A stretch of 64,000 nucleotides of DNA from Candidatus Levyibacteriota bacterium (GTDB taxonomy: Bacteria > Patescibacteriota > Microgenomatia > Levybacterales > UBA12049). The notes below the pieces were generated by a model that searched no databases, had not been told where the DNA came from, and worked only from the letters and a program-made list of their open reading frames with translations. A program made the position numbers and the translations under genes. Shown here piece after piece: positions 1 to 64,000 of this stretch. The DNA lies in the NCBI GenBank assembly GCA_038253825.1, contig JBBSGT010000003.1:463-64462 (forward strand), given 5' to 3'. Numbering within the stretch: the first letter of the stretch is position 1; every line of letters begins with the position of its first letter.

Positions 1-177
1 GGAAATAAAACATTTCTGACGCCTCGTTATAAAGTTTTGAAATTATTAACTGATCCTCAAGTAAAAAAACACCTGACTATGAATGGGATCTTTCTTACTG
101 CGCATAAAGCACTCCTTGAAAAAGACTTTAAAGCAAAAAAAGTCAAAGTACAAATACAAAAGCAACTTTCAATCTAA
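1..177 (+). CDS. 3' end of an upstream gene (partial, unknown function)
   Basis: Open frame running into the window and ending at TAA 175-177 (...KAKKVKVQIQKQLSI*). No recognisable motif. Confidence 0.3.
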   Translation, partial: GNKTFLTPRYKVLKLLTDPQVKKHLTMNGIFLTAHKALLEKDFKAKKVKVQIQKQLSI

Positions 178-192
178 AATATTAGCTATTTG

Positions 193-218
193 TTGACGTT
201 GTGCATTTCTAGTATAAT
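193..218 (+). promoter_or_regulatory. Putative sigma70-type promoter for the 225.. operon
   Basis: TTGACG (193-198) and TATAAT (213-218) immediately upstream of the ATG at 225. The spacer is short (14 nt), so confidence is modest. Confidence 0.3.
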
Positions 219-224
219 CCAAGC

Positions 225-989
225 ATGCGGGAAATTTATTTATCGGTAATAATCCCATGCTATGATGAAATGGCAAATCTTCAGAAAGGTGTTCTTGATA
301 AAATAGAACATTTTCTTTCAAAGAAGAAATATAGCTATGAAGTCATTATTGCGGATGATGGGTCAAAAGATGGTAGCAGTGAATTCGTCGGGCGATTCTG
401 TAAAGAAAACCCACATTTTTCTCTTATAAAAAATCCTCATTATGGTAAAGCTGGAGCTGTTACCACTGGAATGCTAAAAGCAAAAGGTTCATATAGAGTA
501 TTTACTGATATGGATCAGGCAACTCCAATAGAAGAAATTAATAAATTATTGCCATTTTTAGAAAGTAAAAAATATGATATCGCCATAGGTTCTCGGAATA
601 ACACTCGAAAAGGAGCACCTTGGATTCGCTTATTTATTTCTCGAAGTGCAATTGTTTTAAGAAAAATATTAATAGGACTACCAGAAATTCTTGACACACA
701 GTGTGGCTTTAAGATGTTCACAGGTCAATCAGCACAGGATATATTCCAACAATATAAAAATCTTAATTATGGATTTACTAAAATTTCGGGAACCGCAATT
801 ACTTTTGGATCGGACATAGAACTATTATATTTAGCCAAACAAAAAGAGTATAAAATAAAAGAAGTGCCGGTTCAGTGGCTGCATGTTGAGACGCGACGAG
901 TAAATCCTGTGAAAGATTCTATGCAAGGGGTGATTGATCTTCTCAGAATGAAACGATATATCTTGGCAGGAAAGTATAGAAATTTATAA
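225..989 (+). CDS. GT2 family glycosyltransferase, DPM1/GtrB-like polyprenyl-phosphate sugar synthase
   Basis: N-terminal 'VIIPCYDE...IIADDGSKDGS', then 'DMD' and a Q..RF-like region typical of dolichol-phosphate mannose synthase-like GT2. Its stop overlaps the next start (TAATG). Confidence 0.75.
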   Translation: MREIYLSVIIPCYDEMANLQKGVLDKIEHFLSKKKYSYEVIIADDGSKDGSSEFVGRFCKENPHFSLIKNPHYGKAGAVTTGMLKAKGSYRVFTDMDQATPIEEINKLLPFLESKKYDIAIGSRNNTRKGAPWIRLFISRSAIVLRKILIGLPEILDTQCGFKMFTGQSAQDIFQQYKNLNYGFTKISGTAITFGSDIELLYLAKQKEYKIKEVPVQWLHVETRRVNPVKDSMQGVIDLLRMKRYILAGKYRNL

Positions 990-2203
990 TGGTTTTTAAA
1001 ACATTCTCTGTTAAAGAAAAAGTACTCTTTGCTATTCAAAGCTTAACGTTTCTTGGGCTTTTCCTTTATTCATTCTCACAAATTGATCTGGGATTAACTT
1101 TTTCAAAAGTTACTATTCTGCGCAATATTGTCACGTATTTTCAACATATTGGTTATTTTGAACGTCCGCTTTCATCCCTTATATATATATTTTTAGTTTC
1201 TTTATTGACACTGCTTTATTTTGTTACATTATATTTGGCCAATCATAAAAAAGTACACAAGAAATATGTATGGGCTATCATTATTTTGGGTGCTGTTCTT
1301 TTAACATTTTCCTATAACGCATTCTCCTATGATATTTTTAATTATATTTTTGACGCAAAGATTATAACACATTATCATGCTAATCCTTATGTCCATAAGG
1401 CTTTGGACTATCCAGGTGATCCTATGTTATCGTTTATGCATTGGACACATCGGCCATTTCCGTATGGACCAGTTTGGCTTGGTTTAACTGTTCCAATTTC
1501 TTTTATTGGCATGCAGATATTTTTGGTAACCTTCTTTTTCTTCAAAATGCTGATGACACTAAGCTTTTTAGGGACAGTCTATTTTATTGGGAAAATATTT
1601 CAAAAGTTGTTTCCGCAAAGAGAGATCTTTGGTCTTATCTTTTTTGGATTAAACCCACTTGTTCTAATTGAGAGTTTGGTATCGGCACATATCGATATCG
1701 TTATGATGTTTCTTGCTGTAGCTGCATTCTTTCTACTTATATCTAAAAACTATGGTAAGACATATATCCTGTTACTGTTCTCAATTGGTATAAAATTTCT
1801 GACCGGAATTTTAATTCCTGTCTTTATGTTTATCCATGTGATGCAGCACAGTGAAAAAACAATTAAGTGGGATAATATATTTGGGTTTATTCTCGTTTTA
1901 CTTATGGTGGGTGTAATTGCTGAATCAAGACAAAGCGGTAATTTTCAGCCTTGGTATTTGCTCGCACCTTTGAGCTTTTCTGCTTTTCTTGCCCATAAAC
2001 TGTATGTACTGATCCCAACTATTGTTATATCTTTTATTTCACTTTTTCTCTATCTACCATATCTCTATCTAGGAAATTGGGATCCACCAGTCCCACAACT
2101 TCTTTCTCAAATTATAATAATGAGTTACACTATCGCTTTTTGTTTTACTTCAATTTATTTTTTGTACAAACAAATAGTTTTGGTACGATCTAAAAAAGTC
2201 TAA
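989..2203 (+). CDS. Polytopic integral membrane protein, possible GT-C fold glycosyltransferase
   Basis: 404 aa, about 10 hydrophobic segments, a His/Pro-rich loop (HYHANPYVHKALDYPGDPM...HWTHRPFPYGPVW). Translationally coupled to the upstream DPM1-like GT2. Confidence 0.4.
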   Translation: MVFKTFSVKEKVLFAIQSLTFLGLFLYSFSQIDLGLTFSKVTILRNIVTYFQHIGYFERPLSSLIYIFLVSLLTLLYFVTLYLANHKKVHKKYVWAIIILGAVLLTFSYNAFSYDIFNYIFDAKIITHYHANPYVHKALDYPGDPMLSFMHWTHRPFPYGPVWLGLTVPISFIGMQIFLVTFFFFKMLMTLSFLGTVYFIGKIFQKLFPQREIFGLIFFGLNPLVLIESLVSAHIDIVMMFLAVAAFFLLISKNYGKTYILLLFSIGIKFLTGILIPVFMFIHVMQHSEKTIKWDNIFGFILVLLMVGVIAESRQSGNFQPWYLLAPLSFSAFLAHKLYVLIPTIVISFISLFLYLPYLYLGNWDPPVPQLLSQIIIMSYTIAFCFTSIYFLYKQIVLVRSKKV

Positions 2204-2240
2204 AAGTAATGATAATTTTTATGAAAAAAACGCTTTATTA

Positions 2241-2248
2241 TGTATAAT
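2241..2248 (+). promoter_or_regulatory. TG-extended -10 element (TGTATAAT) upstream of the GC-rich gene 2263..3744
   Basis: tgTATAAT seen directly in the sequence 15 nt upstream of the ATG at 2263, inside a 60-nt intergenic gap. Confidence 0.3.
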
Positions 2249-2262
2249 AAGCTTAACAATAT

Positions 2263-3744
2263 ATGTTTACGAGAGCTCATCTTCGCGTATTAGCTTCTAA
2301 GAACGTCCTGCCTATAACCGCAATTGTCCTAATTGCTGCTGTTATCCGACTATTCGATTTTCCGCATGGGTATGGGTTTGATCCTGACGCTACTCGTGAT
2401 GCTATCATTGCATTTGAGGGAGCGAGTCATCCTTATTTTCCACTTGCCGGCGCCTTCTCATCTACTGGGCCGTTTACCTTTGGGCCATGGTATTACTTGA
2501 GTTTGATAATGGTGGAGTTCTTATTCAAAACTCCTTTCGCGCCATGGTTGCTGATGACAGCCGCGACACTGATAACCGTCGTCGCAATGTACGATATAGG
2601 AAGGCTCGTTGAATCCAGAGCACTGGGCTATGTGCTTGCCGGTTTCGCAGCATTAGCCCCATCTGAGTTTGTCGCAAGCGGATCGCTTTCCAACTTATCT
2701 CCCGTCACACTATTTGCTGCCCTCACGTTGTGGTCGAGTACTCGCATCCTCACTACCATGAGACCAGGTGTGTGGTGGTATTTCGTTCTCGGTGCATCTC
2801 TTGGACTTGGCATTAATGCACACTACCAAATGGCTGGACTTTTGATAGTACCGGTTCTTGTGTGGTTCTTCTCTTCTTCTCGAAAAGTACAGACGGCTCT
2901 GGCGGTTATGTTGGGAGTATTCCTTACATTCATACCGTTACTCATTTTTAACATATCGCATGACTGGCATACGCTTCGGGGAGTTGTCGAAATGTATGCT
3001 TCACGCGATCGCATCTATGTACCAAATAGTTGGAAGATCTATTTGGGTACGTTTTGGCCGTCATTGATACAGTTCATCTTTGGAACGCCGATATTGGTGA
3101 GTGCTGCACTGCTTTTGATTGTGCCTGCGGTGTTGTGCTTTGAAGCTTTTCGTAAATTGTTGCCACGTACTGTGTGGATACTGGCAATTGTTGTTTTTTT
3201 GAACATAATTCAGCTGCGGTATTATTGGGGAGAGCGCTACTTTCCGTATCATTACTATCTCGAACCGTTTCTCCTGTTTCTTGTGGGTTATGTCGTGTAT
3301 CGACTTGCCTCGATCATGCGATATGGCGTTGTCTTTAGTCTCCTGATTGGCCTATCAATCGGGTTCAGTATGGTTGTATTTGATTACAACCGCGATCGCT
3401 CATTCATTCTGGCTCCGGACCAGACCTTGCATGTAGTTGCGGCTTTGCAGGCTAATTATCCAGATAATCCGATAGAAGTGTATAAGTGTGATGGAGACAG
3501 GGGGTGGATAGCTGAGGCGACTACATACGTGATGCAATTTGAGAAAAAACCTAAATCAGGTCGTCCGGTTAAGCTAGGTATGATAGATGCAATCTGTAGT
3601 TATCCTTTAGATCAGCATGGAAGAAAAGTAGTAGGCACGCCGTTTGTTGATCTTTCTCTTGCATCCGAGAATGCGCTTAAGCAAGCTTCTTGGAGTGCGG
3701 TTACGACTGAGGGAGTATTTAAAAAATCAGCAAAATGGTACTGA
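2263..3744 (+). CDS. ArnT/PMT-like (GT-C) polytopic membrane glycosyltransferase, compositionally atypical (GC-richer)
   Basis: 493 aa, many TM segments, acidic motif in the first loop (FDPDATRD), large hydrophilic C-terminal domain. Codon usage is visibly GC-richer than the neighbours. Confidence 0.45.
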   Translation: MFTRAHLRVLASKNVLPITAIVLIAAVIRLFDFPHGYGFDPDATRDAIIAFEGASHPYFPLAGAFSSTGPFTFGPWYYLSLIMVEFLFKTPFAPWLLMTAATLITVVAMYDIGRLVESRALGYVLAGFAALAPSEFVASGSLSNLSPVTLFAALTLWSSTRILTTMRPGVWWYFVLGASLGLGINAHYQMAGLLIVPVLVWFFSSSRKVQTALAVMLGVFLTFIPLLIFNISHDWHTLRGVVEMYASRDRIYVPNSWKIYLGTFWPSLIQFIFGTPILVSAALLLIVPAVLCFEAFRKLLPRTVWILAIVVFLNIIQLRYYWGERYFPYHYYLEPFLLFLVGYVVYRLASIMRYGVVFSLLIGLSIGFSMVVFDYNRDRSFILAPDQTLHVVAALQANYPDNPIEVYKCDGDRGWIAEATTYVMQFEKKPKSGRPVKLGMIDAICSYPLDQHGRKVVGTPFVDLSLASENALKQASWSAVTTEGVFKKSAKWY

Positions 3745-3854
3745 CGATCTGAGCTATCGTAATGCATTTTACATAGCATGAGCTTACATAAAAAGTATCA
3801 GTTACTTTCTTCACTCCATTGCTGAGAAAGCAAACTTTTGAGTATAATAGTATT

Positions 3855-5420
3855 ATGAATAAGTTTACAAAATACTTAGGGTTGTTTATTGTTTTGGCAA
3901 TATTTTATTTTGTTCTGCGGCTTTATCATCTCACGAACCTACCGATTTTTACTGACGAGTCAATCTATATCCGATGGGCACAAATTGGCCTGGGCGATCC
4001 CATGTATCGATTCCTTTCTCTTACTGATGGCAAGCAACCGCTTTTCATTTGGATTATGTATCCATTCCTCAAGATTTTTCACGATCCTCTTGTAGGTGGA
4101 AGAATGGTGTCTGTTTTTACAGGTTTTTTCACGATGCTCGGATTAGGTTTGGTGAGTTTTACTTTATTCAAAAAAAGATCATGGGCGCTTTTCACAATGG
4201 CGCTCTACATTGCATATCCGTTTGCTCAAGTCATGGACCGTATGGCTCTTTATGACAGTATGGTAGCGATGTTCTTTATCTGGTCAGTTTATGCCTCACT
4301 GATGCTCATTAAATCTATGCGTTTAACAGATGCATACAATTTGGGATTTATTTTAGGAGCAGAAAATCTCACTAAGCTTCCTGTTTTTTTCAGTATCCTG
4401 TTACTTCCTATAACCTTGATACTTTTTGATTTTCGTCAAAAACATTGGAGAAGGGAATTACTGAAATGGTTCGGTTTTACTGCTCTAAGCGTTGTTATTT
4501 CACAAGTAATGTATTTCGTTGTTAAGTTGTCACCGCTCCCAAACGTTACTAATGAAAAAAATAATACCTTTTATTACCCAATTTCAGAATGGATTCATCA
4601 TCCTTTTCAATTTTTCATTGGCAATTTCCAAGGTATGACGGCATCTCTTTTGGGATATCTAACAATTCCATATATTTTGTTGGTACTCGTGGCACTTTTT
4701 TATCTCAAGAAAAATTTTAAAGAGAAGGTAATGTTGCTCATATATTTTCTTCTTCCCTATATTGGTTTTGCTTTAATAGGGAAGGAGATTTTTGCTCGGT
4801 ATGTCTTTTTTATGAGTTTGCCCTTGATACTCTTGGCAGGGTGGGGCTTAGGATATCTCATTGATTTGATTATCAAATACTGGCATATAAAAGCTCAAAT
4901 GCGTTTTGTTACAGCGGGATTTATTGCAATTATCTTTTTACTTTATCCTTTATATGTTTGTTTAAGTTTTGCGGCAAACCCAATAGCTGCACCAATTCCA
5001 CAGTCCGATAAGACTCAATATGTTACAGCATGGACAAGTGGTTGGGGATTGAAAGATGCTGTTACCTATCTTCAAAATCAAGCGCAAAGTGGACCAATTT
5101 ATGTAGCAACTGAAGGAACCTTCGGACTTTATCCACAAGGGATAGAATTATATCTATCTAAAAATCCAAATGTTTCAATTAAAGGATATTATTGGGAAAT
5201 AACAAAAGATTTTCCTAAAGATTTAGTAGAAAAAGCAAAGACAATGCCCACATACTTTATCTTCTATCAACCATGCCCTGGAGGCTTTTGTGACCGACCC
5301 GGTGATGCGCCCGCAGGATGGCCTGTGAGAGTTGTGCAGACATATACTCATCCAAACACCCAAACACGAGTTGTCATCTATCAAGTGGAAGAAGGTACGC
5401 TGAATGAAAACATTAAATAG
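3855..5420 (+). CDS. PMT_2/ArnT-like (GT39/GT83-type) membrane glycosyltransferase
   Basis: Conserved DE motif in the first extracytoplasmic loop (LPIFTDESIYIRWAQ), then more than 10 TM segments and a soluble C-terminal domain. The probable ATG is at 3855; the ORF track starts at a TTG at 3819. A TATAAT lies at 3843-3848. Confidence 0.55.
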   Translation: MNKFTKYLGLFIVLAIFYFVLRLYHLTNLPIFTDESIYIRWAQIGLGDPMYRFLSLTDGKQPLFIWIMYPFLKIFHDPLVGGRMVSVFTGFFTMLGLGLVSFTLFKKRSWALFTMALYIAYPFAQVMDRMALYDSMVAMFFIWSVYASLMLIKSMRLTDAYNLGFILGAENLTKLPVFFSILLLPITLILFDFRQKHWRRELLKWFGFTALSVVISQVMYFVVKLSPLPNVTNEKNNTFYYPISEWIHHPFQFFIGNFQGMTASLLGYLTIPYILLVLVALFYLKKNFKEKVMLLIYFLLPYIGFALIGKEIFARYVFFMSLPLILLAGWGLGYLIDLIIKYWHIKAQMRFVTAGFIAIIFLLYPLYVCLSFAANPIAAPIPQSDKTQYVTAWTSGWGLKDAVTYLQNQAQSGPIYVATEGTFGLYPQGIELYLSKNPNVSIKGYYWEITKDFPKDLVEKAKTMPTYFIFYQPCPGGFCDRPGDAPAGWPVRVVQTYTHPNTQTRVVIYQVEEGTLNENIK

Positions 5421-7131
5421 GTTACTTCCCACATTGGTTGTTATTGCATTCTGTTATTGGTCGATAGCACCTCTCTTCCATCCTGGCTTTTTCCCCATCC
5501 ACGACGGTGAACAAGTAGGGAGATTACACGAATTACATCTTGATGTTGTTTCTGGACAATTGCCACCACGGCTTTCGCAGAATTTAGGCTATGGATATGA
5601 TTATCCATTATTTAATTTTTATCCTTCTTTTGTTTATTACATCGCAGAGGTCTATCATTTGCTCGGGTTTTCCTATATCTCTTCAATAAAAATCATGATA
5701 GCAACAGGTTTTCTTCTTGCAGCTATTGGTATGTACTGGCTTTCAAGATATTATTTCGGCAGATTAGCTGGGGTGATTTCTGCGGTTCTTTATACATATG
5801 CGTCATATCATAGTGTGGATGTTTATGTTCGCGGAGCACTGCCGGAATTTTGGTCATTTGTCTTTTTCCCTTTCATCTTTCTCGGTTTTACAAAAATAGC
5901 AGAAAAACCTCGAACATTATGGACGATAGTCACAGGTGTTTTGCTGGCATGTTTTGTTTTAACCCACAATCTTATCGCAATGATGAGTTCACCGTTCATC
6001 TTAGGATTTCTGATTTATCTTGTAATGATAACAAAGGAGAAAAAACAGTTTATTCATTCAGTACTTATTTCTGGCACACTTGGTGTTTTGTTATCTGCTT
6101 ATTTTTGGTTGCCTTCGCTGGCAGAGAAGCATAATACAATGGTAAATTTGTTGACAAAAGAATTAGCAGATTATTCACTGTATTTTGTCTATCCTATACA
6201 ATTTTGGCATTCCCCTTGGGGCTATGGCGGGTCAGTTCCGGGTATGGGGGATGGTATTTCATTCCAAATTGGGAAGGTATACTTTCTTAGCATCATTGCT
6301 GTTTTTGTTTATGCACTATTTTTATTTAAAAAGTATAGAAAGACCGCAGTTCTTCTATTTCTTCTCATCTTCCTTTTTGTCTTCTCATTATTTATGCAAA
6401 TCTCTGCATCAAAGTTTATTTGGGATACCCTGAGGTCTGTAATGGCATATATCCAATTTCCATGGCGATTCCTTGAAATTAGCTTCTTCCTCTCGTCATT
6501 TGCTATAGGAGCACTCTTCATTACCCCTTTTCCTTTTCTCAATAAAAAGTGGGTTCTTTATTTGCAGTATATATTGGGTATCGTGATGATCGCGTTCGTT
6601 TTGTATAAAGGTGTAACAATTTTTAATCCATCAAAATATCTTACCAATGTAACTGATCAAGATTATGTCAGTGAAAGTGTTATGCGATGGGACACAAGCA
6701 ATTTATCTTTTGAATATGTACCAAATGGGATATCGACAAGAAAATCACCTCATGGAAATACTATAGTAAATATCACTAAGGATCAAATAGCCAAAAGTCC
6801 ATTTTCTTCTATTACCGGAAATATGAATATTCAAGTGAAAAAAGATATCCCTCAGCAAAAAACTGCGTTTGTTTCAGTTAAATCAAATGGTATACTACAA
6901 ATCAATGTATACGATTTTCCCGGATGGCATGTCTCTATCGATAGTAAAGAAGTCTCTTATTCTTCAAAGAATGCATTGAAATTGTTGCGGGTTCCTATAG
7001 GCCGAGGAATGCATACAGTCACTGCAGTATTTAAAGACACAACAGTCCGAAGTATAGGAAATGCATTGTCGGGGATAACAATGTTTTGCATTGTTATCTT
7101 TCTTATTGTCCGTTTGCGTAAAGTGAAATGA
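5404..7131 (+). CDS. YfhO-like large GT-C-type membrane protein (member of a paralogous family in this window)
   Basis: 575 aa. N-terminal multi-TM region with a HDGE loop, a C-terminal extracytoplasmic segment 'DFPGWHVSIDSKEVSY...GRGMHTVTAVF' resembling the conserved YfhO-family C-terminus, and a final TM helix. Confidence 0.45.
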   Translation: MKTLNRLLPTLVVIAFCYWSIAPLFHPGFFPIHDGEQVGRLHELHLDVVSGQLPPRLSQNLGYGYDYPLFNFYPSFVYYIAEVYHLLGFSYISSIKIMIATGFLLAAIGMYWLSRYYFGRLAGVISAVLYTYASYHSVDVYVRGALPEFWSFVFFPFIFLGFTKIAEKPRTLWTIVTGVLLACFVLTHNLIAMMSSPFILGFLIYLVMITKEKKQFIHSVLISGTLGVLLSAYFWLPSLAEKHNTMVNLLTKELADYSLYFVYPIQFWHSPWGYGGSVPGMGDGISFQIGKVYFLSIIAVFVYALFLFKKYRKTAVLLFLLIFLFVFSLFMQISASKFIWDTLRSVMAYIQFPWRFLEISFFLSSFAIGALFITPFPFLNKKWVLYLQYILGIVMIAFVLYKGVTIFNPSKYLTNVTDQDYVSESVMRWDTSNLSFEYVPNGISTRKSPHGNTIVNITKDQIAKSPFSSITGNMNIQVKKDIPQQKTAFVSVKSNGILQINVYDFPGWHVSIDSKEVSYSSKNALKLLRVPIGRGMHTVTAVFKDTTVRSIGNALSGITMFCIVIFLIVRLRKVK

Positions 7132-7847
7132 ATAAAAAATTATCTGAATTATCTATTTTCTTTCCGTTTTGGAATGAAGAAAAAAATATAGAAAACGTTG
7201 TGCAAAACGCAAAAGAAGTAGCAGAAAAAGTTGCTTCTCGATGGGAGATCATTATGGTTGATGATGGGTCAGTTGATAAAACTTTGCAGATAGCACAGAA
7301 ATTAACAAAGCAAGATAAGAGACTTCGTGTCGTGACGCATACGCCAAATAGAGGTTACGGAGCTGCATTAGCAGCTGGATTTTCAGTTGCACAATATAAA
7401 TATATCGTTTTTACTGATGGCGACATGCAATTTGATTTTGGTGAAGTTACAAAATTAATTGAAAAGATAGCAAACGCAGATATTGTTATCGGTTATCGAA
7501 AAAAAAGAAGGGATAAGAATCTAGGGAAACGCTTGTTATTAATGTATCTCTTAAAAGTTTGGGATTTAATTCTTTTCAGGTTTTACGTTAGAGACATTGA
7601 TTGTGCTTTTAAGATGTTTCGCAAAGAAGCAATTGAGCAAATTATTCCTTTACGTTCAGAAGGAGCCTTGGTCTCAACTGAGTTATTGGCCAAGGCAAAA
7701 AGAAAAAAGCTGAAAATAATTGAGGTTGGGGTAACACATTACCCAAGAAAATTGGGATATCAAAGCGGTGCAAATTTCCTGGTTATTCTTCGAGCTATTT
7801 TTGAAAGTTTTATATTATGGTGGGATTTAAAAAATGGAAGATTTTGA
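7128..7847 (+). CDS. GT2 family glycosyltransferase, DPM1-like polyprenyl-phosphate sugar synthase
   Basis: 'LSIFFPFWNEEKNI...IIMVDDGSVDKT...FTDGDMQ' GT2 DxD architecture, 239 aa. ATGA overlap with the upstream gene. Confidence 0.75.
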   Translation: MNKKLSELSIFFPFWNEEKNIENVVQNAKEVAEKVASRWEIIMVDDGSVDKTLQIAQKLTKQDKRLRVVTHTPNRGYGAALAAGFSVAQYKYIVFTDGDMQFDFGEVTKLIEKIANADIVIGYRKKRRDKNLGKRLLLMYLLKVWDLILFRFYVRDIDCAFKMFRKEAIEQIIPLRSEGALVSTELLAKAKRKKLKIIEVGVTHYPRKLGYQSGANFLVILRAIFESFILWWDLKNGRF

Positions 7848-9294
7848 TTTACAAGTAGTTGCTAAAAAATCAGTAACAGGAATATTTGCCCTCGTTTCCC
7901 GTTCATTCCTCGTGCAAATTTTGGCAGTTGTCAGTAACTTTGTTCTGACAATATATCTCGAACCTGCAATGTTCGGTATCTTTTTTGTCGTCAGTGCGAT
8001 CAACGTCTTTTTGGCATATTTTCAGGATATTGGCTTGGCTGCTCTTATTGTACAAAAGAAAGAAGAACCTTCAGTTGAGGAATTACGGACAACCTTTACG
8101 ATTCAGCAAATTTTAGTTTTTAGTATTGTCATCATTGGTTTTCTCCTCACTCCATTTATCACGCATCAGTTTCATTTAACAACTGAAGGTTTATATGTCT
8201 ATTACGCATATTTAATTTCTTTTATATTTTCCTCACTTAAAACTATCCCCACAGTTTTACTTGAAAGAAGACTTGATTTCCAAAAGCTTGTTGTACCCCA
8301 GATTGCCGAAGGACTTGTTTACAGTATTGCTCTTATTACTTTTGCACTCTTAGGTTTTGGTGTGAATACATTTACTATCGCAATTTTATTAAGAAGTATT
8401 GTGGGATTGCCATTAATTTATTATATACAGCCATGGAGTATTGGGTTTGCGTTTAAAAAATCACTCATCAAGCAACTTATTTCTCACGGATCTCCTTATC
8501 AAGGAAATAGTATCCTTGCACTTTTAAAAGATGATTTGGTAGATCTATATGTAGCATCTGTATTGCCACTTACACAGGTTGGATATATTGGGTTTGGACA
8601 AAAGTGGGGTTCTCTTCCTTTACGGCTTGTTATGGATAATGTTATTAAAGTCACATTCCCTTCCTACAGCCGCTTACAGCACAATAAAGAAGCATTAAAG
8701 ATAGTAGTTGAAAAGTCTCTCTTTTTAATCTCGTTTTTCATTTTCCCTATCGTTGTAGGATTTATTGTCTTTTCTCCTGATCTTATCAAATTTATCCCGC
8801 GATACGGGAAATGGGAAAATGCATTAGTTTCCTTAATGTATTTTTCTTTGGATACACTCTTTGCTTCGATAAGTGTGCCTTTAACAAACTTACTGAATGC
8901 TATCGGAAAAGTAAAAATTACGCTGAAATATATGGTATTTTGGACAATCTTAACGTGGGTCTTGACGATTCTGTTTATACGCTGGTTTGGTTATAATGGT
9001 GTCGCATTAGCGTCCTTTATTGTCTCTGCAAGTGTTCTTCTTATTCTTATTCCGGTTAAAAAAGAATTGCAGTTTTCGTTTGTCGGTCCCATATGGAAAC
9101 AATTTTTAGCAGCACTCATTATGGGAATTCTAGTCTACGCAAGCCGTGGTATGATTCATTCTCTCTTAGAATTGGGAATGATGATGATTATAGCAGGAAT
9201 CTTCTATCTAGCAATTCTTTTTGCAATATCAAAAAATGAGCTTATGAAGATATATGCATTTATTTCAGATATAATTAAAAAGGATAAAAAATGA
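7834..9294 (+). CDS. Wzx-like polysaccharide/oligosaccharide flippase (MOP superfamily)
   Basis: 486 aa with about 12-14 TM helices and an N-terminal pattern typical of 'polysaccharide biosynthesis protein' exporters. Confidence 0.6.
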   Translation: MEDFDLQVVAKKSVTGIFALVSRSFLVQILAVVSNFVLTIYLEPAMFGIFFVVSAINVFLAYFQDIGLAALIVQKKEEPSVEELRTTFTIQQILVFSIVIIGFLLTPFITHQFHLTTEGLYVYYAYLISFIFSSLKTIPTVLLERRLDFQKLVVPQIAEGLVYSIALITFALLGFGVNTFTIAILLRSIVGLPLIYYIQPWSIGFAFKKSLIKQLISHGSPYQGNSILALLKDDLVDLYVASVLPLTQVGYIGFGQKWGSLPLRLVMDNVIKVTFPSYSRLQHNKEALKIVVEKSLFLISFFIFPIVVGFIVFSPDLIKFIPRYGKWENALVSLMYFSLDTLFASISVPLTNLLNAIGKVKITLKYMVFWTILTWVLTILFIRWFGYNGVALASFIVSASVLLILIPVKKELQFSFVGPIWKQFLAALIMGILVYASRGMIHSLLELGMMMIIAGIFYLAILFAISKNELMKIYAFISDIIKKDKK

Positions 9295-10199
9295 GGAATA
9301 TAGCAGTTGTAACAGTCAACTATAATACGGCTAAAGACACGCAGGCTTTTTTAGCATCTCTAGCAAAAATTGCCAGAGAAAATTTTACCATCCAAACTAT
9401 TGTTGTTGATAATGGTTCTATAGAGAAACTTCAATTGTCTCCTAAAGAACAATTAAATACTATACTTATCCATAATGCAGATAACAGTGGTTTCTCTGGG
9501 GGTTATAATATTGGCATCAAAACAGCCTTAAAAAATGGAGCTGATGCTATAATGATTGTTAATAATGACACGCTTCTAGATCCAGATCTTCTTATTAATT
9601 TAGAAAAAGTATTATATTCAGATGAGATCATTGGGTTAACTGTGCCTAAAATTTATTTTGCAAAAGGACACGAATTTCATAAGGACCGGTATACAAAAGA
9701 ACAATTAGGAAAGGTACTCTGGTATGCAGGAGGAAGTGTAGATTGGAAGAATATTCAAAGTATTCATAGAGGAGTCGATGAAGTCGATGAGGGGCAATAC
9801 AATAACACCGAAAAGGTAGATTTTGCGAGTGGTTGTTGTATGATGATCAAAAAAGAAGTCTTTGAGAAAATTGGAATGTTTGACGAGCGATATTTTCTCT
9901 ATTATGAAGATGCAGATCTGTGCGAACGCATGAAACGTGCAGGATATGCTCTTTACTATGCACCGGATGCTTTTCTTTATCATATAAATGCTTCTTCCTC
10001 GGGAGGTGCGGGAAATGTTATTCAGGATTATTATATTACTCGTAATCAAATGCTTTTTGGTATGTCATATGCGCCACTGCGTGCAAAGATTGCTTTATTA
10101 CGTCAAAGTTTTCGGTTGTTAAAAAACGGAAGACCGAATCAAAAAAAAGCAATTAAAGATTATTTTCTGAGGAGATTCGGCAAAGGAGAAAATTTATGA
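9291..10199 (+). CDS. GT2 family glycosyltransferase (rhamnosyltransferase-like)
   Basis: 'IAVVTVNYNTAKDT...VVDNGS', 'NNDT' and 'YYEDADLCERMKRAGY' motifs. Confidence 0.75.
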   Translation: MRNIAVVTVNYNTAKDTQAFLASLAKIARENFTIQTIVVDNGSIEKLQLSPKEQLNTILIHNADNSGFSGGYNIGIKTALKNGADAIMIVNNDTLLDPDLLINLEKVLYSDEIIGLTVPKIYFAKGHEFHKDRYTKEQLGKVLWYAGGSVDWKNIQSIHRGVDEVDEGQYNNTEKVDFASGCCMMIKKEVFEKIGMFDERYFLYYEDADLCERMKRAGYALYYAPDAFLYHINASSSGGAGNVIQDYYITRNQMLFGMSYAPLRAKIALLRQSFRLLKNGRPNQKKAIKDYFLRRFGKGENL

Positions 10200-10960
10200 T
10201 AAAAATTTCGGCAATTATTCTTACAAAAAATGCTGAAGAATTAATCGCAGATTGCATTGATTCTATTTCATTTTGTGATGAAATAATAGTTATTGATGAT
10301 AACTCGTCAGATAGAACTGTTGAGTTGGCGAAGCTGTTAGGAGTAACTGTTTATCAATATGAATCAGAGAGTTTTGCTAAGAAAAGAAATCTTGGGTTAA
10401 AAAAAGCAAAAGGAAAATGGTTACTCTATGTTGATGTGGATGAACGAGTGTCTCCTGATTTAGCAGATGCAATAAAAACGATACTTGAAAGAAAAAGTGA
10501 TATTTATAATGCATACAGAATACAAAGACAAAACTTTTATCTGGGTGATCATGAATGGCCAAAAATAGAAAAATTAGAACGCCTTTTTAAGAAAGCAAAA
10601 CTTGAAGAATGGTATGGAGATCTTCATGAAAGTGCACAAGTAAATGGAGATATTGGGGACATTGATATTGGAGTTATCAAACATTATACCCATCAGGATT
10701 TGACGAGTATGGTAAATAAAACTATCCATTGGTCAAAAATTGAAGCAGAATTGCGAATAAAAGCAAACCATCCGAAGATGTCTTGGTGGAGATTTTATCG
10801 AGTTATGTTTACTGCTTTTTATGATTCTTATATAAAACAAAAGGGTTATAAATCAGGGACGGCAGGCTTGGTTGAAAGTATATTTCAAGCATTTAGCATG
10901 TTTATTACCTATGCAAGGCTTTGGGAAATGCAACAAGAAAAATCATCAATTAAGAAATAA
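10196..10960 (+). CDS. GT2 family glycosyltransferase (LPS-core-type, WaaE/KdtX-like)
   Basis: 'ISAIILTKNAEELIADCIDSISFCDEIIVIDDNSSDRT...YVDVDERV' architecture. Confidence 0.7.
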   Translation: MIKISAIILTKNAEELIADCIDSISFCDEIIVIDDNSSDRTVELAKLLGVTVYQYESESFAKKRNLGLKKAKGKWLLYVDVDERVSPDLADAIKTILERKSDIYNAYRIQRQNFYLGDHEWPKIEKLERLFKKAKLEEWYGDLHESAQVNGDIGDIDIGVIKHYTHQDLTSMVNKTIHWSKIEAELRIKANHPKMSWWRFYRVMFTAFYDSYIKQKGYKSGTAGLVESIFQAFSMFITYARLWEMQQEKSSIKK

Positions 10961-10983
10961 TTACCTTAAATTAATTCTTAATA

Positions 10984-11247
10984 TTATTTCTTTTCTGATA
11001 CACCTTTAATAAAGACATTTTTCCACCCTTTCATCTCGGTATATGTCAATCGTTTTTTGGCAAAGTAAAATAAATAGGCAATTTCGAGTATCCCGAAGGT
11101 GTTGATGACTAAGATAAGAATTAGAATAATGATAAACCAATTCCTCTGATGCAATTGGGCTGCTCTCCAGAGCGCAATTCCTTTCCAAATGATTTCCCAA
11201 ATGAAGAGAACATAAACCAGGAAATTAGGCAAAAAGCTTGTGTCCAT
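10984..11247 (-). CDS. Small 2-TM membrane protein (hypothetical, tentatively PLDc_N-like)
   Basis: Only minus-strand ORF inside the 21-kb + array. 88 aa from the internal Met (MDTSFLPNF...), two hydrophobic helices with conserved Trp residues, Lys-rich tail. Confidence 0.35.
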   Translation of the reverse strand: MDTSFLPNFLVYVLFIWEIIWKGIALWRAAQLHQRNWFIIILILILVINTFGILEIAYLFYFAKKRLTYTEMKGWKNVFIKGVSEKK

Positions 11248-11312
11248 ATGCCTAATCCTACCATGTGATAGGGACGTATGCAAGAGGTGCAAAACTTGCT
11301 ACAATCAGAATA

Positions 11313-12386
11313 ATGAAGATAGGTATTTATGACCCATATTTGGACGATCTCGGTGGTGGAGAAAAATATATGATGACAGTAGCTTCTTGCCTCATGGATC
11401 GGCATGAAGTTAGTATATTTTGGGATAATAAAGACGATATAATTGCCATTGAAAAGCGCTTTTCTCTTCCATTAATGGCTACTAAGTTGGAACCGAACAT
11501 ATTCAATAATAAATTCAACTTTACTTCTCGAATGAGCATAACGAAGAATTATGATGTTCTCATTATCCTCAGTGACGGTAGTATCCCTTTTGTATTCTCT
11601 CGTAAGTTATTTCTTCATATTCAGCAGCCCTTACCCATAAAAAGATCTTCTTCTTTTAAAGATAAAATAAAAATTAAAATAATTTCTAAAATTTTTTATA
11701 ATTCAAAATTTACAAAACAATATAATGCGCCGATTTTCCCAAATGTAAGATCTACAGTGATTTATCCACCTGTTTTCTTCCGAAAAACGAACACAAAAAA
11801 AGAAAATTATATAATTCATGTGGGAAGATTCCGTGTGAAAGATGTTGGTACCAATGATTTTAAAAAACAATCAGTAATGGTAGAAACTTTTAAAAAGATG
11901 GTTGATCAAGGTCTTAAAAACTGGAAGTTCATCCTTGCTGCTAGTGTGAAGAAAGAAGATGAAGCTATGTTTGCTTTACTACAAAAAAATGCAAAAGAGT
12001 ATCCAATTGAGTTCCATATAAACAAAAGTAATGATGATCTGTTCAATTTATATAATAAGTCAAAAATTTATTGGCATGCATCAGGATATGGAGAGGATTT
12101 AGAAACCCATCCTGAATTAGCAGAACATTTTGGTATCTCTACTGTTGAAGCAATGGGGGCCGGCGTTGTTCCTGTGGTGATTAATGCAGGAGGACAGAAA
12201 GAAATTGTTACTGATGGTAAAAATGGGCTCTTATGGAATACAACTGAAGAATTAGCAAAACAGACAATGCAATTGGTTAATGATCAAAAATTATTGCGTA
12301 AACTTTCACAAGAAGCAGAGATACGATCAAAAGATTTCAGTTTAGAAAAATTTTCAGAGAACATATATCAGTTAATACAGTCATGA
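11313..12386 (+). CDS. GT4 family glycosyltransferase
   Basis: Start MKIGIYDPYLDDLGGGEKY, C-terminal 'STVEAMGAGVVPVVINAGGQKEIV' Glycos_transf_1 motif. ATG at 11313; the ORF track starts earlier at a non-ATG codon. Confidence 0.75.
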   Translation: MKIGIYDPYLDDLGGGEKYMMTVASCLMDRHEVSIFWDNKDDIIAIEKRFSLPLMATKLEPNIFNNKFNFTSRMSITKNYDVLIILSDGSIPFVFSRKLFLHIQQPLPIKRSSSFKDKIKIKIISKIFYNSKFTKQYNAPIFPNVRSTVIYPPVFFRKTNTKKENYIIHVGRFRVKDVGTNDFKKQSVMVETFKKMVDQGLKNWKFILAASVKKEDEAMFALLQKNAKEYPIEFHINKSNDDLFNLYNKSKIYWHASGYGEDLETHPELAEHFGISTVEAMGAGVVPVVINAGGQKEIVTDGKNGLLWNTTEELAKQTMQLVNDQKLLRKLSQEAEIRSKDFSLEKFSENIYQLIQS

Positions 12387-13336
12387 ATATAAGTATTGTT
12401 ATTCCAAATTATAATGGGGAAGATCTTTTGCAAAAAAACTTGCCGACAATCATAGAAGCGGTAAAGGACTACAAAGAGGGAAACGTTGAAATTATTATTG
12501 CCGATGATCCATCTACGGATAATTCCCAACATGTCATTGCTGAATTTATAAAAAGTATTTCTCACAAACATATCATCGCCAAAACCATCAGTAATAGAAA
12601 TAAGAAGGAGGCAGGATTCTCAAAAAATGTGAATCGAGGGGTAAGCTTGGCTACCGGAGATGTTCTTATTCTCCTCAATACAGATGTTGCACCACATAAG
12701 GATTTTTTGCAACCACTGTTGAAACATTTTAAAGATGAAAATACATTTGCAGTAGGTTGTATGGATGAAAGCCATGAAGGTAATGAAATAATATTGCGCG
12801 GAAGGGGGACTGCTCGCTGGCAACGGGGTTTTGTTATTCATGCAGCAGGGAGTCTGGATAAAGCCAATACCTTTTGGGTTAGCGGGGGGAGTGGAGCTTT
12901 CCGGAAAAGAATTTGGGATACATTAGGTGGTCTTGATGAATTGTATAATCCATTTTATTGGGAGGATATTGATCTCTCATACCGTGCGTTAAAATCCGGT
13001 TATAAAGTTATTTTTGAAAAAGAAAGTATTGTTGCACATGAGCATAGTAAAGGTTCTATCAAAACACAATTTGCAGAGAAAGGAATTAAGACAATTGCCT
13101 ATCGTAATCAATTTATTTTTACATGGAAAAATATTACTGACAAAAAGTTGATACAATCACATTATAAATGGCTGCCTTATCATTTTCTGAAAGCGTTACT
13201 GAATAGAGATGATGCTTTTTTCAACGGCTACTTTTCTGCACTTGCGGTAAGATCTAAGATTAATAAATCGAAATTAATTGCTCGCAAATTATTTGTAAAA
13301 CATGATGAAGATGTATTACAAGCCTTTCACGAATGA
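12383..13336 (+). CDS. GT2 family glycosyltransferase
   Basis: 'ISIVIPNYNGEDLL...IIIADDPSTDNS', 'NTDV' and 'WEDIDLSYR' motifs. Confidence 0.75.
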   Translation: MNISIVIPNYNGEDLLQKNLPTIIEAVKDYKEGNVEIIIADDPSTDNSQHVIAEFIKSISHKHIIAKTISNRNKKEAGFSKNVNRGVSLATGDVLILLNTDVAPHKDFLQPLLKHFKDENTFAVGCMDESHEGNEIILRGRGTARWQRGFVIHAAGSLDKANTFWVSGGSGAFRKRIWDTLGGLDELYNPFYWEDIDLSYRALKSGYKVIFEKESIVAHEHSKGSIKTQFAEKGIKTIAYRNQFIFTWKNITDKKLIQSHYKWLPYHFLKALLNRDDAFFNGYFSALAVRSKINKSKLIARKLFVKHDEDVLQAFHE

Positions 13337-14049
13337 AGAAGCTATCTGTTATTATTCCGGTTTATAATGAAGAAAAAACTGTTGCACATATCATCAAAAA
13401 AATTATTGCCGTTAAATTACCAATTCCAAAAACAGAGTATATAATTATTGATGACGGCTCCACTGATAAATCTGCGCAAATCATCAAAAGAATTAAGTTA
13501 CCTCATAACTGGAAATTTATCCAACATAAAGATAATAGCGGCAAAGGCGCAGCTGTTATTACAGGAATCAAGAAGGCAACTGGAGACTATATTATTATTC
13601 AAGATGCAGATTTAGAATATGATCCAAAAGATATACTAAAGATTTTACAACCGGTTTTGGATAAAAAGTCATGGGTAGTTTATGGCACGAGACTAAAGCG
13701 AAACCCTAACTTTGCAAGAGATGAAAGAACGATGCAGTTTTTTTTGCATTATATGGGGAACAAATTTTTAAGTCTGATAACAAGCATGTTATATTTTCAC
13801 TGGGTAACAGATATGGAATGTTGTTATAAACTTTTTCCAAAAAATGCATTGGATGGTACAGTCTTGCACGCACGCGGATTCGAATTTGAGCCTGAAATCA
13901 CCGCTAAGTTACTTAAAAAAAACTTTAAGATGGTAGAAGTTTCAATTTCCACCAATCCACGAGGTTATGGTGAAGGTAAAAAATTAAATACTGTTAAAGA
14001 CGGCACAAAAGCGCTTTGGACATTGTTAAAATATCGTTTTATTGATTAA
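13333..14049 (+). CDS. GT2 family glycosyltransferase, DPM1-like polyprenyl-phosphate sugar synthase
   Basis: 'LSVIIPVYNEEKTV...IIIDDGSTDKS...IQDADLEYDP', 238 aa. Confidence 0.75.
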   Translation: MKKLSVIIPVYNEEKTVAHIIKKIIAVKLPIPKTEYIIIDDGSTDKSAQIIKRIKLPHNWKFIQHKDNSGKGAAVITGIKKATGDYIIIQDADLEYDPKDILKILQPVLDKKSWVVYGTRLKRNPNFARDERTMQFFLHYMGNKFLSLITSMLYFHWVTDMECCYKLFPKNALDGTVLHARGFEFEPEITAKLLKKNFKMVEVSISTNPRGYGEGKKLNTVKDGTKALWTLLKYRFID

Positions 14050-14064
14050 ATAAAAAATGGGAGT

Positions 14065-15675
14065 ATGATTAAGAAATTATTTTTACCACTTTTTATTATT
14101 ATTCTTTTTACTGGAACTTTTTTGCGATTTTATCAGTTAGGTTCTATTCCCGCTGCAATGGACTGGGATGAGGTTTCTTGGGGTTATAATGCCTATTCTA
14201 TTCTTCAGACAGGAAAAGATGAATATGGAGCTACATACCCATTATCTTTTCGTGCATTTGGTGATTATAAGCAACCAGTGTATGTCTATGCATCGACGAT
14301 TCCGATTGCGTTTTTTGGGCTGACACCGTTTGCGACACGTTTTCCATCTGCATTTTTTGGCTCACTGAGCATAATTTTTGTGTTTTTATTGACCTATGAG
14401 TTATTTCGAAAGCAACGATATGCACAAACCACGGCATTGCTTACGATGCTATTCTATGCCATATCTCCATGGGCGATCCACTTTAGTAGAGTCGCTTATG
14501 AAGCCAACGTAGGACTATTTTTTATTTTACTTGGTAGTTGGTTATTTATTCGAGGCTTTCATAAAAAGAGACATTGGTATCTTTTTGCGGGAGTTGCCGC
14601 TATGTCTCTGAGTGCATATACCTATCATAGTGATAAATTATTCGCGCCATTACTATTTGTGGCCCTTCTTTTGTATGGATGGAAATATTTTGTGGAAAAG
14701 AAAGTTCTTACTGTAGGCCTTATCATTATTTTCGGATTATGCAATATTTTTTGGGTAGTTGATGGCAGGACTACCGAGCGGGGGAGAAGCGTCTTATTTA
14801 CCGCAGATCAGGCGAAATTACTACATACTTCTCTTCAGGAAATGCAATATGACCACGTACATGGTGATAAATTGGGCGAATTGCTTCATAACAGACGCAT
14901 TGTCTACGTAAACCAATATATAAAAAATTATTTACAGCATTTTAATCCTGAGTGGCTTTTTCTTGCCGGCGATAATCCTCGGCATCATACACCAGGCATG
15001 GGAATATTATACCTCATTGATTTACCGTTTATACTGCTCGGCATATTCTACTTGTTGAAATATCAATTCTCTACATCTTCAATTCTTTTCTTCTGGCTTC
15101 TCTTCGCTCCCGCGGCTTCAGCGCTCGCTGTTGATGCACCTAACGCATCACGGAGTCTTATCTTTCTCCCCACGTGGCAGATCTTTGCGGCCTTTGGATG
15201 GTGGTTTGCTATTTCTTCTGTAGAGAAAAGAAAGCTCAGATTACTTTTTGCAATGCCGATTCTTCTTTTTGTCTTTAATTTTATTTATTTCATTCATCAG
15301 TATTTTGTTCATACCAATATGGAAGTTCAAAAAGACTGGCAGTATGGTTACAAAGAAGCGGTCGACTATGCTTCTCAATATCAACATATAAATAAAAATG
15401 TATTTTTCGGTAAAAATTTTGAACAACCTTATATTTTTTATCTTTTTTACACAAAATATGACCCGGCAAAATATATTGCATCAGGAGGGTCTTCTCGTCT
15501 GTCACAAAGATGTTTTTCTATAGCAAACGCTTATTTCGGAGATTGTACTGATAAAATGAAGTTTGGAGATATATACATGGCAGCAGGAACAGATTCATCG
15601 GAGAAAGGAAAAATCCTAAAACAAATAACGTATACTTACGGAGATCCGGCAATCACTATTTATCAACATCAATGA
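14065..15675 (+). CDS. PMT_2/ArnT-like (GT-C) membrane glycosyltransferase
   Basis: DE motif in the first loop (AAMDWDEVSWGYNAY), more than 10 TM segments, C-terminal soluble domain. Immediately downstream of a DPM1-like GT2. Confidence 0.55.
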   Translation: MIKKLFLPLFIIILFTGTFLRFYQLGSIPAAMDWDEVSWGYNAYSILQTGKDEYGATYPLSFRAFGDYKQPVYVYASTIPIAFFGLTPFATRFPSAFFGSLSIIFVFLLTYELFRKQRYAQTTALLTMLFYAISPWAIHFSRVAYEANVGLFFILLGSWLFIRGFHKKRHWYLFAGVAAMSLSAYTYHSDKLFAPLLFVALLLYGWKYFVEKKVLTVGLIIIFGLCNIFWVVDGRTTERGRSVLFTADQAKLLHTSLQEMQYDHVHGDKLGELLHNRRIVYVNQYIKNYLQHFNPEWLFLAGDNPRHHTPGMGILYLIDLPFILLGIFYLLKYQFSTSSILFFWLLFAPAASALAVDAPNASRSLIFLPTWQIFAAFGWWFAISSVEKRKLRLLFAMPILLFVFNFIYFIHQYFVHTNMEVQKDWQYGYKEAVDYASQYQHINKNVFFGKNFEQPYIFYLFYTKYDPAKYIASGGSSRLSQRCFSIANAYFGDCTDKMKFGDIYMAAGTDSSEKGKILKQITYTYGDPAITIYQHQ

Positions 15676-16532
15676 AAAAATTATCCGTTGTGCTAGCTGT
15701 ATTTAATGAAGAAAAAATGTTGCCTGATTGCCTTGCATCAGTCAAGAATATTGCTGATGAAATCATCATTGTGGATGGATCTTCAACTGACAAAACTGTA
15801 GAAATTGCCAAAAAGTTTGGCGCAAAAGTACTTGTTACCGATAACCCTCCAATATTCCATATTAACAAACAAAAAGCTATCGATATGGCAAAAAATGAAT
15901 GGATTCTGCAACTTGATGCAGATGAACGTGTCAGTCCAGAATTAGCTAAAGAGATTGTAAAAGTTATTGCAATGAGTGATGATGAGATCGATTCATATCA
16001 ACAGAAACTTCCGAAACGAAAATTATTTTTAAAACATCAAGAACTATTGGAAAAGAGAGACGAAAATATTGGCACCCAAAATGGTTCCTATGCAGCGTTC
16101 TTTATCCCCAGGCTCAATTATTTCTTAGGAAAATATTTACATTTCGGCGGAGTTTATCCTGATGGCGTTATTCGATTAATTCGAAAAGGAAAGGCCTATC
16201 TGCCATGCAAAGATGTTCATGAGCAAATGGCAGTAGACGGAAGAGTCGGTTGGCTTGCGCATGATCTTTATCACTATGATTCTCCGACGTTCAAACGCTA
16301 TCTGCAAAGAAATAATCGTTATGTGGAGCTTCTAGCTGCAGATTTACAAAAAAGTAAAAAAAATAAAACTCTTGGAGCATCCATTCAACATATGTTGCTT
16401 TTGCCTTCCTGGTGGTTTTTTCTCACGTACATCCGGCATAAAGGATTCCGCGACGGTTGGCCAGGATTTGTTTTTTCTCTTTTTTCAGCGCTCCGCTTCC
16501 CACGATCCTATCTCAAGTCATTTGAGAAATAA
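15672..16532 (+). CDS. GT2 family glycosyltransferase (LPS-core-type)
   Basis: 'LSVVLAVFNEEKMLPDCLASVKNIADEIIIVDGSSTDKT...LDADERV'. Confidence 0.7.
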   Translation: MKKLSVVLAVFNEEKMLPDCLASVKNIADEIIIVDGSSTDKTVEIAKKFGAKVLVTDNPPIFHINKQKAIDMAKNEWILQLDADERVSPELAKEIVKVIAMSDDEIDSYQQKLPKRKLFLKHQELLEKRDENIGTQNGSYAAFFIPRLNYFLGKYLHFGGVYPDGVIRLIRKGKAYLPCKDVHEQMAVDGRVGWLAHDLYHYDSPTFKRYLQRNNRYVELLAADLQKSKKNKTLGASIQHMLLLPSWWFFLTYIRHKGFRDGWPGFVFSLFSALRFPRSYLKSFEK

Positions 16533-16575
16533 CGCAAACCTAGTTTATCAGCTCATATTTTGCTAAAATAGAGTT

Positions 16576-17556
16576 ATGAAGATATTAGTTACAGGAGGAG
16601 CAGGCTATATAGGTAGCCATATGACCAAAGTATTGCTTGATAAAGGGCATGAAGTGGTTGTGGCTGACAATCTCGAGCGAGGTTTTCAGGAAGCAATCGA
16701 TATGCGTGCTACCTTCAGCAATGGTGATCTTCGCGATAAAAAATTTGTTGAAGAGCTTTTTGCCGATAATCATTTTGATGGTGTTATTCACTTCGCAGCC
16801 TACATCGCAGTTGGTGAGTCCATGCAACATCCTGATATCTATTTCGAAAATAATTTTACCAGCGCATTAAATTTATTGCAGACAATGCACAAAAATAACT
16901 GCAATAACTTCATTTTCTCTTCCACAGCTGCTGTCTATGGTACTCCAACTAAATTACCTATAACAGAAGATCATCCCAAAAAACCTGAAAACCCTTACGG
17001 AGAAAGTAAATATATGGTCGAGAAACTTCTAATGTGGCTGCATCAGATTTATCATCTTAATTTCATTGCGCTTCGTTATTTTAACGCTTCTGGTGCTTCT
17101 ATGGATGCAAGTATAGGTGAAAGGCATGAACCCGAAACACATATCATTCCAAACGTTATAAAAGCAGTTCTAGAGAAGAAATCATTCAAACTTTTTGGCG
17201 ATACGTATAAAACACCAGACGGCTCCTGCATTCGAGACTACATTCATGTGTTAGACCTTTGTGGAGCACATATTTTGGCTTTAGAGAAATTAACAAAAGA
17301 GGGGGAAGGCAATTTCTATAATGTTGGAACAGGGAATGGTTATTCTAATAAAGAAATTGTAGCAATGGTTGAGAAGGTGAGTAGTACAAAAATTGGAATT
17401 GAAGTTATGGGTAAACGAGATGGAGATCCGGATCAACTTATTGCTGATTCGACAAAAATAAAACAAACTCTAGGTTTTTCTCCAAAATATTCTGATTTAG
17501 AAACAATTATTAAAACAGCTTGGGCATGGCACAATCGAAAAGGCCAACAAACATGA
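16576..17556 (+). CDS. galE: UDP-glucose 4-epimerase
   Basis: 'MKILVTGGAGYIGSH', YxxxK (YGESKYM), length and end-to-end pattern match the GalE subfamily of NAD-dependent epimerases. Confidence 0.85.
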   Translation: MKILVTGGAGYIGSHMTKVLLDKGHEVVVADNLERGFQEAIDMRATFSNGDLRDKKFVEELFADNHFDGVIHFAAYIAVGESMQHPDIYFENNFTSALNLLQTMHKNNCNNFIFSSTAAVYGTPTKLPITEDHPKKPENPYGESKYMVEKLLMWLHQIYHLNFIALRYFNASGASMDASIGERHEPETHIIPNVIKAVLEKKSFKLFGDTYKTPDGSCIRDYIHVLDLCGAHILALEKLTKEGEGNFYNVGTGNGYSNKEIVAMVEKVSSTKIGIEVMGKRDGDPDQLIADSTKIKQTLGFSPKYSDLETIIKTAWAWHNRKGQQT

Positions 17557-18605
17557 AAATTGCGCTTGATGTTTCTCCATTACAATCCGGTCATAAAGTT
17601 CGGGGTGTCGGTTCGTATGTTACCTATTTAAAAAAAGCCATCTTGGCTTATTTCCCTGAGAATGAATATATATTCTTTGAAAATAAAAAGGATATTCCCA
17701 ATAATGTTGACTTAGTTCATTATCCTTATTTTGATCCTTTTTTTCTATCTTTGCCACTCATTAAAAAACATAAAACAGTTGTTACCGTCCATGATCTTAT
17801 TCCTCTAGTATTTCCTGATCATTTTCCTGCTGGACTAAAAGGAATGTTGCGTTGGCAGATCCAAAAATACAATTTAAGACATGTCGATGCTCTTATAACG
17901 CAATCAGAAGCTTCAAAAAATGATATTATGCGTATTGTTGCTATCCCTGAAGAAAAAATATCGGTGGCGTATTTAGCTGCGGATGCTGTATTTAAAAAAA
18001 ACAATATAACAAGAGTACACAAGGCAGAAATGCGAAAAAAATATAAACTTCCAGAGGAGTTTTTATTATATGTCGGTGATGTAACATGGAATAAAAATAT
18101 ACCCTTACTTCTGAATGCAGTGAAAGATATCAATGTTTCGCTTGTTATGGTAGGAAAAGCATTAGTTTCTGAAAATGTCGATGAGACAAATGTGTGGAAT
18201 AATGATATCATAGAGGCTCAGAAATTAGCGAAAGAAAATTCCAAAGTGCAGCGCTTAGGCTTCCTTCCAGCCGATGATCTGATTGCTCTTTATAATTTAG
18301 CGACTGCATTCGTTTTTCCATCAATTTACGAAGGATTTGGCTTACCTGTTATTGAAGCCATGCAATCAGGTTGCCCTGTGATTACTACTAGGGAAGGGTC
18401 TTTGGAAGAAGTTGCGGGTGATGCAGCATATTATTTTGATGGGTTTAGTAAGGAGAGTTTATCTGAAGTGATTATGCATGTTATGCATTCTAAAGAACTA
18501 AGAAAAGAATTAAAGGAAAAAGGTTTCGCGCAAGCCAAGAAGTTTAATTGGAGAAAAACAGCTGAAGAAACGATGGCGGTCTATCAACGAGCTTTACAAA
18601 AATAA
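17553..18605 (+). CDS. GT4 family glycosyltransferase
   Basis: 'SIYEGFGLPVIEAMQSGCPVITTREGSLEEVAGDAA' motif. ATG at 17553, overlapping the galE stop (ATGA). Confidence 0.8.
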   Translation: MKIALDVSPLQSGHKVRGVGSYVTYLKKAILAYFPENEYIFFENKKDIPNNVDLVHYPYFDPFFLSLPLIKKHKTVVTVHDLIPLVFPDHFPAGLKGMLRWQIQKYNLRHVDALITQSEASKNDIMRIVAIPEEKISVAYLAADAVFKKNNITRVHKAEMRKKYKLPEEFLLYVGDVTWNKNIPLLLNAVKDINVSLVMVGKALVSENVDETNVWNNDIIEAQKLAKENSKVQRLGFLPADDLIALYNLATAFVFPSIYEGFGLPVIEAMQSGCPVITTREGSLEEVAGDAAYYFDGFSKESLSEVIMHVMHSKELRKELKEKGFAQAKKFNWRKTAEETMAVYQRALQK

Positions 18606-18609
18606 AAAT

Positions 18610-19863
18610 ATGAAACAAGCAGCAAAAAAAGCATTAGAACATCCTTTGATTTATGGGAGTAGCATTATGGTTTTGGGTGGTTTATTGGCAAATGTTTTTA
18701 ATTTACTCTTTAGTTTATTTATGTACAAAAAATTATCTGTTCCTGATATGGGTATATTACAAAGTATTATAACGCTCATAACATTTCCCTCATTATTAGC
18801 CAATGCTGTTAATCCAGTAGTCGTTCGATCAGCAGGGGGTCTTTTTGCAAAAGGTGATTTATCTGCAGTCAGGGGATTATATATTCAATTTTCTAAGTTC
18901 CTTTTAATACTAGGTATACTAGGTTTCATAATTTTTTACTACTATCTACCGTCAATTGGAGACTTCTTTAAAATTAAAGATCACTTTATTTTAATTTTAG
19001 CAGATATAATAATGTTGCTTACACTTATGAGCATTATTAATATTGCTTTTCTCCAGGCGAAATTATCGTTTGGGACAACAGTTATCATTAATTTTATAAG
19101 TGCTTTTGCAAAATTACTTTTAGGTATAGGTTTTGTTCTCCTTGGTTATTCTCTTCATGGTGCTACTGGTTCTTTAGTTATATCAGCGGCATTATTATAT
19201 TTGCTAGGGTTTTTCCCCCTACGATTCATTTTTTTAAAGAAATTAATTACACCTAAAATTAATACAAAGGAGCTAATCGCTTACGGGATTCCTTCTGCGC
19301 TTACAGTTATCGGTTTAACTTCATTTATTTCAGCAGATATTTTGTTAACAAAACACTTTTTTGATCCCGTGAATGCAGGATTATATGCAGGCCTTTCACA
19401 AATCGGGCGAATAATCTTTTATTTAACGGGGCCAATTTGCGGTGTTATGTTTCCAATTATTGTTCGAAAGCATGCTGTTAAGGAGGATTTTAGTAATACT
19501 TTCAAACTTGCTTTACTTTTTATATTGATTCCATCTGTATTTATTTCTACTTTTTATTTTATTTTTCCAAATTTCACAATTTTATTCATCAGCAAAGCGA
19601 GCTACCTTGCCATAGCCCCATATTTAGGTGTCTTCGGGTTATATATATCGGCCTACTGTCTTCTTTATTTATTGGCTACTTTTTATCTTTCAATCAAAAA
19701 AACTAATATCTATTTCCCCATTTTAATAGGCGCTGTTTTGCAAATTGCTTTAATTATTGCGTACCATCAAAATATTGCACAAATTATCATGATATCATTT
19801 AGTATAGTCCTTTTACTTGTGATCGGTTTTTTGCTATATTATCCGTATGCAACAAAAAAATAA
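18610..19863 (+). CDS. Wzx-like flippase / polysaccharide biosynthesis membrane protein (MOP superfamily)
   Basis: 417 aa, about 12 TM helices, second such exporter in the locus. Confidence 0.55.
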   Translation: MKQAAKKALEHPLIYGSSIMVLGGLLANVFNLLFSLFMYKKLSVPDMGILQSIITLITFPSLLANAVNPVVVRSAGGLFAKGDLSAVRGLYIQFSKFLLILGILGFIIFYYYLPSIGDFFKIKDHFILILADIIMLLTLMSIINIAFLQAKLSFGTTVIINFISAFAKLLLGIGFVLLGYSLHGATGSLVISAALLYLLGFFPLRFIFLKKLITPKINTKELIAYGIPSALTVIGLTSFISADILLTKHFFDPVNAGLYAGLSQIGRIIFYLTGPICGVMFPIIVRKHAVKEDFSNTFKLALLFILIPSVFISTFYFIFPNFTILFISKASYLAIAPYLGVFGLYISAYCLLYLLATFYLSIKKTNIYFPILIGAVLQIALIIAYHQNIAQIIMISFSIVLLLVIGFLLYYPYATKK

Positions 19864-20647
19864 TTTTGGAATAAAACTCCTCTCGGTTGTAGTCCCAGCT
19901 TATAAGCAGGAAGAAACTATTATTAATGATATCAAAAATATTTCGTCAACATTAGATACATTAGGATTGCGATATGAAATTATTGTTGTAGTTGACGGTA
20001 TGCATGATAATACTTTTAAGCATGCATCCTCTCTTAAATCAAGGAATGTAAAAATAATAGGTTATGAAAAGAATCAAGGAAAAGGGCATGCAATCAGATA
20101 CGGTATGCTTCATGCAAATGGAGATGTTATCGGATTTATGGATGCAGGAATGGATATTCATCCGATGGGCATGAATATGCTCCTTAATCATATGGAATGG
20201 TACAATGCCGATATTATCGTAGGATCAAAACTTCATCCGGTATCCAAAGTTGATTATCCTCTTTATCGGACGGTTCTTTCATGGGGTTATCGGTTATTAA
20301 CAAAAATCCTTTTCGGTTTTCAGGTAAGAGATACTCAAGTAGGATTAAAATTTTTTAAACGGGTAGTAGTACGTGACGTTCTTCCTCGACTTGTTGTCAA
20401 ACGTTATGCATTTGATATAGAAATATTGGCAGTTGCCTATGCTTTGGGATATAAACGAATCTATGAAGCACCTGTCGAGATTAATTTTAAGCAAAATAAT
20501 ATTACTACCGGAAAGTTGGTAAATGTGATTAGTCTTATGGTTTGGGATACGATTGCTGTATTTTATCGATTAAGAATTTTAGGTTATTACCAAGTTCATA
20601 GAAAACATCTTACTCCAGAAGATATGTCACTTTCGTTATCAAGATGA
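19847..20647 (+). CDS. GT2 family glycosyltransferase, DPM1-like
   Basis: 'LSVVVPAYKQEETI...IIVVVDGMHDNT...FMDAGMDIHP', 266 aa. Confidence 0.75.
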   Translation: MQQKNNFGIKLLSVVVPAYKQEETIINDIKNISSTLDTLGLRYEIIVVVDGMHDNTFKHASSLKSRNVKIIGYEKNQGKGHAIRYGMLHANGDVIGFMDAGMDIHPMGMNMLLNHMEWYNADIIVGSKLHPVSKVDYPLYRTVLSWGYRLLTKILFGFQVRDTQVGLKFFKRVVVRDVLPRLVVKRYAFDIEILAVAYALGYKRIYEAPVEINFKQNNITTGKLVNVISLMVWDTIAVFYRLRILGYYQVHRKHLTPEDMSLSLSR

Positions 20648-21750
20648 CTATACTGATTCTAAATTGGCGAGATATTAAAAACCCTGCCGGAGGAGGAGCG
20701 GAAATCTTAACCCATGAATTGGCAAAACGATGGGTCAAACATGGTCATAGTGTCATGCAAATTAGTTCATCGTTTAAAATGGCAAAAACAAACGAAACTA
20801 TTGATGGGGTGCAATTTATTCGGAAAGGCACTTGGTGGACAGTGCAGATCTATGCGTATTTTTATTACAAGAAATATTTGAAGGATAAAACAGATATTAT
20901 AATTGACGAAGTTCATTGGTTTCCATTTTTTAGTTATTTATATGCCCCTAAAAAAACAGTTGCATTAATTTGTGAAGTTGCGAATAAACTTTTATATCAA
21001 ATTTTCCCATATCCTGTTGCACTCATGTGGCGGTTCATTGAAAAAATCTATTTAATTGCTTATCGAAATGTCCCGGCTATGGCTATCTCTCAATCGACCT
21101 ATGATGATTTAGTAGAGGAGGGGCATATTAAAAAAAATCTTATTGTTTTGCCAATGGGTTTAACGTTACCTGTAAAGATAAAACATTTTGCTAAAGAGAA
21201 AACACCTACGCTTATCTATGTGGCGCGTCTAAACAAACAAAAAGGATTATTTGATACAATTCAGGCCTTTGCATTAATAAAAAGCGAAATAAAAGAAGCG
21301 AAACTTTGGCTTGTTGGTTCAGGTGATCCAACAATAATTAATCAGGTTAAAAAGCAAATTACTTTGCATAAATTAGATGGAGCGGTAAAATTATTTGGCT
21401 TCGTCTCTGAAGAAAAAAAATTTGAACTTCTTTCGCGGGCACATATTCTTATGAGTGCTTCAGCACAGGAAGGCTGGGGGTTAACTGTCCCTGAAGCTGG
21501 TCTTACAAGAACACCGGCTGTCGTATATAATATTCAAGGATTTCGAGATATTATCCAAGATGGAAAAGAAGGTATGTTAGTTGACAAAAATCCTGGGGCA
21601 TTAGCAAACGGAGTTGTAGCATTATTAAATAAAAAAGAGTTATACAAAAAAATGCAGGATGCAGTAGAGAAGAAAGCCAAAAGTTTTTCTTGGGATACTT
21701 CAGCAGAAAAAAGTTTACAATTTATCAATTATTTCTTAGATAAAAAATAG
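20644..21750 (+). CDS. GT4 family glycosyltransferase
   Basis: 'SAQEGWGLTVPEAGLTRTPAVVYNIQGFRDIIQDGKEGMLV'. Confidence 0.8.
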   Translation: MTILILNWRDIKNPAGGGAEILTHELAKRWVKHGHSVMQISSSFKMAKTNETIDGVQFIRKGTWWTVQIYAYFYYKKYLKDKTDIIIDEVHWFPFFSYLYAPKKTVALICEVANKLLYQIFPYPVALMWRFIEKIYLIAYRNVPAMAISQSTYDDLVEEGHIKKNLIVLPMGLTLPVKIKHFAKEKTPTLIYVARLNKQKGLFDTIQAFALIKSEIKEAKLWLVGSGDPTIINQVKKQITLHKLDGAVKLFGFVSEEKKFELLSRAHILMSASAQEGWGLTVPEAGLTRTPAVVYNIQGFRDIIQDGKEGMLVDKNPGALANGVVALLNKKELYKKMQDAVEKKAKSFSWDTSAEKSLQFINYFLDKK

Positions 21751-24363
21751 GACTTTCGGGCATAATAATATATTTCATAACAAACAAAGAGTAATATGAG
21801 CCCCCATAAAACTCCAGAAAAAATTAAAGATAATTTATACACTTTATTAGGAAAATAATTTATTTCTGTTATCTTACCGTCATTGGCTATGAATGTCATA
21901 CCATATAAATCACTCATAAATTTAGTAGATGGTGTATTGCTCTGCCAATAGTCTCCATAGCTAAAATGATAAGTAAGATATTTAGCCGGTTTCATTACTG
22001 TCACCTTATCTTCTCCTACTATCGTATACTGCGTTTTTGATGAAATTTCACTTGGAGTATGGTTAAGAACAGTCATATGAGATAAATTAGTTTTAACATT
22101 CTTCTCTTCAGTTAGAAAGATTTTATCCGGTACCAGTACTAGCTGATCTATAACAGTAAAATGAGTATCCGGTTTTGTCAACGTAAGATACGATAAGGAA
22201 CGGTTACTGGTAACCGTTCCACCATATATCCATTGTAAATGGTTTTTTGTATCAAGAGGAATACTTTTTGTGGTATCTCCCAATGTAATAGTGAGATTGG
22301 CGAGGCCTGGGGCAGATAGAGCTTTTAAAAGTATTATATATCTTCCTGCGGCGAGAGAATGCCTTATATGCATCAATCCGGTTGTTTGTGATACAACTGA
22401 TCTGCCACTGGTAAATAACTCACCACTATTCTGAATATACGGCATTTTCGATGGTTCAAAGTTAGAAAAAATTTTATCATAATCCCATCCAGCTTTTAGT
22501 ATGTCGACATTATAATTATGTGCCAATCTCTCTGATGTCAATACAAGGGAAGGGTTGTCTGTATCAATAACTAAATCTTCTTTTTTTAGGATAGATAAAT
22601 CCTTTATTTCACTATTGACCATTTGATTGAGTAGAATTATTGGGCGAGTAGAGCCATTTTTATTATTTTTAGCAATGGTATTAAGATTCCCGATAGCGAA
22701 AATGGGTTTTTGGGTTAAGACTAAAGGACTAGCATGTTTATTTTCAAAGAAACTAAGAGTACTGTTTTTATATAATAATTGATAATCATTTTTGCTGTCA
22801 CTGAGCAGATCCGCTGCTTGTGTAGCAACTTCTTTTGCTGTGTCAAATTTTGTGAGAGAATTATCAGTAATCAAATATCTCACACCTAATGGAGTAAGAT
22901 AATGAGCATTATATGATTCAGTATAATTTTTATAGAGAAAGGCTGTTATCTGATTTGAGTAACTATCAGGATATGCTTCAGTACTAACTAATGGCAGCTC
23001 AAAGGGGATAAGCATATCAAAGACAGTACCTGATGAGAGCGGTAACGGATTGTTATACCATGAGTAAGCATTTATCCCTTGGAAGTCTGGAAGAGGAAAT
23101 ACTCTTCCTTCTTTTTTATTGCTTATATTAGTGGTGATAAAATCCTGAAGTTTACTATATGAATCAGGGATCATCGTTCTCTGAAGCGTAAAAATTCTCG
23201 GCACAGAAATATTTTTATAATTGACAAGTAAAATTATTACTAAAGAGATAGTAATGAAAACAATTTTCCACCATTTATTTATAACGGTTTTTGGAGTAAA
23301 ATCCGCAATAATAAGTGACATACATAATACTACCCCACCTAAAAAACGCGAAGGGTCTCTAAAGTAATGCATGAAAAAAAGATTTTGATATATCAATTTA
23401 CTAATGTTCTCTCCAGGAGTATGTAATCCTTTCGCTAAAAACAAAAAAATAAGCAAACAACTAAAGTAGAGCCAAGTGCGCTTTTTGTTAAAAATAAAAA
23501 GAATGAGTGTGATAGCTATAGGAATAAGCTGTAAGTATTCAAATGCTGTCCATGTAAATGTTGTGAAAGGATACCAGACAGTTTCAAGTCTGAGTACATT
23601 GTAAAGTTGGGATTGTGCACCATTAGATGCTACTGCATTGAGTGAAAAATATTGATTGGGCGCAGTAAATGTACGTTCTGGATAAAGGACGCTCGGCGAA
23701 ATATTATATAAGTTGAGCAATAGAAAGATGATCGTGGCTATGCAATAGAAGCTAAGTAATTTAGAAATATGAAAAAAATCTTTTCTTAATAATAAAGTCA
23801 GTAAATGAAAAAACTCCTGCCATAATTAAAAAATGCGGTTGGGCAAGAACAATGATTGATCCGAATAAGGCATAGAGTACTGACCAAAATGAAAGATTTT
23901 GCCAGGTAAACTGCTTTTGATCTGCAACCTTTAAGGGAATAGTAATTAAAAATGGCAATAAAGCATACACGATATTTAATTGCCAGTAACCCGAATAAAG
24001 TCTATCGATAATCCAAAGATTTCCACAAAAAAAAATTGCCCCAAGAATAATAAATACATTTATTTTTTTGACAAGTTTAAGTGCTAAAATAAATGTTATA
24101 AAAGATAAAAGAATGGTTATAAAAAAGTAAATATAATCCCAATTGTTCGGGAATAGTCTCTGGAAAGCGTATAATGAAGATAAGATTGGCAGTGTTCTTA
24201 AGCCTGAATCAGATCCCCATACGAAATCAGCAATTGGCCGGATGGGAATACCTTGCTGATACGCTCCTAGTTCTATAAGGCTGTTTGGAAGATTCCAAAG
24301 TCGTGTTAAAAGTATGAAGAAGTTATTACTTACAATGAATTCTCCAAATGCTAAAATGTCCAT
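21729..24363 (-). pseudogene. YfhO-like large GT-C membrane protein, split into two frames (200-aa N-terminal ORF 23761..24363 plus a 663-aa ORF) at or near an A7 homopolymer
   Basis: The two adjacent minus-strand ORFs are in different frames, and the downstream frame stays open back across the stop of the upstream one. An A7 run lies at 23772-23778. Together they reproduce the N-terminal TM region (GGDF-like loop) and the C-terminal 'GVRYLI...FSYGDYWQS' motifs of the intact paralogs at 32460 and 35769. This is either a frameshift pseudogene or an indel error. Confidence 0.45.
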
Positions 24364-24510
24364 AAATAAGGTAAATTCCTACGCAATATTGCAAAAAATA
24401 TAGAATAATAGTATCATAATTGCAGGTTTTAAAGTAGAGTAAGACTATATGTCTGCAGAATCTTCTTTCGTATCAATAATAATTTCAGTTTAGCAATTTG
24501 TAATAAAAAT

Positions 24511-25344
24511 ATGAATCAAAAACAAGAAAAAAAACCACTTATTACCATTGCAATTGCTACATATGATTCTGGTAACACAATAGAAAAATGTCTCAAATCG
24601 ATACAAAAACAAACATACCCCAATCTTGATATTATTGTTGTTGATAGTAAATATTACGATAAGTACAAACAAGAAGCTTGTAAAAAAATAATCACGAAGT
24701 ATGCTCGATATTTTAAAGATGGTCCTGAGCGAAGTATTCAACGTAACAGAGGAATAAAAGAAGCAAAAGGGGAATATATATTAATTATTGATCAGGATAT
24801 GTATTTGTCACCTAACGTTGCAGAAGATTGCCTGAATACATTGTTGAAAAATAACTGTCACGCCATATTAATCCCTGAAATTTCAATAGGTGAAGGGTAC
24901 TGGACTAAATGCGTGGCACTGGATCGCTATGTAACTACTTATTTGGAAGATGGAAAAAATGAATGTTGCAGATTTTTTAGTAAAAAGGATGCATTAGTAA
25001 TTGGTGGATATGATCCTACAATTGTTGGTGCCGAGGATGCTGATTTTCACTACCGCATGTCAAAATTAGGATATATAAAGAAAATAAAAAGTATTATTTA
25101 TCATGATGAAGGGGTTACAAAATTTTCTGCCCGTGTGAAAAAGAAATATTATTATAGTAAAGCATTTCGGAGATTTGTCCAGAGATATCCCGATGCAGCT
25201 ACTGCGCAGTTTTTCCCATTAAAGAAAGCCTATTTTAAGCACTGGAAATTATTCATTAAAGACCCACTAGTTACTTTAGGTATTATTACGCTTAGAACTG
25301 CTGAGGTCAGTGCTGGTATACTAGGGGTAATGATAAAAAAATAA
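24511..25344 (+). CDS. GT2 family glycosyltransferase
   Basis: 'ITIAIATYDSGNTIEKCLKSIQKQTYPNLDIIVVDS', 'IDQDM' and 'GAEDADFHYR'. Confidence 0.7.
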   Translation: MNQKQEKKPLITIAIATYDSGNTIEKCLKSIQKQTYPNLDIIVVDSKYYDKYKQEACKKIITKYARYFKDGPERSIQRNRGIKEAKGEYILIIDQDMYLSPNVAEDCLNTLLKNNCHAILIPEISIGEGYWTKCVALDRYVTTYLEDGKNECCRFFSKKDALVIGGYDPTIVGAEDADFHYRMSKLGYIKKIKSIIYHDEGVTKFSARVKKKYYYSKAFRRFVQRYPDAATAQFFPLKKAYFKHWKLFIKDPLVTLGIITLRTAEVSAGILGVMIKK

Positions 25345-25345
25345 T

Positions 25346-26272
25346 ATGAGCACAATTTCACTAAAAAATAAAAGAGTTCTTATAACAGGAATCAGCGGTT
25401 TTGTTGGTATGCACTTAGCCCGAGCTGTAGAGAAAAAAGGTGCTAAAGTATTTGGAATATCAAGATCTAAAGAAAATTTAACAATTTTTAGATCTAACGT
25501 TATAGACTTTTCAAAAATAAATGAAATTATCAAAAAGAACAAGATAGAAATATGTTTTCATTTAGCGGCAGAATCTCTTGTGGAATCTGGACAAAGTGAT
25601 CCATATCAGACATTTAAGATTAATATAATAGGAACACTTAATCTGCTCGAAAGTGCGCGAATTAATAAACTAGAGAAAATAATTATTGCTTCAACATCTC
25701 ATGTTTATGGTAATAATCCTGTGCCGTATAAGGAGGATTACCCTCCGAAACCATCACGTCCCTATGAAACATCAAAGACATGTGTTGATCTCATTGCACA
25801 GTCATATGCAGATACATTTAATTTGCCTGTTCTTATTCCTAGGTTCAGCAATACGTATGGACCAGGTGATACGAATTTTAATCGTTTAATTCCGAAAACA
25901 ATACAAAGTGTTCTACATAATGAAGCACCCAAAATGTGGGGAGGAGATGCATTGAGAGATTACATTTATATTGATGACGTTGTCGATGCATACATAAAAC
26001 TTGCAGAGATACCTTCAGCCACAATTGAAAAAAATAGAATTTTCAACTTCGGTACAGGAACGACAATATCGGTAAAAGATGTTATTGCAAAAATCATTGA
26101 CGTTGCAAATGCAAATTTAAAAATAGAAACTAATAATGAAGTAAGATCCTTAGAAATTAGCGAACAATTTGTATCTTCCGAAAAAGCAAATCGTATAATC
26201 AAGTGGAAACCACAAGTAACTTTTGATGCAGGAATTGTAAACGCTATTGCTTGGTATAAGGCAAATAGTTAG
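25346..26272 (+). CDS. NAD-dependent sugar epimerase/dehydratase/reductase (extended SDR)
   Basis: 'VLITGISGFVGMHLA' Rossmann motif and the catalytic YETSK. 308 aa, so shorter than typical 4,6-dehydratases and more like an epimerase/reductase. Confidence 0.75.
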   Translation: MSTISLKNKRVLITGISGFVGMHLARAVEKKGAKVFGISRSKENLTIFRSNVIDFSKINEIIKKNKIEICFHLAAESLVESGQSDPYQTFKINIIGTLNLLESARINKLEKIIIASTSHVYGNNPVPYKEDYPPKPSRPYETSKTCVDLIAQSYADTFNLPVLIPRFSNTYGPGDTNFNRLIPKTIQSVLHNEAPKMWGGDALRDYIYIDDVVDAYIKLAEIPSATIEKNRIFNFGTGTTISVKDVIAKIIDVANANLKIETNNEVRSLEISEQFVSSEKANRIIKWKPQVTFDAGIVNAIAWYKANS

Positions 26273-26322
26273 AAATAGTTCTATGTTGCTTTTGGACTGC
26301 TGTCTCTATATAATTTAGTTAC

Positions 26323-27498
26323 ATGATTAAGCTTATTAAATCAACCTTTTATAATGAAAAAGATACAAAGAAGAAATTGGTCGACTTCATAAATACGACG
26401 GAAATGATGAGTTTTGGTCCTCAATGTAATACCTTTGAAGAAAAATTTGCAAAATGGCAAGGACGGAAACATTGTATATTTCTTAACAGTGGTAGTTCAG
26501 CAAATCTTGCTATCGTCCAAGCCTTAATTAATTTAGGCAAAATAAAACAAGGAAATAAAGTCGGATTTTCTCGCCTCACATGGTCAACCAACGTCATGCC
26601 ACTGATTGAATTAAGTTTGGAAGCTGTGCCAATTGATGTAGAAATCGATACACTTAATGTTTCAAGTGCCAAACTTCGTGAGATACTAAAACGCCACACC
26701 CTCGAGATGGTATTTCTTACTAATTTGCTGGGCTTTTGTGATGATATTGATGAGATTAAAAAAATTTGTGATGAAGAAAAAATAATCCTGATTGAAGATA
26801 ATTGCGAATCTCTCGGGACTGTTTATAAAAAGAAGAAACTTGGGAACTACGGCCTCGCAAGTACCTTCTCGTTTTATGTTGGCCATCATATGTCCACAAT
26901 TGAAGGTGGAGCAGTATGTACTGACAGTGAACAACTCGCCACTATGTTGCGAATTGTTCGAGCACATGGATGGGATAGAAATCTTAGTGAAAAGCGTCAA
27001 ACAAAATTGCGAAGCAAACATAAAGTTAATTCAACATTTTACTCTCGCTATACATTCTATGATCTAGGCTATAATTTAAGACCCACAGAAATTAATGGTT
27101 TCATCGGGAATACGCAGGTACAGTATCTTGATGAAATTGTCAAAAAAAGAGAGGAGAACTTTATGCAAATTGCAAAGGCAATTTATTCACAATCGGATAA
27201 ATTTTATCCTGTCCGATATGATCACATTGATGTCTTATCAAATTTTGCGTTTCCGGTTGTTTGTAAAACAAAAAAAATTCGGGATGAATTAGTAGACAAA
27301 TGTAACGGAAAAATTGAATTGCGGCCAATTGTGGGCGGTGATATGACTAAACAACCATTCTTCCAAAAGCATGTAAAACGCTTCAAGTTATCTAAATCAA
27401 ATGCGGCGCTGATTCATGAGCAAGGACTTTATTTTGGAAACAATCCAGATTTGACCGAAAAAGACAAAGAAGAAATTTTCGCAATTTTTGCAAAATAG
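26323..27498 (+). CDS. DegT/DnrJ/EryC1 family PLP/PMP enzyme with His replacing the Schiff-base Lys (sugar 3-dehydratase-like, ColD/E1 type)
   Basis: N-terminal 'FEEKFAKWQGRKHCIFLNSGSSANLAI' is typical of the family. The active-site segment 'SFYVGHHMSTIEGG' aligns with 'SFHAIKNITCAEGG' of the aminotransferases, with His at the Lys position, which is the hallmark of 3-dehydratases. Confidence 0.65.
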   Translation: MIKLIKSTFYNEKDTKKKLVDFINTTEMMSFGPQCNTFEEKFAKWQGRKHCIFLNSGSSANLAIVQALINLGKIKQGNKVGFSRLTWSTNVMPLIELSLEAVPIDVEIDTLNVSSAKLREILKRHTLEMVFLTNLLGFCDDIDEIKKICDEEKIILIEDNCESLGTVYKKKKLGNYGLASTFSFYVGHHMSTIEGGAVCTDSEQLATMLRIVRAHGWDRNLSEKRQTKLRSKHKVNSTFYSRYTFYDLGYNLRPTEINGFIGNTQVQYLDEIVKKREENFMQIAKAIYSQSDKFYPVRYDHIDVLSNFAFPVVCKTKKIRDELVDKCNGKIELRPIVGGDMTKQPFFQKHVKRFKLSKSNAALIHEQGLYFGNNPDLTEKDKEEIFAIFAK

Positions 27499-27502
27499 AT
27501 GT

Positions 27503-28669
27503 ATGAAAATTGGTGTACTGATCGACAGAATGAATGTCGGAGGGGTTGAAAAAATTGCGATAGAACAAGTCAGAGCCCTTCGTGAAATTGGTGAAGATGC
27601 CTATTTAGTTATCCTTCATGAAAGTGCCGTCGTTGAAAATGCTTTCCCAGATTTAGTAAAAACAATTCCTATTATTTATCTCGATCAAAGGGTTAGTAAA
27701 CCTCTCCGTCTTTCTTTTCAATTTCCCGTCTTTCATTTTTTTTCATCATTTCATTTGACCTATCCATTTATCATTCCTTTTGCTTTGAAGAAAAAAGAGT
27801 TTGATTACTTCATTGTTCATGGAACGTATACCGCCTTTTCTGCAATAATGATTAAAAAAATTGCTAAAATTCCATTTTCAGTTTTTATTTGGGATCCGAT
27901 TGATTATATTTTGGGAAGAATGTATGCAAATAACTTTTTAGCACCTGTTCTTGCCATCTTACATGCACTGGCACGCTTTTTGGATGCACTTATCTTAAAG
28001 AATACAGATGCGATTCTTGTCGGAGGAGATGCTCATGATAATTATCTCAAAAAAATTGCACCGCAAACACCAATAATTACTATTCCTCCTTCAGTCCATC
28101 CGTTGAAAAAACTTACTGCGAAAAAGAAAAATTATATTCTTATGGTTACAGCTTGGAAGGAAGGAAAGAATCCAGAATATATTTTCGGACTACTAAAAGC
28201 ATATCCAAAGTTCGCTGTTGTTATGGCAGGAAAATGGCTTGATCCAAATCTTCTTAAGGTATTCCAAAAAAATGTTAAAGTTAGCGGTTTTACTAAACAA
28301 ATAACAGTCACTGGTCAACTTTCCGAAGGACAATTGACCCAATACTATTCAGAAGCACTCTTTTTATTACAGACAAACGACGACCGGGGATTTGGCCTTC
28401 CTGCGTTGGAAGCTGCAGGACATGGAACTACTTTTCTTATTCCGAGAGGACAAGGGGTTTGTAATTTATTTACAAACGGTACTCATGGTTACTATGTTAA
28501 AGAACATGATACAAATACTATTGTAAAAAAGATTAGCGACTTATACGAAGATAAAGAAAAAGCAAAAAAAATGGGTAAGCTAGCTTGGGGAAAAGTTATT
28601 AAGAATTACAGTTGGCGGCAACATGCCGTAAAATTAGTTAATCTAGCAAAGCGATATGAAAAAAAATAG
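27503..28669 (+). CDS. GT4 family glycosyltransferase
   Basis: Start 'MKIGVLIDRMNVGGVEK', C-terminal 'GFGLPALEAAGHGT' region. Confidence 0.7.
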   Translation: MKIGVLIDRMNVGGVEKIAIEQVRALREIGEDAYLVILHESAVVENAFPDLVKTIPIIYLDQRVSKPLRLSFQFPVFHFFSSFHLTYPFIIPFALKKKEFDYFIVHGTYTAFSAIMIKKIAKIPFSVFIWDPIDYILGRMYANNFLAPVLAILHALARFLDALILKNTDAILVGGDAHDNYLKKIAPQTPIITIPPSVHPLKKLTAKKKNYILMVTAWKEGKNPEYIFGLLKAYPKFAVVMAGKWLDPNLLKVFQKNVKVSGFTKQITVTGQLSEGQLTQYYSEALFLLQTNDDRGFGLPALEAAGHGTTFLIPRGQGVCNLFTNGTHGYYVKEHDTNTIVKKISDLYEDKEKAKKMGKLAWGKVIKNYSWRQHAVKLVNLAKRYEKK

Positions 28670-29681
28670 TCCACTTATCTCAATAATAATTGTTAACTGG
28701 AACGGAAAAAAATGGTTAAAGACATGTCTTGATTCTTTAGCAAAACAAACATATAAAAATTTTGAGATATTGTTCGTCGATAATGCATCAAATGATGATA
28801 GTGTGGAATATGTGAAAAAAATGTATCCACATGTAGCCATTTTGCAAACAGGGAGTAATTCAGGATTTGCAGGCGGAAATAATTACGGTCTGAAAAGAGC
28901 AAAGGGAGAATATATTTTACTTCTTAATAACGATACAGCTGCCCCAAAAGATCTGCTAAAAAAATTACTTAAGGGATTTGAAGAATTTCCAAATGCTGGC
29001 TGTATTCAGCCAAAGATGGTGTTACTTGATGATCCATACAAAATTGATTCAGTTGGATCGTATTGGACTGATACATCGTTTCTTTATTATTATGGTTTGG
29101 GCAAGAATTCTGAATTAGCAAAATATAATAAATCAATGCAATTTTTTTCAAACAAAGGGGCATGTGTTATGATTCCGAAAGATATAACCGACAAGATAGG
29201 ACTTTTTGATGAGGATTTTTGGTGCTATTACGAAGAAACAGATTTTTGTCATCGTGTATGGCTTGTAGGCTATGAGTGTTGGTACTATCCCAAAACAATA
29301 ATTTATCACGCAGGCGGCGGAACAGCATTACGCTTTGATAACAGTTTTATCCAATTTCATAATTTCAAAAATAAATTGATGAGTTTTCTCAAAAACTTTG
29401 AAACCGGCAATTTATTTATGATCATTCCTATTTATATTTTTTTAAATATTGTTATTAGTTTTATTTGGTTATTCCAAGGAAAACTCAAACATTTCCTAGC
29501 TCTTTACCAAGCAATTGGTTGGAATATCATGCATTTTAGTAGCACACAAAAGAAACGAAAACAGATACAATCAATTCGGAAAAAAACTGATGCACAAATA
29601 TTTTCTATAACGAAGAAGAACCCAACATTCTCATATTACATCACACTTTTAAGAGGTAATACCGAAACTTATACAGATTAA
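28656..29681 (+). CDS. GT2 family glycosyltransferase with C-terminal TM helix
   Basis: 'ISIIIVNWNGKKWLKTCLDSLAKQTYKNFEILFVDNASNDDS', 'NNDT' and 'YYEETDFCHR'. Confidence 0.75.
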   Translation: MKKNSPLISIIIVNWNGKKWLKTCLDSLAKQTYKNFEILFVDNASNDDSVEYVKKMYPHVAILQTGSNSGFAGGNNYGLKRAKGEYILLLNNDTAAPKDLLKKLLKGFEEFPNAGCIQPKMVLLDDPYKIDSVGSYWTDTSFLYYYGLGKNSELAKYNKSMQFFSNKGACVMIPKDITDKIGLFDEDFWCYYEETDFCHRVWLVGYECWYYPKTIIYHAGGGTALRFDNSFIQFHNFKNKLMSFLKNFETGNLFMIIPIYIFLNIVISFIWLFQGKLKHFLALYQAIGWNIMHFSSTQKKRKQIQSIRKKTDAQIFSITKKNPTFSYYITLLRGNTETYTD

Positions 29682-29690
29682 TTTTTGATT

Positions 29691-30188
29691 ATGAGTAGAC
29701 AAATATTTTTTGATAAATTTTTTCATGGATGGCTCTATATTACGAGTGTATTTCCCAATGTCTATAGAGGATGGTTATTGAAATTGCGATCAGAAAAAGT
29801 AGGGAATGGATTACGTATTGATAAAGATTGCCTTTTTTATCATACGAGTAAATTAAAAATTGGTAATAACGTCTGGATAGGTCGACGTGCGTTTATTTCT
29901 GCAAGAGGAGGTCTAAGCATCGGTGATGATTCGTTGATTGCTTTTGATTCAGTCATATTAACAGAACATCATATTTATAAAAAGGGTGTCTTAATAAGAA
30001 CAACCGGTTTTTCTATAAAGCCTACTGTTATCGGAAATAATGTATTAATAGGTGCAAAAGCTGTGGTGATGCCGGGTGTAAAAATTGGAGACAACGTCGT
30101 AATTGGAATAAATAGTGTTGTAACAAAAAATATCCCATCAGGAAGTATTGCAGCAGGGGTTCCTGCGAAGATCATTAAAAAATGGTAA
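29691..30188 (+). CDS. Hexapeptide-repeat (LbH) sugar O-acetyltransferase
   Basis: Repeated [LIV]GxxxxI hexapeptides (IGNNVWIG...IGDDSLIA...IGNNVLIGAKAVVMPGVKIGDNVVIG). The ATG at 29691 is preferred over the TTG at 29685 used by the ORF track. Confidence 0.7.
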   Translation: MSRQIFFDKFFHGWLYITSVFPNVYRGWLLKLRSEKVGNGLRIDKDCLFYHTSKLKIGNNVWIGRRAFISARGGLSIGDDSLIAFDSVILTEHHIYKKGVLIRTTGFSIKPTVIGNNVLIGAKAVVMPGVKIGDNVVIGINSVVTKNIPSGSIAAGVPAKIIKKW

Positions 30189-31828
30189 ATAAGAGGTTAA
30201 GGAATTATACATATCTTTATCTCACTTCATTAGGAGTAACAATTCTTCTCTATTGGAGGCTTTTTCTCACGTTTTATCAACAAGATGAATGGCAAGCATT
30301 AGGACATTTCAGTGCTCTTGGTTGGAAAGCCATAGGTGAAAATTTAACCCCACTTGATTTACTTTTGGCAAAGGGTCGACTGCTAACTGTAGGTATTTAT
30401 GACTTAATTTTTACGTATGAGCCATATGGCGTCATAACTATTTCAATAATAACTATTCTTCTTCATGCATTAAACGGATTTTTAATTTTTCTTTTGATGC
30501 AAAAAATTTTCAAGAAGAAAATAATCAGTATATTCGCATCGCTCTTTTTTCTGACAAATGCTGTTGCAAATCAAGCTGTGATTTGGTCGGGAGCATCAAT
30601 TGCAATTATCGGCAGCACTACATGTGTCCTCTTATCTATGAGTTATTTTCTCTCATTTTTAGAAAATGAAAAGTATCGTGATTATATTCTTTCATTTCTC
30701 TTTCTTTTTATATCACTACAATTTAAAGAAAGTGCATTGGCAATTATTCCATTTTTTGTTGCCTTTGCTTTTTTTTTGAAATGGAAAATATTACCAAAGA
30801 AGTTTTATCTTATTTCACTTATTCCGCTCATTTACTTCATCCTTTTTCTTACTCTACGTGTTGGAGGATCTTTGGCATCAACACAAAAAGTTGGAGACTA
30901 TGTGAACCAATCACATAACGTAAAAGTAGTAATCGTCGCAAATGGGATAACTTATTTCGTGACCAGTGTTGCACAAATATTTTTCCCTGCTGATTTTATT
31001 TATCCCCTTGCTACCAAATTTTTAAAGGCAGAATATCAATCGTTGTCTGTTAATCCTCAGTTTGATCTTATTTCCCAAACAGTTATAACGGATATGATAA
31101 ATACTCTTGTTAGTCTTCTCTTTCTTGGTTTATTATTTATGTGCGCAATCTGCCGAAAGCAATTAACGCTGTTGTGGTTTTTTCTTGGAATTCTTGCAGT
31201 TACGTTACTTCCTTATATTATTATTCAACGAGGAAGTTCCTATCTCGAATCACGTTATTACTATTTACTATTGGTACCGATATGTGGTTTCTTGGGAATT
31301 ATCTTAACTGCATTTATAAAGTTCAAACAGAAACTTTATTTTATCGCTTTTTCTGTTTTTCTACTTCTATTAATTTCCTCATATGTATTACTAGACCAAA
31401 AAGAGTTGATAAAACAACAGAATTTAGCAGAAACCAGGATTGCGATTCTTCATACTATAAAACAAGAAGTACCATCACTTCAAAAAAAGACTGTTTTTTA
31501 TATTCAAAGTGATCAATCTTATATTCTTCCAACAAATCCACTACCCTTTCAAGAAGGCATAGGGTACACTTTTTTAGAATATCTTCATAATACAAATAGC
31601 AAAATGCTTGATGCACTTCTGATTAATAACTTCTTGTGGGATATAGGTACACAAGGATACAAAACTATTGATGGCTATGGTTATGGTCTCTTTACAGATA
31701 AGTATACTATAGAGAATGCATTAAAGGAAAAAAAGTTTACAAAAGATGCTATTATAGTATTCTACTGGGATAGTAAAAAACAGAAATTACGGAATATAAC
31801 AAAATCGTATCATATAAATAGCCACTAA
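30182..31828 (+). CDS. Polytopic membrane protein, GT-C-like (DE-motif loop)
   Basis: 548 aa, 'FYQQDEWQALGHF' acidic loop after TM1, then more than 10 TM helices and a C-terminal soluble domain. Confidence 0.4.
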   Translation: MVNKRLRNYTYLYLTSLGVTILLYWRLFLTFYQQDEWQALGHFSALGWKAIGENLTPLDLLLAKGRLLTVGIYDLIFTYEPYGVITISIITILLHALNGFLIFLLMQKIFKKKIISIFASLFFLTNAVANQAVIWSGASIAIIGSTTCVLLSMSYFLSFLENEKYRDYILSFLFLFISLQFKESALAIIPFFVAFAFFLKWKILPKKFYLISLIPLIYFILFLTLRVGGSLASTQKVGDYVNQSHNVKVVIVANGITYFVTSVAQIFFPADFIYPLATKFLKAEYQSLSVNPQFDLISQTVITDMINTLVSLLFLGLLFMCAICRKQLTLLWFFLGILAVTLLPYIIIQRGSSYLESRYYYLLLVPICGFLGIILTAFIKFKQKLYFIAFSVFLLLLISSYVLLDQKELIKQQNLAETRIAILHTIKQEVPSLQKKTVFYIQSDQSYILPTNPLPFQEGIGYTFLEYLHNTNSKMLDALLINNFLWDIGTQGYKTIDGYGYGLFTDKYTIENALKEKKFTKDAIIVFYWDSKKQKLRNITKSYHINSH

Positions 31829-31830
31829 TT

Positions 31831-32484
31831 ATGAAGAATACATATAACAATTACTTTAAAGATCACTATAAAAGTACCCATTCAGAGAAAGATATTCTAA
31901 ATTATCAAAAGTGGTTTTATGCGCAATGGCAATTTATTAACTCTAAAATAAATATAAAGGCGCAAAGTAATATTTTAGAAATTGGTTCCGCAATGGGGGG
32001 CTTTTATTCATATTTAGAGTCAAAAAACCCCAATTATTTAGGAGTAGAATTAGATAAGAGTATGGTTGATTTTACTACAAAGTATTTTCAAAAACAAATT
32101 TTTATGAAAAAAAGTATCGAAAGTTTGAAAATAGAAAAGCGATATGATTATGTTTTTGCTTTTGAAGTACTTGAACACTTAGAGAATCCGCTAACAACCG
32201 TTGGAAAAATACATAAATTACTTAATAAGGATAGTATTTTTTGCGGATCCACCCCATATCCTTTTTATAAGAATATTGTAAACGATCAAACTCATTTATA
32301 TGTTTTACATCCAAAAAGCTGGGAAAGAATATTTCTTTTAAACGGTTTTAAAGAAGTTAATTTATATCCAATGTCTTTCCCTCCCTATTTATGGAGAATC
32401 AATAAAAGGCTAAATATAACAATGCCTTTTTTTGTCCCATTTACTCATTTTGTTTCAACATGTTTAATAATAGCAAAAAAATAA
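31831..32484 (+). CDS. Class I SAM-dependent methyltransferase
   Basis: 'ILEIGSAMGGF' motif I and 'FAFEVLEHLENP' post-motif II acidic segment, 217 aa. Confidence 0.6.
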   Translation: MKNTYNNYFKDHYKSTHSEKDILNYQKWFYAQWQFINSKINIKAQSNILEIGSAMGGFYSYLESKNPNYLGVELDKSMVDFTTKYFQKQIFMKKSIESLKIEKRYDYVFAFEVLEHLENPLTTVGKIHKLLNKDSIFCGSTPYPFYKNIVNDQTHLYVLHPKSWERIFLLNGFKEVNLYPMSFPPYLWRINKRLNITMPFFVPFTHFVSTCLIIAKK

Positions 32485-34769
32485 TAATTCTTATCAATTT
32501 TTTTATAATACTTCTAATTATCGCTCTTCCTTATTATCTTTTTGGAGGCAAATTATATATTGGGGGAGACGATACTCGCTTACTCTATGTCTATCCCTGG
32601 GAATTTCTAAAAAATATTTCATTTTTTTCTTGGTATAATTTTTCTTCAGTTGGTTCTTTTAACCCAAACCAATTTACAGTACCATTCACAGTAATTTGGT
32701 CCCTATTGGAACAATTTATAAAATCTAAAATTATTGTAGATTATTTTTCCTTTTCATTACCTTTACTTTTAGGATATATTTATTTCCAAAAACTACTAAG
32801 TGAAATACTTATGACTAAGAGGTATAAGCCTGAAATAATCATCGGAGGTCTCATGTATATTTTTTCACCGATTCTTATTCTTAATCAGTTATCTGTGTTC
32901 CTCTATTCAGTATGGTTAATCGCCTTACTACCGATTATCAGTTATTATTTCCTTCGATATCTGCGATTTGAACAAAAGGCAGATATTCTCAAAGTGTCAT
33001 TGTATAGTGTATGGTTATCGCTTGCACTTTTTTCTATCCCATGGTTATTAGGGTTTGTTCTACCGGTTGGAGCAGGATTGCTTTTTTCTGTTAGATTATA
33101 TAAAAAAAGGGAAATAATTTATTTTATAAAAAAATCACTTGTCTTTTTCATTTTTGTTGTTTTTTTACAGCTATTCTGGTTATTACCTTTTAGTATGACA
33201 TTCCTTGGTGGTGGAAGTAATAGTTTTGGGGGAAATGTGTTGTCGCAACGTGCGGCAGATACATTCAGTGCGACTGTGCTTTCTACTGCAAGTGGAAATG
33301 TGCTATTTCCTTTTATAAATTTATTTCATCGACAAATTGCTTTTGATTACAATTGGGGACTAAAAAGTGTATATGAAGGTTTCTATGACAAAGTGCTTTT
33401 TATTAATGTTATTTATATTTTGCTTTTTTTTGGAGGAGTATTTTTTGCCAAAAATATATTGAATAAAACGGAAATCAGAAAATTTATCACCTTTCTTATA
33501 GCATTTATATTTTCTCTCTTCTTATTTACTGTAAATATCGGTCCTTTAAAACAAGTATTTCTCTGGCTTGGTTTTATACCAGGAATGGTGATGTTTAGAA
33601 ATTTCTATGATAAATTTGCATTGGGTTATACCTTGCTCTTTGCCTTAGTTATGACATATTCTCTTGTAATAATTGGAAAGCGTTTTCCTCAACACAGATA
33701 TCTTTTTGCGTGCATTACCAGCCTTATTATTTTCCTGAACTTTATACCTATTAAGGATACAATTGTTCGACCTTTATGGAAAACAGCAGATATTTATTCT
33801 AATATTAGCATCCCAACTGAATATACAAATTTCATGTATTCTGTTTCGACTTCAGTTCCTGCATCATCAAATATGCTTACTCTACCTTACAATATAGCAG
33901 CCTATTCAATCATCAAGGATACGAACTCCGATAATGTTTTTGCCGGGACGTCTCCTGTTAAAATATTTTCGGGTATAAATGATTTCTCCGGGTATTTATC
34001 TTTTCCTGCATATGAAGCAGGAGATGTTGATAAATATTTTAAAGATAGAGATTATAAAAATTTGCAAGTAATATTTAGAAAATATAATATTTCCTACTTA
34101 TTCGTAACAAAGAATGTCCCTCAAGAGGTGAAAGACTCTTATTTATTTAACAAAACAGCTCTACTTTCTCAGGATGACAATTTTATTCGTGCCATAACAG
34201 ATAAAAAATTACTCACCAGCGCTTCAAATAACTATGAATTGTATTCACTTAAGCAAAAACAAAGTACGTTGCAACCGCAAAATGTTACTTACATTAAAAT
34301 TAATCCTGCTACGTATCAACTACATATATCACATATGAAATTTAAGCAGAACCTTATCTTTCTTGATTCATATCATAAACAATGGAAACTCTACCCATCA
34401 GTCTACCAAAATCGTACTTGGTGTAAAGGCGTTTATCCAACCTCAAAAAATCATCAAGAATGTATTAGTAATCTTACGCTATTTAACAGTAATGTTTTAT
34501 CATTTTTCTTTCAAAACCCACTTTTTACTAACACACATATAATTTATAATCAGCGAAATAATCAGTGGACTATCGATGAGCAAACAATAAAAACATTAGG
34601 AAATGCTTATTATAAAAATAATTCGGATGGTACTATTGATGCGGAATTTATACTCTACTTTTTGCCCCAATCGTATTTTTATTTGGGTGCAATAATCAGT
34701 ATACTTACAATAATTATTTTATCCTTGATTGTGTCTAAACAGCAAAAATCCTATGAGAATATTTTATAG
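32460..34769 (+). CDS. YfhO-like large GT-C membrane protein (paralog family)
   Basis: 769 aa. N-terminal loop 'YIGGDDTRLLYVYPWEF', about 13 TM helices, a large extracytoplasmic domain, 'FLDSYHKQWKLYPSV' in the C-terminal region, and a final TM helix. Confidence 0.45.
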   Translation: MFNNSKKIIILINFFIILLIIALPYYLFGGKLYIGGDDTRLLYVYPWEFLKNISFFSWYNFSSVGSFNPNQFTVPFTVIWSLLEQFIKSKIIVDYFSFSLPLLLGYIYFQKLLSEILMTKRYKPEIIIGGLMYIFSPILILNQLSVFLYSVWLIALLPIISYYFLRYLRFEQKADILKVSLYSVWLSLALFSIPWLLGFVLPVGAGLLFSVRLYKKREIIYFIKKSLVFFIFVVFLQLFWLLPFSMTFLGGGSNSFGGNVLSQRAADTFSATVLSTASGNVLFPFINLFHRQIAFDYNWGLKSVYEGFYDKVLFINVIYILLFFGGVFFAKNILNKTEIRKFITFLIAFIFSLFLFTVNIGPLKQVFLWLGFIPGMVMFRNFYDKFALGYTLLFALVMTYSLVIIGKRFPQHRYLFACITSLIIFLNFIPIKDTIVRPLWKTADIYSNISIPTEYTNFMYSVSTSVPASSNMLTLPYNIAAYSIIKDTNSDNVFAGTSPVKIFSGINDFSGYLSFPAYEAGDVDKYFKDRDYKNLQVIFRKYNISYLFVTKNVPQEVKDSYLFNKTALLSQDDNFIRAITDKKLLTSASNNYELYSLKQKQSTLQPQNVTYIKINPATYQLHISHMKFKQNLIFLDSYHKQWKLYPSVYQNRTWCKGVYPTSKNHQECISNLTLFNSNVLSFFFQNPLFTNTHIIYNQRNNQWTIDEQTIKTLGNAYYKNNSDGTIDAEFILYFLPQSYFYLGAIISILTIIILSLIVSKQQKSYENIL

Positions 34770-35772
34770 AAAATTAGTTATTAATAACTGGACTATTTAT
34801 TTTATTATTCCTATTATTCTATTCCTTTTTGGGGCAGTGAATACATTATTATTAGTATCACCTTTAAGTTTTTCACTTCTTACATATACACAAAAGCCGG
34901 AAATTATTCATATATCTACAAATAATCTATTACTGGAAGGAGAGAATTTTACAGAGCGAATCACAGCGAAGGAAAATAATTTAGGAATTATTGCTATCAG
35001 CTTTTTTAATCCAAACACTATAGCATATTCAGATGAAGATCAACTGGCATTTACTATAAAAGATGTTGCTGTAAATAAAATAGTATACAAAAATTCCTAT
35101 CGTTCGGGACTTTTAACAAGTCTAAAATATTTTCCATTCGGTTTTCCTAAAATAGCTGATTCCAAGAATAAACAATACCAAATCAGTATTGTTTCGCTCA
35201 AGGGAAATACGAATAACGCTTTGCGTATAGATAACAATGCTTTCATAAATCAAGTAAGTTATGATTATTCCAAAAGCGAGATAATAGGAAGTCCTACGAA
35301 ATTTCTATCATTCATAGCCAAAAAGGTCGCTCTTATCTTTAATGATAACCAAATAATGTTTATTACTCTTGAATACTTCATACCTTTATTATTTTATTGT
35401 AGTTTTCTCATTCTCAATAGGAGAGGAAAGACGAATCCGTATATCGCAGAGGTAGTTCTTCTTAGTATCATTCTATACGATATATTTTTAATTGTCCCAC
35501 TTTATACTCTTGTGCTATTTATAATACTTATTATATGGATAGTTCTTGCTATTTGGGATCGGCTCGATAGTTCCGTTAGCTATCTTTTTGCATGTATTCT
35601 CTTTATAATAGCATTGGTTATCCAAAGTGTTCAGTTCATCTCCATAGCAAATAAAGCGTCGGTGTGGGCATTCTTTTTTCTTGTCATTGGAACGGTACAA
35701 TTTCTGAAAGAACTCTCCGGTAAAGAAAAGAAGCGTATAAATATGATTGAATTTATTCAGCATTTGCGATGA
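34753..35772 (+). CDS. Membrane protein (N-terminal TM, extracytoplasmic domain, C-terminal TM bundle), unknown function
   Basis: About 340 aa, translationally coupled between two YfhO-like genes. No recognisable motif. Confidence 0.35.
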   Translation: MRIFYRKLVINNWTIYFIIPIILFLFGAVNTLLLVSPLSFSLLTYTQKPEIIHISTNNLLLEGENFTERITAKENNLGIIAISFFNPNTIAYSDEDQLAFTIKDVAVNKIVYKNSYRSGLLTSLKYFPFGFPKIADSKNKQYQISIVSLKGNTNNALRIDNNAFINQVSYDYSKSEIIGSPTKFLSFIAKKVALIFNDNQIMFITLEYFIPLLFYCSFLILNRRGKTNPYIAEVVLLSIILYDIFLIVPLYTLVLFIILIIWIVLAIWDRLDSSVSYLFACILFIIALVIQSVQFISIANKASVWAFFFLVIGTVQFLKELSGKEKKRINMIEFIQHLR

Positions 35773-37793
35773 AGTTTTTCAAAAATAATTGGTATTATTT
35801 TTTTACAGCAATTATTATTTTTGTTGTTTTTAAGAATTGGTTTGTTCTAGGAACTATCTCAGGAGGGGATTTTATTTATGAGTATCCATCTATGTTTGGA
35901 AATCGTACGCTTTTTCCGTATGCATGGGATTGGAATGCAACAAATGGCTTAGGAGGTTTTGCAGCTCCACTGCAATGGGTGAATACTGTTTATGCAATTC
36001 CTATTTTGTTATTTGGCGTCGGTTTACATCTTTCATGGAATATTATAGAACGCGTTGGATTTTTTTATCCCTATTTACTGATTGGCTTATTATCTTCATG
36101 GTATCTTGCTAGGTCACTTTTTGGTAAATCTTCTTTTTGGATTTTAACACCCTCCTTATTTCTTATAAATACATATGCGTTGATGATGTCGGGGGGAGGT
36201 CAAATCGTGGGAGTTGGACTTGCTTATGCTATTGCACCCTTTGTGCTTGCCCGTTTTATTAATTTATTAGACCAAACTGCTGAAAAGAAAAACAACCTAC
36301 GAAATGCAGTACAGTTTGGCTTAGCTTTTTCATTACTGACTCTTTTTGATATCCGTTTTGCGTATGTTCTTTTTGTCGCGATAATCATTTACCTTTTATT
36401 ACATTATAAAAAAAGTTTTGCAGATAAAGGAAAAAATTTATTGTATTTAATTCTAATTCCTTTTGGATTAACAATTCTTATTCATGCATATTGGCTTTTA
36501 CCACTATTATTAGTCCATCAAGCACCTACGCAGGCACTTGACGTTTCGTATAATTCTACGAATGCTGTTTCATTTTTTAGCTTTGCGAGATTTGAAAATA
36601 CTATTTCGTTACTTCACCCTAATTGGCCAGAAAATATTTTTGGTAAAGTTAGCTTTATGAAACCTGAGTTTCTGATCATCCCACTTTTGGCATTTACTTC
36701 ACTATTATTTATCTCTAAAAAGAAAAAAGACGAATCAAATTTTGTTATTTATTTTGCGTTAATTGGTTTACTAGGAGCATTTTTAGCGAAAGGAAGTACT
36801 GATCCTTTTGGCTTTATTTATCTTTGGTTATTTAATCATTTTCCTGGATTTTCTATGTTTCGTGATCCGACAAAATGGTACACGTTAGTTGCAATTTCCT
36901 ATTCAATTCTTATTCCATATACGATTTGGAAAATATATGAATGCATGAAAGAACTTAAGAAGCTTTCAGTTGTGCATTTTCAGAAACTTTTTTTACTCAT
37001 AACAATTGGTTATTTATTGTTTCTTATTCGTGCTGCATTATTGGGGCAGCTTACCGGTACGTTAGCACACCATAGTGTCCCTACAAATTATCAAATCCTA
37101 GCTCGGAGTGAACAAGGTTCAAATATGTTTTACAGAACTTTGTGGTTTCCAACGACGCAGCGATATGGTTATTCATCTCTAATCCATCCATCAGTTTCTG
37201 CTCAGGATCTTTTTAAAATTTATGATCATGAGAAATTATTATCAATGTTTCAACAAAATAAAACAGAAGAGACAGTGGAGGATTTAGGTGTGCGTTATAT
37301 AATTGTTCCAGATGATTCAGAGAAAGAGATTTTTCTACAGAGCCGTTACTATTCTGAAGAACTTTATCAAAATACATATGCAACTCTTCGCAAAATAAAA
37401 TGGTTGCATGAGGTCAAAGGATTTGGAAGAATTAAAGTATTTGCGTTAGTTAGTTACAAGAACCACTTTTGGTCTCCTGATAAAACTATGCAAGTAACAA
37501 ATACTATGGTAACGCCTGTGGATTTCAAAGTATCAGTTAAGAATGCAAAGAAGGATGATACGTTAATTTTTGCGGAGAGTTACGATCAGCATTGGGTAGC
37601 AACAATCAATGATGAGATCATTCAATCTACGAAGTATAAAAATATTATAAATAGTTTTAATATACCAAAAGACGGTAATTATAATCTTGAGGTAACCTAT
37701 CAGTCACAGAGATGGATACTTTCTGGTGTGATTGTCACAGTAGTTTCTTTAGTTATATCGTTCTATCTATTGTTTTATTTAAAACGAAAATGA
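35769..37793 (+). CDS. YfhO-like large GT-C membrane protein (paralog family)
   Basis: 674 aa. 'SGGDFIYEYPSMFG' loop, TM bundle, 'GVRYIIVPDD' and 'ESYDQHWVATINDEIIQ...NYNLEVTYQS' C-terminal motifs, final TM. Confidence 0.45.
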   Translation: MKFFKNNWYYFFTAIIIFVVFKNWFVLGTISGGDFIYEYPSMFGNRTLFPYAWDWNATNGLGGFAAPLQWVNTVYAIPILLFGVGLHLSWNIIERVGFFYPYLLIGLLSSWYLARSLFGKSSFWILTPSLFLINTYALMMSGGGQIVGVGLAYAIAPFVLARFINLLDQTAEKKNNLRNAVQFGLAFSLLTLFDIRFAYVLFVAIIIYLLLHYKKSFADKGKNLLYLILIPFGLTILIHAYWLLPLLLVHQAPTQALDVSYNSTNAVSFFSFARFENTISLLHPNWPENIFGKVSFMKPEFLIIPLLAFTSLLFISKKKKDESNFVIYFALIGLLGAFLAKGSTDPFGFIYLWLFNHFPGFSMFRDPTKWYTLVAISYSILIPYTIWKIYECMKELKKLSVVHFQKLFLLITIGYLLFLIRAALLGQLTGTLAHHSVPTNYQILARSEQGSNMFYRTLWFPTTQRYGYSSLIHPSVSAQDLFKIYDHEKLLSMFQQNKTEETVEDLGVRYIIVPDDSEKEIFLQSRYYSEELYQNTYATLRKIKWLHEVKGFGRIKVFALVSYKNHFWSPDKTMQVTNTMVTPVDFKVSVKNAKKDDTLIFAESYDQHWVATINDEIIQSTKYKNIINSFNIPKDGNYNLEVTYQSQRWILSGVIVTVVSLVISFYLLFYLKRK

Positions 37794-38002
37794 AACCACA
37801 AGACATAGCATTTATTATAATATTATTACTTTTTCTTTGGAGAAGAAATCCAAAGTATTTACTCATGACAGCGCTTGCCTGTTTTGTTCTGGCAATTCCG
37901 TTATTTCATTTTCTCGTTTTTTTCACTGCAGAACGGCTTGTTATGTATGCCGCGGGATTTTTGATAGTAGCAATATTCTTGTTACTATATAAGCAAAAAT
38001 AA
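37790..38002 (+). CDS. Small 2-TM membrane protein (hypothetical)
   Basis: About 70 aa from the ATG at 37790, which overlaps the upstream stop (ATGA). Hydrophobic. Confidence 0.3.
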   Translation: MKPQDIAFIIILLLFLWRRNPKYLLMTALACFVLAIPLFHFLVFFTAERLVMYAAGFLIVAIFLLLYKQK

Positions 38003-38193
38003 TTAAAAATTTGAGTTTGTTCAATTCTTGCTGGAAAATGAGTACAGATTTAATTTTCGCGATGCAATTGAGAAAAATATAACCTATTTACTCATATCAT
38101 ATCGAAAAGATAGCATGTTGTATCTACATACGTAGTCAATATCCCAGATTTAAAAAACACTTTTTTCGATAAGATGCGATATAATAATTGATA

Positions 38194-39741
38194 ATGTATA
38201 AAAGAATACCGGCATTATTTTACAAGAAGAGCAGGATCATTGCTCTTGTACTCATTGGGATAAATATTATCCTCAACGCTTGGACAGTCTTTCATAAAGA
38301 TATCATCTATAACTCTGACATTGCAAGAGATTTCTTACTTTTTAATGAGATAACACAAAAGAAAATTATTTTAATTGGGCCACGAGCAGATGGCATACAA
38401 GGCTTATTTCATGGTCCTTTATGGCTTTACTTGAATTATCCAGCATATATAATTGGTCATGGAAATCCATTAGTAGTTGGCTGGTTTTGGTTCTTTCTTA
38501 CACTAATTTTTTTACTAGTAAGTTTTATCATTGCAACTAAACTATTTAATAAATCTGTAGGAATCCTCTATGTAACGTTGTTATCTTCAGTAATGATATA
38601 TCATTCCAATGGCCTTTTTAATCCTGATGGAGCAATGTTCTTATTGCCGCTATTTTTGTTTTTCTTTTCATCTTATTATAAATTCAAGAGATTATCATAT
38701 TTAGCAATCAGTTTATTGTTGGTGGGTTTGATGATCCAATTCCAAATGGCAATTGGCATACCCTTTCTTATACTTTCAACGCTACTAACGCTTTATTTGA
38801 TTATTAGAAATAGAAAATACTTCCATACCCTTGCTTTTCTTATAGTACTATTGCCTTTATCTACTTTTATACTCTTTGATTTAAGGCATAACTTTGAACA
38901 ACTACATTCGATAATAAATAGTTTTTCTGGTCATACAAGTGCTCCTCAATTTAGTTTTTATAACAGACTTTCCAATAGAATTGAACTTATGACTTTCCAA
39001 TTATTCTTTTTCCAAGGACAACTGTCTGCATTAAATTTATTACTTTCATACATCATTGCCTTCTTCTTAGGGAAAAGAATTAGCGCAAAAGCTGACCAAT
39101 ATCGTTACTTGTACTTGTTATTTATATATTTTTATCTGGGCTTTTATACTATTTCTCTACTTCAAAATGGTAATCTGCTCTCATTTTTTATATATCCATT
39201 ACTCACATTATTATTTTTATTATTCTCATCAAATTTACTTTATCATGAGAAAAAGTTTTTTATTGCATTGATAATAATAATTCCAATATTGCAATTGATA
39301 AGCAGTATATCCTATATCTCAGAAACAACGAATAATATTAATCGAGTAGATACCTCTTGGCAGTTTCAGCATAACATTGCTTTGAAGATTTTTACTTCAA
39401 ACGATACTAGTTTTGGTTATCTTATCTATGCTCCTGATGTATTTGGTTATAAACAAAAATATGCTTATGAATATACAAAAAGTGAATATCCTAATAAAAA
39501 TGCTACTTTATTCCAAAAACAAAGAATTACCTATGTTGTCGTAGAACCTATACCGTCTAGCCGTACTGATTTGGCTCACGACTATGATAATTGGAAAAAA
39601 GATAAGGTAACCTTCGAGGGAAAACTATTAAGTTCGTATACGTATCCAAACAGTTATAAAATTGAAAAATATCTTCTTACTGGAAAAGAGATTGCTGCAC
39701 CTATAGATCCAGCTTTATTGGATATAATACACTTTAGATAA
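38194..39741 (+). CDS. Polytopic membrane protein, probable GT-C-like glycosyltransferase
   Basis: About 515 aa, 12 or more TM helices plus a C-terminal soluble domain. Followed by a GtrB/ArnC-type GT2. Confidence 0.4.
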   Translation: MYKRIPALFYKKSRIIALVLIGINIILNAWTVFHKDIIYNSDIARDFLLFNEITQKKIILIGPRADGIQGLFHGPLWLYLNYPAYIIGHGNPLVVGWFWFFLTLIFLLVSFIIATKLFNKSVGILYVTLLSSVMIYHSNGLFNPDGAMFLLPLFLFFFSSYYKFKRLSYLAISLLLVGLMIQFQMAIGIPFLILSTLLTLYLIIRNRKYFHTLAFLIVLLPLSTFILFDLRHNFEQLHSIINSFSGHTSAPQFSFYNRLSNRIELMTFQLFFFQGQLSALNLLLSYIIAFFLGKRISAKADQYRYLYLLFIYFYLGFYTISLLQNGNLLSFFIYPLLTLLFLLFSSNLLYHEKKFFIALIIIIPILQLISSISYISETTNNINRVDTSWQFQHNIALKIFTSNDTSFGYLIYAPDVFGYKQKYAYEYTKSEYPNKNATLFQKQRITYVVVEPIPSSRTDLAHDYDNWKKDKVTFEGKLLSSYTYPNSYKIEKYLLTGKEIAAPIDPALLDIIHFR

Positions 39742-39849
39742 AGAGAAAGAGGTTAATAATCTTTTCTTTTGAACCGTTTGCTCCTTTTCCCACTATTTTT
39801 CGATAAATAGATTTGTTGTTTTCGGAGACAACATGGTACAATTATCGGT

Positions 39850-40803
39850 ATGATTAGTGTTATTGTCCCTGCGTGCAATGAAGGTGAAGGAATTCAGGCA
39901 TTTTATGATGAAATGATGAAAGTCATGCCTGGGGTAGATAAAGACTACGAAATAATCTTCATTGACGATGGTTCTACTGATAATACTTTGGAAATTCTCA
40001 AATCTTTTGTTCACCAGAATCACCATATCCGAGTCTTTTCTTTCAAAAGAAATCGTGGCAAAGCGGATGCGCTCGCCTATGGCTTTTCGTGTGTGAAAGG
40101 TGATATTGTCATTACCATGGATGCAGATCTCCAAGATAAACCTACACAGATCGAAAAATTCATCGCCAAACATAATGAAGGTGCAGATGTCGTATGCGGA
40201 TGGAGAAAAAATCGAAAAGATAAATCAAAGATGGTTGTCATTTCCAAATTATTTAACTGGATTATCTGGAAATTGTTTGGTCTCCATCTCCATGACATTG
40301 ATTGTGGTTTTAAACTCTTTACCACAGAAGCTGCGAGGAGTCTCCACATTTATGGGGGACTTTACCGATTTATTCCGTTGCTACTTTATGAAAATGGTTA
40401 TGTCGTTGATGAGGTAGTTGTCGAACATGATGTACGAAAATTTGGACACTCCAAATATGGTTTTTCCAAAGTCTGGAAAAATTTGCCTGATCTTTTTACA
40501 ATGATATTTTTAGTAAAGTATAGTAAAAGACCTTTGCATTTTTTCGGTATTGTGGGAGGTTTATTAGTGCTCATTGGTTTGATCATCCTTCTGGACTTAT
40601 CCTATTTACATTTTACCGGACATACAATTTCTCGAAGACCAGCTTTGGTTTTGAGTATGTTATGTATAATTGCTGGTTTACAAACATTCTTTACCGGTTT
40701 TCTTGCAGATCTTATGATTAATATTTCCCATACCACTGGTTCTTCAAAGAATGAAGAGGCTCATTTTCCTCTCAAATATGCAAGCGATATGGTAAAAGCT
40801 TGA
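39850..40803 (+). CDS. GtrB/ArnC-type GT2 polyprenyl-phosphate glycosyltransferase with two C-terminal TM helices
   Basis: 'ISVIVPACNEGEGI...IIFIDDGSTDNT...TMDADLQDKP' plus C-terminal TM hairpins (FFGIVGGLLVLIGLIILL..., LVLSMLCIIAGLQTFFTGFLADL). Confidence 0.75.
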   Translation: MISVIVPACNEGEGIQAFYDEMMKVMPGVDKDYEIIFIDDGSTDNTLEILKSFVHQNHHIRVFSFKRNRGKADALAYGFSCVKGDIVITMDADLQDKPTQIEKFIAKHNEGADVVCGWRKNRKDKSKMVVISKLFNWIIWKLFGLHLHDIDCGFKLFTTEAARSLHIYGGLYRFIPLLLYENGYVVDEVVVEHDVRKFGHSKYGFSKVWKNLPDLFTMIFLVKYSKRPLHFFGIVGGLLVLIGLIILLDLSYLHFTGHTISRRPALVLSMLCIIAGLQTFFTGFLADLMINISHTTGSSKNEEAHFPLKYASDMVKA

Positions 40804-40839
40804 TGAGCATTATGCTACAATAAAATGTGAAATTGCATT

Positions 40840-41373
40840 ATGAAAATCGGTATCGACATATCCCAACTTGCCTATGAAAGAACTGGTGTTGCGAACTATC
40901 TAAGGTGCCTTGTTGAGCATTTATTGGAAGTTGATACTGAAAATGAGTATATTCTCTTTTTCTCATCTATGAGAAATAATTTTCAATTTCCCAATGTCAA
41001 TTTTCAATCAAAGCCCAATGTTTCGATTAAACGATTTAAATTCCCTCCTACATTGCTGAATATCCTCTGGAATAAATTGCATGTTATGCCGATTGAAATA
41101 CTTATTGGTGATGTTGATGTCTTTATAACTTCAGATTGGACAGAACCACCAGTGAAGAAAGCGAAAAAGATGACTATTCTTTATGATCTGATTATCTATA
41201 AATGTCCACAAGAGACGGCAGCGCAGATTATTGCAACTCAAAAGAAAAAATTGGAATGGGTAAAGAAAGAATCTGCTATGATTTTATGTGTCTCAGAAGC
41301 GACGAAGCGAGATGCGGAAGATATTTTGGGAATTGAAAAAGATCGGCTAGCGGTTGTTTATCCGGGAGTGTAG
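40840..41373 (+). pseudogene. Truncated GT4 N-terminal-domain fragment (177 aa), paralogous to the full-length GT4 just downstream
   Basis: Begins like a GT4 (MKIGIDISQLAYERTGVANY), ends '...RLAVVYPGV*' at the inter-domain junction and lacks the whole Glycos_transf_1 domain. The next gene repeats the same architecture in full. Confidence 0.5.
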
Positions 41374-41426
41374 AAGTTGTTTGAAATCCTACCGCTTTGC
41401 TCCAGGATGAGAGAGAATAGAAAAAT

Positions 41427-42563
41427 ATGATAATTGGAATTGATGGGAATGAAGCAAATGTGAGAAAACGAGTGGGCATTAGTGAATATGCTTATCAATT
41501 GTTGGTGCAGTTTGTGAGCGAAAAATATCGTGACCGCGGCCTCAAATTTGTTGTCTACTTAAAAGATGAACCGCTTGATCACATGCCGAAAACAAGTAAG
41601 AACTTTGCATATCGCATTGTTAAACCAGGCAAACTATGGACACAATGGCGTTTACCTCTTGATCTGTACTTTCATCGGCCTCGGCCTGATATCTTCTTTA
41701 GCATGACACACTATGCGCCTCGTTTTTCACCTGTGCCTACAGTAGTTTCAATAATGGACGTTGCATACGAGCATTTTCCGGAGCTTTTTAACCAAGCAGA
41801 TTTGTATCAGCTCAAAAATTGGACAAAATACTCAGTACATAATGCTAAACGAGTTTTGACAATTAGTGACTCAAGCAGAGATGATATAATAAAAATATAT
41901 GGTTCATCTCCGGAAAAGGTGAAGACGATTTATCCGGGAATAAAAGAGATTGCATCTCTTGAACCACATGTTTTTGGTATGAATCAGTTACAAGCAAAAT
42001 ACGATATCTCTGATAACTACGTCCTCTTTGTCGGCACGTTACAACCACGCAAAAATATTGCTCGTTTAATCGAAGCATTCGCGAAAGTTAGCCAAGAAAA
42101 ACTGCAAGATAAGCCATTAGACTTAGTAATCATTGGTCGAAAAGGATGGCTTTATGAAGAAATTTTGGCGGCACCGGAGAAGTTTGGTATTTCAGACCGT
42201 GTTAAATTTCTTGAGGGAATCCAAGATGATGAGCTTAATATTTTTTATAAACATGCGCTTTGCTATGTCCTTCCTAGTCTCTATGAAGGATTTGGTTTGC
42301 CCGTTATCGAAGCAATGCAACGTGGTTGTCCGGTTATTACAAGTAACGTTTCCAGTATGCCTGAGGCTGGTGGGGATGCTGCACTCTATGTAGATCCTAA
42401 AAATGTTGATGATATCGTGGAAAAGATTACGTTGCTCGTAACGGATAAGAAGATGAGAGAGGATTTGATTGAAAAAGGGAAAAAACAGGTGAAGAAATTT
42501 AGTTGGAAAAAAGCAGCCAAAGAAACGCTAGAGGTTTTACAAGAAGTCGGAGCTAAAAAATAA
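41427..42563 (+). CDS. GT4 family glycosyltransferase
   Basis: 'SLYEGFGLPVIEAMQRGCPVITSNVSSMPEAGGDAA'. Confidence 0.8.
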   Translation: MIIGIDGNEANVRKRVGISEYAYQLLVQFVSEKYRDRGLKFVVYLKDEPLDHMPKTSKNFAYRIVKPGKLWTQWRLPLDLYFHRPRPDIFFSMTHYAPRFSPVPTVVSIMDVAYEHFPELFNQADLYQLKNWTKYSVHNAKRVLTISDSSRDDIIKIYGSSPEKVKTIYPGIKEIASLEPHVFGMNQLQAKYDISDNYVLFVGTLQPRKNIARLIEAFAKVSQEKLQDKPLDLVIIGRKGWLYEEILAAPEKFGISDRVKFLEGIQDDELNIFYKHALCYVLPSLYEGFGLPVIEAMQRGCPVITSNVSSMPEAGGDAALYVDPKNVDDIVEKITLLVTDKKMREDLIEKGKKQVKKFSWKKAAKETLEVLQEVGAKK

Positions 42564-42576
42564 AAAGGTTAATGTT

Positions 42577-43170
42577 ATGAGAAATTTATTGAATGAGAAA
42601 ATGTCCAAAGAACAATTTATATCCAAAGGGAAAAATAGGGCAGGCACGGTGGGGCTGGAGTTGACTGTATTTCTTTTACATGTCATTGGTTGGTTTCCCT
42701 CGCATCATGTGAGACGCTTTTTTTATCGATTGACCGGAATGCATATTGGTGACGGATCAACTATTCATACCGGTGCAAGATTTTATAACCCTGGACAAAT
42801 TCGAATCGGCAATGATTCAATAATTGGTGAAGGTGTTGTATTGGATGGGCGCGCCTATCTGCGTATCGGTAATCATATAGATATAGCGTCAGAAGTGATG
42901 ATTTACAATTGCCAGCATGATATCCAGAGTGCAGATTTTCATGCAGTTTGTGAAGAAGTTGTGATTGACGATTATGTTTTTATTGGACCACGTGCAATTA
43001 TTTTGCCCGGAGTCACCTTAGGAAGAGGAGCAGTCGTAGCTGCAGGAGCAGTTGTGACAAAAAGTGTCGAACCGTTTGCAATTGTGGGTGGTGTTCCAGC
43101 CAAAGTAATCGGTGAACGGAAAAAAGAAGAACTGCATTATCAATTGGGAAGGGCTGCCTGGTTCAGATAA
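42577..43170 (+). CDS. Hexapeptide-repeat acetyltransferase (WcaF/CysE-like LbH)
   Basis: Hexapeptide repeats 'IGNDSIIGEGVVLDGRAYLRIGNHIDIAS...IGPRAIILPGVTLGRGAVVAAGAVV'. Confidence 0.7.
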   Translation: MRNLLNEKMSKEQFISKGKNRAGTVGLELTVFLLHVIGWFPSHHVRRFFYRLTGMHIGDGSTIHTGARFYNPGQIRIGNDSIIGEGVVLDGRAYLRIGNHIDIASEVMIYNCQHDIQSADFHAVCEEVVIDDYVFIGPRAIILPGVTLGRGAVVAAGAVVTKSVEPFAIVGGVPAKVIGERKKEELHYQLGRAAWFR

Positions 43171-43235
43171 AGCTAAAAGTATAAAACGGAAAACAGGTAT
43201 TTTTTTAGCTTTTAGTTTATCTTCTAGCTTTTATT

Positions 43236-44117
43236 ATGTTGCTTTCTATTATTCTCTTAAATTTTAATAAATCTCATTTAACAATTGCGTGTATGCAATC
43301 ATTGTATGAACACTTTAGGAATGAATTTAGCGATAATCTATTAGAAATTATTTTGGTAGATAATGCTTCAGGTGATGGATCGGTTCAGGAGTTAAAGAGT
43401 GCGATAAAACAGAACGACTACAAAAATTGTCTGTTAATCGAAAATAAGACCAATGATGGATTTAGTAAAGGTGTTAATAAAGGAGCTGAGGAGGCAAAAG
43501 GGGAATACTATCTCTTTTTAAACAACGACACGATTGTAAAAGATCGGGGAATTTGGGATATGATGCAGTATATGCAGTCTCACAGTGAAGTGTCGATTCT
43601 TGGAGGCAAACTGAGTAATGTAGATGGTTCGGACCAACCATCGGTTGGAAAGTTTTATATGCCGACACAAGTGACACTTCTTATGTTAGGTTTGCAAAAA
43701 TATGACATCATTGATAAAAATCCCGAAAAAATTGCAGAAGTGGATTGGGTTAAAGGGGGGTTACTAATGATCAGAAATGCCGTATTCAAAAAGCTGCATG
43801 GATTTGATGAAAAAATCTTTATGTATACAGAGGATATGGAATTATGTTATCGCGCCAAGCTAAACGGCTACAAAACCTTCTTTTATCCTTCTGTGCATGT
43901 TCTCCATGAAGAAACAGGAAGCTCAAATCGCGCTTTTGCCATTGTAAATATCTATGCAAATCTATTATACTTCTATAAGAAGCACCGCACGCACGGTGAG
44001 TATCTTTATTTACAATCGCTTCTGCGTATAAAAGCAGTTGCATTAATAGGAATTGGACGACTGCTCCGCAATTCCTACTTAGTCCAAACTTATGAAAAAG
44101 CTTTTAAAGTTACTTGA
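43236..44117 (+). CDS. GT2 family glycosyltransferase
   Basis: 'LSIILLNFNKSHLTIACMQSL...ILVDNASGDGS', 'NNDT', 'TEDMELCYRAKLNGY'. Confidence 0.75.
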   Translation: MLLSIILLNFNKSHLTIACMQSLYEHFRNEFSDNLLEIILVDNASGDGSVQELKSAIKQNDYKNCLLIENKTNDGFSKGVNKGAEEAKGEYYLFLNNDTIVKDRGIWDMMQYMQSHSEVSILGGKLSNVDGSDQPSVGKFYMPTQVTLLMLGLQKYDIIDKNPEKIAEVDWVKGGLLMIRNAVFKKLHGFDEKIFMYTEDMELCYRAKLNGYKTFFYPSVHVLHEETGSSNRAFAIVNIYANLLYFYKKHRTHGEYLYLQSLLRIKAVALIGIGRLLRNSYLVQTYEKAFKVT

Positions 44118-47100
44118 TGATAACTTGCTGCGATTTGGAGTAGCATTTGCTATTTTATTTACCGCGCTCTACCCAAAACTCCCAAGCGTCCATGTCCCAC
44201 ACACATGGGTGTATGTCAGATTGGAAGATTTTCTTATTTTATTCTTAGTATTTATTTGCTTAATCCAATTACTCAGAAGAAAAATCGCCTTGCCGAGACC
44301 CGAAGGATACGCGCTTGTGATCTATTGGATTGTCGGGGCGATTTCTCTTGTCTATTGTATAGCTTTCGTCATCCCTGGTTTACCTATTGAATTTTTCCCA
44401 AGTATAGCCTGGCTCGAGTTCTTGCGGAGAATAGAGTATATGATTTTGTTCTTCGTGGCATTTTCTACTGTCCGTAATCAAAGAGATGTGAGGTTTTATC
44501 TCACAACGCTTGCTATTACACTCTCTTTGATTATCTGTTACGGATTCGGACAGAAGTTCTATCCGCTAATTTGGAATTTCTTTCCAGAGTTTTTTAAACA
44601 TCACCAATTTTGTTTCCCGGCTTTCCTAACAGGAAATGAAGAGTTTGCAAAGGGGACGCCTTTATGTCTTGATTCGTTGTCACGTATTAGTTCTACCTTT
44701 GGGGGACATTATGATTTGGCAGCATATTTAGTTCTTGTTATACCTATTTTTATTGCGCTTTTTATTGTTGTCAGACGTTGGTATATCAAGATTCCATTTG
44801 CCATTCTTGTCGTTTTGGGACTAGAATTGCTTAATTTCACATCATCACGAACTTCTTTTGCAGCATATGTTTTGGGTGCTATCAGTATGTTGATTCTTTG
44901 GAAAAAGAAACTATGGATTATTCCTGTTTTGCTTGCTAGTATCGGTATTCTCTTTTTCCTAAGTAATGCTACCTTGCAGCGTTTCGCGAAGACGATTCAA
45001 CCGGTACAGGTTGTTCAAATACAACCGGGTTCTACCACTTCTGATCAGGATATTCAAAAGATTATAAGTACGACACAACAGAAAAATGCCAATAAAAAGC
45101 CTCAGACACCCGCCCCTGGTACTGTGACGATTGGAAATGACAGTAGTTTAGCAAGCGGCAGTAGTCAAGTTCTTACTGCTGAAGATTTAGCGTCATTACA
45201 GGCAAATGGCAGCATCTCAACTGTGTCCGGTTCATTCTTGTTGAAAAAAGCATATGCGCTTGATATTTCTTCTACTACGCGTTTTCAAGCAGAATGGCCA
45301 CGAGACTGGAATGCCTTCTTGTACAGTCCAGTTTTCGGAACAGGCTATTCTTCTTTAACGCTTGCATCCGATAATGATTATCTCCGCGCCTTGGGAGAAA
45401 CAGGGCTTGCAGGATTCCTAGCATTCCTTTTTATATTCGTAATATTTGGCATCTTTCTCAAAGAGGTTGCACATTCTGTTGAAGATCGAGTTACGCAAGC
45501 CTTCTTGTTTGGACTGGCTGGAGGCGTTATCGGTCTTTTAATTAATGCAGTATTGATTGATGTCTTTGAAGCCTCAAAAGTTGCGGAACCACTGTGGATT
45601 CTTTTGGGTATTGCTTTGGGAGCAGCGAAACTTTATCACAAAAAAGCAATTAATTATAAAAAAGAGCTTCTCATATTTTTAACCTCCAATACCTTGATTA
45701 TCATATATTTATTTGTTCTTGTATTTACCATTTTTGGTTCGTCAATCAATAACTTCTTCGTAGCTGATGACTATAGTTGGCTAAAATGGGCTGCAACGGC
45801 GGTACCGTCGGATCTTATGAAATACTTTGTATATTTGCCGGACTTTTTCTATCGACCTCTGGATAAAATCATTGTTTATTTCCTCTATACGATTTTCTCC
45901 TTCCTTCCACAGGGATACCACATTTTCATTTTGTTGCTTCACTTTGTGACAAGTGTTGGTGTCTTTTTCTTAGCTAAAAAAATATCGCGAAGTAAATTAA
46001 TCGGTACTCTGACAGCTGTCTTATTTGTACTCCTTCCTGCACATACGGAAAATGTATTTTGGTTCTCAACAATTTCTGTTGAGCTGGGGGCATTATTTAT
46101 TATCTTTATGATGCTTACTTACATTAAATTCAGAGAAAATAATTCAATAGTCGGCTATATCCTGGCAATTCTTTTTGCGGCACTTGCATTCGTCACTTAT
46201 GAAATTGCCGTAATCACCCCATTAATACTCATGACACTCGATATCTTTATTCTCAAACCAAAAAGAAATATTCGCATTGTATACTCCTACATTCCTTTTG
46301 TGATTTTACTCGTTTTATATTTCGTTATGCGATTTGTTTCGCATGCTTTTTCAGGTGGTGGCGACTACAGTTATCATCTCAGTCGATTTATCCCAAACAT
46401 GATCGGAAACTTCTTGGGCTATACAGGTATGTATCTTGGTGGACCATCCTTTTTGTCTTTCTATAATACAGTTCGTGATAGTTTACGCTCAGACTGGATT
46501 TTCGTTTCCTTTGTTATTCTTGTCATTATTGGATTACTCATGTGGGCTATCTATACATACCGAAGGTCAGCAAAGGCAATGATCCATAATAAGGATATAC
46601 ACATTATTTTATTTTGCATAGTCTTTGCATTTATTTCCTTATTGCCGTTCTTACCACTGGGTAATATTGCACCGAGGTATTTGTATTTAGCTTCTGCTGG
46701 ATACACATTGGCGTTGGTTTCTATTTTAAAATTACTCTTCATACATTGGTTAAAACAACCAAAATATGTGACGAGTTTGTTGATTGTTGTTACCATTGGT
46801 TTGTCGTTTATCTCTATTGTGAATTTGCGTCAAGAACAAAACAAGTGGGAAAATGCCGGTTACATAACGCAAAACACCCTCCTCTTTTTTAGAAAAAATT
46901 ACGCAGGTTTAGGACAAGAGACTAATCTCTATTTTGTTAATACACCTGTGCAGGAAAACGGTGTGTGGGTATTTCCTGTTGGGCTTAATGACGGGTTGTG
47001 GATTATTTATCGAGATAAATTACCCCATGTTGTACAAGTGAATTCTCTTGAGGATGCGATGACGGCTGCAAATAGTGGTAATACAGATAATAACTATATC

Positions 47101-47142
47101 TTTGATTTTGATAAAAATGGGAGTATTCAGCAGGTTAGGTAA
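44092..47142 (+). CDS. 1016-aa fusion membrane protein: N-terminal O-antigen ligase/polymerase-like (Wzy_C) domain plus C-terminal GT-C-like polytopic domain
   Basis: The N-terminal half has a TM bundle with 'LNFTSSRTSFAAYVLG' and 'YSPVFGTGYSSLTLASDNDYLRALGETGLAGFLAF', the characteristic O-antigen-ligase block. A low-complexity Thr/Ser/Gln linker follows at about aa 300-370. The C-terminal half (from about aa 540) is a second TM bundle with an 'ADDYSW' acidic loop. Confidence 0.55.
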   Translation: MKKLLKLLDDNLLRFGVAFAILFTALYPKLPSVHVPHTWVYVRLEDFLILFLVFICLIQLLRRKIALPRPEGYALVIYWIVGAISLVYCIAFVIPGLPIEFFPSIAWLEFLRRIEYMILFFVAFSTVRNQRDVRFYLTTLAITLSLIICYGFGQKFYPLIWNFFPEFFKHHQFCFPAFLTGNEEFAKGTPLCLDSLSRISSTFGGHYDLAAYLVLVIPIFIALFIVVRRWYIKIPFAILVVLGLELLNFTSSRTSFAAYVLGAISMLILWKKKLWIIPVLLASIGILFFLSNATLQRFAKTIQPVQVVQIQPGSTTSDQDIQKIISTTQQKNANKKPQTPAPGTVTIGNDSSLASGSSQVLTAEDLASLQANGSISTVSGSFLLKKAYALDISSTTRFQAEWPRDWNAFLYSPVFGTGYSSLTLASDNDYLRALGETGLAGFLAFLFIFVIFGIFLKEVAHSVEDRVTQAFLFGLAGGVIGLLINAVLIDVFEASKVAEPLWILLGIALGAAKLYHKKAINYKKELLIFLTSNTLIIIYLFVLVFTIFGSSINNFFVADDYSWLKWAATAVPSDLMKYFVYLPDFFYRPLDKIIVYFLYTIFSFLPQGYHIFILLLHFVTSVGVFFLAKKISRSKLIGTLTAVLFVLLPAHTENVFWFSTISVELGALFIIFMMLTYIKFRENNSIVGYILAILFAALAFVTYEIAVITPLILMTLDIFILKPKRNIRIVYSYIPFVILLVLYFVMRFVSHAFSGGGDYSYHLSRFIPNMIGNFLGYTGMYLGGPSFLSFYNTVRDSLRSDWIFVSFVILVIIGLLMWAIYTYRRSAKAMIHNKDIHIILFCIVFAFISLLPFLPLGNIAPRYLYLASAGYTLALVSILKLLFIHWLKQPKYVTSLLIVVTIGLSFISIVNLRQEQNKWENAGYITQNTLLFFRKNYAGLGQETNLYFVNTPVQENGVWVFPVGLNDGLWIIYRDKLPHVVQVNSLEDAMTAANSGNTDNNYIFDFDKNGSIQQVR

Positions 47143-47166
47143 CTTATTTGCTATAATAGTAAAATC

Positions 47167-48660
47167 ATGCATGAGTTTATAAAAAAAGTAGCGAAATACA
47201 AACTACTCTTTCAAATCGCAATTATAGCTTTGTTTTTTGTTGGTGGTGCTGCACTTCGCTTTCATGCCTTCAATAATCCGATTGCTGATTGGCATAGTTG
47301 GCGGCAAGCAGATACAGCAGCAGTTACCCGTAATTTCGTGAAAGACGGGTTTAATCCACTTTTTCCCCAGTTTGATTCATTCCATGCCCTCAACGATGCG
47401 CAACTTCCTGATCCAAACCGATATTTCTTTGCAGAATTCCCAATATATAACATCATTACCTATTATGGCTATACGATTTTTGGTCATTTTACTATTGAAG
47501 AGTGGGGAAGACTCGTCAGCATTTTCTTTTCTTCTCTTGGAATAGTTTTTCTTTATCTTTTGGTCAAACAGTACTCTTCCGAAAAAGTTGCATTGGTTGC
47601 AGCATTTGTCTTTGCGTTTCTTCCATATAACGTCTATTACGGGAGAGTTACCATGCCTGATCCGATGCATATTACATTTTCAATTCTTTCTCTTTATCTC
47701 ATAACGCTTTGGATAAGGACAAGTAAATGGTGGTGGGCAATTCTTGCAGGCGCTGCTTATGCCATTACGATTTTGACAAAACCATATGGCTTAGTCCTTC
47801 TTTTGCCCATTGCTTATCTTATGCTACGAAAATGGAAACATCGGCTTTTCCTTCGTCCAGAATTGTATCTTTTTGCAATTATTGGTTTCGTACCTTATCT
47901 CTTATGGAAACATCATATAGATATGTATCCGCAAGGTCAGTTTGGTACAGCATGGCTTTTTAATCAAGGCAATATTCGTTTCACCGGTGCCTACTTCCAC
48001 TGGCTCATTTACGATCGTATGAATCGGCTCATCTTTGCCACGGGAGGCTTTGTACTTTTTTGGCTGGGTATTATCAAAGGCAATAATGAACGCGAGGGAT
48101 TATTCTATTATAGTTGGTTGGCTGCTGTCCTTATCTTTTTTGTCGTGATCGCCAAAGGGAATGTGACACATGATTATTATCAGATGCCAATCGTTCCTAT
48201 TGGTGCAATCCTCATCGGTAAAGGAATTGAATTTCTCCTCGAGTACGGACTGCGTTGGTATCATCGCGTGATCAATGTTGGTGTGGCGCTTGCCTTGCTT
48301 TTATTGATGTTGGCGTTTGGGTGGTTTGAAGTGCGTGGTTATTACAACATCAATCATCCCGAGATAGTAGAGGCAGGTCAAGCAGTAGATAAAATGTTGC
48401 CAAAAGATGCGAAAGTCATTGCACCATATGATAATGATTCGTCATTTTTATATCTGACTAACCGCCACGGATGGCCGATCGGTGGGACAGATATCCCGAA
48501 ATGGATTCATGATGGTGCACAATACCTCGTTTCAGTTAACTACGATGATACGACTAACTATTGGCTAAAAAAATGCTCAGTTGTCACAAAAAATCCAAAA
48601 TTTGTTATTATTAATTTAACAAAATGCAAAGGTCCAATTGAAAATCCACCACAAAAATGA
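47167..48660 (+). CDS. PMT_2/ArnT-like (GT-C) membrane glycosyltransferase
   Basis: 497 aa. First-loop 'DWHSWRQADTAAVTRNF', more than 10 TM helices, C-terminal soluble domain. Confidence 0.5.
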   Translation: MHEFIKKVAKYKLLFQIAIIALFFVGGAALRFHAFNNPIADWHSWRQADTAAVTRNFVKDGFNPLFPQFDSFHALNDAQLPDPNRYFFAEFPIYNIITYYGYTIFGHFTIEEWGRLVSIFFSSLGIVFLYLLVKQYSSEKVALVAAFVFAFLPYNVYYGRVTMPDPMHITFSILSLYLITLWIRTSKWWWAILAGAAYAITILTKPYGLVLLLPIAYLMLRKWKHRLFLRPELYLFAIIGFVPYLLWKHHIDMYPQGQFGTAWLFNQGNIRFTGAYFHWLIYDRMNRLIFATGGFVLFWLGIIKGNNEREGLFYYSWLAAVLIFFVVIAKGNVTHDYYQMPIVPIGAILIGKGIEFLLEYGLRWYHRVINVGVALALLLLMLAFGWFEVRGYYNINHPEIVEAGQAVDKMLPKDAKVIAPYDNDSSFLYLTNRHGWPIGGTDIPKWIHDGAQYLVSVNYDDTTNYWLKKCSVVTKNPKFVIINLTKCKGPIENPPQK

Positions 48661-49598
48661 AAAAGCTTATTACGATTGGTAACATTTATCTAGATAATAA
48701 TATCTTCAAGGTTGATACCGGAGGACAAAAAGCTCTTACTGTAGGCAAAGAATATTTTGCAGAAAAAAGTGAAAAAGTGCTAGGAGGATCAGCGGTAAAT
48801 TTTGCGATGCAAGCTCAAAACCTAGGATTATCGACAGCTTTTTTAGGAAGAGTTGGCGATGATGAGGAAGGGCAGGAAATAAAAAATTTGTTACAAGAAA
48901 AGCATATCAGTGCTGATTTAGTCACAACAGCTCCCGAAGATCAAACAAGTATTGCCTTTAATGTCGTACTTACCGATGGAGAGTTTGTAAGTTTTCATTG
49001 GGGCAATGCAAGTCGCCATTTAGATGCAGACCAGATAGACCTAGCCCATCCTCTTTTTAATCAAACAGATGCAGTCTATTTCGGTGGAACTGCAAAACAA
49101 GAAAAAGTGTTAGACAAATTTCCTATACTTTTCCATGAACTCCATAAAAAAGGGATAAAAATCATTATTGACCCCAATCGTTTTCCTGTCAATGAACAGA
49201 ATATAAAAAGAGAAATGCTGTTAGAGTCATTTCAATATGTTGATTGTTATTTGCCCAATGAGGAGGAAATAAAACAAGTTGCGCAAGAGGAAAACTTGGA
49301 CACAGCACTAGAGAAAGTAATCAATAAAGGCACGAAATTAATTGTCGTAAAGATGGGTGCGAAAGGCTGTCGAATAAAATCAAGCACTGAAGATATAATC
49401 ATCCCAGGGTTTACTGTTATACCCATAACAACAGTAGGGGCTGGAGACACGTTCAATGCTGGATTCGTTTCCCAATATTTAGTTAGTAAATCGCTTGAGG
49501 AATGTGCTCGATTTGCCAATGCATGTGCTGCAATCAAAGTAAGTGAAAATAAATTTGCTGAGTTACCTGAAGTAGAAAAGTTTTTAGTAACTCATTAA
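48657..49598 (+). CDS. PfkB-family carbohydrate kinase (ribokinase-like)
   Basis: 'GGSAVNFAMQAQNLG' and C-terminal 'TVGAGDTFNAGFV' anion-hole motif. Confidence 0.75.
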   Translation: MKKLITIGNIYLDNNIFKVDTGGQKALTVGKEYFAEKSEKVLGGSAVNFAMQAQNLGLSTAFLGRVGDDEEGQEIKNLLQEKHISADLVTTAPEDQTSIAFNVVLTDGEFVSFHWGNASRHLDADQIDLAHPLFNQTDAVYFGGTAKQEKVLDKFPILFHELHKKGIKIIIDPNRFPVNEQNIKREMLLESFQYVDCYLPNEEEIKQVAQEENLDTALEKVINKGTKLIVVKMGAKGCRIKSSTEDIIIPGFTVIPITTVGAGDTFNAGFVSQYLVSKSLEECARFANACAAIKVSENKFAELPEVEKFLVTH

Positions 49599-49619
49599 AT
49601 ACCAAACCTGGACAGGTAT

Positions 49620-50897
49620 GTGAGAAAGCTATATACTTTAGATGTGAAAATATTAGTCGTTTCATCTTATCTTCCTTACCCCCTTTTTTCTGGTGGTCAA
49701 GTCAGACTCTATAATCTGCTGAAAGAATTGTCGGCTCGGCATGAAATAACACTGGTTTGTGAAATGCGTTCGCACCAATCAAAGGAAGATATCAAAGAGC
49801 TTGAAAAGATATGCAAACATGTAATTACTGTTCCAAGAAAGAAGCAATGGAGTATGAGTAACGTCGTAAAATCCGCATCTTCCCATAATTCCTTTCTTTC
49901 AACCGGTCACACGCTTTCGGAAATGAAAAAGAAATTGGCAGAGATTATGGCACAGGAAAAATTTGATGTCATTCATGTTGAAACATTTTATGTAATGCAA
50001 AATCTGCCCCAAACGTCTCTCCCCATAGTCTTGGTGGAACACAATATCGAATATACAGTTTACGAAAAATTTAGAAATCGCGCTCCGGCTCCATTCCGTT
50101 CACTTTTGGCGATGGATATTAGAAAGATAAAAGCTGAAGAAGAAATGTTTTGGCATGAAGCAAGCGCTTTGGTGGCGGTCTCAAATGAAGACAAACGGGT
50201 AATGGAAAAAGAGGGAAGACATCCATTTCTGGTTTCCAATGGTGTCAATACCGATCAGTTTTTTTACAAAAATATAAAGAAGAGTTTTGCGCAAAAAGAA
50301 AAAAGGATTCTTTTTATAGGAGATTTTACGTGGATTCAAAATCAGGATACGGTGAAGTTTATTATTAATGAGGTTTGGCCGCAGATTAAGAAACAACTTC
50401 AAAATGTCATTCCAAACGAAGTGAAGAATCCCACAGGAGCTAAGAGATCCTTGGCTAATGCTCAGGATGACATTAAATTGTGGATTGTCGGGCGGAATAT
50501 TCCTGATTCGATTAGAGGTTTGAGTAATGATCACGATGTACTGTTTGATCAAGAAAGCTCTGCCAAACCAACGGAGAAGATTTTTCAGGAGGCAGCGGTT
50601 TTGCTCGCACCGATTCGGGTTGGTGGAGGAACTAGTTATAAAATTCTTGAATCAATGTCTTGTGGTACACCTGTGGTGACTATGAATCTCAGTGCAAATG
50701 CTCTGGAAGCTAACGATCAACAGGATATTATGGTTGGTGGTACTCCTGAAGAATTGGCCAGTAAAACACTGGATTTACTCATAAACGAAAGTATTTATAA
50801 AAAAATTAGTAAAAACGGACGAACACTCATCGAAAACAATTATACATGGAAAGAAATTGCTAAAAAATTAGAAGCAGTATATGAAAGTGTCAAATAA
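49620..50897 (+). CDS. GT4 family glycosyltransferase (GTG start)
   Basis: 'VGGGTSYKILESMSCGTPVVTMNLSANALE' C-terminal motif. The only in-frame start is a GTG at 49620. Confidence 0.75.
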   Translation: MRKLYTLDVKILVVSSYLPYPLFSGGQVRLYNLLKELSARHEITLVCEMRSHQSKEDIKELEKICKHVITVPRKKQWSMSNVVKSASSHNSFLSTGHTLSEMKKKLAEIMAQEKFDVIHVETFYVMQNLPQTSLPIVLVEHNIEYTVYEKFRNRAPAPFRSLLAMDIRKIKAEEEMFWHEASALVAVSNEDKRVMEKEGRHPFLVSNGVNTDQFFYKNIKKSFAQKEKRILFIGDFTWIQNQDTVKFIINEVWPQIKKQLQNVIPNEVKNPTGAKRSLANAQDDIKLWIVGRNIPDSIRGLSNDHDVLFDQESSAKPTEKIFQEAAVLLAPIRVGGGTSYKILESMSCGTPVVTMNLSANALEANDQQDIMVGGTPEELASKTLDLLINESIYKKISKNGRTLIENNYTWKEIAKKLEAVYESVK

Positions 50898-50955
50898 GTT
50901 ATCATTCGAAAGGAATTTGAGATCATATCACTTCGCTTCAGGATGACAACTCTTT

Positions 50956-51876
50956 ATGAACCAAGCAACTTTATCAATCGTTATTGTTAATTACAATACA
51001 AAAAAACTTACCCTGGAATCGATCGAGTCGATTGAAAAAAACTATCCGGCGGAAGTTGGTTCTGGAGAGTATGAAGTTATCGTTACGGATAATGCATCTC
51101 CTGACGGCTCGTATGAAGCCTTCAAAGCATATGCCACGAAAACCAAAATCAAGTCGTTTCACGCAATTGATAACGGTGGCAATATTGGCTTTGCGGCCGG
51201 GAACAATAAAGGAATTTCCTATACAACTGGCAGGTATATTCTTTTTCTTAATCCTGATACAGTTGTGTATCCAAAAACACTGACTCGTTTGGTAGATTTT
51301 ATGGGAGATCATCCGAGAGCTGGTGCTGTCACTTGTAAAGTTGCAATTCCGAGTGGAGGAATTGATGAAGCTTCACATCGCGGTTTTCCGACGCCTTGGA
51401 ATGGGTTTACACATTTTTCTCGTTTGGAACGCGTTTTTCCGAAAAGTCATGTGTTTGCAGGCTATACACAAGGATGGAAAGATCTTGACACGGTACATAC
51501 AGTTGATGCTATCGTGGGGGCTTTTATGATGGTCAGGCGCGAAGTAGGAGAGCTGGTCGGTTGGTGGGATGAAGATTACTTTTTTTACGGTGAGGATTTG
51601 CAGTTTTGTTACAACATAAAGAAAAAAGGATATGAAATTTATTATATTCCTGATGTGAGCATTTTGCATTATGGCGGGGTTTCAAGCGGTCTCAAGAAGC
51701 AATCGCATACGATTACGACTGCGGATATTGAACGAAAGAATATTATGCAGGGGCATCGATTTGATGCCATGCGGATTTTCTTCAAAAAGAATTATCAAGA
51801 CACTTATCCCAAAACAGTCCATTGGCTTGTTCACAAAGGCATCAATTTCCTCCACAAAAGAAATATAAAACAGTAA
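50956..51876 (+). CDS. GT2 family glycosyltransferase
   Basis: 'LSIVIVNYNTKKLTLESIESI...IVTDNASPDGS', 'NPDT', 'YGEDLQFCYNIKKKGY'. Confidence 0.75.
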   Translation: MNQATLSIVIVNYNTKKLTLESIESIEKNYPAEVGSGEYEVIVTDNASPDGSYEAFKAYATKTKIKSFHAIDNGGNIGFAAGNNKGISYTTGRYILFLNPDTVVYPKTLTRLVDFMGDHPRAGAVTCKVAIPSGGIDEASHRGFPTPWNGFTHFSRLERVFPKSHVFAGYTQGWKDLDTVHTVDAIVGAFMMVRREVGELVGWWDEDYFFYGEDLQFCYNIKKKGYEIYYIPDVSILHYGGVSSGLKKQSHTITTADIERKNIMQGHRFDAMRIFFKKNYQDTYPKTVHWLVHKGINFLHKRNIKQ

Positions 51877-51950
51877 ATACACACAATATCTCATAATAAG
51901 AAATATTCTATGTAGAATTCTTCTAAATATTGACCCATAGTATTGAAAAA

Positions 51951-51971
51951 GTTGACATTTTATGGTATAAT
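51951..51971 (+). promoter_or_regulatory. Promoter: TG-extended -10 (TGGTATAAT, 51963-51971) with an upstream TTGACA (51951-51956)
   Basis: Seen directly in the sequence. The TTGACA is too close (9-nt spacer) to be the cognate -35, so the extended -10 is the main signal. It sits at the start of the longest non-coding stretch in the window (51877-52379). Confidence 0.4.
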
Positions 51972-52107
51972 TACGCCAGTTTTATAGCTACATTGCGATA
52001 AATATAGCTTCGCAGCTTTAGTCGCTAATAAAACGTTTTTGTCGCACATTACCAAAACTTATAGTGACATTGCAGACTGAGCAAAGTCTAACCTTATGGA
52101 AGTCTTC

Positions 52108-52323
52108 ATGACTCTCCTAGAGGAATGTCTACTATTAGCAGAAAGGAGGAGAAATTGTCCATTAGAAGTTTAATTTGTTGGATAATAATATTCGCTGGAT
52201 CGGTTTTTATATGGGTATTTACTTACGTCAAGTGGTTCTAAAACCACCCATCTTCCTTTAGGGATCATCAAGATCTCTCTAGGAGAATATGTCTGCCTAG
52301 CAGAAAGGAGAAGAATTTTGGTT
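52108..52323 (+). repeat. Two imperfect direct copies (about 50 nt, about 80% identical) of an SD-containing leader element, at 52108-52160 and 52272-52323
   Basis: Copy 1 'actctcctagaggaatgtctactattagcagaaaggaggagaaatt' and copy 2 'atctctctaggagaatatgtctgcctagcagaaaggagaagaatttt'. Copy 1 carries AGGAGG 5 nt before a 28-codon hydrophobic ORF (TTG 52155..TAA 52241). Confidence 0.4.
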
Positions 52324-52379
52324 TGAAGGCCGAAGTCAAGTTTTGATCTGTCAGATTTTCAAATCATCTGGAGGTAGAA

Positions 52380-52877
52380 GTGTCTTTTCAGAAAGTTCTT
52401 GTCCGAGCGGGAATTGCACTAGGTGTAGTTCTCTCAGCAGTCTTACTGTTGTTTTTCATCGCCCCTCAAGGTGAGGCTGTAACTGTGAGCAATCAGCAAT
52501 ACAGTATTAATGTCTCAGCAACGAGTGGATGGCAAGGAGCAATACTCATTCCTGCGGGGTTCCGTTATTCAATTTCTGCACCACAAAGTGGTCAGTATTG
52601 GACGGTCGATTACAGATCCCTCGGGAAGACAGCAGCATTCGGGTATCCTGAAGGACAGGTTTGGGGAGGTAATCCTTCATGCAAGTACGCACAGGGGGAT
52701 CCCTATGCGATGTTGTTGGTCAAGTTCAACGGTGATGTACAACGCTACGATGATTTCGATGGTTTGTCCTCATCGTTTGACCGAGTCGTGTCGTTCCGCA
52801 TCAACGATGCCAACAACTGTCTGGAAGACAACGCAGGAGCACTTCCTGTCACCGTTACGGTAACCCCAGCTGGTTAA
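52380..52877 (+). CDS. Secreted small protein (Sec signal peptide), possible PA-IL/LecA-like lectin fold (tentative)
   Basis: GTG start preceded by GGAGGT. Signal peptide 'MSFQKVLVRAGIALGVVLSAVLLLFFIAPQGEA'. 165 aa, GC-richer. The mature part shows loose similarity in pattern to the LecA galactophilic lectin (SGW..G, C..A.G...LLVKFNG, FRINDANN...GALPVTVTV). Confidence 0.45.
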   Translation: MSFQKVLVRAGIALGVVLSAVLLLFFIAPQGEAVTVSNQQYSINVSATSGWQGAILIPAGFRYSISAPQSGQYWTVDYRSLGKTAAFGYPEGQVWGGNPSCKYAQGDPYAMLLVKFNGDVQRYDDFDGLSSSFDRVVSFRINDANNCLEDNAGALPVTVTVTPAG

Positions 52878-52956
52878 AATACCAGACGCATGCGCAACAG
52901 TTAGGAGGTTTCTGACCTTACCAATTTCTCTCACCTTTGGGGGTGATGTGTAAAAA

Positions 52957-53011
52957 GCGGGTAGGTTATCTACTATTGTCTCACAAAGACAAAAATTTAT
53001 AACCTACCCGC
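52957..53011. terminator. Bidirectional rho-independent terminator between convergent genes
   Basis: Perfect 13-bp inverted repeat GCGGGTAGGTTAT...ATAACCTACCCGC (52957-52969 and 52999-53011) with a 29-nt loop that itself contains a TGTCT/AGACA inverted pair. On the minus strand a T-run (revcomp of aaaa 52953-52956) follows the stem. Confidence 0.55.
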
Positions 53012-53030
53012 CCACACACTTTAAAAAAAT

Positions 53031-53669
53031 TTAATGGAATCCGAACATGCCGATTAAGGCTTTGAGGAAAAGAAGAAGAAGCGTTAAGATACTTGTCGCA
53101 TTACTAGTGGATCCACTACTAGGAGTAAGCGAGAGATTTGGAATTATAGGGGAAGGTGATGCTGCAATTGACGCCCCAGGTGAAATACATGAAGCCCCCA
53201 GACATTGTGGACTCGGCACAACAGTCACGGTAGGAGATGGTGATGGTACTTTTGTGGCAATTGGAGCAGGTGAAGTAGCAGGCGCAGGACTTGTCGTCGT
53301 ATTTGTCGTATTGGTAGTCGTGTTTGTCGCAGTTGCTGAACAAATATCACCGACATAGTTTGGATCTAAATAGGTTGTTGCGCCACTTGTATGAGAAGAC
53401 GGTACGACAGACGTAACATCACTTCCACATGGATGCCCCTGATGAGGTGAGCCTCGACTTCCTTTTTCGTAGATTTTATTACTTAGAATATAGAGACAAC
53501 GGGTGTCAGATGAGACTTGCGCCTTTGAAAGGCAGGTTTGTCCGTTGGCATGATATTGCACCACATAGAAGATGACAATATTAACTAAAAAGAGTAAAAC
53601 CCAAATATGAAGACCGTATTCAAATAATACTTTTTTCAATGATACTTTTTTTGCTTTTATTTTTGTCAT
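53031..53669 (-). CDS. Membrane-anchored surface protein, paralog A: N-terminal TM, conserved Cys/His module, C-terminal Thr/Ser/Pro-rich tail
   Basis: 212 aa. The first 130 aa are nearly collinear with the N-terminus of 55144..57015 (FEYGLH.W...CLYIL..K.YEKG.R..PHQGHPCG.DVTSV.P.SHT...YL.PNY.GD.CS). The tail is low-complexity TTTNTTNTTTSPAPATSPAP. Confidence 0.6.
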   Translation of the reverse strand: MTKIKAKKVSLKKVLFEYGLHIWVLLFLVNIVIFYVVQYHANGQTCLSKAQVSSDTRCLYILSNKIYEKGSRGSPHQGHPCGSDVTSVVPSSHTSGATTYLDPNYVGDICSATATNTTTNTTNTTTSPAPATSPAPIATKVPSPSPTVTVVPSPQCLGASCISPGASIAASPSPIIPNLSLTPSSGSTSNATSILTLLLLFLKALIGMFGFH

Positions 53670-53748
53670 TTATGCGTTAACCCCACAATTATAATTAAAG
53701 TAACTATTACAGCAAAAAGCAAGAGCGTAATGGCAACTATTTTATTTA

Positions 53749-55047
53749 TCATATCGAAAATTCCTCAGAATGTATACTGCGATCCTTTACTTTTAATTTT
53801 TTCAACTGGTTTTTCATACTTTTCATCATTGGTGGCGGGCCACAAAGAAAGAAATCATACTTTGTCATATCCCCGACAGTCTGAGCTATTGTATCTGCTG
53901 AAAGCCGTCCCTGGGTTTTGGTGTAAAAAGGAATTATTTGTAAGTTCGGATTAACCTGATTAAATTGTACCAAATTTTCCAGATATGCTGCATCATCTTG
54001 GGTTCTGACTGAATAATAAAGGAAGATATGATATTGTGGATCAGTAAGATTTTGCGCCATGCTCAAAAATGGCACGATGCCAATACCTCCTGCTATCCAA
54101 ACCTGGTTAAGATTTTTGTATAACGCATAGTTAAATCTTCCAAACCCTCCTTCAATGACAGCGATATCTCCCACCTGAATATTTGCGAGTGTTTTAGTGT
54201 AATCACCTTCAGCTTTTGCGGAGATCGTTATACTTCCATCAGGAGCGACCGAGCTAACAGAAAAAGGGTGCGTTTCATTGGATACGGATTGGGATTTGAA
54301 GAAAAGATAAATAAATTGTCCTGAAATAACTTTTATGGCTTTATTAAGAGGCGTCATTGCTATTTCTGTGACATTTGATTTCACCAGCGTAACATTACTC
54401 ACGCTATATTTGGTTCTCCGGACTAAAAATCTTCCACCAATGGTTCTATAGAGATAGGCAACAGTGCCAATGCCGACAATGAACAACATATAGTCTTGAA
54501 GTGGTTTAAATCGAGCAATATCACTGGATACATAAAATCCATGGATCGAACCGATGAGAAATACTGCACCCAAAAATTTATGGGTAAAGCGCCAAATGTG
54601 ATAAGGAATCTTGATAAAAAAAGTCAAAACCAATAGTGAAATCATTAACAGTAATCCCGTTAAGCCAAAATTTATTGACCAATCCGGCCCAGGTAACAAA
54701 AATAACGCGGCAGTATTCCATGAAATAGTAATGCGGCTAAAAGCTAAGAGGAGAGGATGGATAAGCAGGAAAATAAATGAGATACCACCAAGCAGGTGAT
54801 GGGCAATATACACTTTGTTCATACCACCGAAAAAATCTTCAAAAACTTCCATGCGAGAACTCAGGACAAGCGAGAGAGAAAACATTGTTATTCCAACAAG
54901 TCCTGCCATTTCCCCAAAACTGATAAATGTGCCATACGCACTATAAAAACGATCTGATAAAGGAAGCAAGGCAAAATACCAGAACAGGAGAGGAGAAAAA
55001 GCTATCAATAGAAGAATTGGCCAGCCCAGTTTTCGTTTTAGTAACAT
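53749..55047 (-). CDS. NOX/FRE-type transmembrane flavocytochrome (ferric-reductase-like heme domain fused to FAD/NAD(P)H-binding FNR domain)
   Basis: Two bis-His pairs in TM helices (HHLLGGISFIFLLIHP and HKFLGAVFLIGSIHG), FAD motif HPFSVSS, NAD(P)H motif WIAGGIGIVPF and C-terminal CGPPPM. 432 aa, similar in size to compact bacterial NOX proteins. Confidence 0.75.
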   Translation of the reverse strand: MLLKRKLGWPILLLIAFSPLLFWYFALLPLSDRFYSAYGTFISFGEMAGLVGITMFSLSLVLSSRMEVFEDFFGGMNKVYIAHHLLGGISFIFLLIHPLLLAFSRITISWNTAALFLLPGPDWSINFGLTGLLLMISLLVLTFFIKIPYHIWRFTHKFLGAVFLIGSIHGFYVSSDIARFKPLQDYMLFIVGIGTVAYLYRTIGGRFLVRRTKYSVSNVTLVKSNVTEIAMTPLNKAIKVISGQFIYLFFKSQSVSNETHPFSVSSVAPDGSITISAKAEGDYTKTLANIQVGDIAVIEGGFGRFNYALYKNLNQVWIAGGIGIVPFLSMAQNLTDPQYHIFLYYSVRTQDDAAYLENLVQFNQVNPNLQIIPFYTKTQGRLSADTIAQTVGDMTKYDFFLCGPPPMMKSMKNQLKKLKVKDRSIHSEEFSI

Positions 55048-55143
55048 ACCTTTATTGTATGCAATTTATCGGTTCTCAGCAATTTCTTCATTTGTATATT
55101 CGACTTTCTTAATTCTTAGGCTATACTATAATTACGGGCTGTT

Positions 55144-57015
55144 ATGGCTAAAATAAGCAAACATCACAAAAAAAAGCTTACTAAAATCTTTTTTGAGTAT
55201 GGACTACATTTATGGATCGTAGTATTTATCATGAATGTGGCACTGTTTTATGCTGTAAATTTTTACAGTCTAGGAAAAACTTGTATTACTCCGCAACAAG
55301 TCCAATCCGATAATCGATGCCTTTACATCTTAAATGGAAAAGTCTATGAAAAAGGTACGCGTAATGATCCACATCAAGGTCATCCCTGCGGAACTGATGT
55401 CACGTCTGTGCTTCCTCCTTCACATACTAATAATCCGGCTATGTATCTCTTACCCAACTACATTGGAGATGTTTGTTCTGTTCAGCCAACGACTCCGCCA
55501 CCACCCCAACCGACTGCCAAACCAACCAACACTCCCCCCCCTCCTCCGACCCAAGTCCCGGCTCCAACTCGTCAGGCCCCGACGATTGCTATCCCGACTC
55601 CCACTTTTACTCCTACGCCTACGCCACGGCCCCAAGTTGTAGGAGTCACACCAGTATCGACTATAAAGGTTCCTACGCCCACAGTTGCTATTGTCGTAAC
55701 CCGGGCAATTACGCAACCATATACAGCTATTCCAACGAATGCACCATCTCCAACGGTCGCACCATTACTGGGGCCAGGAATCACATTTTCGTTTTCTTTG
55801 CCTGCTATCGGAATCGGCCCAGGTAAGACAACTCCTCTCCATACGACAAGAGCTGTTAATCTTAGTATCTATGATGCTGCAGTTAAGCTCTCGAATTTAA
55901 AATTTTTGCCAACATATACTGCAAGTGCCAGTGCGAACTATGATGCCAATTCCACAAGCGCTACCTATACGCAGTTTGTGGTACAAAGTGCTGATTTGGG
56001 AGCCAATGTTCCGGCTGGTTCCTACCATGTAGCATTTAAAACAAATCAGACGCCGCTTACCCTTATCAAACAAAATAAAACAGATGTACAAGGGACGCTC
56101 TTTCACGTAACTCCTGGTACCATTGCCGCCGAAAAACCCCAAGCAGCAGATATTTTGGTGGGGGATTTAAATGGGGATGATTCTATTACTATTCAGGATT
56201 ATAGTATATTTGTTGATTGCTTCGGTGATAAGTCTTCATCCTCCTCATGCCATGCGCCTAGTGCTGCAGACCTGAATGATGACGGATCAGTGGATGGAGT
56301 AGATTACAATCTTTTGCTCAAAAGTATCAGTATGGCATCTGGTGCCGTCGCGCAAGTACCAACACCAACTGTTCGGACACCGACACCACAGTTAAAGAGC
56401 CAACTCATCAGTACGCCCTCAGCGTCTTCAAGTGGGCTTTCTAAGACGTTACCATCGCCTGCTCCAATGAAGCAATTTGTGACACATCGGTCAGCACCGC
56501 CATCACTTTCTCCGACGACAACTCCAAATAAATCGCTTGTTGCTGATGCAACTATGCTTACATTGAGTAAAGTGCTTTCATACATAGCATTTGTAGTCTT
56601 GTTCGGTGTTGCGGTATTAGGAGCTTACAAAAGTCGGTTATTGAACTCATTCTTCCACCGGGGAGGAGATGCAAAACCTGCTGCACCCCAACCTCAGATG
56701 ACCGCACCAGCAGCACCTACGCAACAACCGCAGCCAGTTCCCGTTGAACAATCACCCGTAGTTCAGGCTCCGCCAGCAGAGAAAAAACAAATTTCAAAAG
56801 TATATTATATTACGAGTGGCACGACAACTCCGGTAAATGGACGCACGATACTGACACTTACTGATGATCAAGGAGCACATGTTGGTTACACGTTACAAAC
56901 TTCCCCGCAAGATGGTTATTATTCGGTAAGTGGTTTTGAGGAAGAAATAGATGGAGTTCCCAGTATTACTATTTTGACACTTACACCGGCTCTAAAACCT
57001 GGTACAAATTTATAA
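55144..57015 (+). CDS. Multidomain surface protein, paralog B: N-terminal TM plus Cys/His module, Pro-rich linkers, dockerin-like double Ca-binding loop, second TM, C-terminal domain
   Basis: The N-terminal 130 aa are paralogous to 53031..53669. 'TPPPPQPTAKPTNTPPPPPTQVPAPT' linkers. 'DLNGDDSITIQDY' and 'DLNDDGSVDGVDYNLLLKSI' fit the dockerin DxNxDGxxxxxD loop-helix repeat. TM 'YIAFVVLFGVAVLGAY'. A Pro/Gln-rich spacer, then a 100-aa C-terminal domain. Confidence 0.6.
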   Translation: MAKISKHHKKKLTKIFFEYGLHLWIVVFIMNVALFYAVNFYSLGKTCITPQQVQSDNRCLYILNGKVYEKGTRNDPHQGHPCGTDVTSVLPPSHTNNPAMYLLPNYIGDVCSVQPTTPPPPQPTAKPTNTPPPPPTQVPAPTRQAPTIAIPTPTFTPTPTPRPQVVGVTPVSTIKVPTPTVAIVVTRAITQPYTAIPTNAPSPTVAPLLGPGITFSFSLPAIGIGPGKTTPLHTTRAVNLSIYDAAVKLSNLKFLPTYTASASANYDANSTSATYTQFVVQSADLGANVPAGSYHVAFKTNQTPLTLIKQNKTDVQGTLFHVTPGTIAAEKPQAADILVGDLNGDDSITIQDYSIFVDCFGDKSSSSSCHAPSAADLNDDGSVDGVDYNLLLKSISMASGAVAQVPTPTVRTPTPQLKSQLISTPSASSSGLSKTLPSPAPMKQFVTHRSAPPSLSPTTTPNKSLVADATMLTLSKVLSYIAFVVLFGVAVLGAYKSRLLNSFFHRGGDAKPAAPQPQMTAPAAPTQQPQPVPVEQSPVVQAPPAEKKQISKVYYITSGTTTPVNGRTILTLTDDQGAHVGYTLQTSPQDGYYSVSGFEEEIDGVPSITILTLTPALKPGTNL

Positions 57016-57043
57016 TTGCGTACTTGCTAACGCTACAAATATT

Positions 57044-57682
57044 TTGTACGATATTTATATGACTAGCTTAGCGCTCCTTTTTGGCCTCATTTGTCTTGTC
57101 CAATTAGTAATGATAATTTTATGGCGCAAACCTAAGAGACTTTTCAAAAACCAAAAGGCCAAGAAATCCGAAATAAGCCATGCCCACATCTTTTTATTTA
57201 TTGGCATGATTTTGTTATACATTCTCTTTTTTATTCAACTCTTTGATTATCACAAGCCACATCCGTTAGTCGACGCGCCTTATGTTCCTACCACCAACTA
57301 TCCTCCGCCTGCTCATAATGTTTTTTCACAACTTGGTGAAAGACAAACAGGTCCGATTGATGATCTGTATTTCCTTTATCTTTCTTCTGATAAATCTCAA
57401 GGGACAGTCACTCAGGTTGCGTGGGGATTGCGACAGGAATATTGTAAAAAACTCTGCATTATTAATCTTTATGATAATAAAACTGCCTTTGAGCGAGATT
57501 TAGAACGAGTGACGATAACAGATCAAGCAAAGATGAAAGAATGGAATAAACAAAACTATGTTTTTGTTGCTGATCATTATCTTGGTTATCTTGATGCGGT
57601 TCAAGATGCGTCTTTTAGCTATTATCCTTTCCATGACAGTTACTACAAACACGCCAAAGCAGGCACACTTACTGATTACTAA
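57044..57682 (+). CDS. Membrane-anchored hypothetical protein (2 TM plus extracytoplasmic domain)
   Basis: 212 aa, two N-terminal hydrophobic helices. No recognisable motif. Confidence 0.4.
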   Translation: MYDIYMTSLALLFGLICLVQLVMIILWRKPKRLFKNQKAKKSEISHAHIFLFIGMILLYILFFIQLFDYHKPHPLVDAPYVPTTNYPPPAHNVFSQLGERQTGPIDDLYFLYLSSDKSQGTVTQVAWGLRQEYCKKLCIINLYDNKTAFERDLERVTITDQAKMKEWNKQNYVFVADHYLGYLDAVQDASFSYYPFHDSYYKHAKAGTLTDY

Positions 57683-57715
57683 AAATTCTTCTCTTATTAC
57701 TGCTATACTTTATGC

Positions 57716-58846
57716 ATGAGAATTGGGATTGATGCAAGGCTGTGGCATGAAACCGGTGTCGGTAGATATATCCGTAATTTAGTATGGCAATTAGAACAGT
57801 TTGACAAAAAAAACGATTATGTTTTATTTGTGCAAAAAGGTTTTACCAAACAAGATTTAGGTATTACCAACGAAAGATTTAAACTCATCGAGACTGACAT
57901 CCGCTGGCATACGGTTGATGAACAATTCCTTTTTCATAAAGTGTTAGAAAACGAACTTTTGGATCTTGTTCATTTTCCCTACTTTTCTGTACCAATTCTT
58001 TACAACAAGCCGTTTGTTATCACAATTCATGATTTGATCATAAATCATTTTCCCACCGGCAAAGCTTCCACATTACCCCTGCCGGTATATTATGCAAAAC
58101 GTTTTGCATACCAATATATTCTCAAACAAGCTGCTAAAAAATCCCGAAAAGTGATCGCAGTTTCAGAAGAAACCAAAAAAGAAATTGTGAAGCATCTGAA
58201 CGTTTTACCGAACAAAGTTGCTGTAACCTATGAGGGTGTTGACGATGAATTAAGTAAAAAGCTAAAAGTGAAAAGTGAAAAGTTACCGTTTGTTTTCAAA
58301 AACCAAAAATATTTTCTCTATGTTGGCAACGCTTATCCACACAAAAATATAGAACGTTTAGTGGAAGCGTTTCGATTGGTCGCAAAAGAATATATTGACG
58401 TGAAGCTTTTGCTCGTGGGGAAAAGCAATTATTTTTATGATCGATTGAAAGAAAAAGTAACGCAAATGGGATTAGAAAAAAGCGTACTTTTCTTGGGTAG
58501 GGTGACTGATGAGGAATTAATTGGATTGTATCACCACGCCGAAGCATTAGTTTTCCCATCCCTCATGGAAGGGTTTGGACTGCCGGGTCTGGAGGCGATG
58601 CAAAATGACTGTTTGGTACTTGCTTCAGACATACCGGTTTTTAAAGAAATTTATCAAGATGCTGCTCTTTACTTTAACCCTCGTGAAATTACCTCAATTC
58701 ATGCTACAATACGGCTAGTTCTTACAGAGAAAAAGAGTTTTTCTCATTACATCGAAAAAGGGGAAAAACAAACTGAACCTTTTTCATGGGAGAAAATGGC
58801 ACAAGAAACTTTACATATTTATGAAAGTAGCGTTGGTTTACGATAG
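57716..58846 (+). CDS. GT4 family glycosyltransferase
   Basis: 'SLMEGFGLPGLEAMQNDCLVLASDIPVFKEIYQDAALYF'. Confidence 0.8.
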   Translation: MRIGIDARLWHETGVGRYIRNLVWQLEQFDKKNDYVLFVQKGFTKQDLGITNERFKLIETDIRWHTVDEQFLFHKVLENELLDLVHFPYFSVPILYNKPFVITIHDLIINHFPTGKASTLPLPVYYAKRFAYQYILKQAAKKSRKVIAVSEETKKEIVKHLNVLPNKVAVTYEGVDDELSKKLKVKSEKLPFVFKNQKYFLYVGNAYPHKNIERLVEAFRLVAKEYIDVKLLLVGKSNYFYDRLKEKVTQMGLEKSVLFLGRVTDEELIGLYHHAEALVFPSLMEGFGLPGLEAMQNDCLVLASDIPVFKEIYQDAALYFNPREITSIHATIRLVLTEKKSFSHYIEKGEKQTEPFSWEKMAQETLHIYESSVGLR

Positions 58847-59903
58847 AATTAATAAATGGGGAGGCGCGGAACGTGTCCTTCTCGCTCTTCACAAGTTATT
58901 TCCAAAGGCACCGGTATTCACCTCTGTTTATTACCCGCAGCATGCTGCGTGGGCAAAGGATATTACCATAAAGCCTTCTTTTTTGCAGCGATTTCCTCAT
59001 GTTGTCGGCAATCATGAATTATATCCGTTTCTGATGCCGTTAGCATTTGAACGGTTTTCCTTCGCAGATTACGATTTGGTGATTTCGCTAACCAGTGAAG
59101 CAGCAAAAGGTATCGTTACCACACCCGGTACCAAACACATTTGTTATTGTCTTACACCCACTCGCTATTTATGGAGTGGATATGAGGAGTATTTTCAAGA
59201 TCAATCGTTTCGAACTTTTACTTCGCCCATAGTTTCTTACTTACGAAAGTGGGATAAAATTGCAGCAAGCAGGCCAGATGTTTATCTCGCAATTTCTCAG
59301 GAAGTGAAAAAGCGTATCAAAGACTACTATAGAAGAGAATCAATGATTGTCTATCCGCCGGTGGATCTTATTAAGAATAAAGAATTAAGAATAAAGAATA
59401 AAGAGGATTATTTCCTGATTGTTTCCCGGTTATCTAAGTTTACCAAATACAAGAGAATCGATTTAGCAGTTCAAGCATGTAATGAATTGAAGTTGCCGTT
59501 AAAGATTATTGGCGAAGGAAGTTGGAAGAAAGAATTACAAAAAATGGCGGGTCCCACCATCACATTCCTCGATAATGTGGATGATAAACAACTAAAAAAA
59601 TATTATTCTCAGTGTCGTGCCTTGATTTTTCCGGCAATGGAAGATTTCGGTCTCACTGTCGTTGAGGCACAAGGATTTGGTAAGCCTGTTATTGCCTATC
59701 GCGGTGGTGGTGCACTAGAAACGATCAAAGAAGGCAAAACAGGTTTATTTTTTGATAGGCAAACCAAAGATTCTCTCAAAGCTGCGCTTGTTCAGTTCAA
59801 TAAAATGAAATTTGATCCAGCGTTAGCGATCAAAAATGCACAACAATTTGATCGGGCACATTTTGAGAAAAACTTTTTAAAACTTGTGCATAAGGTCATT
59901 TAA
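58821..59903 (+). CDS. GT4 family glycosyltransferase
   Basis: 'MKVALVYDRINKWGGAERV' start and 'AMEDFGLTVVEAQGFGKPVIAYRGGGALETIKEGKTGLFF'. 26-nt overlap with the upstream gene. Confidence 0.75.
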   Translation: MKVALVYDRINKWGGAERVLLALHKLFPKAPVFTSVYYPQHAAWAKDITIKPSFLQRFPHVVGNHELYPFLMPLAFERFSFADYDLVISLTSEAAKGIVTTPGTKHICYCLTPTRYLWSGYEEYFQDQSFRTFTSPIVSYLRKWDKIAASRPDVYLAISQEVKKRIKDYYRRESMIVYPPVDLIKNKELRIKNKEDYFLIVSRLSKFTKYKRIDLAVQACNELKLPLKIIGEGSWKKELQKMAGPTITFLDNVDDKQLKKYYSQCRALIFPAMEDFGLTVVEAQGFGKPVIAYRGGGALETIKEGKTGLFFDRQTKDSLKAALVQFNKMKFDPALAIKNAQQFDRAHFEKNFLKLVHKVI

Positions 59904-59923
59904 TATTATAATAGTAGAGAAGT

Positions 59924-61009
59924 ATGAATATTGTTTTATTTGCAGGTGGTGTTGGCAGCAGGTTGTGGCCACTTTCCCGAAAGAATGCTCCAAAACAGTT
60001 TGGCAAAATCATCGCTGACCGCTCGATGCTCCAAATTGCTGTCCATAAATTATTCCCGGAATTTAAATGGGAAGATGTTTTTATCTCAACCGGAAATCAG
60101 TACGCCACACATATCACCGATCAATTGCCATTACTTCCTGAAAAAAATATTATCGTTGAGCCTGAAATGAGGGATGTCGGTCCTGCAGTAGGTTTGGTAA
60201 TCGCGCAATTTGTCAAAACAAATCCTGACGAACCAATTGTACTTTTGTGGGGAAGTGATCATCTGGTTAAAAAAGAAGCAATTTTTCGAAAGATGCTCCG
60301 AGCAGCTGAAAAGCTGATTCTAGAAAATCCAAATAAAATTGTTTTTATTGGTCAGAAACCACGGTTTGCAAATCAGAATTTAGGTTATATTGCCTACGGC
60401 AAGGAAGTCGCAAACGTTGGCGGTTTTTCCGTTAATGAATTTACTCATTTTAAATATCGGCCAGATATGGAGACAGCAAAAGAGTATGCGCAAGATGGCA
60501 AACATGCCTGGAATTTAGGATACTTCGCAACCACACCACGTTTCTTATGGAAATTGTTTGAAGAATTTTCTCCTGAAATGTACAAAAAATTAAAGAAAAT
60601 TCATGATGCATATGGAACTGCTGAATATGAAGCTGTTCTTGGGGAAGTATATCCTACGCTCGAAAAAATTTCTTTTGACGATGCAATTCTTGAGAAGATG
60701 GATCCTAATGATGGTCAAGTTATTTCAGCTGATATTGGTTGGAGTGATATTGGAGCATGGGAAGCTTTGAAGGAAGCCTTGAGTGACAAAGTTGAAGAAA
60801 ACGTAACAAAAGGAAAAATTTTACTAGAAGGCTGCAGTGATTCAATTTTACACAACGAAACAAAACAATTAATTGTGGGTATTGACCTGCATGAAATGGT
60901 TATTGTCAGTATGGAGGATGTTATCTTAGTATGTCCAAAGGATTCGGTACCAAAAATCAAAACATTAGTAAAAAGTCTCGATGGTACTTCTTACGAACAT
61001 TTAGTGTAA
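59924..61009 (+). CDS. manC: Mannose-1-phosphate guanylyltransferase (GDP-mannose pyrophosphorylase), nucleotidyltransferase domain only
   Basis: 'MNIVLFAGGVGSRLWPLSRKNAPKQF' is the characteristic ManC/CpsB N-terminus. 361 aa without a PMI domain. Confidence 0.8.
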   Translation: MNIVLFAGGVGSRLWPLSRKNAPKQFGKIIADRSMLQIAVHKLFPEFKWEDVFISTGNQYATHITDQLPLLPEKNIIVEPEMRDVGPAVGLVIAQFVKTNPDEPIVLLWGSDHLVKKEAIFRKMLRAAEKLILENPNKIVFIGQKPRFANQNLGYIAYGKEVANVGGFSVNEFTHFKYRPDMETAKEYAQDGKHAWNLGYFATTPRFLWKLFEEFSPEMYKKLKKIHDAYGTAEYEAVLGEVYPTLEKISFDDAILEKMDPNDGQVISADIGWSDIGAWEALKEALSDKVEENVTKGKILLEGCSDSILHNETKQLIVGIDLHEMVIVSMEDVILVCPKDSVPKIKTLVKSLDGTSYEHLV

Positions 61010-61011
61010 AC

Positions 61012-61680
61012 ATGGCTTACACACAGATCCATAAAAGTTTAACTTTTTCCGTAACAAAGCGATTAATCGATATTGTATCTTCTTCAGTTCTTCTTATTCT
61101 GTTTTCACCAATTATCTTTGTTGTTGTTATGGCAATCAAACTTGATTCAGTCGGGCCTATTTTAGCTGATACCCCAAAGCGAGTAGGGGAAAAAAATAAA
61201 TACTTTTATCCGTATAAATTCCGTTCAATGATTGTTAATGCGTATTATCTATTAAAAACAGATCCCAAATTTAAAGCGGCATATGAAGAACAGCAAAAAG
61301 GCGGTAATTATAAAGTCAAGAATGATCCGCGAATTACACGCGTCGGAAAGTTTATTCGGAAGTATTCACTTGATGAAATCCCTCAGCTTGTAAATGTCTT
61401 CAAAGGAGAAATGAGTCTCGTGGGACCTCGACCGTATTATCCAGAAGAACTAGAAAAACAACAACAACACTACCCCCAAACGAAAGATCTTGTGCAGGAA
61501 GTGCTTTCCGTAAAGCCAGGGATTACTGGGTATTGGCAGGTCAGTGGAAGAAGTGAAGTGAAGTTCGATAAACGAATTCAAATGGATGCTGATTACGCTA
61601 TGAAAAATTCAATCACGCTGGATATCTTAATCATTTTAAGGACTCCTTGGGCTATGATATCAGGAAAAGGAGCATTGTAA
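61012..61680 (+). CDS. Monotopic initiating phosphoglycosyltransferase (bacterial sugar transferase, PglC/WbaP C-terminal-domain type)
   Basis: Single N-terminal re-entrant helix 'LIDIVSSSVLLILFSPIIFVVVMAIKLDS' with 'PYKFRSM' and 'DEIPQLVNVFKGEMSLVGPRP' motifs. ATG at 61012, directly after the manC stop. Confidence 0.8.
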   Translation: MAYTQIHKSLTFSVTKRLIDIVSSSVLLILFSPIIFVVVMAIKLDSVGPILADTPKRVGEKNKYFYPYKFRSMIVNAYYLLKTDPKFKAAYEEQQKGGNYKVKNDPRITRVGKFIRKYSLDEIPQLVNVFKGEMSLVGPRPYYPEELEKQQQHYPQTKDLVQEVLSVKPGITGYWQVSGRSEVKFDKRIQMDADYAMKNSITLDILIILRTPWAMISGKGAL

Positions 61681-61752
61681 TATTAAGTGTATCTCGAGTT
61701 TTTTGTCAAGTTGACAAGTGATAAATGGCTTGGGTATGATATATGATGTACA

Positions 61753-63759
61753 ATGTCAGGATTTAACAAGATTGAGTTTAAAAATCAAAATCAGGTATCT
61801 CAGAATAATGATGTATCCAGGACAAGAATCAGGGCAAAGAGTACACCTGACTTTGCAAGAAGTAAAAATTCATCAACAGTCCTTATGTCACAACGCAAGA
61901 AAAAAAATACAGTCAAAGTTCCACGGAAGCTTTATATCGCTTTGGGAATTGTCGTACTGCTTGCCATCTTGATAGCAATTCCAGCATACGCGACGTATAA
62001 ATCAGGACTGAAAACATATCGTGAAGCCCAGCTCATTGGTAAAGCGCTTAAGAAACAAAATGTCGCCTTGGTTTCCAGTGAAATTACCAAAACACAAAAA
62101 GACCTCGCCGATACACAAAGGAATTTCCACTTCTTACTGCCACTAAAAATTGTCCCAATTGTTGCATGGTATTACAACGATGCCGATCATTTGTTAAATG
62201 CATCAGCAGACGGACTTGCTAGTGCTCAAACCGTTGCGAAATCGCTGACTCCATATGCGGATATCTTAGGCCTCAAGGGAGTAAATAATGGTGCTACAGG
62301 ATCGACCGCGGATCGTATTAAAACAGTGGTTTTAAGTATGGGCAAGATTACGCCCCAGATTGATACCATTGAAGCTTCTCTCAACAAAATGAAAACGGAA
62401 GTTGATAAAATTGATCCAAATCGATATCCATCTTTTATTTTTGGGAAGAAAATCAAAACTGAACTAACGAGTTTACATACGCTTACCGATCAAAGTGCCA
62501 TTGCCGTTACTAATGCAAAACCGCTTATTAAAACACTTCCTTCCTTACTCGGTGCAACAGAAAAAAAGAAATATCTGATGATTTTCCAAAATGATAAAGA
62601 ACTTCGTCCAACTGGAGGATTTATCACAGCTTATGCTATCTTTACGATTGATCAAGGGCATATCGCATTTGAAAAATCCGATGATATTTATAAGCTAGAT
62701 AATTCTATTCCTAACAAAGAAGCTGCTCCTGCGCCGATTAGGAAATACTTCCCGACGGTTCCAGAATTTAACTTGCGTGACAGTAATATATCTCCTGACT
62801 TTATGGTCTCAATGAAAACATTTCGGTCAATGTACGATCAAGCAGGTTTAAGAGAAGATGATATTTCTGGCATAATCGGAATTGATACCAATGTACTTGT
62901 ATCTACAATTAAAATTCTTGATGATCAGGTACAAGCAGGTGGTGAAACGTTTACAACGAAAAATGATCCACGATGTGATTGTCCTCAAGTTATCTATGCT
63001 CTTGAAAACTCGATTTCACGCCCAGTTAATTATGTCAAATCAGCACGGAAGAGCTTGATTGGTGATTTGATCTCGGCAATTATGGTGAAAGCACTTTCTT
63101 CTTCACCAAAGCTTTATTGGGGACCGCTTTTCCAATCGATCATTGCTCAGACAAACCAAAAGCATGTTATGTTTGATCTGTATGATGATCAAGCACAGCA
63201 AGGTATTGAAGCACTCAATGCCGCCGGGCAAATACAACCCTTTAAGGGTGACTATCTTCACATCAATGAAGCAAATTTCTCAGGAGCAAAAGTAAATATC
63301 TTTATGCAAGAGTCTGTTGATAATAGTTACAATATTGCAAGTGATGGTACGATTACCAAGACTGTAACTATTCATTACAAAAATCCATATCCACCATCTG
63401 ATTGTAGTTTGGCAGATGGAGGATTATGTTTGAACGCGTTGTATCGTGATTGGGTTCGTCTCTATGTACCACAGGGAAGTGTCTTAACCAGCAATCATGG
63501 ATCTCAAGTGAAGATGACAACCTATGACGAACTTGGGAAAACAGTATTTGACGGTTTCATCACAGTCAGAACACGTGGTGTAGCTACACTCACAGTAAAT
63601 TACACCTTACCATTTAAGTTGAAATCAGGTTCACCTCTTCCAGTTATGATCCAGAAGCAACCTGGTGCGACAAACAACGATTATCAAATGATGACCAACG
63701 GAAAGTCTGTTGACGACTTCAAACTCACCGCTGATAAGCAAACAGAAGTTAAATTCTAA
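61753..63759 (+). CDS. Large extracytoplasmic protein with single N-terminal TM anchor, DUF4012-like (tentative)
   Basis: 668 aa. TM 'LYIALGIVVLLAILIAI'. 'ELRPTGGFITAYAI' motif recalls the RGTGGF block of DUF4012 proteins. Confidence 0.4.
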   Translation: MSGFNKIEFKNQNQVSQNNDVSRTRIRAKSTPDFARSKNSSTVLMSQRKKKNTVKVPRKLYIALGIVVLLAILIAIPAYATYKSGLKTYREAQLIGKALKKQNVALVSSEITKTQKDLADTQRNFHFLLPLKIVPIVAWYYNDADHLLNASADGLASAQTVAKSLTPYADILGLKGVNNGATGSTADRIKTVVLSMGKITPQIDTIEASLNKMKTEVDKIDPNRYPSFIFGKKIKTELTSLHTLTDQSAIAVTNAKPLIKTLPSLLGATEKKKYLMIFQNDKELRPTGGFITAYAIFTIDQGHIAFEKSDDIYKLDNSIPNKEAAPAPIRKYFPTVPEFNLRDSNISPDFMVSMKTFRSMYDQAGLREDDISGIIGIDTNVLVSTIKILDDQVQAGGETFTTKNDPRCDCPQVIYALENSISRPVNYVKSARKSLIGDLISAIMVKALSSSPKLYWGPLFQSIIAQTNQKHVMFDLYDDQAQQGIEALNAAGQIQPFKGDYLHINEANFSGAKVNIFMQESVDNSYNIASDGTITKTVTIHYKNPYPPSDCSLADGGLCLNALYRDWVRLYVPQGSVLTSNHGSQVKMTTYDELGKTVFDGFITVRTRGVATLTVNYTLPFKLKSGSPLPVMIQKQPGATNNDYQMMTNGKSVDDFKLTADKQTEVKF

Positions 63760-63880
63760 TTCTTCCCGTCATTGAGAAGGAGAACTATAAAGCAAAGTGC
63801 CCACAAGGTGCGAAGTGCCCGAAGGGTGCAATCCCCAATTTATGAGATTGCCGCGCTTTGCTCGCAATGACGATAATTGT

Positions 63881-64000
63881 ATGAGAAACTTCAGAACTGA
63901 GGGTATCATCATCAAACGGAGAAACTATGGTGAAGCAGATAGAATATTGACCGTTCTCACACGTGACTATGGGAAAATTTCGATCAAAGCTACTGGTGTG
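63881..64000 (+). CDS. recO: DNA repair protein RecO, N-terminal fragment (runs off window)
   Basis: 'MRNFRTEGIIIKRRNYGEADRILTVLTRDYGKISIKATGV' matches the RecO N-terminal OB-fold signature (EGI.LK...YGE.D.I...T...GK). Confidence 0.55.
   Translation, partial: MRNFRTEGIIIKRRNYGEADRILTVLTRDYGKISIKATGV

Follow-up and report, generated by a model that had tools for sequence, protein, structure and literature searches.

A probable cell-envelope glycan super-locus of a Levybacteria bacterium containing polyprenyl-phosphate sugar synthase-like GT2s and GT-C enzymes

What is the role of five small DPM1/GtrB-family GT2 genes lying among large polytopic membrane proteins in a bacterium with a tiny genome? 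The question is raised by a 64,000-nucleotide stretch (the window) from a Levybacteria (CPR/Patescibacteria) MAG, for which a sequence-only reading had proposed repeated modules of a lipid-linked monosaccharide synthase and a GT-C transferase. All the open reading frames on which that proposal was built were found to be present, 3855 and 38194 being the public starts of the genes 3819 and 38188 (Table 1; genes are named by their first position). In our assessment the window is probably a cell-envelope glycan super-locus with five GT2 synthases, two MOP flippases and at least nine GT-C enzymes.

Table 1. Positions and assignments of the genes discussed, in coordinates of the window.
Position	Strand	Assignment	Detail
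225..989	+	small GT2, DPM1/Ppm1-like, without membrane anchor	putative polyprenyl-phosphate hexose synthase
989..2203	+	GT-C, MptA/MptB/GT87 type	404 aa, ~11 TM helices
2263..3744	+	GT-C (PMT_2) in variable slot	PMT_2 5.7e-8, 33.6 bits, cut-off 26.1
3819..5420	+	GT-C (PMT_2/PMT)	PMT_2 3.2e-7; public call starts 3855
5404..7131	+	GT-C-like (PTPS_related), C-terminal anchor helix	PF10131 6.4e-6
7128..7847	+	small DPM1-like GT2	PDB: ArnC 5.6e-16 (residues 6-222), DPMS 2.7e-15 (7-225)
7834..9294	+	MOP-superfamily (Wzx/PST) flippase coupled to 7128	Polysacc_synt_3 2.3e-40
13333..14049	+	small GT2, AglJ/DPMS-like, without membrane anchor	NCBIfam AglJ 1.6e-30 (best)
14065..15675	+	GT-C (PMT_2/PMT, Agl23-like)	PMT_2 6.6e-7, PMT 6.6e-5, Agl23 3.3e-12
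18610..19863	+	second MOP/Wzx-type flippase, rather than GT-C	~12 TM helices
19847..20647	+	DPM1-like GT2, D-A-G replacing DxD	DPMS 3.6e-15, residues 11-213
30182..31828	+	polytopic, possible GT-C	~9 TM helices; 75% profile match to 14065 family, 104 columns
32460..34769	+	probable GT-C, large extracytoplasmic domain, C-terminal anchor	1150 homologues
35769..37793	+	probable GT-C, paralogue of 32460	hhalign 99%, E 4.5e-18, full length
38188..39741	+	GT-C, ArnT/STT3-like fold	public call starts 38194; AF2 pLDDT 91.3
39850..40803	+	GtrB/ArnC-type GT2	two C-terminal TM helices, 232-250 and 266-284
44092..47142	+	Wzy_C (polymerase/ligase-like) N-terminal half fused to possibly GT-C-like C-terminal half	
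47167..48660	+	GT-C (PMT_2/PMT)	PMT_2 2.5e-15, PMT 9e-12, Agl23 2.6e-12
59924..61009	+	ManC-like sugar-1-phosphate nucleotidyltransferase	NTP_transferase 1.9e-24 + ManC_GMP_beta-helix
60931..61680	+	priming phosphoglycosyltransferase (PGT) of Wzx/Wzy-type pathway	Bac_transf 6.1e-60

The small GT2s 225, 7128, 13333, 19847 and 39850 are mutual best matches within the window (E 1e-11 to 1e-28) and stand apart from its other eight GT2s. The closest solved structures for all five are the three known synthases of polyprenyl-phosphate sugars, P. furiosus DPMS (5mlz), Synechocystis GtrB (5ekp) and ArnC, and the alignments span most of the catalytic domain for 7128, 13333 (DPMS 1.2e-15, residues 3-234), 19847 and 39850 (ArnC 5.3e-37, GtrB 1.3e-26). 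The lowest-scoring of the five is 225 (Pfam GT2 1.2e-23), whose best PDB match is DPMS 5mlz (2.2e-12), then GtrB and ArnC, and whose match to the synthases is weak past residue 160. DPMS, GtrB and ArnC were absent among the 19 structure matches of the control GT2 28656. The NCBIfam models ArnC, PgfS, AglJ and PpgS were also found to align across the catalytic domain of the small GT2s, with full-length matches of 39850 to PgfS (5.5e-42) and ArnC (2.3e-40), whereas in four control GT2s the matches to the synthase models were confined to N-terminal parts. DDGSxD, DxD and a D-x-x-C-G-F-K-type motif are common to 225, 7128, 13333 and 39850, whereas they are degenerate in 19847, whose D-A-G, missing the second Asp of DxD, recurs in the 67%-identical ortholog of the related locus L002. 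No TM helix was predicted in 225, the C-terminal membrane anchor of GtrB type was found only in 39850, and no Ppm2-like partner was identified for the four anchorless synthases.

The large proteins were found to be GT-C enzymes. Pfam PMT_2 is above cut-off in 2263, 3819, 14065 and 47167, the last being the strongest match of the window, and 989 has a precomputed assignment to MptA_B_family (PF26314); no YfhO match was found among the GT-Cs here. The best NCBIfam matches of 989 are MptA (1.8e-12) and MptB (3.7e-6), both under their cut-offs; it has >2151 homologues, with 53-88% identity among the matches listed, and for its AF2 model (pLDDT 86.8) the best Foldseek matches PIG-M, ALG12, PIG-U and PimE were weak and not significant (E 0.24-0.9). 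In case of 38188, the best 28 Foldseek matches in the PDB are all GT-C enzymes, with ArnT (5f15, 1.9e-6) as the first; D48 in its first loop is invariant, as is the first-loop D33 in 989, and PMT_2 is carried by about 15% of its homologues among the matches listed. No solved structure was found by sequence from the family profiles of 989 or 38188. The families of 3819, 14065, 5404, 38188 and 32460 are linked by profile-profile comparison at 90-99%, except that a direct link between 3819 and 38188 is absent (8%), and the Wzx control profile matched GT-C families at 1.6% at most.

Through these profile links, 5404, 32460 and 35769 would also join the GT-Cs. The score of 5404 for PF10131 (25.3 bits) is just under the cut-off of 26.4, and its profile matches the families of 14065, 3819 and 32460 at 97.7%, 96% and 97.8%. 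The family of 3819, a gene with a weak ArnT match, matches that of 14065 at 99.4%. The 32460 family, with GT-C_AftD in 3 of 31 members, matches those of 5404 (97.8%), 14065 (94.7%) and 38188 (93.9%), and carries after TM1 a GGDD motif with an invariant D37 and with conservation of 90% or more at G35, G36 and D38; 35769 matches the 5404 family at 92%. Summing PMT_2, MptA/B/GT87 likeness, the ArnT/STT3-like fold and the profile links gives nine confident GT-C genes. Two further cases are suggestive: 30182, which has no Pfam match, and the C-terminal half of 44092, for which the match to the profile of the 14065 family is 75%, residues 601-708 being 27% identical to 30182 (Wzy_C lies at residues 239-446, 4.1e-8). 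The earlier GT-C count was too low, omitting 47167, the probable 32460 and 35769, and the possible 30182 and 44092 C-terminal half. By the same comparisons 34729, 21729 and 23761 are membrane proteins without class.

The gene order is tight and conserved. The genes 225 and 989 overlap by 1 nt (TAATG), and a 225-like GT2 lies directly upstream, on the same strand, of the 989 homologue in 78 of 80 loci, with a 4-nt overlap in 27 of the 78. The conserved core consists of a GT2, an MptA/B-like GT-C, a run of three to seven GT-Cs in all, a GT2 and Wzx, and wherever a related locus is long enough to show the end of this run, there of 3-6 GT-Cs, it is closed by a DPM1-like GT2 (33 of 33 loci, 7128-like in 29 and 225-like in 4). 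Gene order and sizes agree with those of an independent contig of 105 kb and of a Levybacteria MAG. Within the run 3819 and 5404 overlap by 17 nt, and 5404 and 7128 by 4 nt; the 2263 slot is filled in relatives by a second MptA_B-like gene or is empty, and 2263 has a GC content of 0.42 against about 0.33-0.37 nearby. A gap of 15 nt separates 13333 from 14065, and their orthologs are paired in loci L002, L003 and L012. Elsewhere, a 4-nt overlap joins 47167 to a PfkB kinase gene.

The reading has mostly held, its subfamily and tight junctions included, while the claim that each small GT2 adjoins a GT-C is correct for 225, 7128, 13333 and 39850 and wrong for 19847, because the polytopic neighbour of the latter, 18610, is a MOP/Wzx flippase (homologues with PF01943/PF13440, named 'oligosaccharide flippase'); no GT-C adjoins 19847. 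Contact with a GT-C was found for four of the five DPM1-like GT2s and one of the other eight (Fisher one-sided p = 0.032). The tight junctions are borne out by the coordinates, but 38188 and 39850, which had been listed as a set of the same type, are uncoupled, since 108 nt lie between them. In relatives this adjacency is not conserved, and as 38188 homologues mostly occur alone or in other contexts, the pairing may be fortuitous. Both flippase genes overlap a synthase, 7128/7834 by 14 nt and 18610/19847 by 17 nt, and the 7834 ortholog follows that of 7128 in related loci.

Membership of subfamily and fold, and the gene order with its conservation, are shown by the comparisons above. A mechanism in three steps can be proposed on top of them, of which we infer the sugars, the acceptor, the flippase and the pairing of synthase with GT-C. 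At the cytoplasmic face, each of the five GT2s would load polyprenyl phosphate with one sugar taken from a nucleotide sugar; the lipid-linked monosaccharide would then be flipped, the candidates being the two MOP/Wzx proteins, each coupled to one synthase; and at least nine GT-C-fold enzymes would use these donors outside the membrane, elongating and decorating a wall glycan, lipoglycan or glycoprotein. GDP-mannose is likely supplied by 59924, and PGM/PMM lies upstream in one relative. A classical pathway is also complete in the window (priming PGT, GT4 and GT2 enzymes, two Wzx and Wzy_C), and both flippases could belong to this Und-PP pathway instead.

In an archaeal-type alternative, which we consider unlikely, some of the small GT2s (13333, 7128 and 19847 in particular) attach the first sugar of an oligosaccharide to polyprenyl phosphate, soluble GT2/GT4 enzymes encoded nearby extend it, a MOP protein flips it and a GT-C transfers it whole as an oligosaccharyltransferase. 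AglJ puts the first sugar on Dol-P, and AglG, AglI and AglE then extend it (PMC3871713). AglJ is the best NCBIfam match of 13333, 14065 and 47167 match the archaeal Agl23 family, 7128 and 19847 are coupled to Wzx-type flippases with soluble GT2/GT4 genes alongside, and the fold matches of 38188 include the oligosaccharyltransferases STT3, AglB and PglB. However, an STT3 Pfam match or recognised WWDYG-type motif was found in no GT-C here, the best fold match of 38188, ArnT, transfers monosaccharides, several consecutive GT-Cs in the conserved core fit stepwise single-sugar addition better than whole-glycan transfer, and the window has a conventional priming PGT of a diphosphate-linked pathway.

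Somewhat less probable again is that the small GT2s are cytoplasmic Leloir transferases extending Und-PP repeat units of the Wzx/Wzy pathway, their adjacency to GT-Cs being envelope-gene clustering and the GT-Cs using donors made elsewhere or acting as polymerases or ligases. The full Wzx/Wzy-type set, with its Bac_transf PGT and many GT2/GT4 genes, would fit this, as would the modest synthase-family scores of 225 and 19847 and the degenerate DxD of 19847; but the five form their own subfamily with exclusively polyprenyl-phosphate sugar synthases as best solved relatives, from which the control GT2 differs, the adjacency is kept in 78/80 loci, a second such GT2 ends the run in 33/33, and 39850 shows the GtrB/ArnC architecture in full, with both C-terminal helices. 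A transporter or permease identity of the large polytopic proteins is very improbable. While 18610 and 7834 are true MOP flippases and three membrane proteins are without class, PMT_2 or MptA_B is present on five of the proteins, transporters are absent among the best 28 fold matches of 38188, and the GT-C profiles match Wzx at 1.6% at most and one another at 90-99%; for the nine confident GT-Cs, Pfam, fold and profile evidence contradict a transporter identity. Neither of the two checks named as refuting in the earlier reading, the one on the GT2 subfamily and the one on transporters, went against it, and the reading as lipid-linked synthases with GT-C enzymes is supported.

Gtr three-component systems carry out O-antigen glucosylation, and CsbB/YfhO, GacI/GacL and PgfS/PgfM are their Gram-positive counterparts. 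The general order of synthase, flipping and GT-C is shared with them, and 39850, 108 nt downstream of 38188, has a complete GtrB/ArnC/PgfS architecture. The four other synthases are without the TM hairpin, no protein of the GtrA family was found in the ORFs of the window that were scanned, YfhO is matched by no GT-C, and the 38188/39850 adjacency is not conserved. Of the Gtr and Ppm1/PMT logic suggested earlier, the synthase plus GT-C part holds and strict Gtr does not; with no GtrA and an anchor only in 39850, the logic is nearer to the mycobacterial Ppm1/MptA-B and MOP-flippase three-component systems. For the latter, a MATE flippase handles polyprenyl-phosphate monosaccharide in the pentofuranose system of C. 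youngae (PPPRS/MATE/GT136; PMC11127046), and in Haloferax AglD/AglR/AglS, AglR handles Dol-P-Man, a MOP-superfamily precedent (PMC3871713). In 7128/7834 and 18610/19847, a synthase is likewise joined by a MOP-superfamily protein in place of GtrA, plus GT-C; here the flippases are of Wzx/PST type rather than MATE, flipping is a candidate role that could equally serve the Und-PP pathway, and the synthases are GT2, not PRPP-dependent.

In Corynebacterineae, the polyprenyl-phosphate mannose synthase Ppm1 and the GT87-related GT-C mannosyltransferases MptA/MptB build lipomannan/LAM (for background, PMC3485146, PMC2157549, PMC2440535). Four of the five GT2s here are similarly small anchorless DPM1-family catalytic domains, 225 adjoins the MptA_B-family 989 with further GT-Cs after it, GDP-mannose supply genes are close by, and stepwise extracytoplasmic addition from a lipid-monophosphate donor is proposed. 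On the other hand, 989 has 404 aa and scores below the cut-offs of models of 470 and 553 positions; a Ppm2/Lnt-type partner, a PimA/PimB signature and a phosphatidylinositol anchor pathway were not identified here; the GT-C run lies between two synthases and is followed by a Wzx gene; and the envelope of a CPR bacterium may be of another kind. By this analogy, the conserved 225/989 pair would most likely make polyprenyl-phosphate mannose and a mannan-type chain. The extensive decoration first suggested would then not be side-chain decoration alone, as the MptA/MptB likeness suggests that chains are built outside the membrane, as they are in lipomannan. A familiar mechanism would be at work in an unstudied lineage, whose surface-sugar locus is conserved.

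All the ORFs named by the sequence-only reading, which had proposed modules of a lipid-linked sugar synthase with a GT-C transferase, were found to be present (genes are designated here by their start positions), and the five small GT2 proteins 225, 7128, 13333, 19847 and 39850 carry the likeness to the synthase subfamily that it had claimed. They are mutual best relatives inside the window (E 1e-11 to 1e-28) and stand apart from two other GT2 clusters. The best solved-structure relatives of all five, identified by PDB search, are the Dol-P-Man synthase DPMS of P. furiosus (5mlz), Synechocystis GtrB (5ekp) and ArnC, with alignments of at least about 200 residues for 7128, 13333, 19847 and 39850 and of about 155 residues for 225, which is the weakest case of the five. 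In comparison, none of these three enzymes was present among the 19 PDB matches of the control GT2 28656, all of which were limited to roughly its N-terminal 100-130 residues. A similar contrast was given by NCBIfam between the five proteins and four control GT2s; 39850 gave full-length alignments to PgfS and ArnC (E about 1e-41), and AglJ was the best match of 13333 (1.6e-30). All NCBIfam scores lie far below the curated equivalog cut-offs and none of the five reached one (in the case of 39850 and PgfS, 144 bits for a cut-off of 500), so these proteins are family-level relatives and not equivalogs or orthologs of the named enzymes. The five are placed as putative members in the polyprenyl-phosphate sugar synthase subfamily (DPM1/DPMS, GtrB, ArnC, Ppm1, AglJ). 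Two C-terminal TM helices (232-250 and 266-284) are found only in 39850; the other four have neither hairpin nor anchor, and in this they are like human DPM1 or like Ppm1 of M. smegmatis and C. glutamicum, which is a catalytic protein on its own.

Two motifs are taken by us to mark the family, a metal-binding DxD and a conserved Asp in a D-x-x-(C/S)-G-F-(K/R)-type motif. The former reads DMD in 225, DGD in 7128 and DAD in 13333 and 39850, and the Asp of the latter, downstream, is invariant in all five. The exception to the motifs common to the other four is 19847 (19847-20647), which together with its 67%-identical ortholog (locus L002 of another Levybacteria MAG, 5725-6519 (-)) has D-A-G instead of DxD, and VDG(M/I)xD where the other four have DDGSxD. 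The loss of the predicted second metal-binding Asp is conserved between the two proteins; lacking it, 19847 may perform other chemistry or be a non-catalytic protein.

The GT-C identity of the large membrane proteins was borne out by family assignment, by fold and by profile comparison. The Pfam PMT_2 cut-off was passed by 2263, 3819, 14065 and 47167, while 5404 scored 25.3 bits against PTPS_related, just below the cut-off of 26.4, which its orthologs pass at E <=1e-5. No match was obtained for 989 in the local Pfam copy; PF26314 MptA_B_family is its precomputed assignment, and many of its homologues also carry GT87. Its best NCBIfam matches, MptA (46.9 bits, cut-off 439.4) and MptB (25.6 bits, cut-off 40), fall below the cut-offs, which makes it a member of the broader MptA_B_family and not an equivalog. 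In Foldseek, the best matches to the AF2 model of 989 (pLDDT 86.8) included PIG-M, ALG12, PIG-U, PimE and ALG6, with non-significant E values. In case of 38188, no Pfam match was found, and the top 28 structure matches of its AF2 model (pLDDT 91.3) were all GT-C, beginning with ArnT (1.9e-6) and followed by STT3, ALG12/ALG9, AglB, PglB and Emb.

Comparison of profiles with single sequences was too insensitive, whereas local comparison of profile against profile worked, with each family represented by orthologs taken from the fetched loci. It linked 3819 to 14065 (99.4%), 5404 to 14065 (97.7%) and to 32460 (97.8% over 319 columns), and 14065 to 38188 (95%) and to 32460 (94.7%). Between 3819 and 38188 the value was as low as 8%, and the connection of these two families is only an indirect one. 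35769 is paralogous to 32460 over its full length (99%, E 4.5e-18), and with links of 90-99% to PMT_2-type families 5404, 32460 and 35769 are assigned as probable GT-Cs. The 38188, 989 and 32460 family profiles gave nothing useful against PDB sequences, and no YfhO match was listed for the membrane proteins in the Pfam scans. The possibility that the large membrane proteins are transporters is rejected by the fold matches of 38188 and by the profile links, as a Wzx-family control gave at most 1.6% against every GT-C profile. The number of GT-Cs, six in the sequence-only reading, is raised to nine confident and two suggestive (30182 and the C-terminal half of 44092).

Conserved acidic residues were found in the predicted first extracytoplasmic loop of GT-C families of the window. 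D48 is invariant in the 38188 family, as are D33, D115 and D122 in the 989 family; in the 32460 family D37 is invariant and D38 nearly so, within a GGDD motif at residues 35-38. In these three families invariant acidic residues come after TM1, as do DE/DxD-type motifs in 3819, 14065, 47167 and 5404. The public gene call for 32460-34769 encodes 652 aa from a start near 32811, and the window ORF 769 aa; since homologues align from about residue 6 and the GGDD motif lies so near the N-terminus, the deposited annotation appears to be N-terminally truncated. The 1016-aa product of 44092-47142 has about 18 TM helices, with Wzy_C at residues 239-446, and its second polytopic half (about 560-1016) shares 27% identity with the N-terminal part of 30182. 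Both 30182 and this C-terminal half showed a weak profile link to the PMT_2 type, of just 75%, and in 44092 a polymerase/ligase and a GT-C may have been fused. The GT-C gene 2263-3744 has a GC content of 0.42 against about 0.33-0.37 nearby, and its position in relatives is occupied by a second MptA_B-like gene or by nothing, which suggests an acquired gene or a slot of variable content.

The presence of a GT-C beside each small GT2, as had been proposed, holds for four of the five; the polytopic neighbour of 19847 is the flippase 18610. Within the window, a GT-C abuts these four DPM1-like GT2s and one of the eight other GT2s (p = 0.032). 225 overlaps 989 by 1 nt (TAATG), 3819 overlaps 5404 by 17 nt and 5404 overlaps 7128 by 4 nt, while gaps of 15 nt and 108 nt separate 13333 from 14065 and 38188 from 39850. 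The flippase genes overlap their GT2 neighbours by 14 nt (7128/7834) and 17 nt (18610/19847). For 18610 the alternatives of a Wzy polymerase and of a GT-C were discarded, as its homologues carry Polysacc_synt/Polysacc_synt_3 domains, are named oligosaccharide flippases and mark it as a MOP flippase. 47167 has no DPM1-like GT2 beside it and overlaps the PfkB-family kinase gene by 4 nt, a hint of another donor pathway, which might be based on pentoses.

Synteny across relatives was found for the 225/989-type pair. An independent 105-kb contig has the order and sizes of window 225-10960 (GT2 of 254 aa, MptA_B 408, MptA_B/GT87 484, PMT_2 512, PTPS_related 575, GT2 239, Wzx 485, GT2 301 and GT2 254), and a Levybacteria MAG has kept window 3819-21750, with both the 13333/14065 and the 18610/19847 pair. 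In a scan with one genome per species, 354 relatives of 989 were obtained and the best 80 loci examined. A 225-like GT2 (54-79% identical) lies immediately 5' of the 989 homologue in 78 of these best 80 loci (of 354), with a 4-nt overlap in 27 of the 78. The GT-C run starting from the 989 homologue comprises 3-7 genes in the best 80 of the 354 loci, and in all loci long enough to show its end (33/33) a run of 3-6 GT-Cs has a second DPM1-like GT2 at its end. This GT2 is 7128-like in 29 of the 33 loci and 225-like in 4, and where it is 7128-like a Wzx gene comes next. In four further genomes, homologues of 38188 occur alone or in different surroundings, and the 38188/39850 module is supported by adjacency in this genome only. 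Many species-representative MAGs with a Levybacteria-type locus are titled 'uncultured Gammaproteobacteria' (L009, L010, L017 and others), 'Pacearchaeota archaeon' (L063) or 'Acidiferrales' (L004), and these record titles are unreliable for taxonomy.

Features of the window and of its upstream flank (window coordinates unless a locus is named)
Feature	Position	Strand	Remarks
Glycosyltransferases			13 GT2, about 10 GT4
Other enzyme genes			two NDP-sugar epimerase/dehydratases, DegT aminotransferase, two hexapeptide acyltransferases, methyltransferase
Polytopic membrane proteins			many in the window
YdjC-family deacetylase and DUF2079 genes	L084 2377-4774		just 5' of window position 1, upstream of 225; DUF2079 membrane protein of 482 aa, on the opposite strand
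Wzx-type flippases	7834 and 18610
DUF5652 ORF	10984-11292	-	small membrane ORF
Two-gene pair	21729-24363	-	one product of 200 aa with 4 TM helices, the other of 663 aa with three TM helices at the N-terminus, a large external domain and a C-terminal anchor
Partial GT4 ORF	40840-41373		177 aa, N-terminal Glyco_transf_4 half only
Complete GT4	41427-42563
Wzy_C protein	44092
PfkB kinase	48657-49598		ribokinase-like sugar kinase family
Gene with shared N-terminal domain	53031-53669	-
Flavocytochrome gene	53749-55047	-	ferric-reductase-like
Gene with shared N-terminal domain	55144-57015	+	type I dockerin in addition
ManC-like nucleotidyltransferase	59924
Bac_transf priming phosphoglycosyltransferase	60931

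The window genes are nearly all glycan-related, almost every one lies on the + strand, and their GC content is 0.30-0.42. Identical proteins are recorded in the NCBI MAG GCA_050997215.1 and on a Logan contig, and the closest homologues bear the labels Candidatus Levyibacteriota or Patescibacteria, which makes the organism a CPR bacterium. The DUF5652 ORF occupies the sole sizeable gap of the first 20 kb and is kept at the equivalent position in L002 (15942-16211). Besides it, the 21729-24363 pair comprises the sole minus-strand genes reported inside the first 50 kb, and no family match was found for either protein. The partial GT4 ORF lies directly 5' of the complete GT4 and is either a split gene or a decayed gene. 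The divergent genes 53031 and 55144 have in common an N-terminal domain of 112 residues (57% identity), with the flavocytochrome gene between them. The YdjC-family and DUF2079 genes upstream of 225 were also found in a relative; DUF2079 presumably also belongs to the GT-C clan, so that the locus may continue past the window.

The best-supported reading of these genes is that a lipid-sugar synthase would act first, its product would be flipped and a GT-C would then use it. The candidate flippases are the two Wzx-type MOP proteins, each translationally coupled to a DPM1-like GT2. A Gtr three-component system, which had been invoked earlier, shares with the locus the placing of a GT-C beside a GT2 (38188, with its GT-C fold, as well as 989, 5404 and 14065), the 38188/39850 pairing not being conserved. 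Of the five GT2s, one (39850) has the GtrB-type C-terminal helices. GtrA, on the other hand, was found neither in the non-overlapped ORFs of 100 aa or more nor in the small ORF 37712-38002. 23761, with its 4 TM helices, had no Pfam match at E <=5, giving no support for a GtrA-like flippase. With no GtrA found in these ORFs, membership of the Gtr system in the strict sense fails. Members of the MOP superfamily have been implicated in the transport of lipid-monophosphate sugars, a MATE flippase in a pentofuranose three-component system (PMC11127046) and AglR in moving Dol-P-Man in Haloferax (PMC3871713). As the priming phosphoglycosyltransferase and Wzy_C are also in the window, both flippases may simply serve the classical pathway.

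Under the synthase, flippase and GT-C sequence, the sugars and the acceptor are what we infer. The most conserved GT-C is MptA/B-like and is accompanied by ManC and, in a relative, PGM/PMM, which makes mannose and lipomannan-like chain building plausible for the core. Such chain building would go beyond the 'decoration' proposed earlier.

Each element has a precedent in Ppm1/MptA-B, in Gtr/CsbB-YfhO/GacI-GacL or in MOP-flippase three-component systems. The mechanism, familiar from Actinobacteria, Firmicutes, enterobacteria and Archaea, holds little surprise for the specialist; new are the lineage, the GT-C density and the bracketed arrangement that is conserved within a CPR clade. No study of the locus in Levybacteria or Patescibacteria was found in the literature, the sole related item being a remark in the annotation of a Saccharibacteria genome that concerns GT87 and Dol-P-Man synthases (PMC6031116).

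Most of the 64-kb stretch is devoted to glycan genes, with five putative lipid-sugar synthases and 9-11 GT-Cs, and concrete, testable gene pairs such as 225/989 are offered. The genomes of CPR bacteria measure about 1 Mb, and to our knowledge the cell envelope of these bacteria is essentially uncharacterised. The core module was present in at least 78 of the best 80 species-level genomes (of 354), which singles out extracytoplasmic glycosylation as a core lineage trait. A bolder proposal, which we regard as rather unlikely, is that the main surface polymer of Levybacteria and related CPR bacteria is lipomannan-like and made largely outside the membrane, one step at a time, by the tandem GT-C battery from polyprenyl-phosphate sugars, with Wzx-type MOPs, translationally coupled to the synthases, flipping the lipid-linked monosaccharides instead of GtrA. 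If true, a minimal-genome lineage would have an envelope strategy of the actinobacterial style, and this strategy would be a candidate determinant of its attachment to hosts.

Follow-up and report, generated by a model that had tools for sequence, protein, structure and literature searches.

A predicted ColD-type sugar 3-dehydratase beside an orphan extended SDR in a surface-glycan island of Candidatus Levyibacteriota

The 3,6-dideoxyhexoses colitose, abequose, tyvelose, paratose, and ascarylose have been described chiefly in the O-antigens of Gram-negative bacteria and in nematode ascarosides. The described enzymes closest to the one treated here are ColD (WbdK), the GDP-4-keto-6-deoxy-D-mannose 3-dehydratase of E. 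coli O55 (PDB 2gms, 2r0t, 3b8x, 3gr9), and E1 (RfbH, DdhC, or AscC), the CDP-6-deoxy-L-threo-D-glycero-4-hexulose 3-dehydrase of Yersinia pseudotuberculosis (PDB 3bcx, 3bb8). Both have the DegT fold with a His in place of the Schiff-base Lys of aminotransferases, but E1 carries a C-x-C-x3-C-x3-C motif ('CYCAPGCDNTC') and depends on E3, a reductase. The mechanisms of ColD and of E1/SpnQ have been reviewed: ColD runs a transamination half-reaction with glutamate, SpnQ-type enzymes have an Fe-S motif, and the characterized His-type members are all 3-dehydratases (PMC8987622).

In the 64-kb stretch of DNA analyzed here (the window), an ORF at 26323..27498 (+) starts with ATG and translates without internal stops into a protein of 391 aa that is 100% identical to an NCBI protein from a Candidatus Levyibacteriota MAG. 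It matches the Pfam family DegT_DnrJ_EryC1 (PF01041; 211 bits, residues 13–387), and in phmmer searches of PDB chains its best solved relative is E. coli ColD (199 bits), with E1 second (145 bits); 9wvy, a putative NDP-4-keto-6-deoxyglucose 3-dehydratase, scores 109 bits and the aminotransferases at most 92 bits. Foldseek searches with an AF2 model (pLDDT 82.5) also placed ColD chains on top (E 1e-25), with TM values of 0.78–0.80 to ColD and E1. The top true aminotransferase by sequence and Foldseek, GDP-perosamine synthase (Per; PDB 3bn1, 3dr4), shares the fold, but it has the Schiff-base Lys and reaches only about 91 bits, in an alignment confined to the N-terminal half. In a neighbor-joining tree (no bootstrap) E1 branches at the base, with the Lys-type enzymes as outgroup. 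The membership in the PMP-dependent 3-dehydratases that the initial annotation had proposed is thus borne out, and on sequence grounds the protein is supported as a PMP-dependent sugar 3-dehydratase of the ColD/E1/SpnQ group rather than a true aminotransferase. It resembles ColD in fold and length (388–390 aa in ColD), but shares only 33.5% identity with the E. coli enzyme and falls into a sub-clade apart from it within a radiation of 655 clusters (50% identity, E ≤ 1e-30).

The same annotation had placed a His at the position of the Schiff-base Lys, and the alignments agree. The active-site motif SFYVGHHMSTIEGG (26869..26910, +) was read from the translation and aligned to wild-type and mutant chains of ColD; its first His, encoded at 26884..26886 (+), is His188, and the second is His189. 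The segment FYVGHHMSTIEGG aligns without gaps to FYSHHIATMEGG of ColD in the phmmer comparison with PDB chains, and the deposited ColD mutants read SNH (H188N), SKH (H188K), and NKH (S187N/H188K) at this spot. Because of these alignments, the first His can be assigned to the column of ColD His188 and thereby to that of the aminotransferase Lys; the Lys of three Lys-type DegT aminotransferases from related loci falls into column 188 as well. In an alignment of 147 representatives of 50%-identity clusters together with ColD and E1, all 146 sequences without a gap in this column have His, which is also invariant in 62 close relatives, and therefore His188 is, to judge from this conservation, no chance substitution. 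As in ColD, a second His follows and a small residue precedes it, Gly187 here and Ser in ColD; column 187 of the representative alignment holds Gly in 81 sequences, Ser in 44, and Ala in 20, and never the Asn of aminotransferases, which is also present in the ColD converted to an aminotransferase by S187N/H188K (PDB 3gr9 title). The cofactor-binding residues of ColD are kept, and D159, E162, S183, R219, and R334 recur in 90% or more of the aligned sequences; the equivalents of the pyrophosphate-binding Arg219 and Arg334 are common to E1 as well. None of the 62 close relatives (73–87% identity) departs from His188, His189, Glu194, or the residues that bind the cofactor, which indicates strong purifying selection on a dehydratase-type site. 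This invariance, the lack of Asn at position 187, and the uniform 3-dehydratase activity of the characterized His-type members (PMC8987622) make it hardly to be expected that the protein is no dehydratase in vivo, be it a DegT enzyme without the Lys whose main reaction is transamination to a 4-amino sugar or one that has lost activity, even though ColD itself has a glutamate half-reaction (PMC8987622) and two related loci (L003, L056) group the gene with those for a Lys-type DegT protein and an acetyltransferase.

The E1 segment that bears the [2Fe-2S] cluster (RDCYCAPGCDNTCKKRF) aligns to residues 214–250 of the protein (AHGWDRNLSEKRQTKLRSKHKVNSTFYSRYTFYDLGY; 26962..27072, +). This segment contains no Cys in the protein or in ColD but four in E1, and no intact representative among the 147 has three or more. 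Since the four-Cys motif is absent, the enzyme would be of the ColD type and not of the E1/ascarylose type. Against the NCBIfam RfbH model NF011936 it scores 211.3 bits (cut-off 423); no RfbF-like motif emerged from a motif scan of the 64-kb window, and a Pfam scan of about 47 longer ORFs (the 1016-aa ORF at 44092..47142 left out) revealed no E3-type partner near the gene, the sole flavin reductase-like match being a membrane ferric-reductase homolog 26 kb off (53749..55047). With the Cys motif, a sufficient RfbH score, RfbF, and, among the ORFs scanned, E3 all missing, an E1/ascarylose-type identity is rejected, so that of the original label 'colitose/ascarylose-type' only the ColD-type half stands.

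The chemistry proposed here is predicted, as are the identities of the nucleotide and of the final sugar. As in ColD, the C4 keto group of an NDP-4-keto-6-deoxyhexose would form a Schiff base with PMP, His188, standing where aminotransferases have their Lys, would abstract the C4' proton of the cofactor, and the 3-OH would leave. Hydrolysis of the enamine would then yield NDP-4-keto-3,6-dideoxyhexose and ammonia, and glutamate would re-aminate the PLP, with neither an iron-sulfur cluster nor a reductase partner taking part. E1 likewise 3-deoxygenates a 4-keto-6-deoxyhexose. The resulting 3,6-dideoxyhexose would enter the glycan-assembly island of the Levyibacteriota genome.

Evidence on the substrate comes from the gene contexts of relatives, which were counted in the 47 loci that have 5 kb or more of flanking sequence. 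Their usual neighbors (at 35–85% identity of the ColD-like protein) are GDP-mannose 4,6-dehydratase (GMD), an Fcl/ColC-like SDR, an orthologue of the GDP-4-keto-6-deoxymannose reductase Rmd, or ManC together with PMM. Among relatives with at least 66% identity (30 loci) there are 12 loci with Fcl-like genes, 3 with GMD, 4 with ManC, 3 with PMM, and 4 with Rmd; Fcl-like genes and GMD occur in 10 and 8 of the 11 loci at 45–66% identity, and in 4 each of the 6 loci at 35–45%. The triad of GMD, ColD, and Fcl-like (ColC) enzymes thus recurs in the family, and among relatives the link to the GDP-mannose pathway is strong. A GMD is fused to a ColD-like domain in one protein (P0208), and Fcl-like and ColD-like domains are fused in two others (P0200, P0265). 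In the tree the protein groups with that of locus L012 (76% identity), whose gene lies next to a GMD that scores 404 bits against TIGR01472 and next to an Rmd orthologue with 191 bits to 2pk3. Because of these neighbors and the GMD fusion, the likely substrate is GDP-4-keto-6-deoxy-D-mannose, and the GDP-mannose-derived route envisaged in the initial annotation is the best-supported one for this enzyme. In sum, the ORF probably encodes a ColD-type 3-dehydratase that acts on this substrate and whose product would be turned into a 3,6-dideoxyhexose for the glycan island.

The gene is located in a large surface-glycan assembly island of an uncultured ultra-small (CPR) bacterium. The plus-strand run begins with a GT2 glycosyltransferase gene (24511..25344, +; 277 aa), whose stop lies 1 nt before the start of an orphan extended SDR gene (25346..26272, +; 308 aa), and the latter lies 50 nt upstream of the ColD-like gene. 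The GT2-SDR pair recurs in five related loci (L018, L056, L057, L058, L083), and the SDR is tied more tightly to this GT2 than to the ColD-like gene. Downstream follow a GT4 (27488..28669, +; 11 nt overlap with the ColD-like gene), a GT2 (28656..29681, +; 14 nt overlap with the GT4), and a hexapeptide O-acetyltransferase (29685..30188, +; 3 nt gap), which are probably transcribed together with it and use or modify the sugar. Around the operon, a scan for promoters and terminators found no more of them than expected by chance.

Unlike the ColD system, the gene in the window has neither GMD nor ColC beside it, and its host is a CPR bacterium and not a Gram-negative O-antigen producer. No canonical GMD, Fcl/ColC-like, Rmd, PMM, or RfbF gene was found in the window plus 6 and 9 kb beyond its ends (L059–L061; about 80 kb), and without the first four of these the pathway is incomplete as seen in the window and about 15 kb of flanks. 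A second SDR (16576..17556) was rejected as the missing 4,6-dehydratase, as it is a GalE that exceeds the TIGR01179 cut-off of 262 with 416 bits. The only sugar nucleotidyltransferase that a GGxGxR motif scan detected in the window is a ManC-like mannose-1-phosphate guanylyltransferase without a PMI domain (59924..61009, +; 361 aa; PF00483 and ManC_GMP_beta-helix), which scores 217 bits against TIGR01479 (cut-off 373). Both this gene and the adjacent SDR exist as initially annotated; the ManC-like gene lies 32 kb downstream of the ColD-like gene.

The SDR has an NADP-type 'FGISRS' motif after beta-2 and the signature S116-T117-S118-H119 ... Y140xxxK144 (motif STSHVYG). His119 is invariant in 82 relatives and aligns with the Glu/Lys base of RmlB, GMD, and CDP-glucose dehydratases. 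The protein shares the extended SDR fold and the Yx3K motif with GMD, CDP-glucose 4,6-dehydratase, RmlB, and Rmd, the NADP-type 'GxSR' motif with GMD and Rmd, and the 'N-T-Y-G-P-G-D..F.R.IP' region with RmlB/CDP-dehydratase-type enzymes, but its Thr-Ser-His differs from all signatures listed for 4,6-dehydratases, namely [ST]SE in GMD, [ST]DK in CDP-glucose 4,6-dehydratase, and [ST]DE in RmlB (PMC8987622 Table 1). The ColC/Fcl-like nature considered in the initial annotation must be rejected: the SDR scores 60 bits against the Fcl model NF047922 (cut-off 500), on which the true Fcl-like neighbors of relatives reach 217–249 bits, and it reads STSHVYG, not 'SSC(I/V)YP'. Nor does it appear to be a clear Rmd or an RfbS-type reductase. 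Rmd (2pk3) is the top match of the single sequence in the PDB, but at only 113 bits (RmlB 107), compared with 191 bits for the Rmd orthologue of L012. With the family profile, dTDP-glucose 4,6-dehydratases match best (155 bits) and Rmd is sixth; by single sequence, family profile, and AF2 with Foldseek alike, epimerases, dehydratases, a decarboxylase, and Rmd obtain similar scores. All curated NCBIfam models, including those for dehydratases, leave the SDR far below cut-off, the top match being CDP-glucose 4,6-dehydratase (153 bits, cut-off 278).

The profile match and the score of PDB 9wvy with the ColD-like protein (109 bits) would fit as substrate a 4-keto-6-deoxyhexose (or its 2,6-dideoxy counterpart) carried on dTDP or UDP, as in SpnQ-type pathways, and RmlA-like genes occur near ColD-like genes in three loci (L022–L024) and an FdtA/B/C module in another (L005). 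However, the three RmlA loci also hold GMD and Fcl-like genes directly beside the ColD-like gene, no RmlA turned up in the motif scan of the window, and the Fe-S motif of SpnQ-type enzymes (PMC8987622) is missing from the protein; such a substrate is therefore very improbable.

The NCBIfam match raises the question of a CDP-linked pathway, in which the SDR would be a CDP-glucose 4,6-dehydratase and the His enzyme would perform the E1 reaction by the ColD mechanism, 3-deoxygenating CDP-4-keto-6-deoxyglucose with neither Fe-S cluster nor E3 on the way to paratose- or tyvelose-type sugars. The closest relative of the SDR in these gene contexts (37% identity) is a CDP-glucose 4,6-dehydratase-type 'SSDK' SDR encoded between RfbF-like and RmlC-like genes in L083, a CDP-tyvelose-2-epimerase-like SDR gene lies directly 3' of the ColD-like gene in seven loci (L018, L058, L076–L080), and the automatic JGI/KEGG annotation of the SDR/ColD-like pair ('CDP-glucose 4,6-dehydratase' and 'E1') agrees. 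RfbF-like genes are also found within 10 kb of the ColD-like gene in 4 of the 47 loci (L022, L083, L094, L100) and in one shorter locus outside this set (L092). However, the window and its flanks contain no cytidylyltransferase, the only nucleotidyltransferase being ManC-like. Moreover, L083 carries the Thr-Ser-His SDR besides its own RfbF and 'SSDK' dehydratase module, so that the two SDRs probably differ in substrate; the closest relative with an informative context, that of L012, adjoins GMD and Rmd; and the SDR scores below the CDP-dehydratase cut-off and has no [ST]DK signature (PMC8987622 Table 1). Taken together as one reading, the CDP-linked pathway is quite improbable, and the GDP-mannose-derived route is preferred.

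Within the GDP-mannose-derived route the SDR probably supplies either the 4,6-dehydratase or the 4-ketoreductase step. Near ColD-like genes, 15 loci have GMD without the Thr-Ser-His SDR, 6 have this SDR without GMD, and none has both; this mutual exclusion is suggestive, though statistically not strong and confounded by phylogeny. Because of its top NCBIfam match, its 37% identity to the 'SSDK' SDR, and the fact that it never occurs beside GMD near ColD-like genes, the SDR is the best candidate for the 4,6-dehydratase. The initial statement that no 4,6-dehydratase is obvious may thus be wrong. By rough estimates, the 4,6-dehydratase role has close to an even chance, the 4-ketoreductase role is possible but on the unlikely side, and some other function is unlikely. 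A non-canonical route of CPR bacteria (Levyibacteriota and relatives) to a GDP-linked 3,6-dideoxyhexose for the glycans of the cell surface, in which the Thr-Ser-His SDR would replace GMD and possibly also carry out the final 4-keto reduction while feeding the ColD-type 3-dehydratase, is a tentative and, as a whole, rather doubtful proposal.

The ColD-like gene is a new but ordinary member of a known group, for which the class of enzyme, its mechanism, and the logic of the pathway were firmly established before, and its description is an incremental advance; the Thr-Ser-His SDR is the less ordinary item of the two. The existing names should nevertheless be corrected: NCBI lists the protein as 'DegT/DnrJ/EryC1/StrS family aminotransferase' and JGI/KEGG its relatives as 'E1 / CDP-6-deoxy-D-xylo-4-hexulose-3-dehydrase', but the sequence points to neither an aminotransferase nor an Fe-S E1 and instead to a ColD-type enzyme. 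On dideoxyhexoses, colitose included, a literature search covering Patescibacteria and Saccharibacteria returned nothing relevant. With over 120 clusters at ≥73% identity, the ColD-type family of uncultured Patescibacteria is very large, which suggests that these episymbiotic ultra-small bacteria commonly display 3,6-dideoxyhexoses on their surfaces. If the route with the Thr-Ser-His SDR in place of GMD were true, it would reveal a class of sugar 4,6-dehydratases not described before, and Patescibacteria would have their first 3,6-dideoxyhexose pathway.

The ColD-like gene (26323..27498, + strand) is an intact ORF with an ATG start that encodes 391 aa, and its product is spanned entirely by the DegT_DnrJ_EryC1 domain (residues 13-387, 211 bits in Pfam). 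In phmmer alignments to solved structures, its active-site motif SFYVGHHMSTIEGG (translated from 26869..26910, + strand) matches 'FYSHHIATMEGG' of E. coli ColD, a GDP-4-keto-6-deoxy-D-mannose 3-dehydratase, without gaps; the deposited mutant chains of ColD read SNH (H188N), SKH (H188K) and NKH (S187N/H188K) at this motif. The window protein's first motif His, which happens to be residue 188 as well, thus occupies the column of ColD His188, which is that of the Schiff-base Lys of aminotransferases; the Lys of three DegT aminotransferases of the Lys type, encoded at related loci, falls in this column too. A family alignment of the window protein, ColD, the [2Fe-2S] CDP-sugar 3-dehydrase E1 (RfbH/AscC) and 147 representatives of 50%-identity clusters has His in all 146 sequences that cover this column, preceded by Gly, Ser or Ala and never by Asn, and His188, His189 and Glu194-Gly-Gly are invariant in 62 close relatives. 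The His-for-Lys substitution reported in the initial annotation is therefore confirmed, with no Lys at the position, and is a family trait.

The same annotation assigned the enzyme to a colitose/ascarylose-type branch exemplified by ColD and E1/AscC, of which only the ColD part held. By sequence, ColD (WbdK) is the best solved relative (199 bits, E 7e-58), followed by E1 (145 bits), the putative NDP-4-keto-6-deoxyglucose 3-dehydratase 9wvy (109 bits) and the best true aminotransferase match, GDP-perosamine synthase (92 bits, half the length). Foldseek comparison of an AlphaFold2 model (pLDDT 82.5) with the PDB ranked ColD chains first (E about 1e-25, TM 0.78-0.80), and E1 and GDP-perosamine synthase after them. 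In E1 the segment 'RDCYCAPGCDNTCKKRF' forms an unusual [2Fe-2S] site, whereas the aligned segment of the window protein, 'DRNLSEK--RQTKLRS', is free of Cys, as is that of ColD. The Cys motif is found in none of the 147 representatives; only two have three Cys in this segment, and both resemble frame-shifted fragments. Against the RfbH (E1) equivalog of NCBIfam, the window protein scores 211 bits vs. a cut-off of 423. An E1/AscC subtype was therefore rejected on both the Cys motif and the RfbH cut-off, as was a true aminotransferase, whose defining features failed. Given the missing Cys motif, ColD as top match and the low RfbH score, the window protein is probably a ColD-type 3-dehydratase; it shows the fold, the active-site His and the relationships that mark PMP-dependent 3-dehydratases, along with the sequence features of the ColD subtype. 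By analogy with ColD, it would need neither an iron-sulfur cluster nor an E3 reductase, and glutamate would regenerate PMP (for the mechanisms of ColD and E1/SpnQ see PMC8987622).

The phylogeny also separates the protein from true aminotransferases: in a neighbour-joining tree (no bootstrap), the Lys enzymes lie outside its radiation, E1 is basal, the homologs from L012, L018 and L022 group with it, and E. coli ColD and the fusion proteins described below are spread among its other sub-clades. An identical protein (100%) in the Candidatus Levyibacteriota MAG GCA_050997215.1 is annotated 'DegT/DnrJ/EryC1/StrS family aminotransferase'. More than 120 clusters (90% identity) from Levyibacteriota, Saccharimonadales and other MAGs are 73-87% identical to the window protein, several labeled 'CDP-6-deoxy-D-xylo-4-hexulose-3-dehydrase' or 'E1' by JGI. 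At the 50% level, a search with the window protein reached E<=1e-30 in 655 clusters, about 130 of which outscore E. coli ColD. ColD-like genes at 62-77% identity are also present in MAG records titled Gammaproteobacteria, Limnocylindrales and Pseudomonadales (L011/L003 on OZ246394.1, L015, L017, L019), one Gammaproteobacteria-titled record being a 1.6-Mb chromosome. L011 and L015 are syntenic with the window (GalE 57-73%, a 417-aa Wzx-like protein 53-57%, GT2 66-69%); either whole glycan clusters cross phyla or these bins are mislabelled. Several homologs, none in the window, contain inteins inside catalytic motifs. In P0175, P0188, P0196 and P0219, an insert of 440-495 aa begins immediately after 'GHHMS', at a distance of three residues from the catalytic His; of these four only P0175 was scanned, and its insert contains Intein_splicing (63 bits) and a LAGLIDADG domain. 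In P0123, a 265-aa insert splits the PMP-binding motif 'EDNCES' at Asn160/Cys161 and matches Intein_splicing at 31 bits, under the 35.8-bit gathering score. These insertion points correspond to window positions 26893..26898 and 26797..26805.

The substrate was approached through gene neighborhoods: 47 related loci, each with 5 kb of flank or more, were taken from genome and metagenome collections, and their neighboring genes were typed by tblastn against reference sequences checked with NCBIfam. Six loci have a ColD-like protein 35-45% identical to the window protein (Fcl/ColC-like SDR in 4, GMD in 4, RfbF-like in 1), 11 one of 45-66% (Fcl/ColC-like SDR 10, GMD 8, RmlA-like 3, RfbF-like 2, ManC 1) and 30 one of 66% or more (Fcl/ColC-like SDR 12, GMD 3, ManC 4, PMM 3, Rmd orthologue 4). 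The gene immediately 3' of the ColD-like one is usually the Fcl/ColC-like SDR. Among close relatives, L012 (Saccharibacteria, 76% identical) is the most telling: its ColD-like gene adjoins GMD (TIGR01472, 404 bits) and an orthologue of Rmd (191 bits against PDB 2pk3). In L002, L007 and L010, ManC and PMM are near the ColD-like gene. Fusions of a ColD-like domain with GMD (P0208, 448 bits) or with an Fcl-like SDR (P0200, P0265) point in the same direction, GDP-4-keto-6-deoxy-D-mannose. The simplest reading is that the whole Fe-S-free radiation, window protein included, would act on this compound, and for the window protein specifically a GDP-mannose-derived substrate is modestly favored. The only sugar nucleotidyltransferase in the window is ManC-like (59924..61009). 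Caution is advised by CDP-type neighbors in some relatives and by the lack of GMD, Fcl/ColC-like, Rmd and PMM genes in the window and in the 6 kb and 9 kb that flank it. A CDP-tyvelose-2-epimerase-like SDR, carrying 'STNKVYG' and Phe ('LFGASK') at the expected catalytic Tyr of Yx3K, lies directly 3' of the ColD-like gene in L018 (11182-12249), L058 (10151-11221) and L076-L080, and five loci carry RfbF-like genes at distances of up to 10 kb. A second SDR of the window (16576..17556) is GalE and was ruled out as the missing 4,6-dehydratase.

The more unusual item is the adjacent SDR (25346..26272). A ColC/Fcl-like identity did not survive (60 bits vs. a cut-off of 500), nor is it a GMD (71 bits vs. 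415). A single-sequence search puts Rmd first among solved structures (113 bits), followed by archaeal RmlB (107); a profile of 82 relatives ranks dTDP-glucose 4,6-dehydratase (155 bits), UDP-glucose 4-epimerase (147), Rmd (137) and CDP-glucose 4,6-dehydratase (117), and Foldseek on its model (pLDDT 88.6) is equally undecided among SDR functions. The active site reads Ser116-Thr117-Ser118-His119 ... Tyr140-x3-Lys144; His119, invariant in the 82 relatives, occupies the Glu/Lys base column of 4,6-dehydratases, and the 'FGISRS' motif following strand 2 is of the NADP type seen in GMD and Rmd. Since the published 4,6-dehydratase signatures are [ST]DE, [ST]DK and [ST]SE (PMC8987622, Table 1), the Thr-Ser-His of this SDR (within the motif at 25691..25711) is non-canonical. 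Relatives are widespread in CPR genomes (>120 clusters at 57-70% identity). The SDR may be a 4,6-dehydratase: its best NCBIfam match is CDP-glucose 4,6-dehydratase, and it shares 37% identity with an SDR of L083 that has the 'SSDK' signature and is flanked by RfbF-like and RmlC-like genes. Within 10 kb of the ColD-like gene, GMD is found in 15 loci and the Thr-Ser-His SDR in six, never both, a suggestive but statistically weak pattern that phylogeny confounds; the SDR is also the sole candidate for the obligatory first dehydration in L018 and L083 (with Fcl-like and ColD-like genes) and in L057 (with GME-like and another SDR, no ColD-like gene). A tight link to the ColD-like gene is countered by the presence of the SDR in only 5 of the 30 close loci and by a GT2 of about 275 aa that always lies directly 5' of it (window, L018, L056, L057, L058, L083). 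Alternatively, the SDR may be a 4-ketoreductase or have another function. As a dehydratase it would leave the window with no obvious 4-ketoreductase; as a reductase it would imply a dehydratase encoded elsewhere.

The ColD-like gene belongs to a + strand run with overlaps or few-base gaps, comprising GT2 (24511..25344), the SDR, GT4 (27488..28669), GT2 (28656..29681), an acetyltransferase (29685..30188) and, downstream, further membrane and methyltransferase genes. It lies within a glycosylation island of about 60 kb that fills nearly the whole window (1..61700), with more than 20 GT2/GT4 glycosyltransferases, an initiating phosphoglycosyltransferase, four ArnT/PMT_2-like membrane proteins (2263..5420, 14065..15675 and others), a Wzx-like flippase (7834..9294), an MptA/B-like protein, two hexapeptide acetyltransferases, one methyltransferase, a PfkB kinase (48657..49598), and ManC with a polyprenyl-phosphate sugar transferase (59924..61680). 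G+C is 30-33% at 28-40 kb, where several large ORFs lack Pfam matches (32460..39741), vs. 38-41% from 40 kb on, which suggests a mosaic origin of the island. A ferric-reductase/NOX-like membrane flavoprotein (53749..55047, - strand; Ferric_reduct, FAD_binding_8, NAD_binding_1) and the adjoining protein of 623 aa, which contains a type I dockerin domain (55144..57015, + strand), are both unusual for a reduced CPR genome. The 177-aa ORF at 40840..41373 matches only the N-terminal half of GT4 (Glyco_transf_4) and is followed by a complete GT4 gene. At the corresponding spot, L005 and L006 each have a gene with Glyco_transf_4 alone, called at 177 aa and cut by the locus end, so the ORF may represent a split gene that has been conserved, not a pseudogene.

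The enzyme class, mechanism and pathway logic of ColD-type 3-dehydratases are already well known; a literature search found nothing on 3,6-dideoxyhexoses in Patescibacteria. Being only 33.5% identical to E. coli ColD, the window protein, which by analogy would work like that enzyme, is best placed among the remote members of the ColD family, in a new host lineage. Since its gene run is set in a glycosylation island, the pathway most likely yields a sugar donor used in building a surface glycan.

Follow-up and report, generated by a model that had tools for sequence, protein, structure and literature searches.

Closest described systems

The CAZy clan GT-C1 comprises the SEDS proteins (GT119), the O-antigen ligases (GT121) and several BP-Pol families (PMC10920833). 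In the ligases, two arginines bind Und-PP and a histidine activates the acceptor; the Wzy-type polymerases and SEDS proteins of this clan have Asp or Glu instead of the histidine (PMC10920833). Brucella WadA is a bimodular O-antigen ligase that consists of a GT25 and a GT121 module (PMC9938171), and it was the only experimentally described precedent for a Wzy_C–glycosyltransferase fusion found in our literature search. Three-component extracytoplasmic glycosylation systems combine a GtrB-like GT2, a flippase and a GT-C enzyme, with GtrABx, ArnC/ArnT, CsbB/GtcA/YfhO, GacI/GacL and PgfS/PgfM as examples (PMC8035078, PMC11127046, PMC12041528).

A Wzy_C–GT-C fusion gene in Levyibacteriota

The window, i.e., the whole stretch of 64,000 nt analysed here, contains one long gene in which a Wzy_C-type module precedes a GT-C module.

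44092..47142, + strand: fusion ORF, 1016 aa plus stop (open frame, intact relatives)

It is conserved throughout Levyibacteriota, a phylum of ultra-small bacteria without cultured members. None of its 1016 codons is a stop, and it shares its first 26 nt with the end of the GT2 gene upstream. NCBI holds an identical 1016-aa protein from a Candidatus Levyibacteriota MAG (P0001) and labels the family "O-antigen ligase family protein". At least 79 species genomes encode full-length relatives with 33–64% identity, and 118 of the 120 best database matches are at least 1000 aa long. Among 79 species-representative genomes, 75 ORFs reach at least 977 aa; shorter ones are probably due to contig ends. 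As the intact single frame recurs in relatives, a hidden stop, a frameshift or a misassembly in the window gene is excluded, and the single two-domain polypeptide of the original prediction is confirmed. The motifs it quoted are all present, namely SSRTSFAAY (residues 251–259), FGTGYSS (415–421), DNDYLRALGETGLAGF (427–442) and ADDYSW (558–563). The full-length AlphaFold model has a pTM of 0.79, with 136 disordered residues, which suggests that the two modules pack in a defined manner. Our literature search found no paper describing a fusion of Wzy_C-type and GT-C modules, in line with the earlier view that this machinery had not been characterised.

The N-terminal module

44092..45630, + strand: N-module, residues 1–513, Wzy_C superfamily, 12 predicted TM helices, putative Und-PP-glycan transferase type (AF2 helices, positive-inside loop charges, Pfam)
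44806..45429, + strand: Pfam Wzy_C (PF04932) match, residues 239–446, HMM positions 2–149
44608..44727, + strand: family-specific outer loop, residues 173–212 (FCFPAFLTGNEEFAKG..C..R..STFGGHYDLAAY), defined by conservation
44980..45279, + strand: variable disordered outer loop with Ser/Thr/Gln-rich stretch, residues 297–396 (pLDDT <50)
44848..44850, + strand: Arg253 codon, counterpart of E. coli WaaL R215 and C. metallidurans WaaL (CmWaaL) R191, which bind the phosphate of Und-PP
45280..45282, + strand: Arg397 codon, counterpart of E. coli WaaL R288 and CmWaaL R265
45370..45372, + strand: Asp427 codon, site of the ligase catalytic His (E. coli WaaL H338, CmWaaL H313)

The N-terminal half matches Pfam Wzy_C, as its signature block had suggested, with 33.6 bits (gathering score 31.7, E 4e-8) and in the HMM register of E. 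coli WaaL 205–354; PF04932 is precomputed for 97 of the 120 listed homologues. The score exceeds the Pfam threshold by only 2 bits. Like Wzy-type polymerases, the module passes this threshold, is polytopic with 12 predicted TM helices, the last three of which follow a large outer loop, and carries two conserved arginines at Und-PP-binding positions. Unlike them, it has a variable insertion of about 100 residues in the big loop, the Cys-containing loop 173–212 and a covalently joined second glycosyltransferase. Loop 173–212 is highly conserved and includes two invariant cysteines, with pLDDT below 50 for residues 174–191; its R198 pairs with the invariant WaaL R161 in an hhalign alignment of low probability.

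With WaaL (E. coli b3622; C. metallidurans 7TPG) the module shares the Pfam family, the 12 TM helices, the NCBI name and the register of the TxxR and R...W/Y...SP motifs. In contrast, profile, hhalign (3.6% probability) and Foldseek comparisons gave no significant similarity to genuine WaaL, 7TPG was not among the top 50 Foldseek matches of the full-length model, and the N-half profile had no PDB sequence match; these searches linked the N-half to no solved Wzy_C-type structure. R253, R397 and D427 are each conserved in 80 of 80 sequences of the fusion-family alignment. The equivalence of Arg397 was read off the register R..(W/Y)......F..SP in the fusion and WaaL sequences, where E. coli R288 equals CmWaaL R265, and that of Asp427 rests on the motif alignment together with the Wzy_C HMM coordinates. 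At the latter site the fusion protein reads DND where ligases read HND; an acidic residue also occupies this position in Wzy-type polymerases and SEDS. To judge from the sequence, R253, R397 and D427 probably form a polymerase-type rather than a ligase-type active site. Of the "ligase or polymerase" activity proposed earlier, the Wzy_C-superfamily assignment thus stands, whereas the ligase label is disfavoured by the invariant Asp in place of the ligase His and by the lack of significant similarity to WaaL. Given such a triad, the module would most likely polymerise repeat units or serve a non-LPS acceptor. Patescibacteria are generally regarded as lacking both lipid A and an outer membrane.

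The Ser/Thr/Gln low-complexity stretch (residues ~300–385, between SSRTS and FGTGYSS) had been taken for the interdomain linker, which was a misplacement: it belongs to the Wzy_C module, where it is inserted into the big loop on the outer side between TM9 and TM10, and three further N-module helices come after it. Across homologues, the loop corresponding to residues 302–378 is 71–148 aa long and has an S+T fraction of 0.10–0.26 (0.26 in the window protein). The modules are instead joined further downstream.

45631..45687, + strand: true interdomain linker, residues 514–532 (LYHKKAINYKKELLIFLTS) (AF2 model, loop charges)

This linker is short, Lys-rich and predicted to be cytoplasmic, carries a short helix and is the exact site of an ORF break in two contigs. 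The positive-inside pattern and the AF2 helices agree on a predicted order of 12 TM helices, cytoplasmic linker and GT-C module.

The C-terminal module

45688..46899, + strand: membrane part of the C-module, residues 533–936, about 11 TM helices, GT-C_A fold, ArnT/PMT/STT3-like, remote PMT_2 relative (AF2, Foldseek, hhalign)
46900..47139, + strand: C-terminal extracytoplasmic alpha/beta domain, ~80 aa (DSSP strands and helices, conservation)
45766..45771, + strand: Asp559-Asp560 codons (ADDYSW), two acids that open external loop 1 and may be catalytic or bind metal

The C-module (residues 533–1016) has no Pfam match when searched alone. Its AF2 model (pLDDT 92.7, pTM 0.92) places it in the GT-C fold, as the proposed likeness to ArnT and PMT enzymes implied: the 27 PDB structures ranked highest by Foldseek all have this fold (probability 0.98–1.00), and 26 of them are glycosyltransferases (STT3, ArnT, PglB, AglB, PMT, DPY19), the sole exception being a GPI-transamidase subunit at rank 26. 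STT3 subunits, PglB and AglB scored best (E 7e-6 to 3e-3), with ArnT, PMT and DPY19 in the same range. Since oligosaccharyltransferases head this list above ArnT and PMT, the donor of the C-half may possibly be PP-linked. ArnT (GT83; 5f15, 5ezm) and Pmt4 (PMT, GT39; 9i5k) were matched with probability 1.0, but identity to solved structures is 9–16% at a TM-score of about 0.45–0.5, and in place of the periplasmic domain of ArnT or the MIR domain of PMT the protein ends in its small 80-aa domain, which contains the conserved segment WVFPVGL.DGLWFIYRD.

The connection to PMT_2 (PF13231) is remote. A profile of the C-half and its stand-alone relatives aligned to the neighbouring GT-C over its PMT_2 region (hhalign 76%, E 2e-5), whereas the narrow C-half family profile stayed below 10% against the GT-C paralogues of the window. 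One stand-alone relative (P0220) lies above the PMT_2 threshold and provides a transitive link; PF13231 is precomputed for 4 of the 120 listed homologues of the fusion protein. The C-half itself falls below the threshold of every Pfam GT-C family. Of the Pfam domains named in the original prediction, Wzy_C was recovered, and PMT_2 and PglL_A had no match in the fusion protein. With 88 representatives at E<=1e-30, the C-half constitutes a GT-C subfamily of its own.

The "ADDYSW" loop was correctly singled out. D559 and D560 directly follow the first TM helix of the C-module; D560 is invariant and D559 at least 90% conserved in the homologue alignment, 78–79 of 80 fusion-family sequences have these residues, and at least 90% of the stand-alone relatives retain them. 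The remaining conserved polar residues of the C-half (R588, H610, E653, E704, D758, R862) all lie at predicted outer-face positions. Stand-alone relatives, such as the one at L082, lack a fused Wzy_C domain, and coupling of the modules is thus not obligatory.

The conserved operon

39850..40803, + strand: full-length GT2 polyprenyl-phosphate-sugar synthase, GtrB/ArnC/PgfS/AglJ-like by sequence matches, directly upstream of the operon in 37/80 loci
40840-41373, + strand: 177-aa ORF, N-half of a GT4, syntenic in 60/80 loci
41427-42563, + strand: 378-aa GT4, syntenic in 73/80 loci
42577..43170, + strand: WcaF-like hexapeptide sugar O-acetyltransferase, 70/80 loci
43236..44117, + strand: GT2 immediately upstream of the fusion, 63/80 loci
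47167..48660, + strand: second, separate GT-C with PMT_2/PMT match, immediately downstream of the fusion, 75/80 loci
49620-50897, + strand: GT4, 64/80 loci
50956-51876, + strand: GT2, 59/80 loci
7834..9294, + strand: Wzx/MOP-type flippase candidate for an Und-PP-glycan (Polysacc_synt_3, E 2e-40)
60931..61680, + strand: initiating phosphoglycosyl transferase (Bac_transf, E 6e-60)

The order GtrB-like GT2, GT4 N-half, GT4, acetyltransferase, GT2, fusion, PMT_2, GT4, GT2 is kept in most of the 80 loci. The phosphoglycosyl transferase and the Wzx candidate lie 14–36 kb from the fusion gene, outside this operon. As in three-component systems, the C-half has a GT-C_A fold with acidic residues opening external loop 1, and the operon carries a GtrB/ArnC/PgfS-like synthase with two C-terminal hydrophobic or TM segments. 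This synthase likely makes the donor for the GT-C module, which fits the earlier idea of a lipid-linked monosaccharide, and the product of the neighbouring PMT_2 gene could alternatively be the real user. Differences from the three-component systems are the joined Wzy_C module, the Pfam scores of the C-half and the flippase: among the ORFs scanned, we found neither a GtrA-like one nor a chain-length regulator.

Proposed function and alternatives

The best reading is a bimodular enzyme of the outer face of the membrane that would combine a glycan polymerase or ligase with a side-chain or priming glycosyltransferase. In its specific form, to which we give a probability of about 0.55, it would be an integral-membrane glycan-assembly enzyme whose polymerase-type Wzy_C module and PMT_2/ArnT-like GT-C module have outward active sites and are coupled 1:1. 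The comparisons above demonstrate the intact ORF, the identity of domains and fold, the conservation of residues and the synteny; from them we infer topology, order of steps and the activity of both modules, and we infer donors and acceptors from the behaviour of the families. The even number of TM helices in the N-module and the short cytoplasmic linker would turn both active sites outward, and two outward sites in one polypeptide would couple both steps 1:1 on the same glycan.

Cytoplasmic GT4 and GT2 enzymes, together with the acetyltransferase of the operon, would build an Und-PP-linked unit. Module 1 would accept this undecaprenyl-diphosphate-linked oligosaccharide on the outer face and most likely polymerise it, or pass the glycan to a non-LPS acceptor. 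The polyprenyl-monophosphate-sugar made by the GtrB/ArnC-like GT2 (39850-40803) would be flipped outward and spent by module 2 for the addition of a single sugar, with Asp559/Asp560 as possible catalytic or metal-binding acids. Coupling may then either decorate the growing polymer with side chains, or let module 2 make the sugar that accepts the glycan from module 1. Taken together, the data support the overall interpretation of the original prediction and suggest that both modules work jointly on one cell-surface glycan. Two different predicted sugar-transferring enzymes, each dependent on a lipid carrier, are united in one protein.

Brucella WadA likewise ties a Wzy_C-type membrane module covalently to a second glycosyltransferase of the same pathway. 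Its partner, however, is a soluble cytoplasmic N-terminal GT25 of the GT-A type that uses a nucleotide-sugar donor, and WadA has the ligase His that the fusion protein lacks. The partner in the fusion is a C-terminal 11-TM GT-C, probably with a lipid-linked donor and an outward-facing site, so that, unlike in WadA, both sites would lie on the same outer side.

Transferred to the outer face, the logic of WadA leads to a possible but clearly less probable alternative: the GT-C module adds an acceptor sugar to the cell wall, to a membrane glycolipid or to a protein such as an S-layer protein or pilin, and the Wzy_C module, as ligase or O-oligosaccharyltransferase, then ligates the finished Und-PP-glycan en bloc onto this sugar without polymerisation. 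In WadA, a proven bimodular ligase, the ligation site is made by the fused glycosyltransferase (PMC9938171, PMC10920833), ligase-type GT121 proteins were reported from Gram-positive bacteria (PMC10920833), and the NCBI family name points the same way. Proteins are substrates of PMT-type GT-Cs, and the operon GT2 scores best with PgfS, part of a protein-glycosylation system. Against ligation stand the Asp, invariant as in polymerases and SEDS, at the place of the His proposed to activate the acceptor, the lack of a PglL_A match and the insignificant similarity to WaaL in profile and structure. Two Wzy-sized polytopic ORFs of the window without Pfam match (989-2203, 18610-19863) could serve as separate polymerases, but they belong to other sub-clusters and their adjacency to the fusion is not conserved.

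It is unlikely that the C-half, rather than transferring monosaccharides, acts like STT3 or PglB and moves the Und-PP polymer of the N-half en bloc to its final acceptor. The fusion would then hand the polymer straight from polymerase to transferase, and STT3 subunits, PglB and AglB do top the Foldseek list of the C-half. Yet users of monophosphate donors (ArnT, PMT, DPY19) score comparably, the C-half lacks both a WWDYG-type motif and a large C-terminal periplasmic domain (~80 aa only), its profile likeness is to PMT_2, and the conserved operon encodes a polyprenyl-P-sugar synthase.

Also unlikely is a catalytically dead module that serves as membrane scaffold or substrate-binding partner, e.g., a pseudo-GT-C holding the acceptor. 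Such a role could be read from the missing direct Pfam match of the C-half, from an N-half scarcely above the Wzy_C threshold and without the ligase His, and from the active GT-C (PMT_2) encoded next door. However, the expected catalytic residues are the most conserved ones of each module over 33–100% identity (R253, R397 and D427; D559/D560; also E653, E704 and D758), and stand-alone C-half relatives retain the same acids.

An assembly or sequencing error that merged two adjacent genes is highly improbable and was rejected for the window gene, whose intact frame recurs in the independent and identical NCBI record, in 118/120 best matches and in 75/79 species genomes. On two metagenome contigs (L083, L086) the halves are separate overlapping ORFs broken in the A-rich linker; these breaks fall in homopolymer A runs and may therefore themselves be frameshifts. 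A third apparent split, in L087, comes from a TAG that stands in frame at the codon of the conserved Glu493.

A fused Wzy_C and GT-C protein

The protein under study is encoded by a single uninterrupted ORF:

44092-47142 (+), 1016 codons from ATG to stop, fusion of a Wzy_C-type N-module (residues 1-513) and a GT-C-type C-module (residues 533-1016)

It contains zero internal stops, and the upstream GT2 gene runs 26 nt into its 5' end. All motifs quoted in the original prediction were recovered in this one frame and polypeptide (SSRTSFAAY at residues 251-259, FGTGYSS at 415-421, DNDYLRALGETGLAGF at 427-442 and ADDYSW at 558-563). The best-supported reading, to which we assign a probability of about 55%, is that a polymerase or transferase module acting on undecaprenyl-diphosphate (Und-PP)-linked units is joined to a GT-C module using a polyprenyl-phosphate sugar, both at the outer face of the membrane. 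The ORF, the fold and family assignments, the conservation and the synteny were established here.

The N-terminal module

Pfam Wzy_C (PF04932) matched residues 239-446 over HMM positions 2-149, i.e., the whole HMM, with 33.6 bits and an E-value of 4e-8, a small margin over the gathering score of 31.7. The predicted family assignment of this half was thereby borne out, and a precomputed PF04932 match is present in 97 of the 120 best among 1622 homologues. In the AlphaFold model of the full-length protein (pLDDT 78.5, pTM 0.79), 12 transmembrane (TM) helices are predicted in residues 2-513, and a 148-residue loop (291-438) separates helices 9 and 10. Basic residues are concentrated in the short loops 62-70, 127-129, 227-229, 270-272 and 514-532; by this positive-inside pattern, the N terminus and the end of the N-module are predicted to be cytoplasmic and the long conserved loops to face outward. 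The predicted layout is that of the WaaL/Wzy architecture, with a long outer loop ahead of the last three helices.

The Ser/Thr/Gln-rich segment, described originally as a linker between the two domains, turned out to lie elsewhere: residues ~300-385 are located within the big outer loop of the N-module, with pLDDT below 50. Among homologues this segment varies in sequence and in length (71-148 aa), and its Ser+Thr fraction has a median of 0.17 vs 0.12 for the whole protein, the window sequence being the maximum at 0.26. It is a lineage-variable insertion. Ser/Thr-rich intrinsically disordered regions are O-glycosylation targets in streptococci (PMC12041528); a similar, conserved role of this loop is improbable, as neither its Ser+Thr enrichment nor its length or sequence is conserved. 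The true linker comprises residues 514-532 (LYHKKAINYKKELLIFLTS); it is Lys-rich and predicted to be cytoplasmic.

Residues 205-354 of E. coli WaaL (Ec) correspond to Wzy_C HMM positions 6-146, in the same register as the fusion. Pairwise, HMM-coordinate and profile alignments, together with an alignment of Ec to C. metallidurans WaaL (Cm; 7TPG), equate R253 with EcR215 and CmR191, R397 with EcR288 and CmR265, and D427 with EcH338 and CmH313 (DNDYL in the fusion vs HNEII and HNDIV in the ligases). Each of the three residues is conserved in 80 out of 80 fusion sequences. In the Wzy_C superfamily two conserved Arg bind the Und-PP diphosphate, it is suggested that the conserved ligase His activates the acceptor, and, within the same CAZy clan (GT-C1), SEDS and the Wzy-type polymerase (BP-Pol) families carry Asp or Glu in place of the His, in the polymerases together with one or two conserved Arg (PMC10920833). 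Because the fusion shares the Asp at this position with those polymerases, its invariant D427 and R253/R397 point to a triad of polymerase rather than ligase type. Of the "ligase or polymerase" activity first proposed, membership in the superfamily stood, and the ligase option lost its His (H-N-x motif), which is Asp427 in 80/80 sequences.

Further comparisons with ligases gave little. In hhalign, the family profile reached 3.6% against a profile of 26 WaaL sequences and 0.9% against E. coli WaaL alone, both not significant though collinear. The lack of a PglL_A match in Pfam at E<=1 and the replacement of His by Asp argue against a PglL/PilO-type O-oligosaccharyltransferase. Among known fused Wzy_C enzymes, the nearest case is WadA of Brucella, which combines GT25 with GT121 and which its authors called, in 2023, the first bifunctional O-antigen ligase (PMC9938171; PMC10920833). 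A WadA-like enzyme, priming the acceptor with one module and ligating with the other, is the strongest rival, about which we are doubtful. Such a fusion has this precedent; however, the partner domain of WadA is soluble and cytoplasmic and its ligase His is kept, whereas here the partner is a membrane GT-C and the His is an Asp. A Pfam scan found no GT25 or other GT-A domain in the fusion. O-antigen ligases proper use lipid A-core as acceptor, and Patescibacteria are not known to have LPS.

The most conserved stretch of the whole protein is residues 173-212 (window 44608-44727), with the pattern FCFPAFLTGNEEFAKG..C..R..STFGGHYDLAAY and two invariant Cys. It lies on the predicted outer face, and residues 174-191 have an AlphaFold pLDDT below 50. 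WaaL has no counterpart to it, except for a possible equivalence of R198 with EcR161. The stretch may be an acceptor-binding or a disulfide-stabilised lid.

The C-terminal module

Searched alone, the C-half (residues 521-1016) matched no Pfam or NCBIfam family at E<=10; this includes PMT_2 (PF13231), the gathering score of which was not reached. PDB sequence searches with the C-half, the full-length profile and a broadened C-half profile yielded no meaningful match either. We modelled the C-half structure with 67 homologues (pLDDT 92.7, pTM 0.92) and compared it with the PDB using Foldseek. The top 27 hits were all membrane proteins of the GT-C fold, 26 of them glycosyltransferases: STT3 (human, yeast and canine oligosaccharyltransferase), ArnT (5f15, 5ezm), PglB, AglB, Pmt4, Pmt1-2 and DPY19; the exception, at rank 26, was a GPI transamidase subunit (8imx_U). 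The hits had probabilities of 0.98-1.00, E-values down to 7e-6 and identities of 9-16%, and TM-scores were 0.43-0.52 for full-length alignments and 0.31-0.35 for the partial PMT matches. These hits support a GT-C_A fold, in agreement with the "second GT-C-like domain" of ArnT/PMT type that had been proposed.

The module has ~11 TM helices in the AlphaFold model. The first (533-553) is followed by an external loop (EL1) opening with D559-D560, immediately ahead of the EL1 helix 560-569. Among the fusions D560 never varies and D559 is conserved to at least 90%; stand-alone relatives retain each of the two at 90% or more. The acidic "ADDYSW" loop that had been noticed thus consists of near-invariant acids at the start of EL1 after TM1, where the GT-C_A enzymes ArnT, PMT and PglB have their catalytic or metal-binding acids. 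Further conserved polar residues (R588, H610, E653, E704, D758 and R862) are all at predicted outer-face positions, and an alpha/beta domain of ~80 aa, predicted to be outside, closes the C terminus.

The relationship to PMT_2 became apparent only through relatives. [quoted passage not shown] One stand-alone relative (P0220) passes the PMT_2 threshold (39.8 vs 26.1), one has a weak match to GtrII, and among the 120 best of the 1622 fusion homologues 4 carry a precomputed PF13231 and 2 a PF10131 annotation. In hhalign, the GT-C gene next to the fusion could be aligned over its PMT_2 region with a broadened profile (A3) built from the C-half and 27 stand-alone relatives (76% probability, E 2e-5). 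With BLASTP and with the narrow family profile in hhalign, similarity to the GT-C paralogues of the window remained below 10% probability and was not significant, with consistent positions. The PMT_2 family proposed for this half thus failed as a direct match and held as a remote one: the PMT_2 match of P0220, the A3 alignment and the PF13231 homologues indicate that the C-half is a divergent subfamily of PMT_2/ArnT-like GT-C enzymes that family models do not yet cover.

That the C-half instead transfers glycans en bloc, as an oligosaccharyltransferase (OST)-like partner of a polymerase, is unlikely. STT3, PglB and AglB are among its structural hits, but these enzymes have a large C-terminal extracytoplasmic domain and a WWDYG-type motif, whereas the C-half has its ~80-aa domain and no WWD. 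By analogy with three-component extracytoplasmic glycosylation systems, the C-half would take the part of their GT-C enzyme. Still less likely is that one of the two modules is dead. In favour of it, the ligase His is missing from the N-module and the C-half matches no family directly; against it, R253, R397 and D427 are invariant and the EL1 acids nearly so.

Integrity and recurrence of the fusion

An identical 1016-aa protein, named "O-antigen ligase family protein", exists at NCBI in a Candidatus Levyibacteriota MAG (P0001). A homologue search with the fusion gave 1622 matches, of which the best 120 show 44-100% identity at 99-100% query coverage, 118 of them with at least 1000 aa. In a scan of one genome per GTDB species, relatives were found in 255 genomes, and almost all of the 80 best loci code for a full-length protein, with identities of 33-64%. 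Of the ORFs re-extracted from them, 75 out of 79 are in a single frame of at least 977 aa; the four shorter ones are probably cut by contig ends. The survey suggested with the original prediction thus found the fusion to recur far beyond chance, and the case in which its halves prove to be two separate genes did not arise in the window. Given the open frame, the identical NCBI record and this recurrence, a hidden stop, frameshift or misassembly is ruled out in the window, and an artefact is by far the least probable explanation.

The C-half also exists independently. One locus (L082) encodes a stand-alone relative with 42% identity between a GT2 and a GT4 gene, with no Wzy_C nearby, and another (L084) encodes a 1061-aa fusion homologue together with a stand-alone paralogue two genes downstream. 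In L083 (6001-6020) and L086 (2982-2992), the Wzy_C and GT-C ORFs are separate within the same operon, with overlaps of 20 and 11 nt, and the breaks fall exactly in the linker, within A-rich runs of the Lys-rich region. Since real splits and frameshifts look alike in A-runs, we rejected these two loci as split-gene evidence for coupling. In L087, an in-frame TAG replaces the conserved Glu493 codon (2991-2993; DVF*ASK), so that gene callers give a 474-aa Wzy_C protein and a 534-aa "stand-alone" GT-C; we rejected this locus as a split gene as well, and the TAG represents a pseudogene, a sequencing error or possibly read-through. Linker-located breaks and stand-alone forms make the domain boundary at ~515-530 well supported, which is not the case for split genes.

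The family appears to be confined to Patescibacteria, mainly Levyibacteriota/Microgenomates, as every fusion locus has a GC content of 28-47%, including records labelled Gammaproteobacteria, Acidiferrales and others. The fusion and its operon are present in many public MAG records labelled "uncultured Gammaproteobacteria", Acidiferrales, Sulfotelmatobacter, Methylomirabilota, Lysobacterales or Limnocylindrales (among them the loci L001, L002, L005, L008, L011, L025 and L065). These loci show Levyibacteriota-type synteny, two of them being contigs or chromosomes of 1.3-1.6 Mb, and the taxonomy labels are probably wrong.

Operon context and proposed activity

The fusion is embedded in an operon with the order GtrB-like GT2, 177-aa GT4 N-half ORF, GT4, WcaF-like acetyltransferase, GT2, fusion, PMT_2 GT-C, GT4 and GT2. 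In most of the 80 loci the genes follow the same order: individual genes were found in 59-75 of them and the GtrB-like GT2 in 37, many loci being cut by contig ends.

Features of the operon and two genes outside it
39850-40803, polyprenyl-phosphate-sugar synthase GT2, matching PgfS, ArnC and AglJ over nearly the full length
40840-41373, 177-aa ORF, matching only the N-terminal (Glyco_transf_4) half of the GT4 fold
48657-49598, PfkB-family carbohydrate kinase between the PMT_2 and GT4 genes, absent from 80/80 related loci
7834-9294, Wzx-type flippase (Polysacc_synt_3), 35 kb from the fusion, outside the conserved operon
60931-61680, phosphoglycosyl transferase (Bac_transf), 14 kb from the fusion, outside the conserved operon

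The first GT2 bears two C-terminal hydrophobic segments and matches PgfS (E 5e-42), ArnC (2e-40) and AglJ (3e-25), all below the equivalog cut-offs. Judged from these matches, it is a likely GtrB/ArnC-class synthase alongside a GT-C protein, the combination seen in three-component systems. No GtrA-type flippase was detected among the scanned window ORFs (>=96 aa). An initiating phosphoglycosyl transferase and a Wzx flippase, the usual companions of a Wzy-type polymerase, are both encoded in the window, but at a distance from the fusion. In 60 of the 80 loci, the 177-aa ORF stands on its own immediately ahead of a complete GT4, and its product may be a split or heteromeric glycosyltransferase subunit. 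The PfkB kinase is a window-specific insertion into the otherwise conserved operon.

For the preferred reading, a polymerase or transferase joined to a polyprenyl-phosphate-sugar GT-C, we infer substrates, order of steps and coupling as follows. In the cytoplasm, the operon's GT4 and GT2 enzymes would, with its acetyltransferase, assemble an oligosaccharide on Und-PP. After flipping, R253 and R397 would hold the diphosphate and D427 would activate the acceptor hydroxyl, so that the N-module polymerises or transfers the Und-PP-linked unit. The GtrB-like GT2 would make a polyprenyl-phosphate sugar, from which the C-module, with D559 and D560 as its catalytic acids, would add one sugar on the outer face, either as a side branch on the polymer or as acceptor sugar for the N-module. 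The even number of predicted TM helices in the N-module and the short cytoplasmic linker would put both sites on the same side of the membrane with 1:1 stoichiometry.

How Wzy-type polymerases and ligases are coordinated with outside GT-C decorators of the same glycan is poorly understood, and in model bacteria each is a membrane protein of its own, of low abundance. A covalent fusion occurring in nature serves as a "Rosetta stone" arguing for their physical coupling; this one is conserved at 33-100% identity over a whole CPR lineage, within a conserved nine-gene operon. No concept is overturned: pathway enzymes are often fused, and WadA already provides one bimodular Wzy_C enzyme. Our literature search yielded nothing on a fusion of Wzy_C with GT-C or on glycosylation in Levyibacteriota. 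Only tentatively do we suggest that two lipid-carrier-dependent glycosyltransferases of different classes, an Und-PP-glycan enzyme (WaaL/Wzy/SEDS type) and an Und-P-sugar enzyme (ArnT/PMT type), are here for the first time seen joined in a single protein whose two sites both face outward. This might be an obligate "decorate-while-polymerising" or "prime-then-ligate" machine for the main surface glycopolymer or glycoconjugate of Levyibacteriota, with the Asp-type Wzy_C as a new functional class (a new CAZy family) and the C-half as a new GT-C family.

Hundreds of copies are stored in databases as "O-antigen ligase family protein", most of those listed without a GT-C annotation on the C-terminal half. 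Our results correct this name, which hides an unannotated GT-C domain of 480 residues and a missing ligase His. Being one well-behaved protein that lends itself to structure determination and to reconstitution in vitro, this conserved, tractable and uncharacterised bimodular enzyme could show how polymerisation or ligation couples to GT-C decoration, and it points to the core surface-glycan pathway of organisms not yet culturable.

The surrounding glycan island

Nearly the whole window (1-64000) is devoted to glycan biosynthesis, with ~20 GT2/GT4 ORFs and at least six GT-C-type membrane proteins, the fusion C-half included.

Further features of the window
2263-3744, 3819-5420, 14065-15675 and 47167-48660, PMT_2 proteins
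5404-7131, PTPS_related protein
16576-17556, 25346-26272, 26323-27498 and 59924-61009, sugar-nucleotide enzymes
53749-55047 (-), ferric-reductase-like membrane flavoprotein, a non-GT gene in the island
55144-57015, 623-aa protein with a type I dockerin domain, a non-GT gene in the island
61753-63759, single-pass DUF4012 protein of 668 aa, a non-GT gene in the island, adjoining the phosphoglycosyl transferase gene on its downstream side

Six polytopic membrane ORFs with 8-13 hydrophobic segments each (989-2203, 18610-19863, 30182-31828, 32460-34769, 35769-37793 and 38188-39741) gave no Pfam or NCBIfam match. Two of them, 989-2203 and 18610-19863, correspond in size and number of TM segments to Wzy-type polymerases or flippases; hhalign found no similarity to the N-half, and we rejected them as its relatives. 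A third, 35769-37793, recurs upstream of the fusion in 30 of the 80 loci and gives a faint hint of the GT-C protein AftD (E 0.42). Several short GT2 genes (7128-7847, 13333-14049) adjoin GT-C genes and may encode further polyprenyl-phosphate-sugar synthases.
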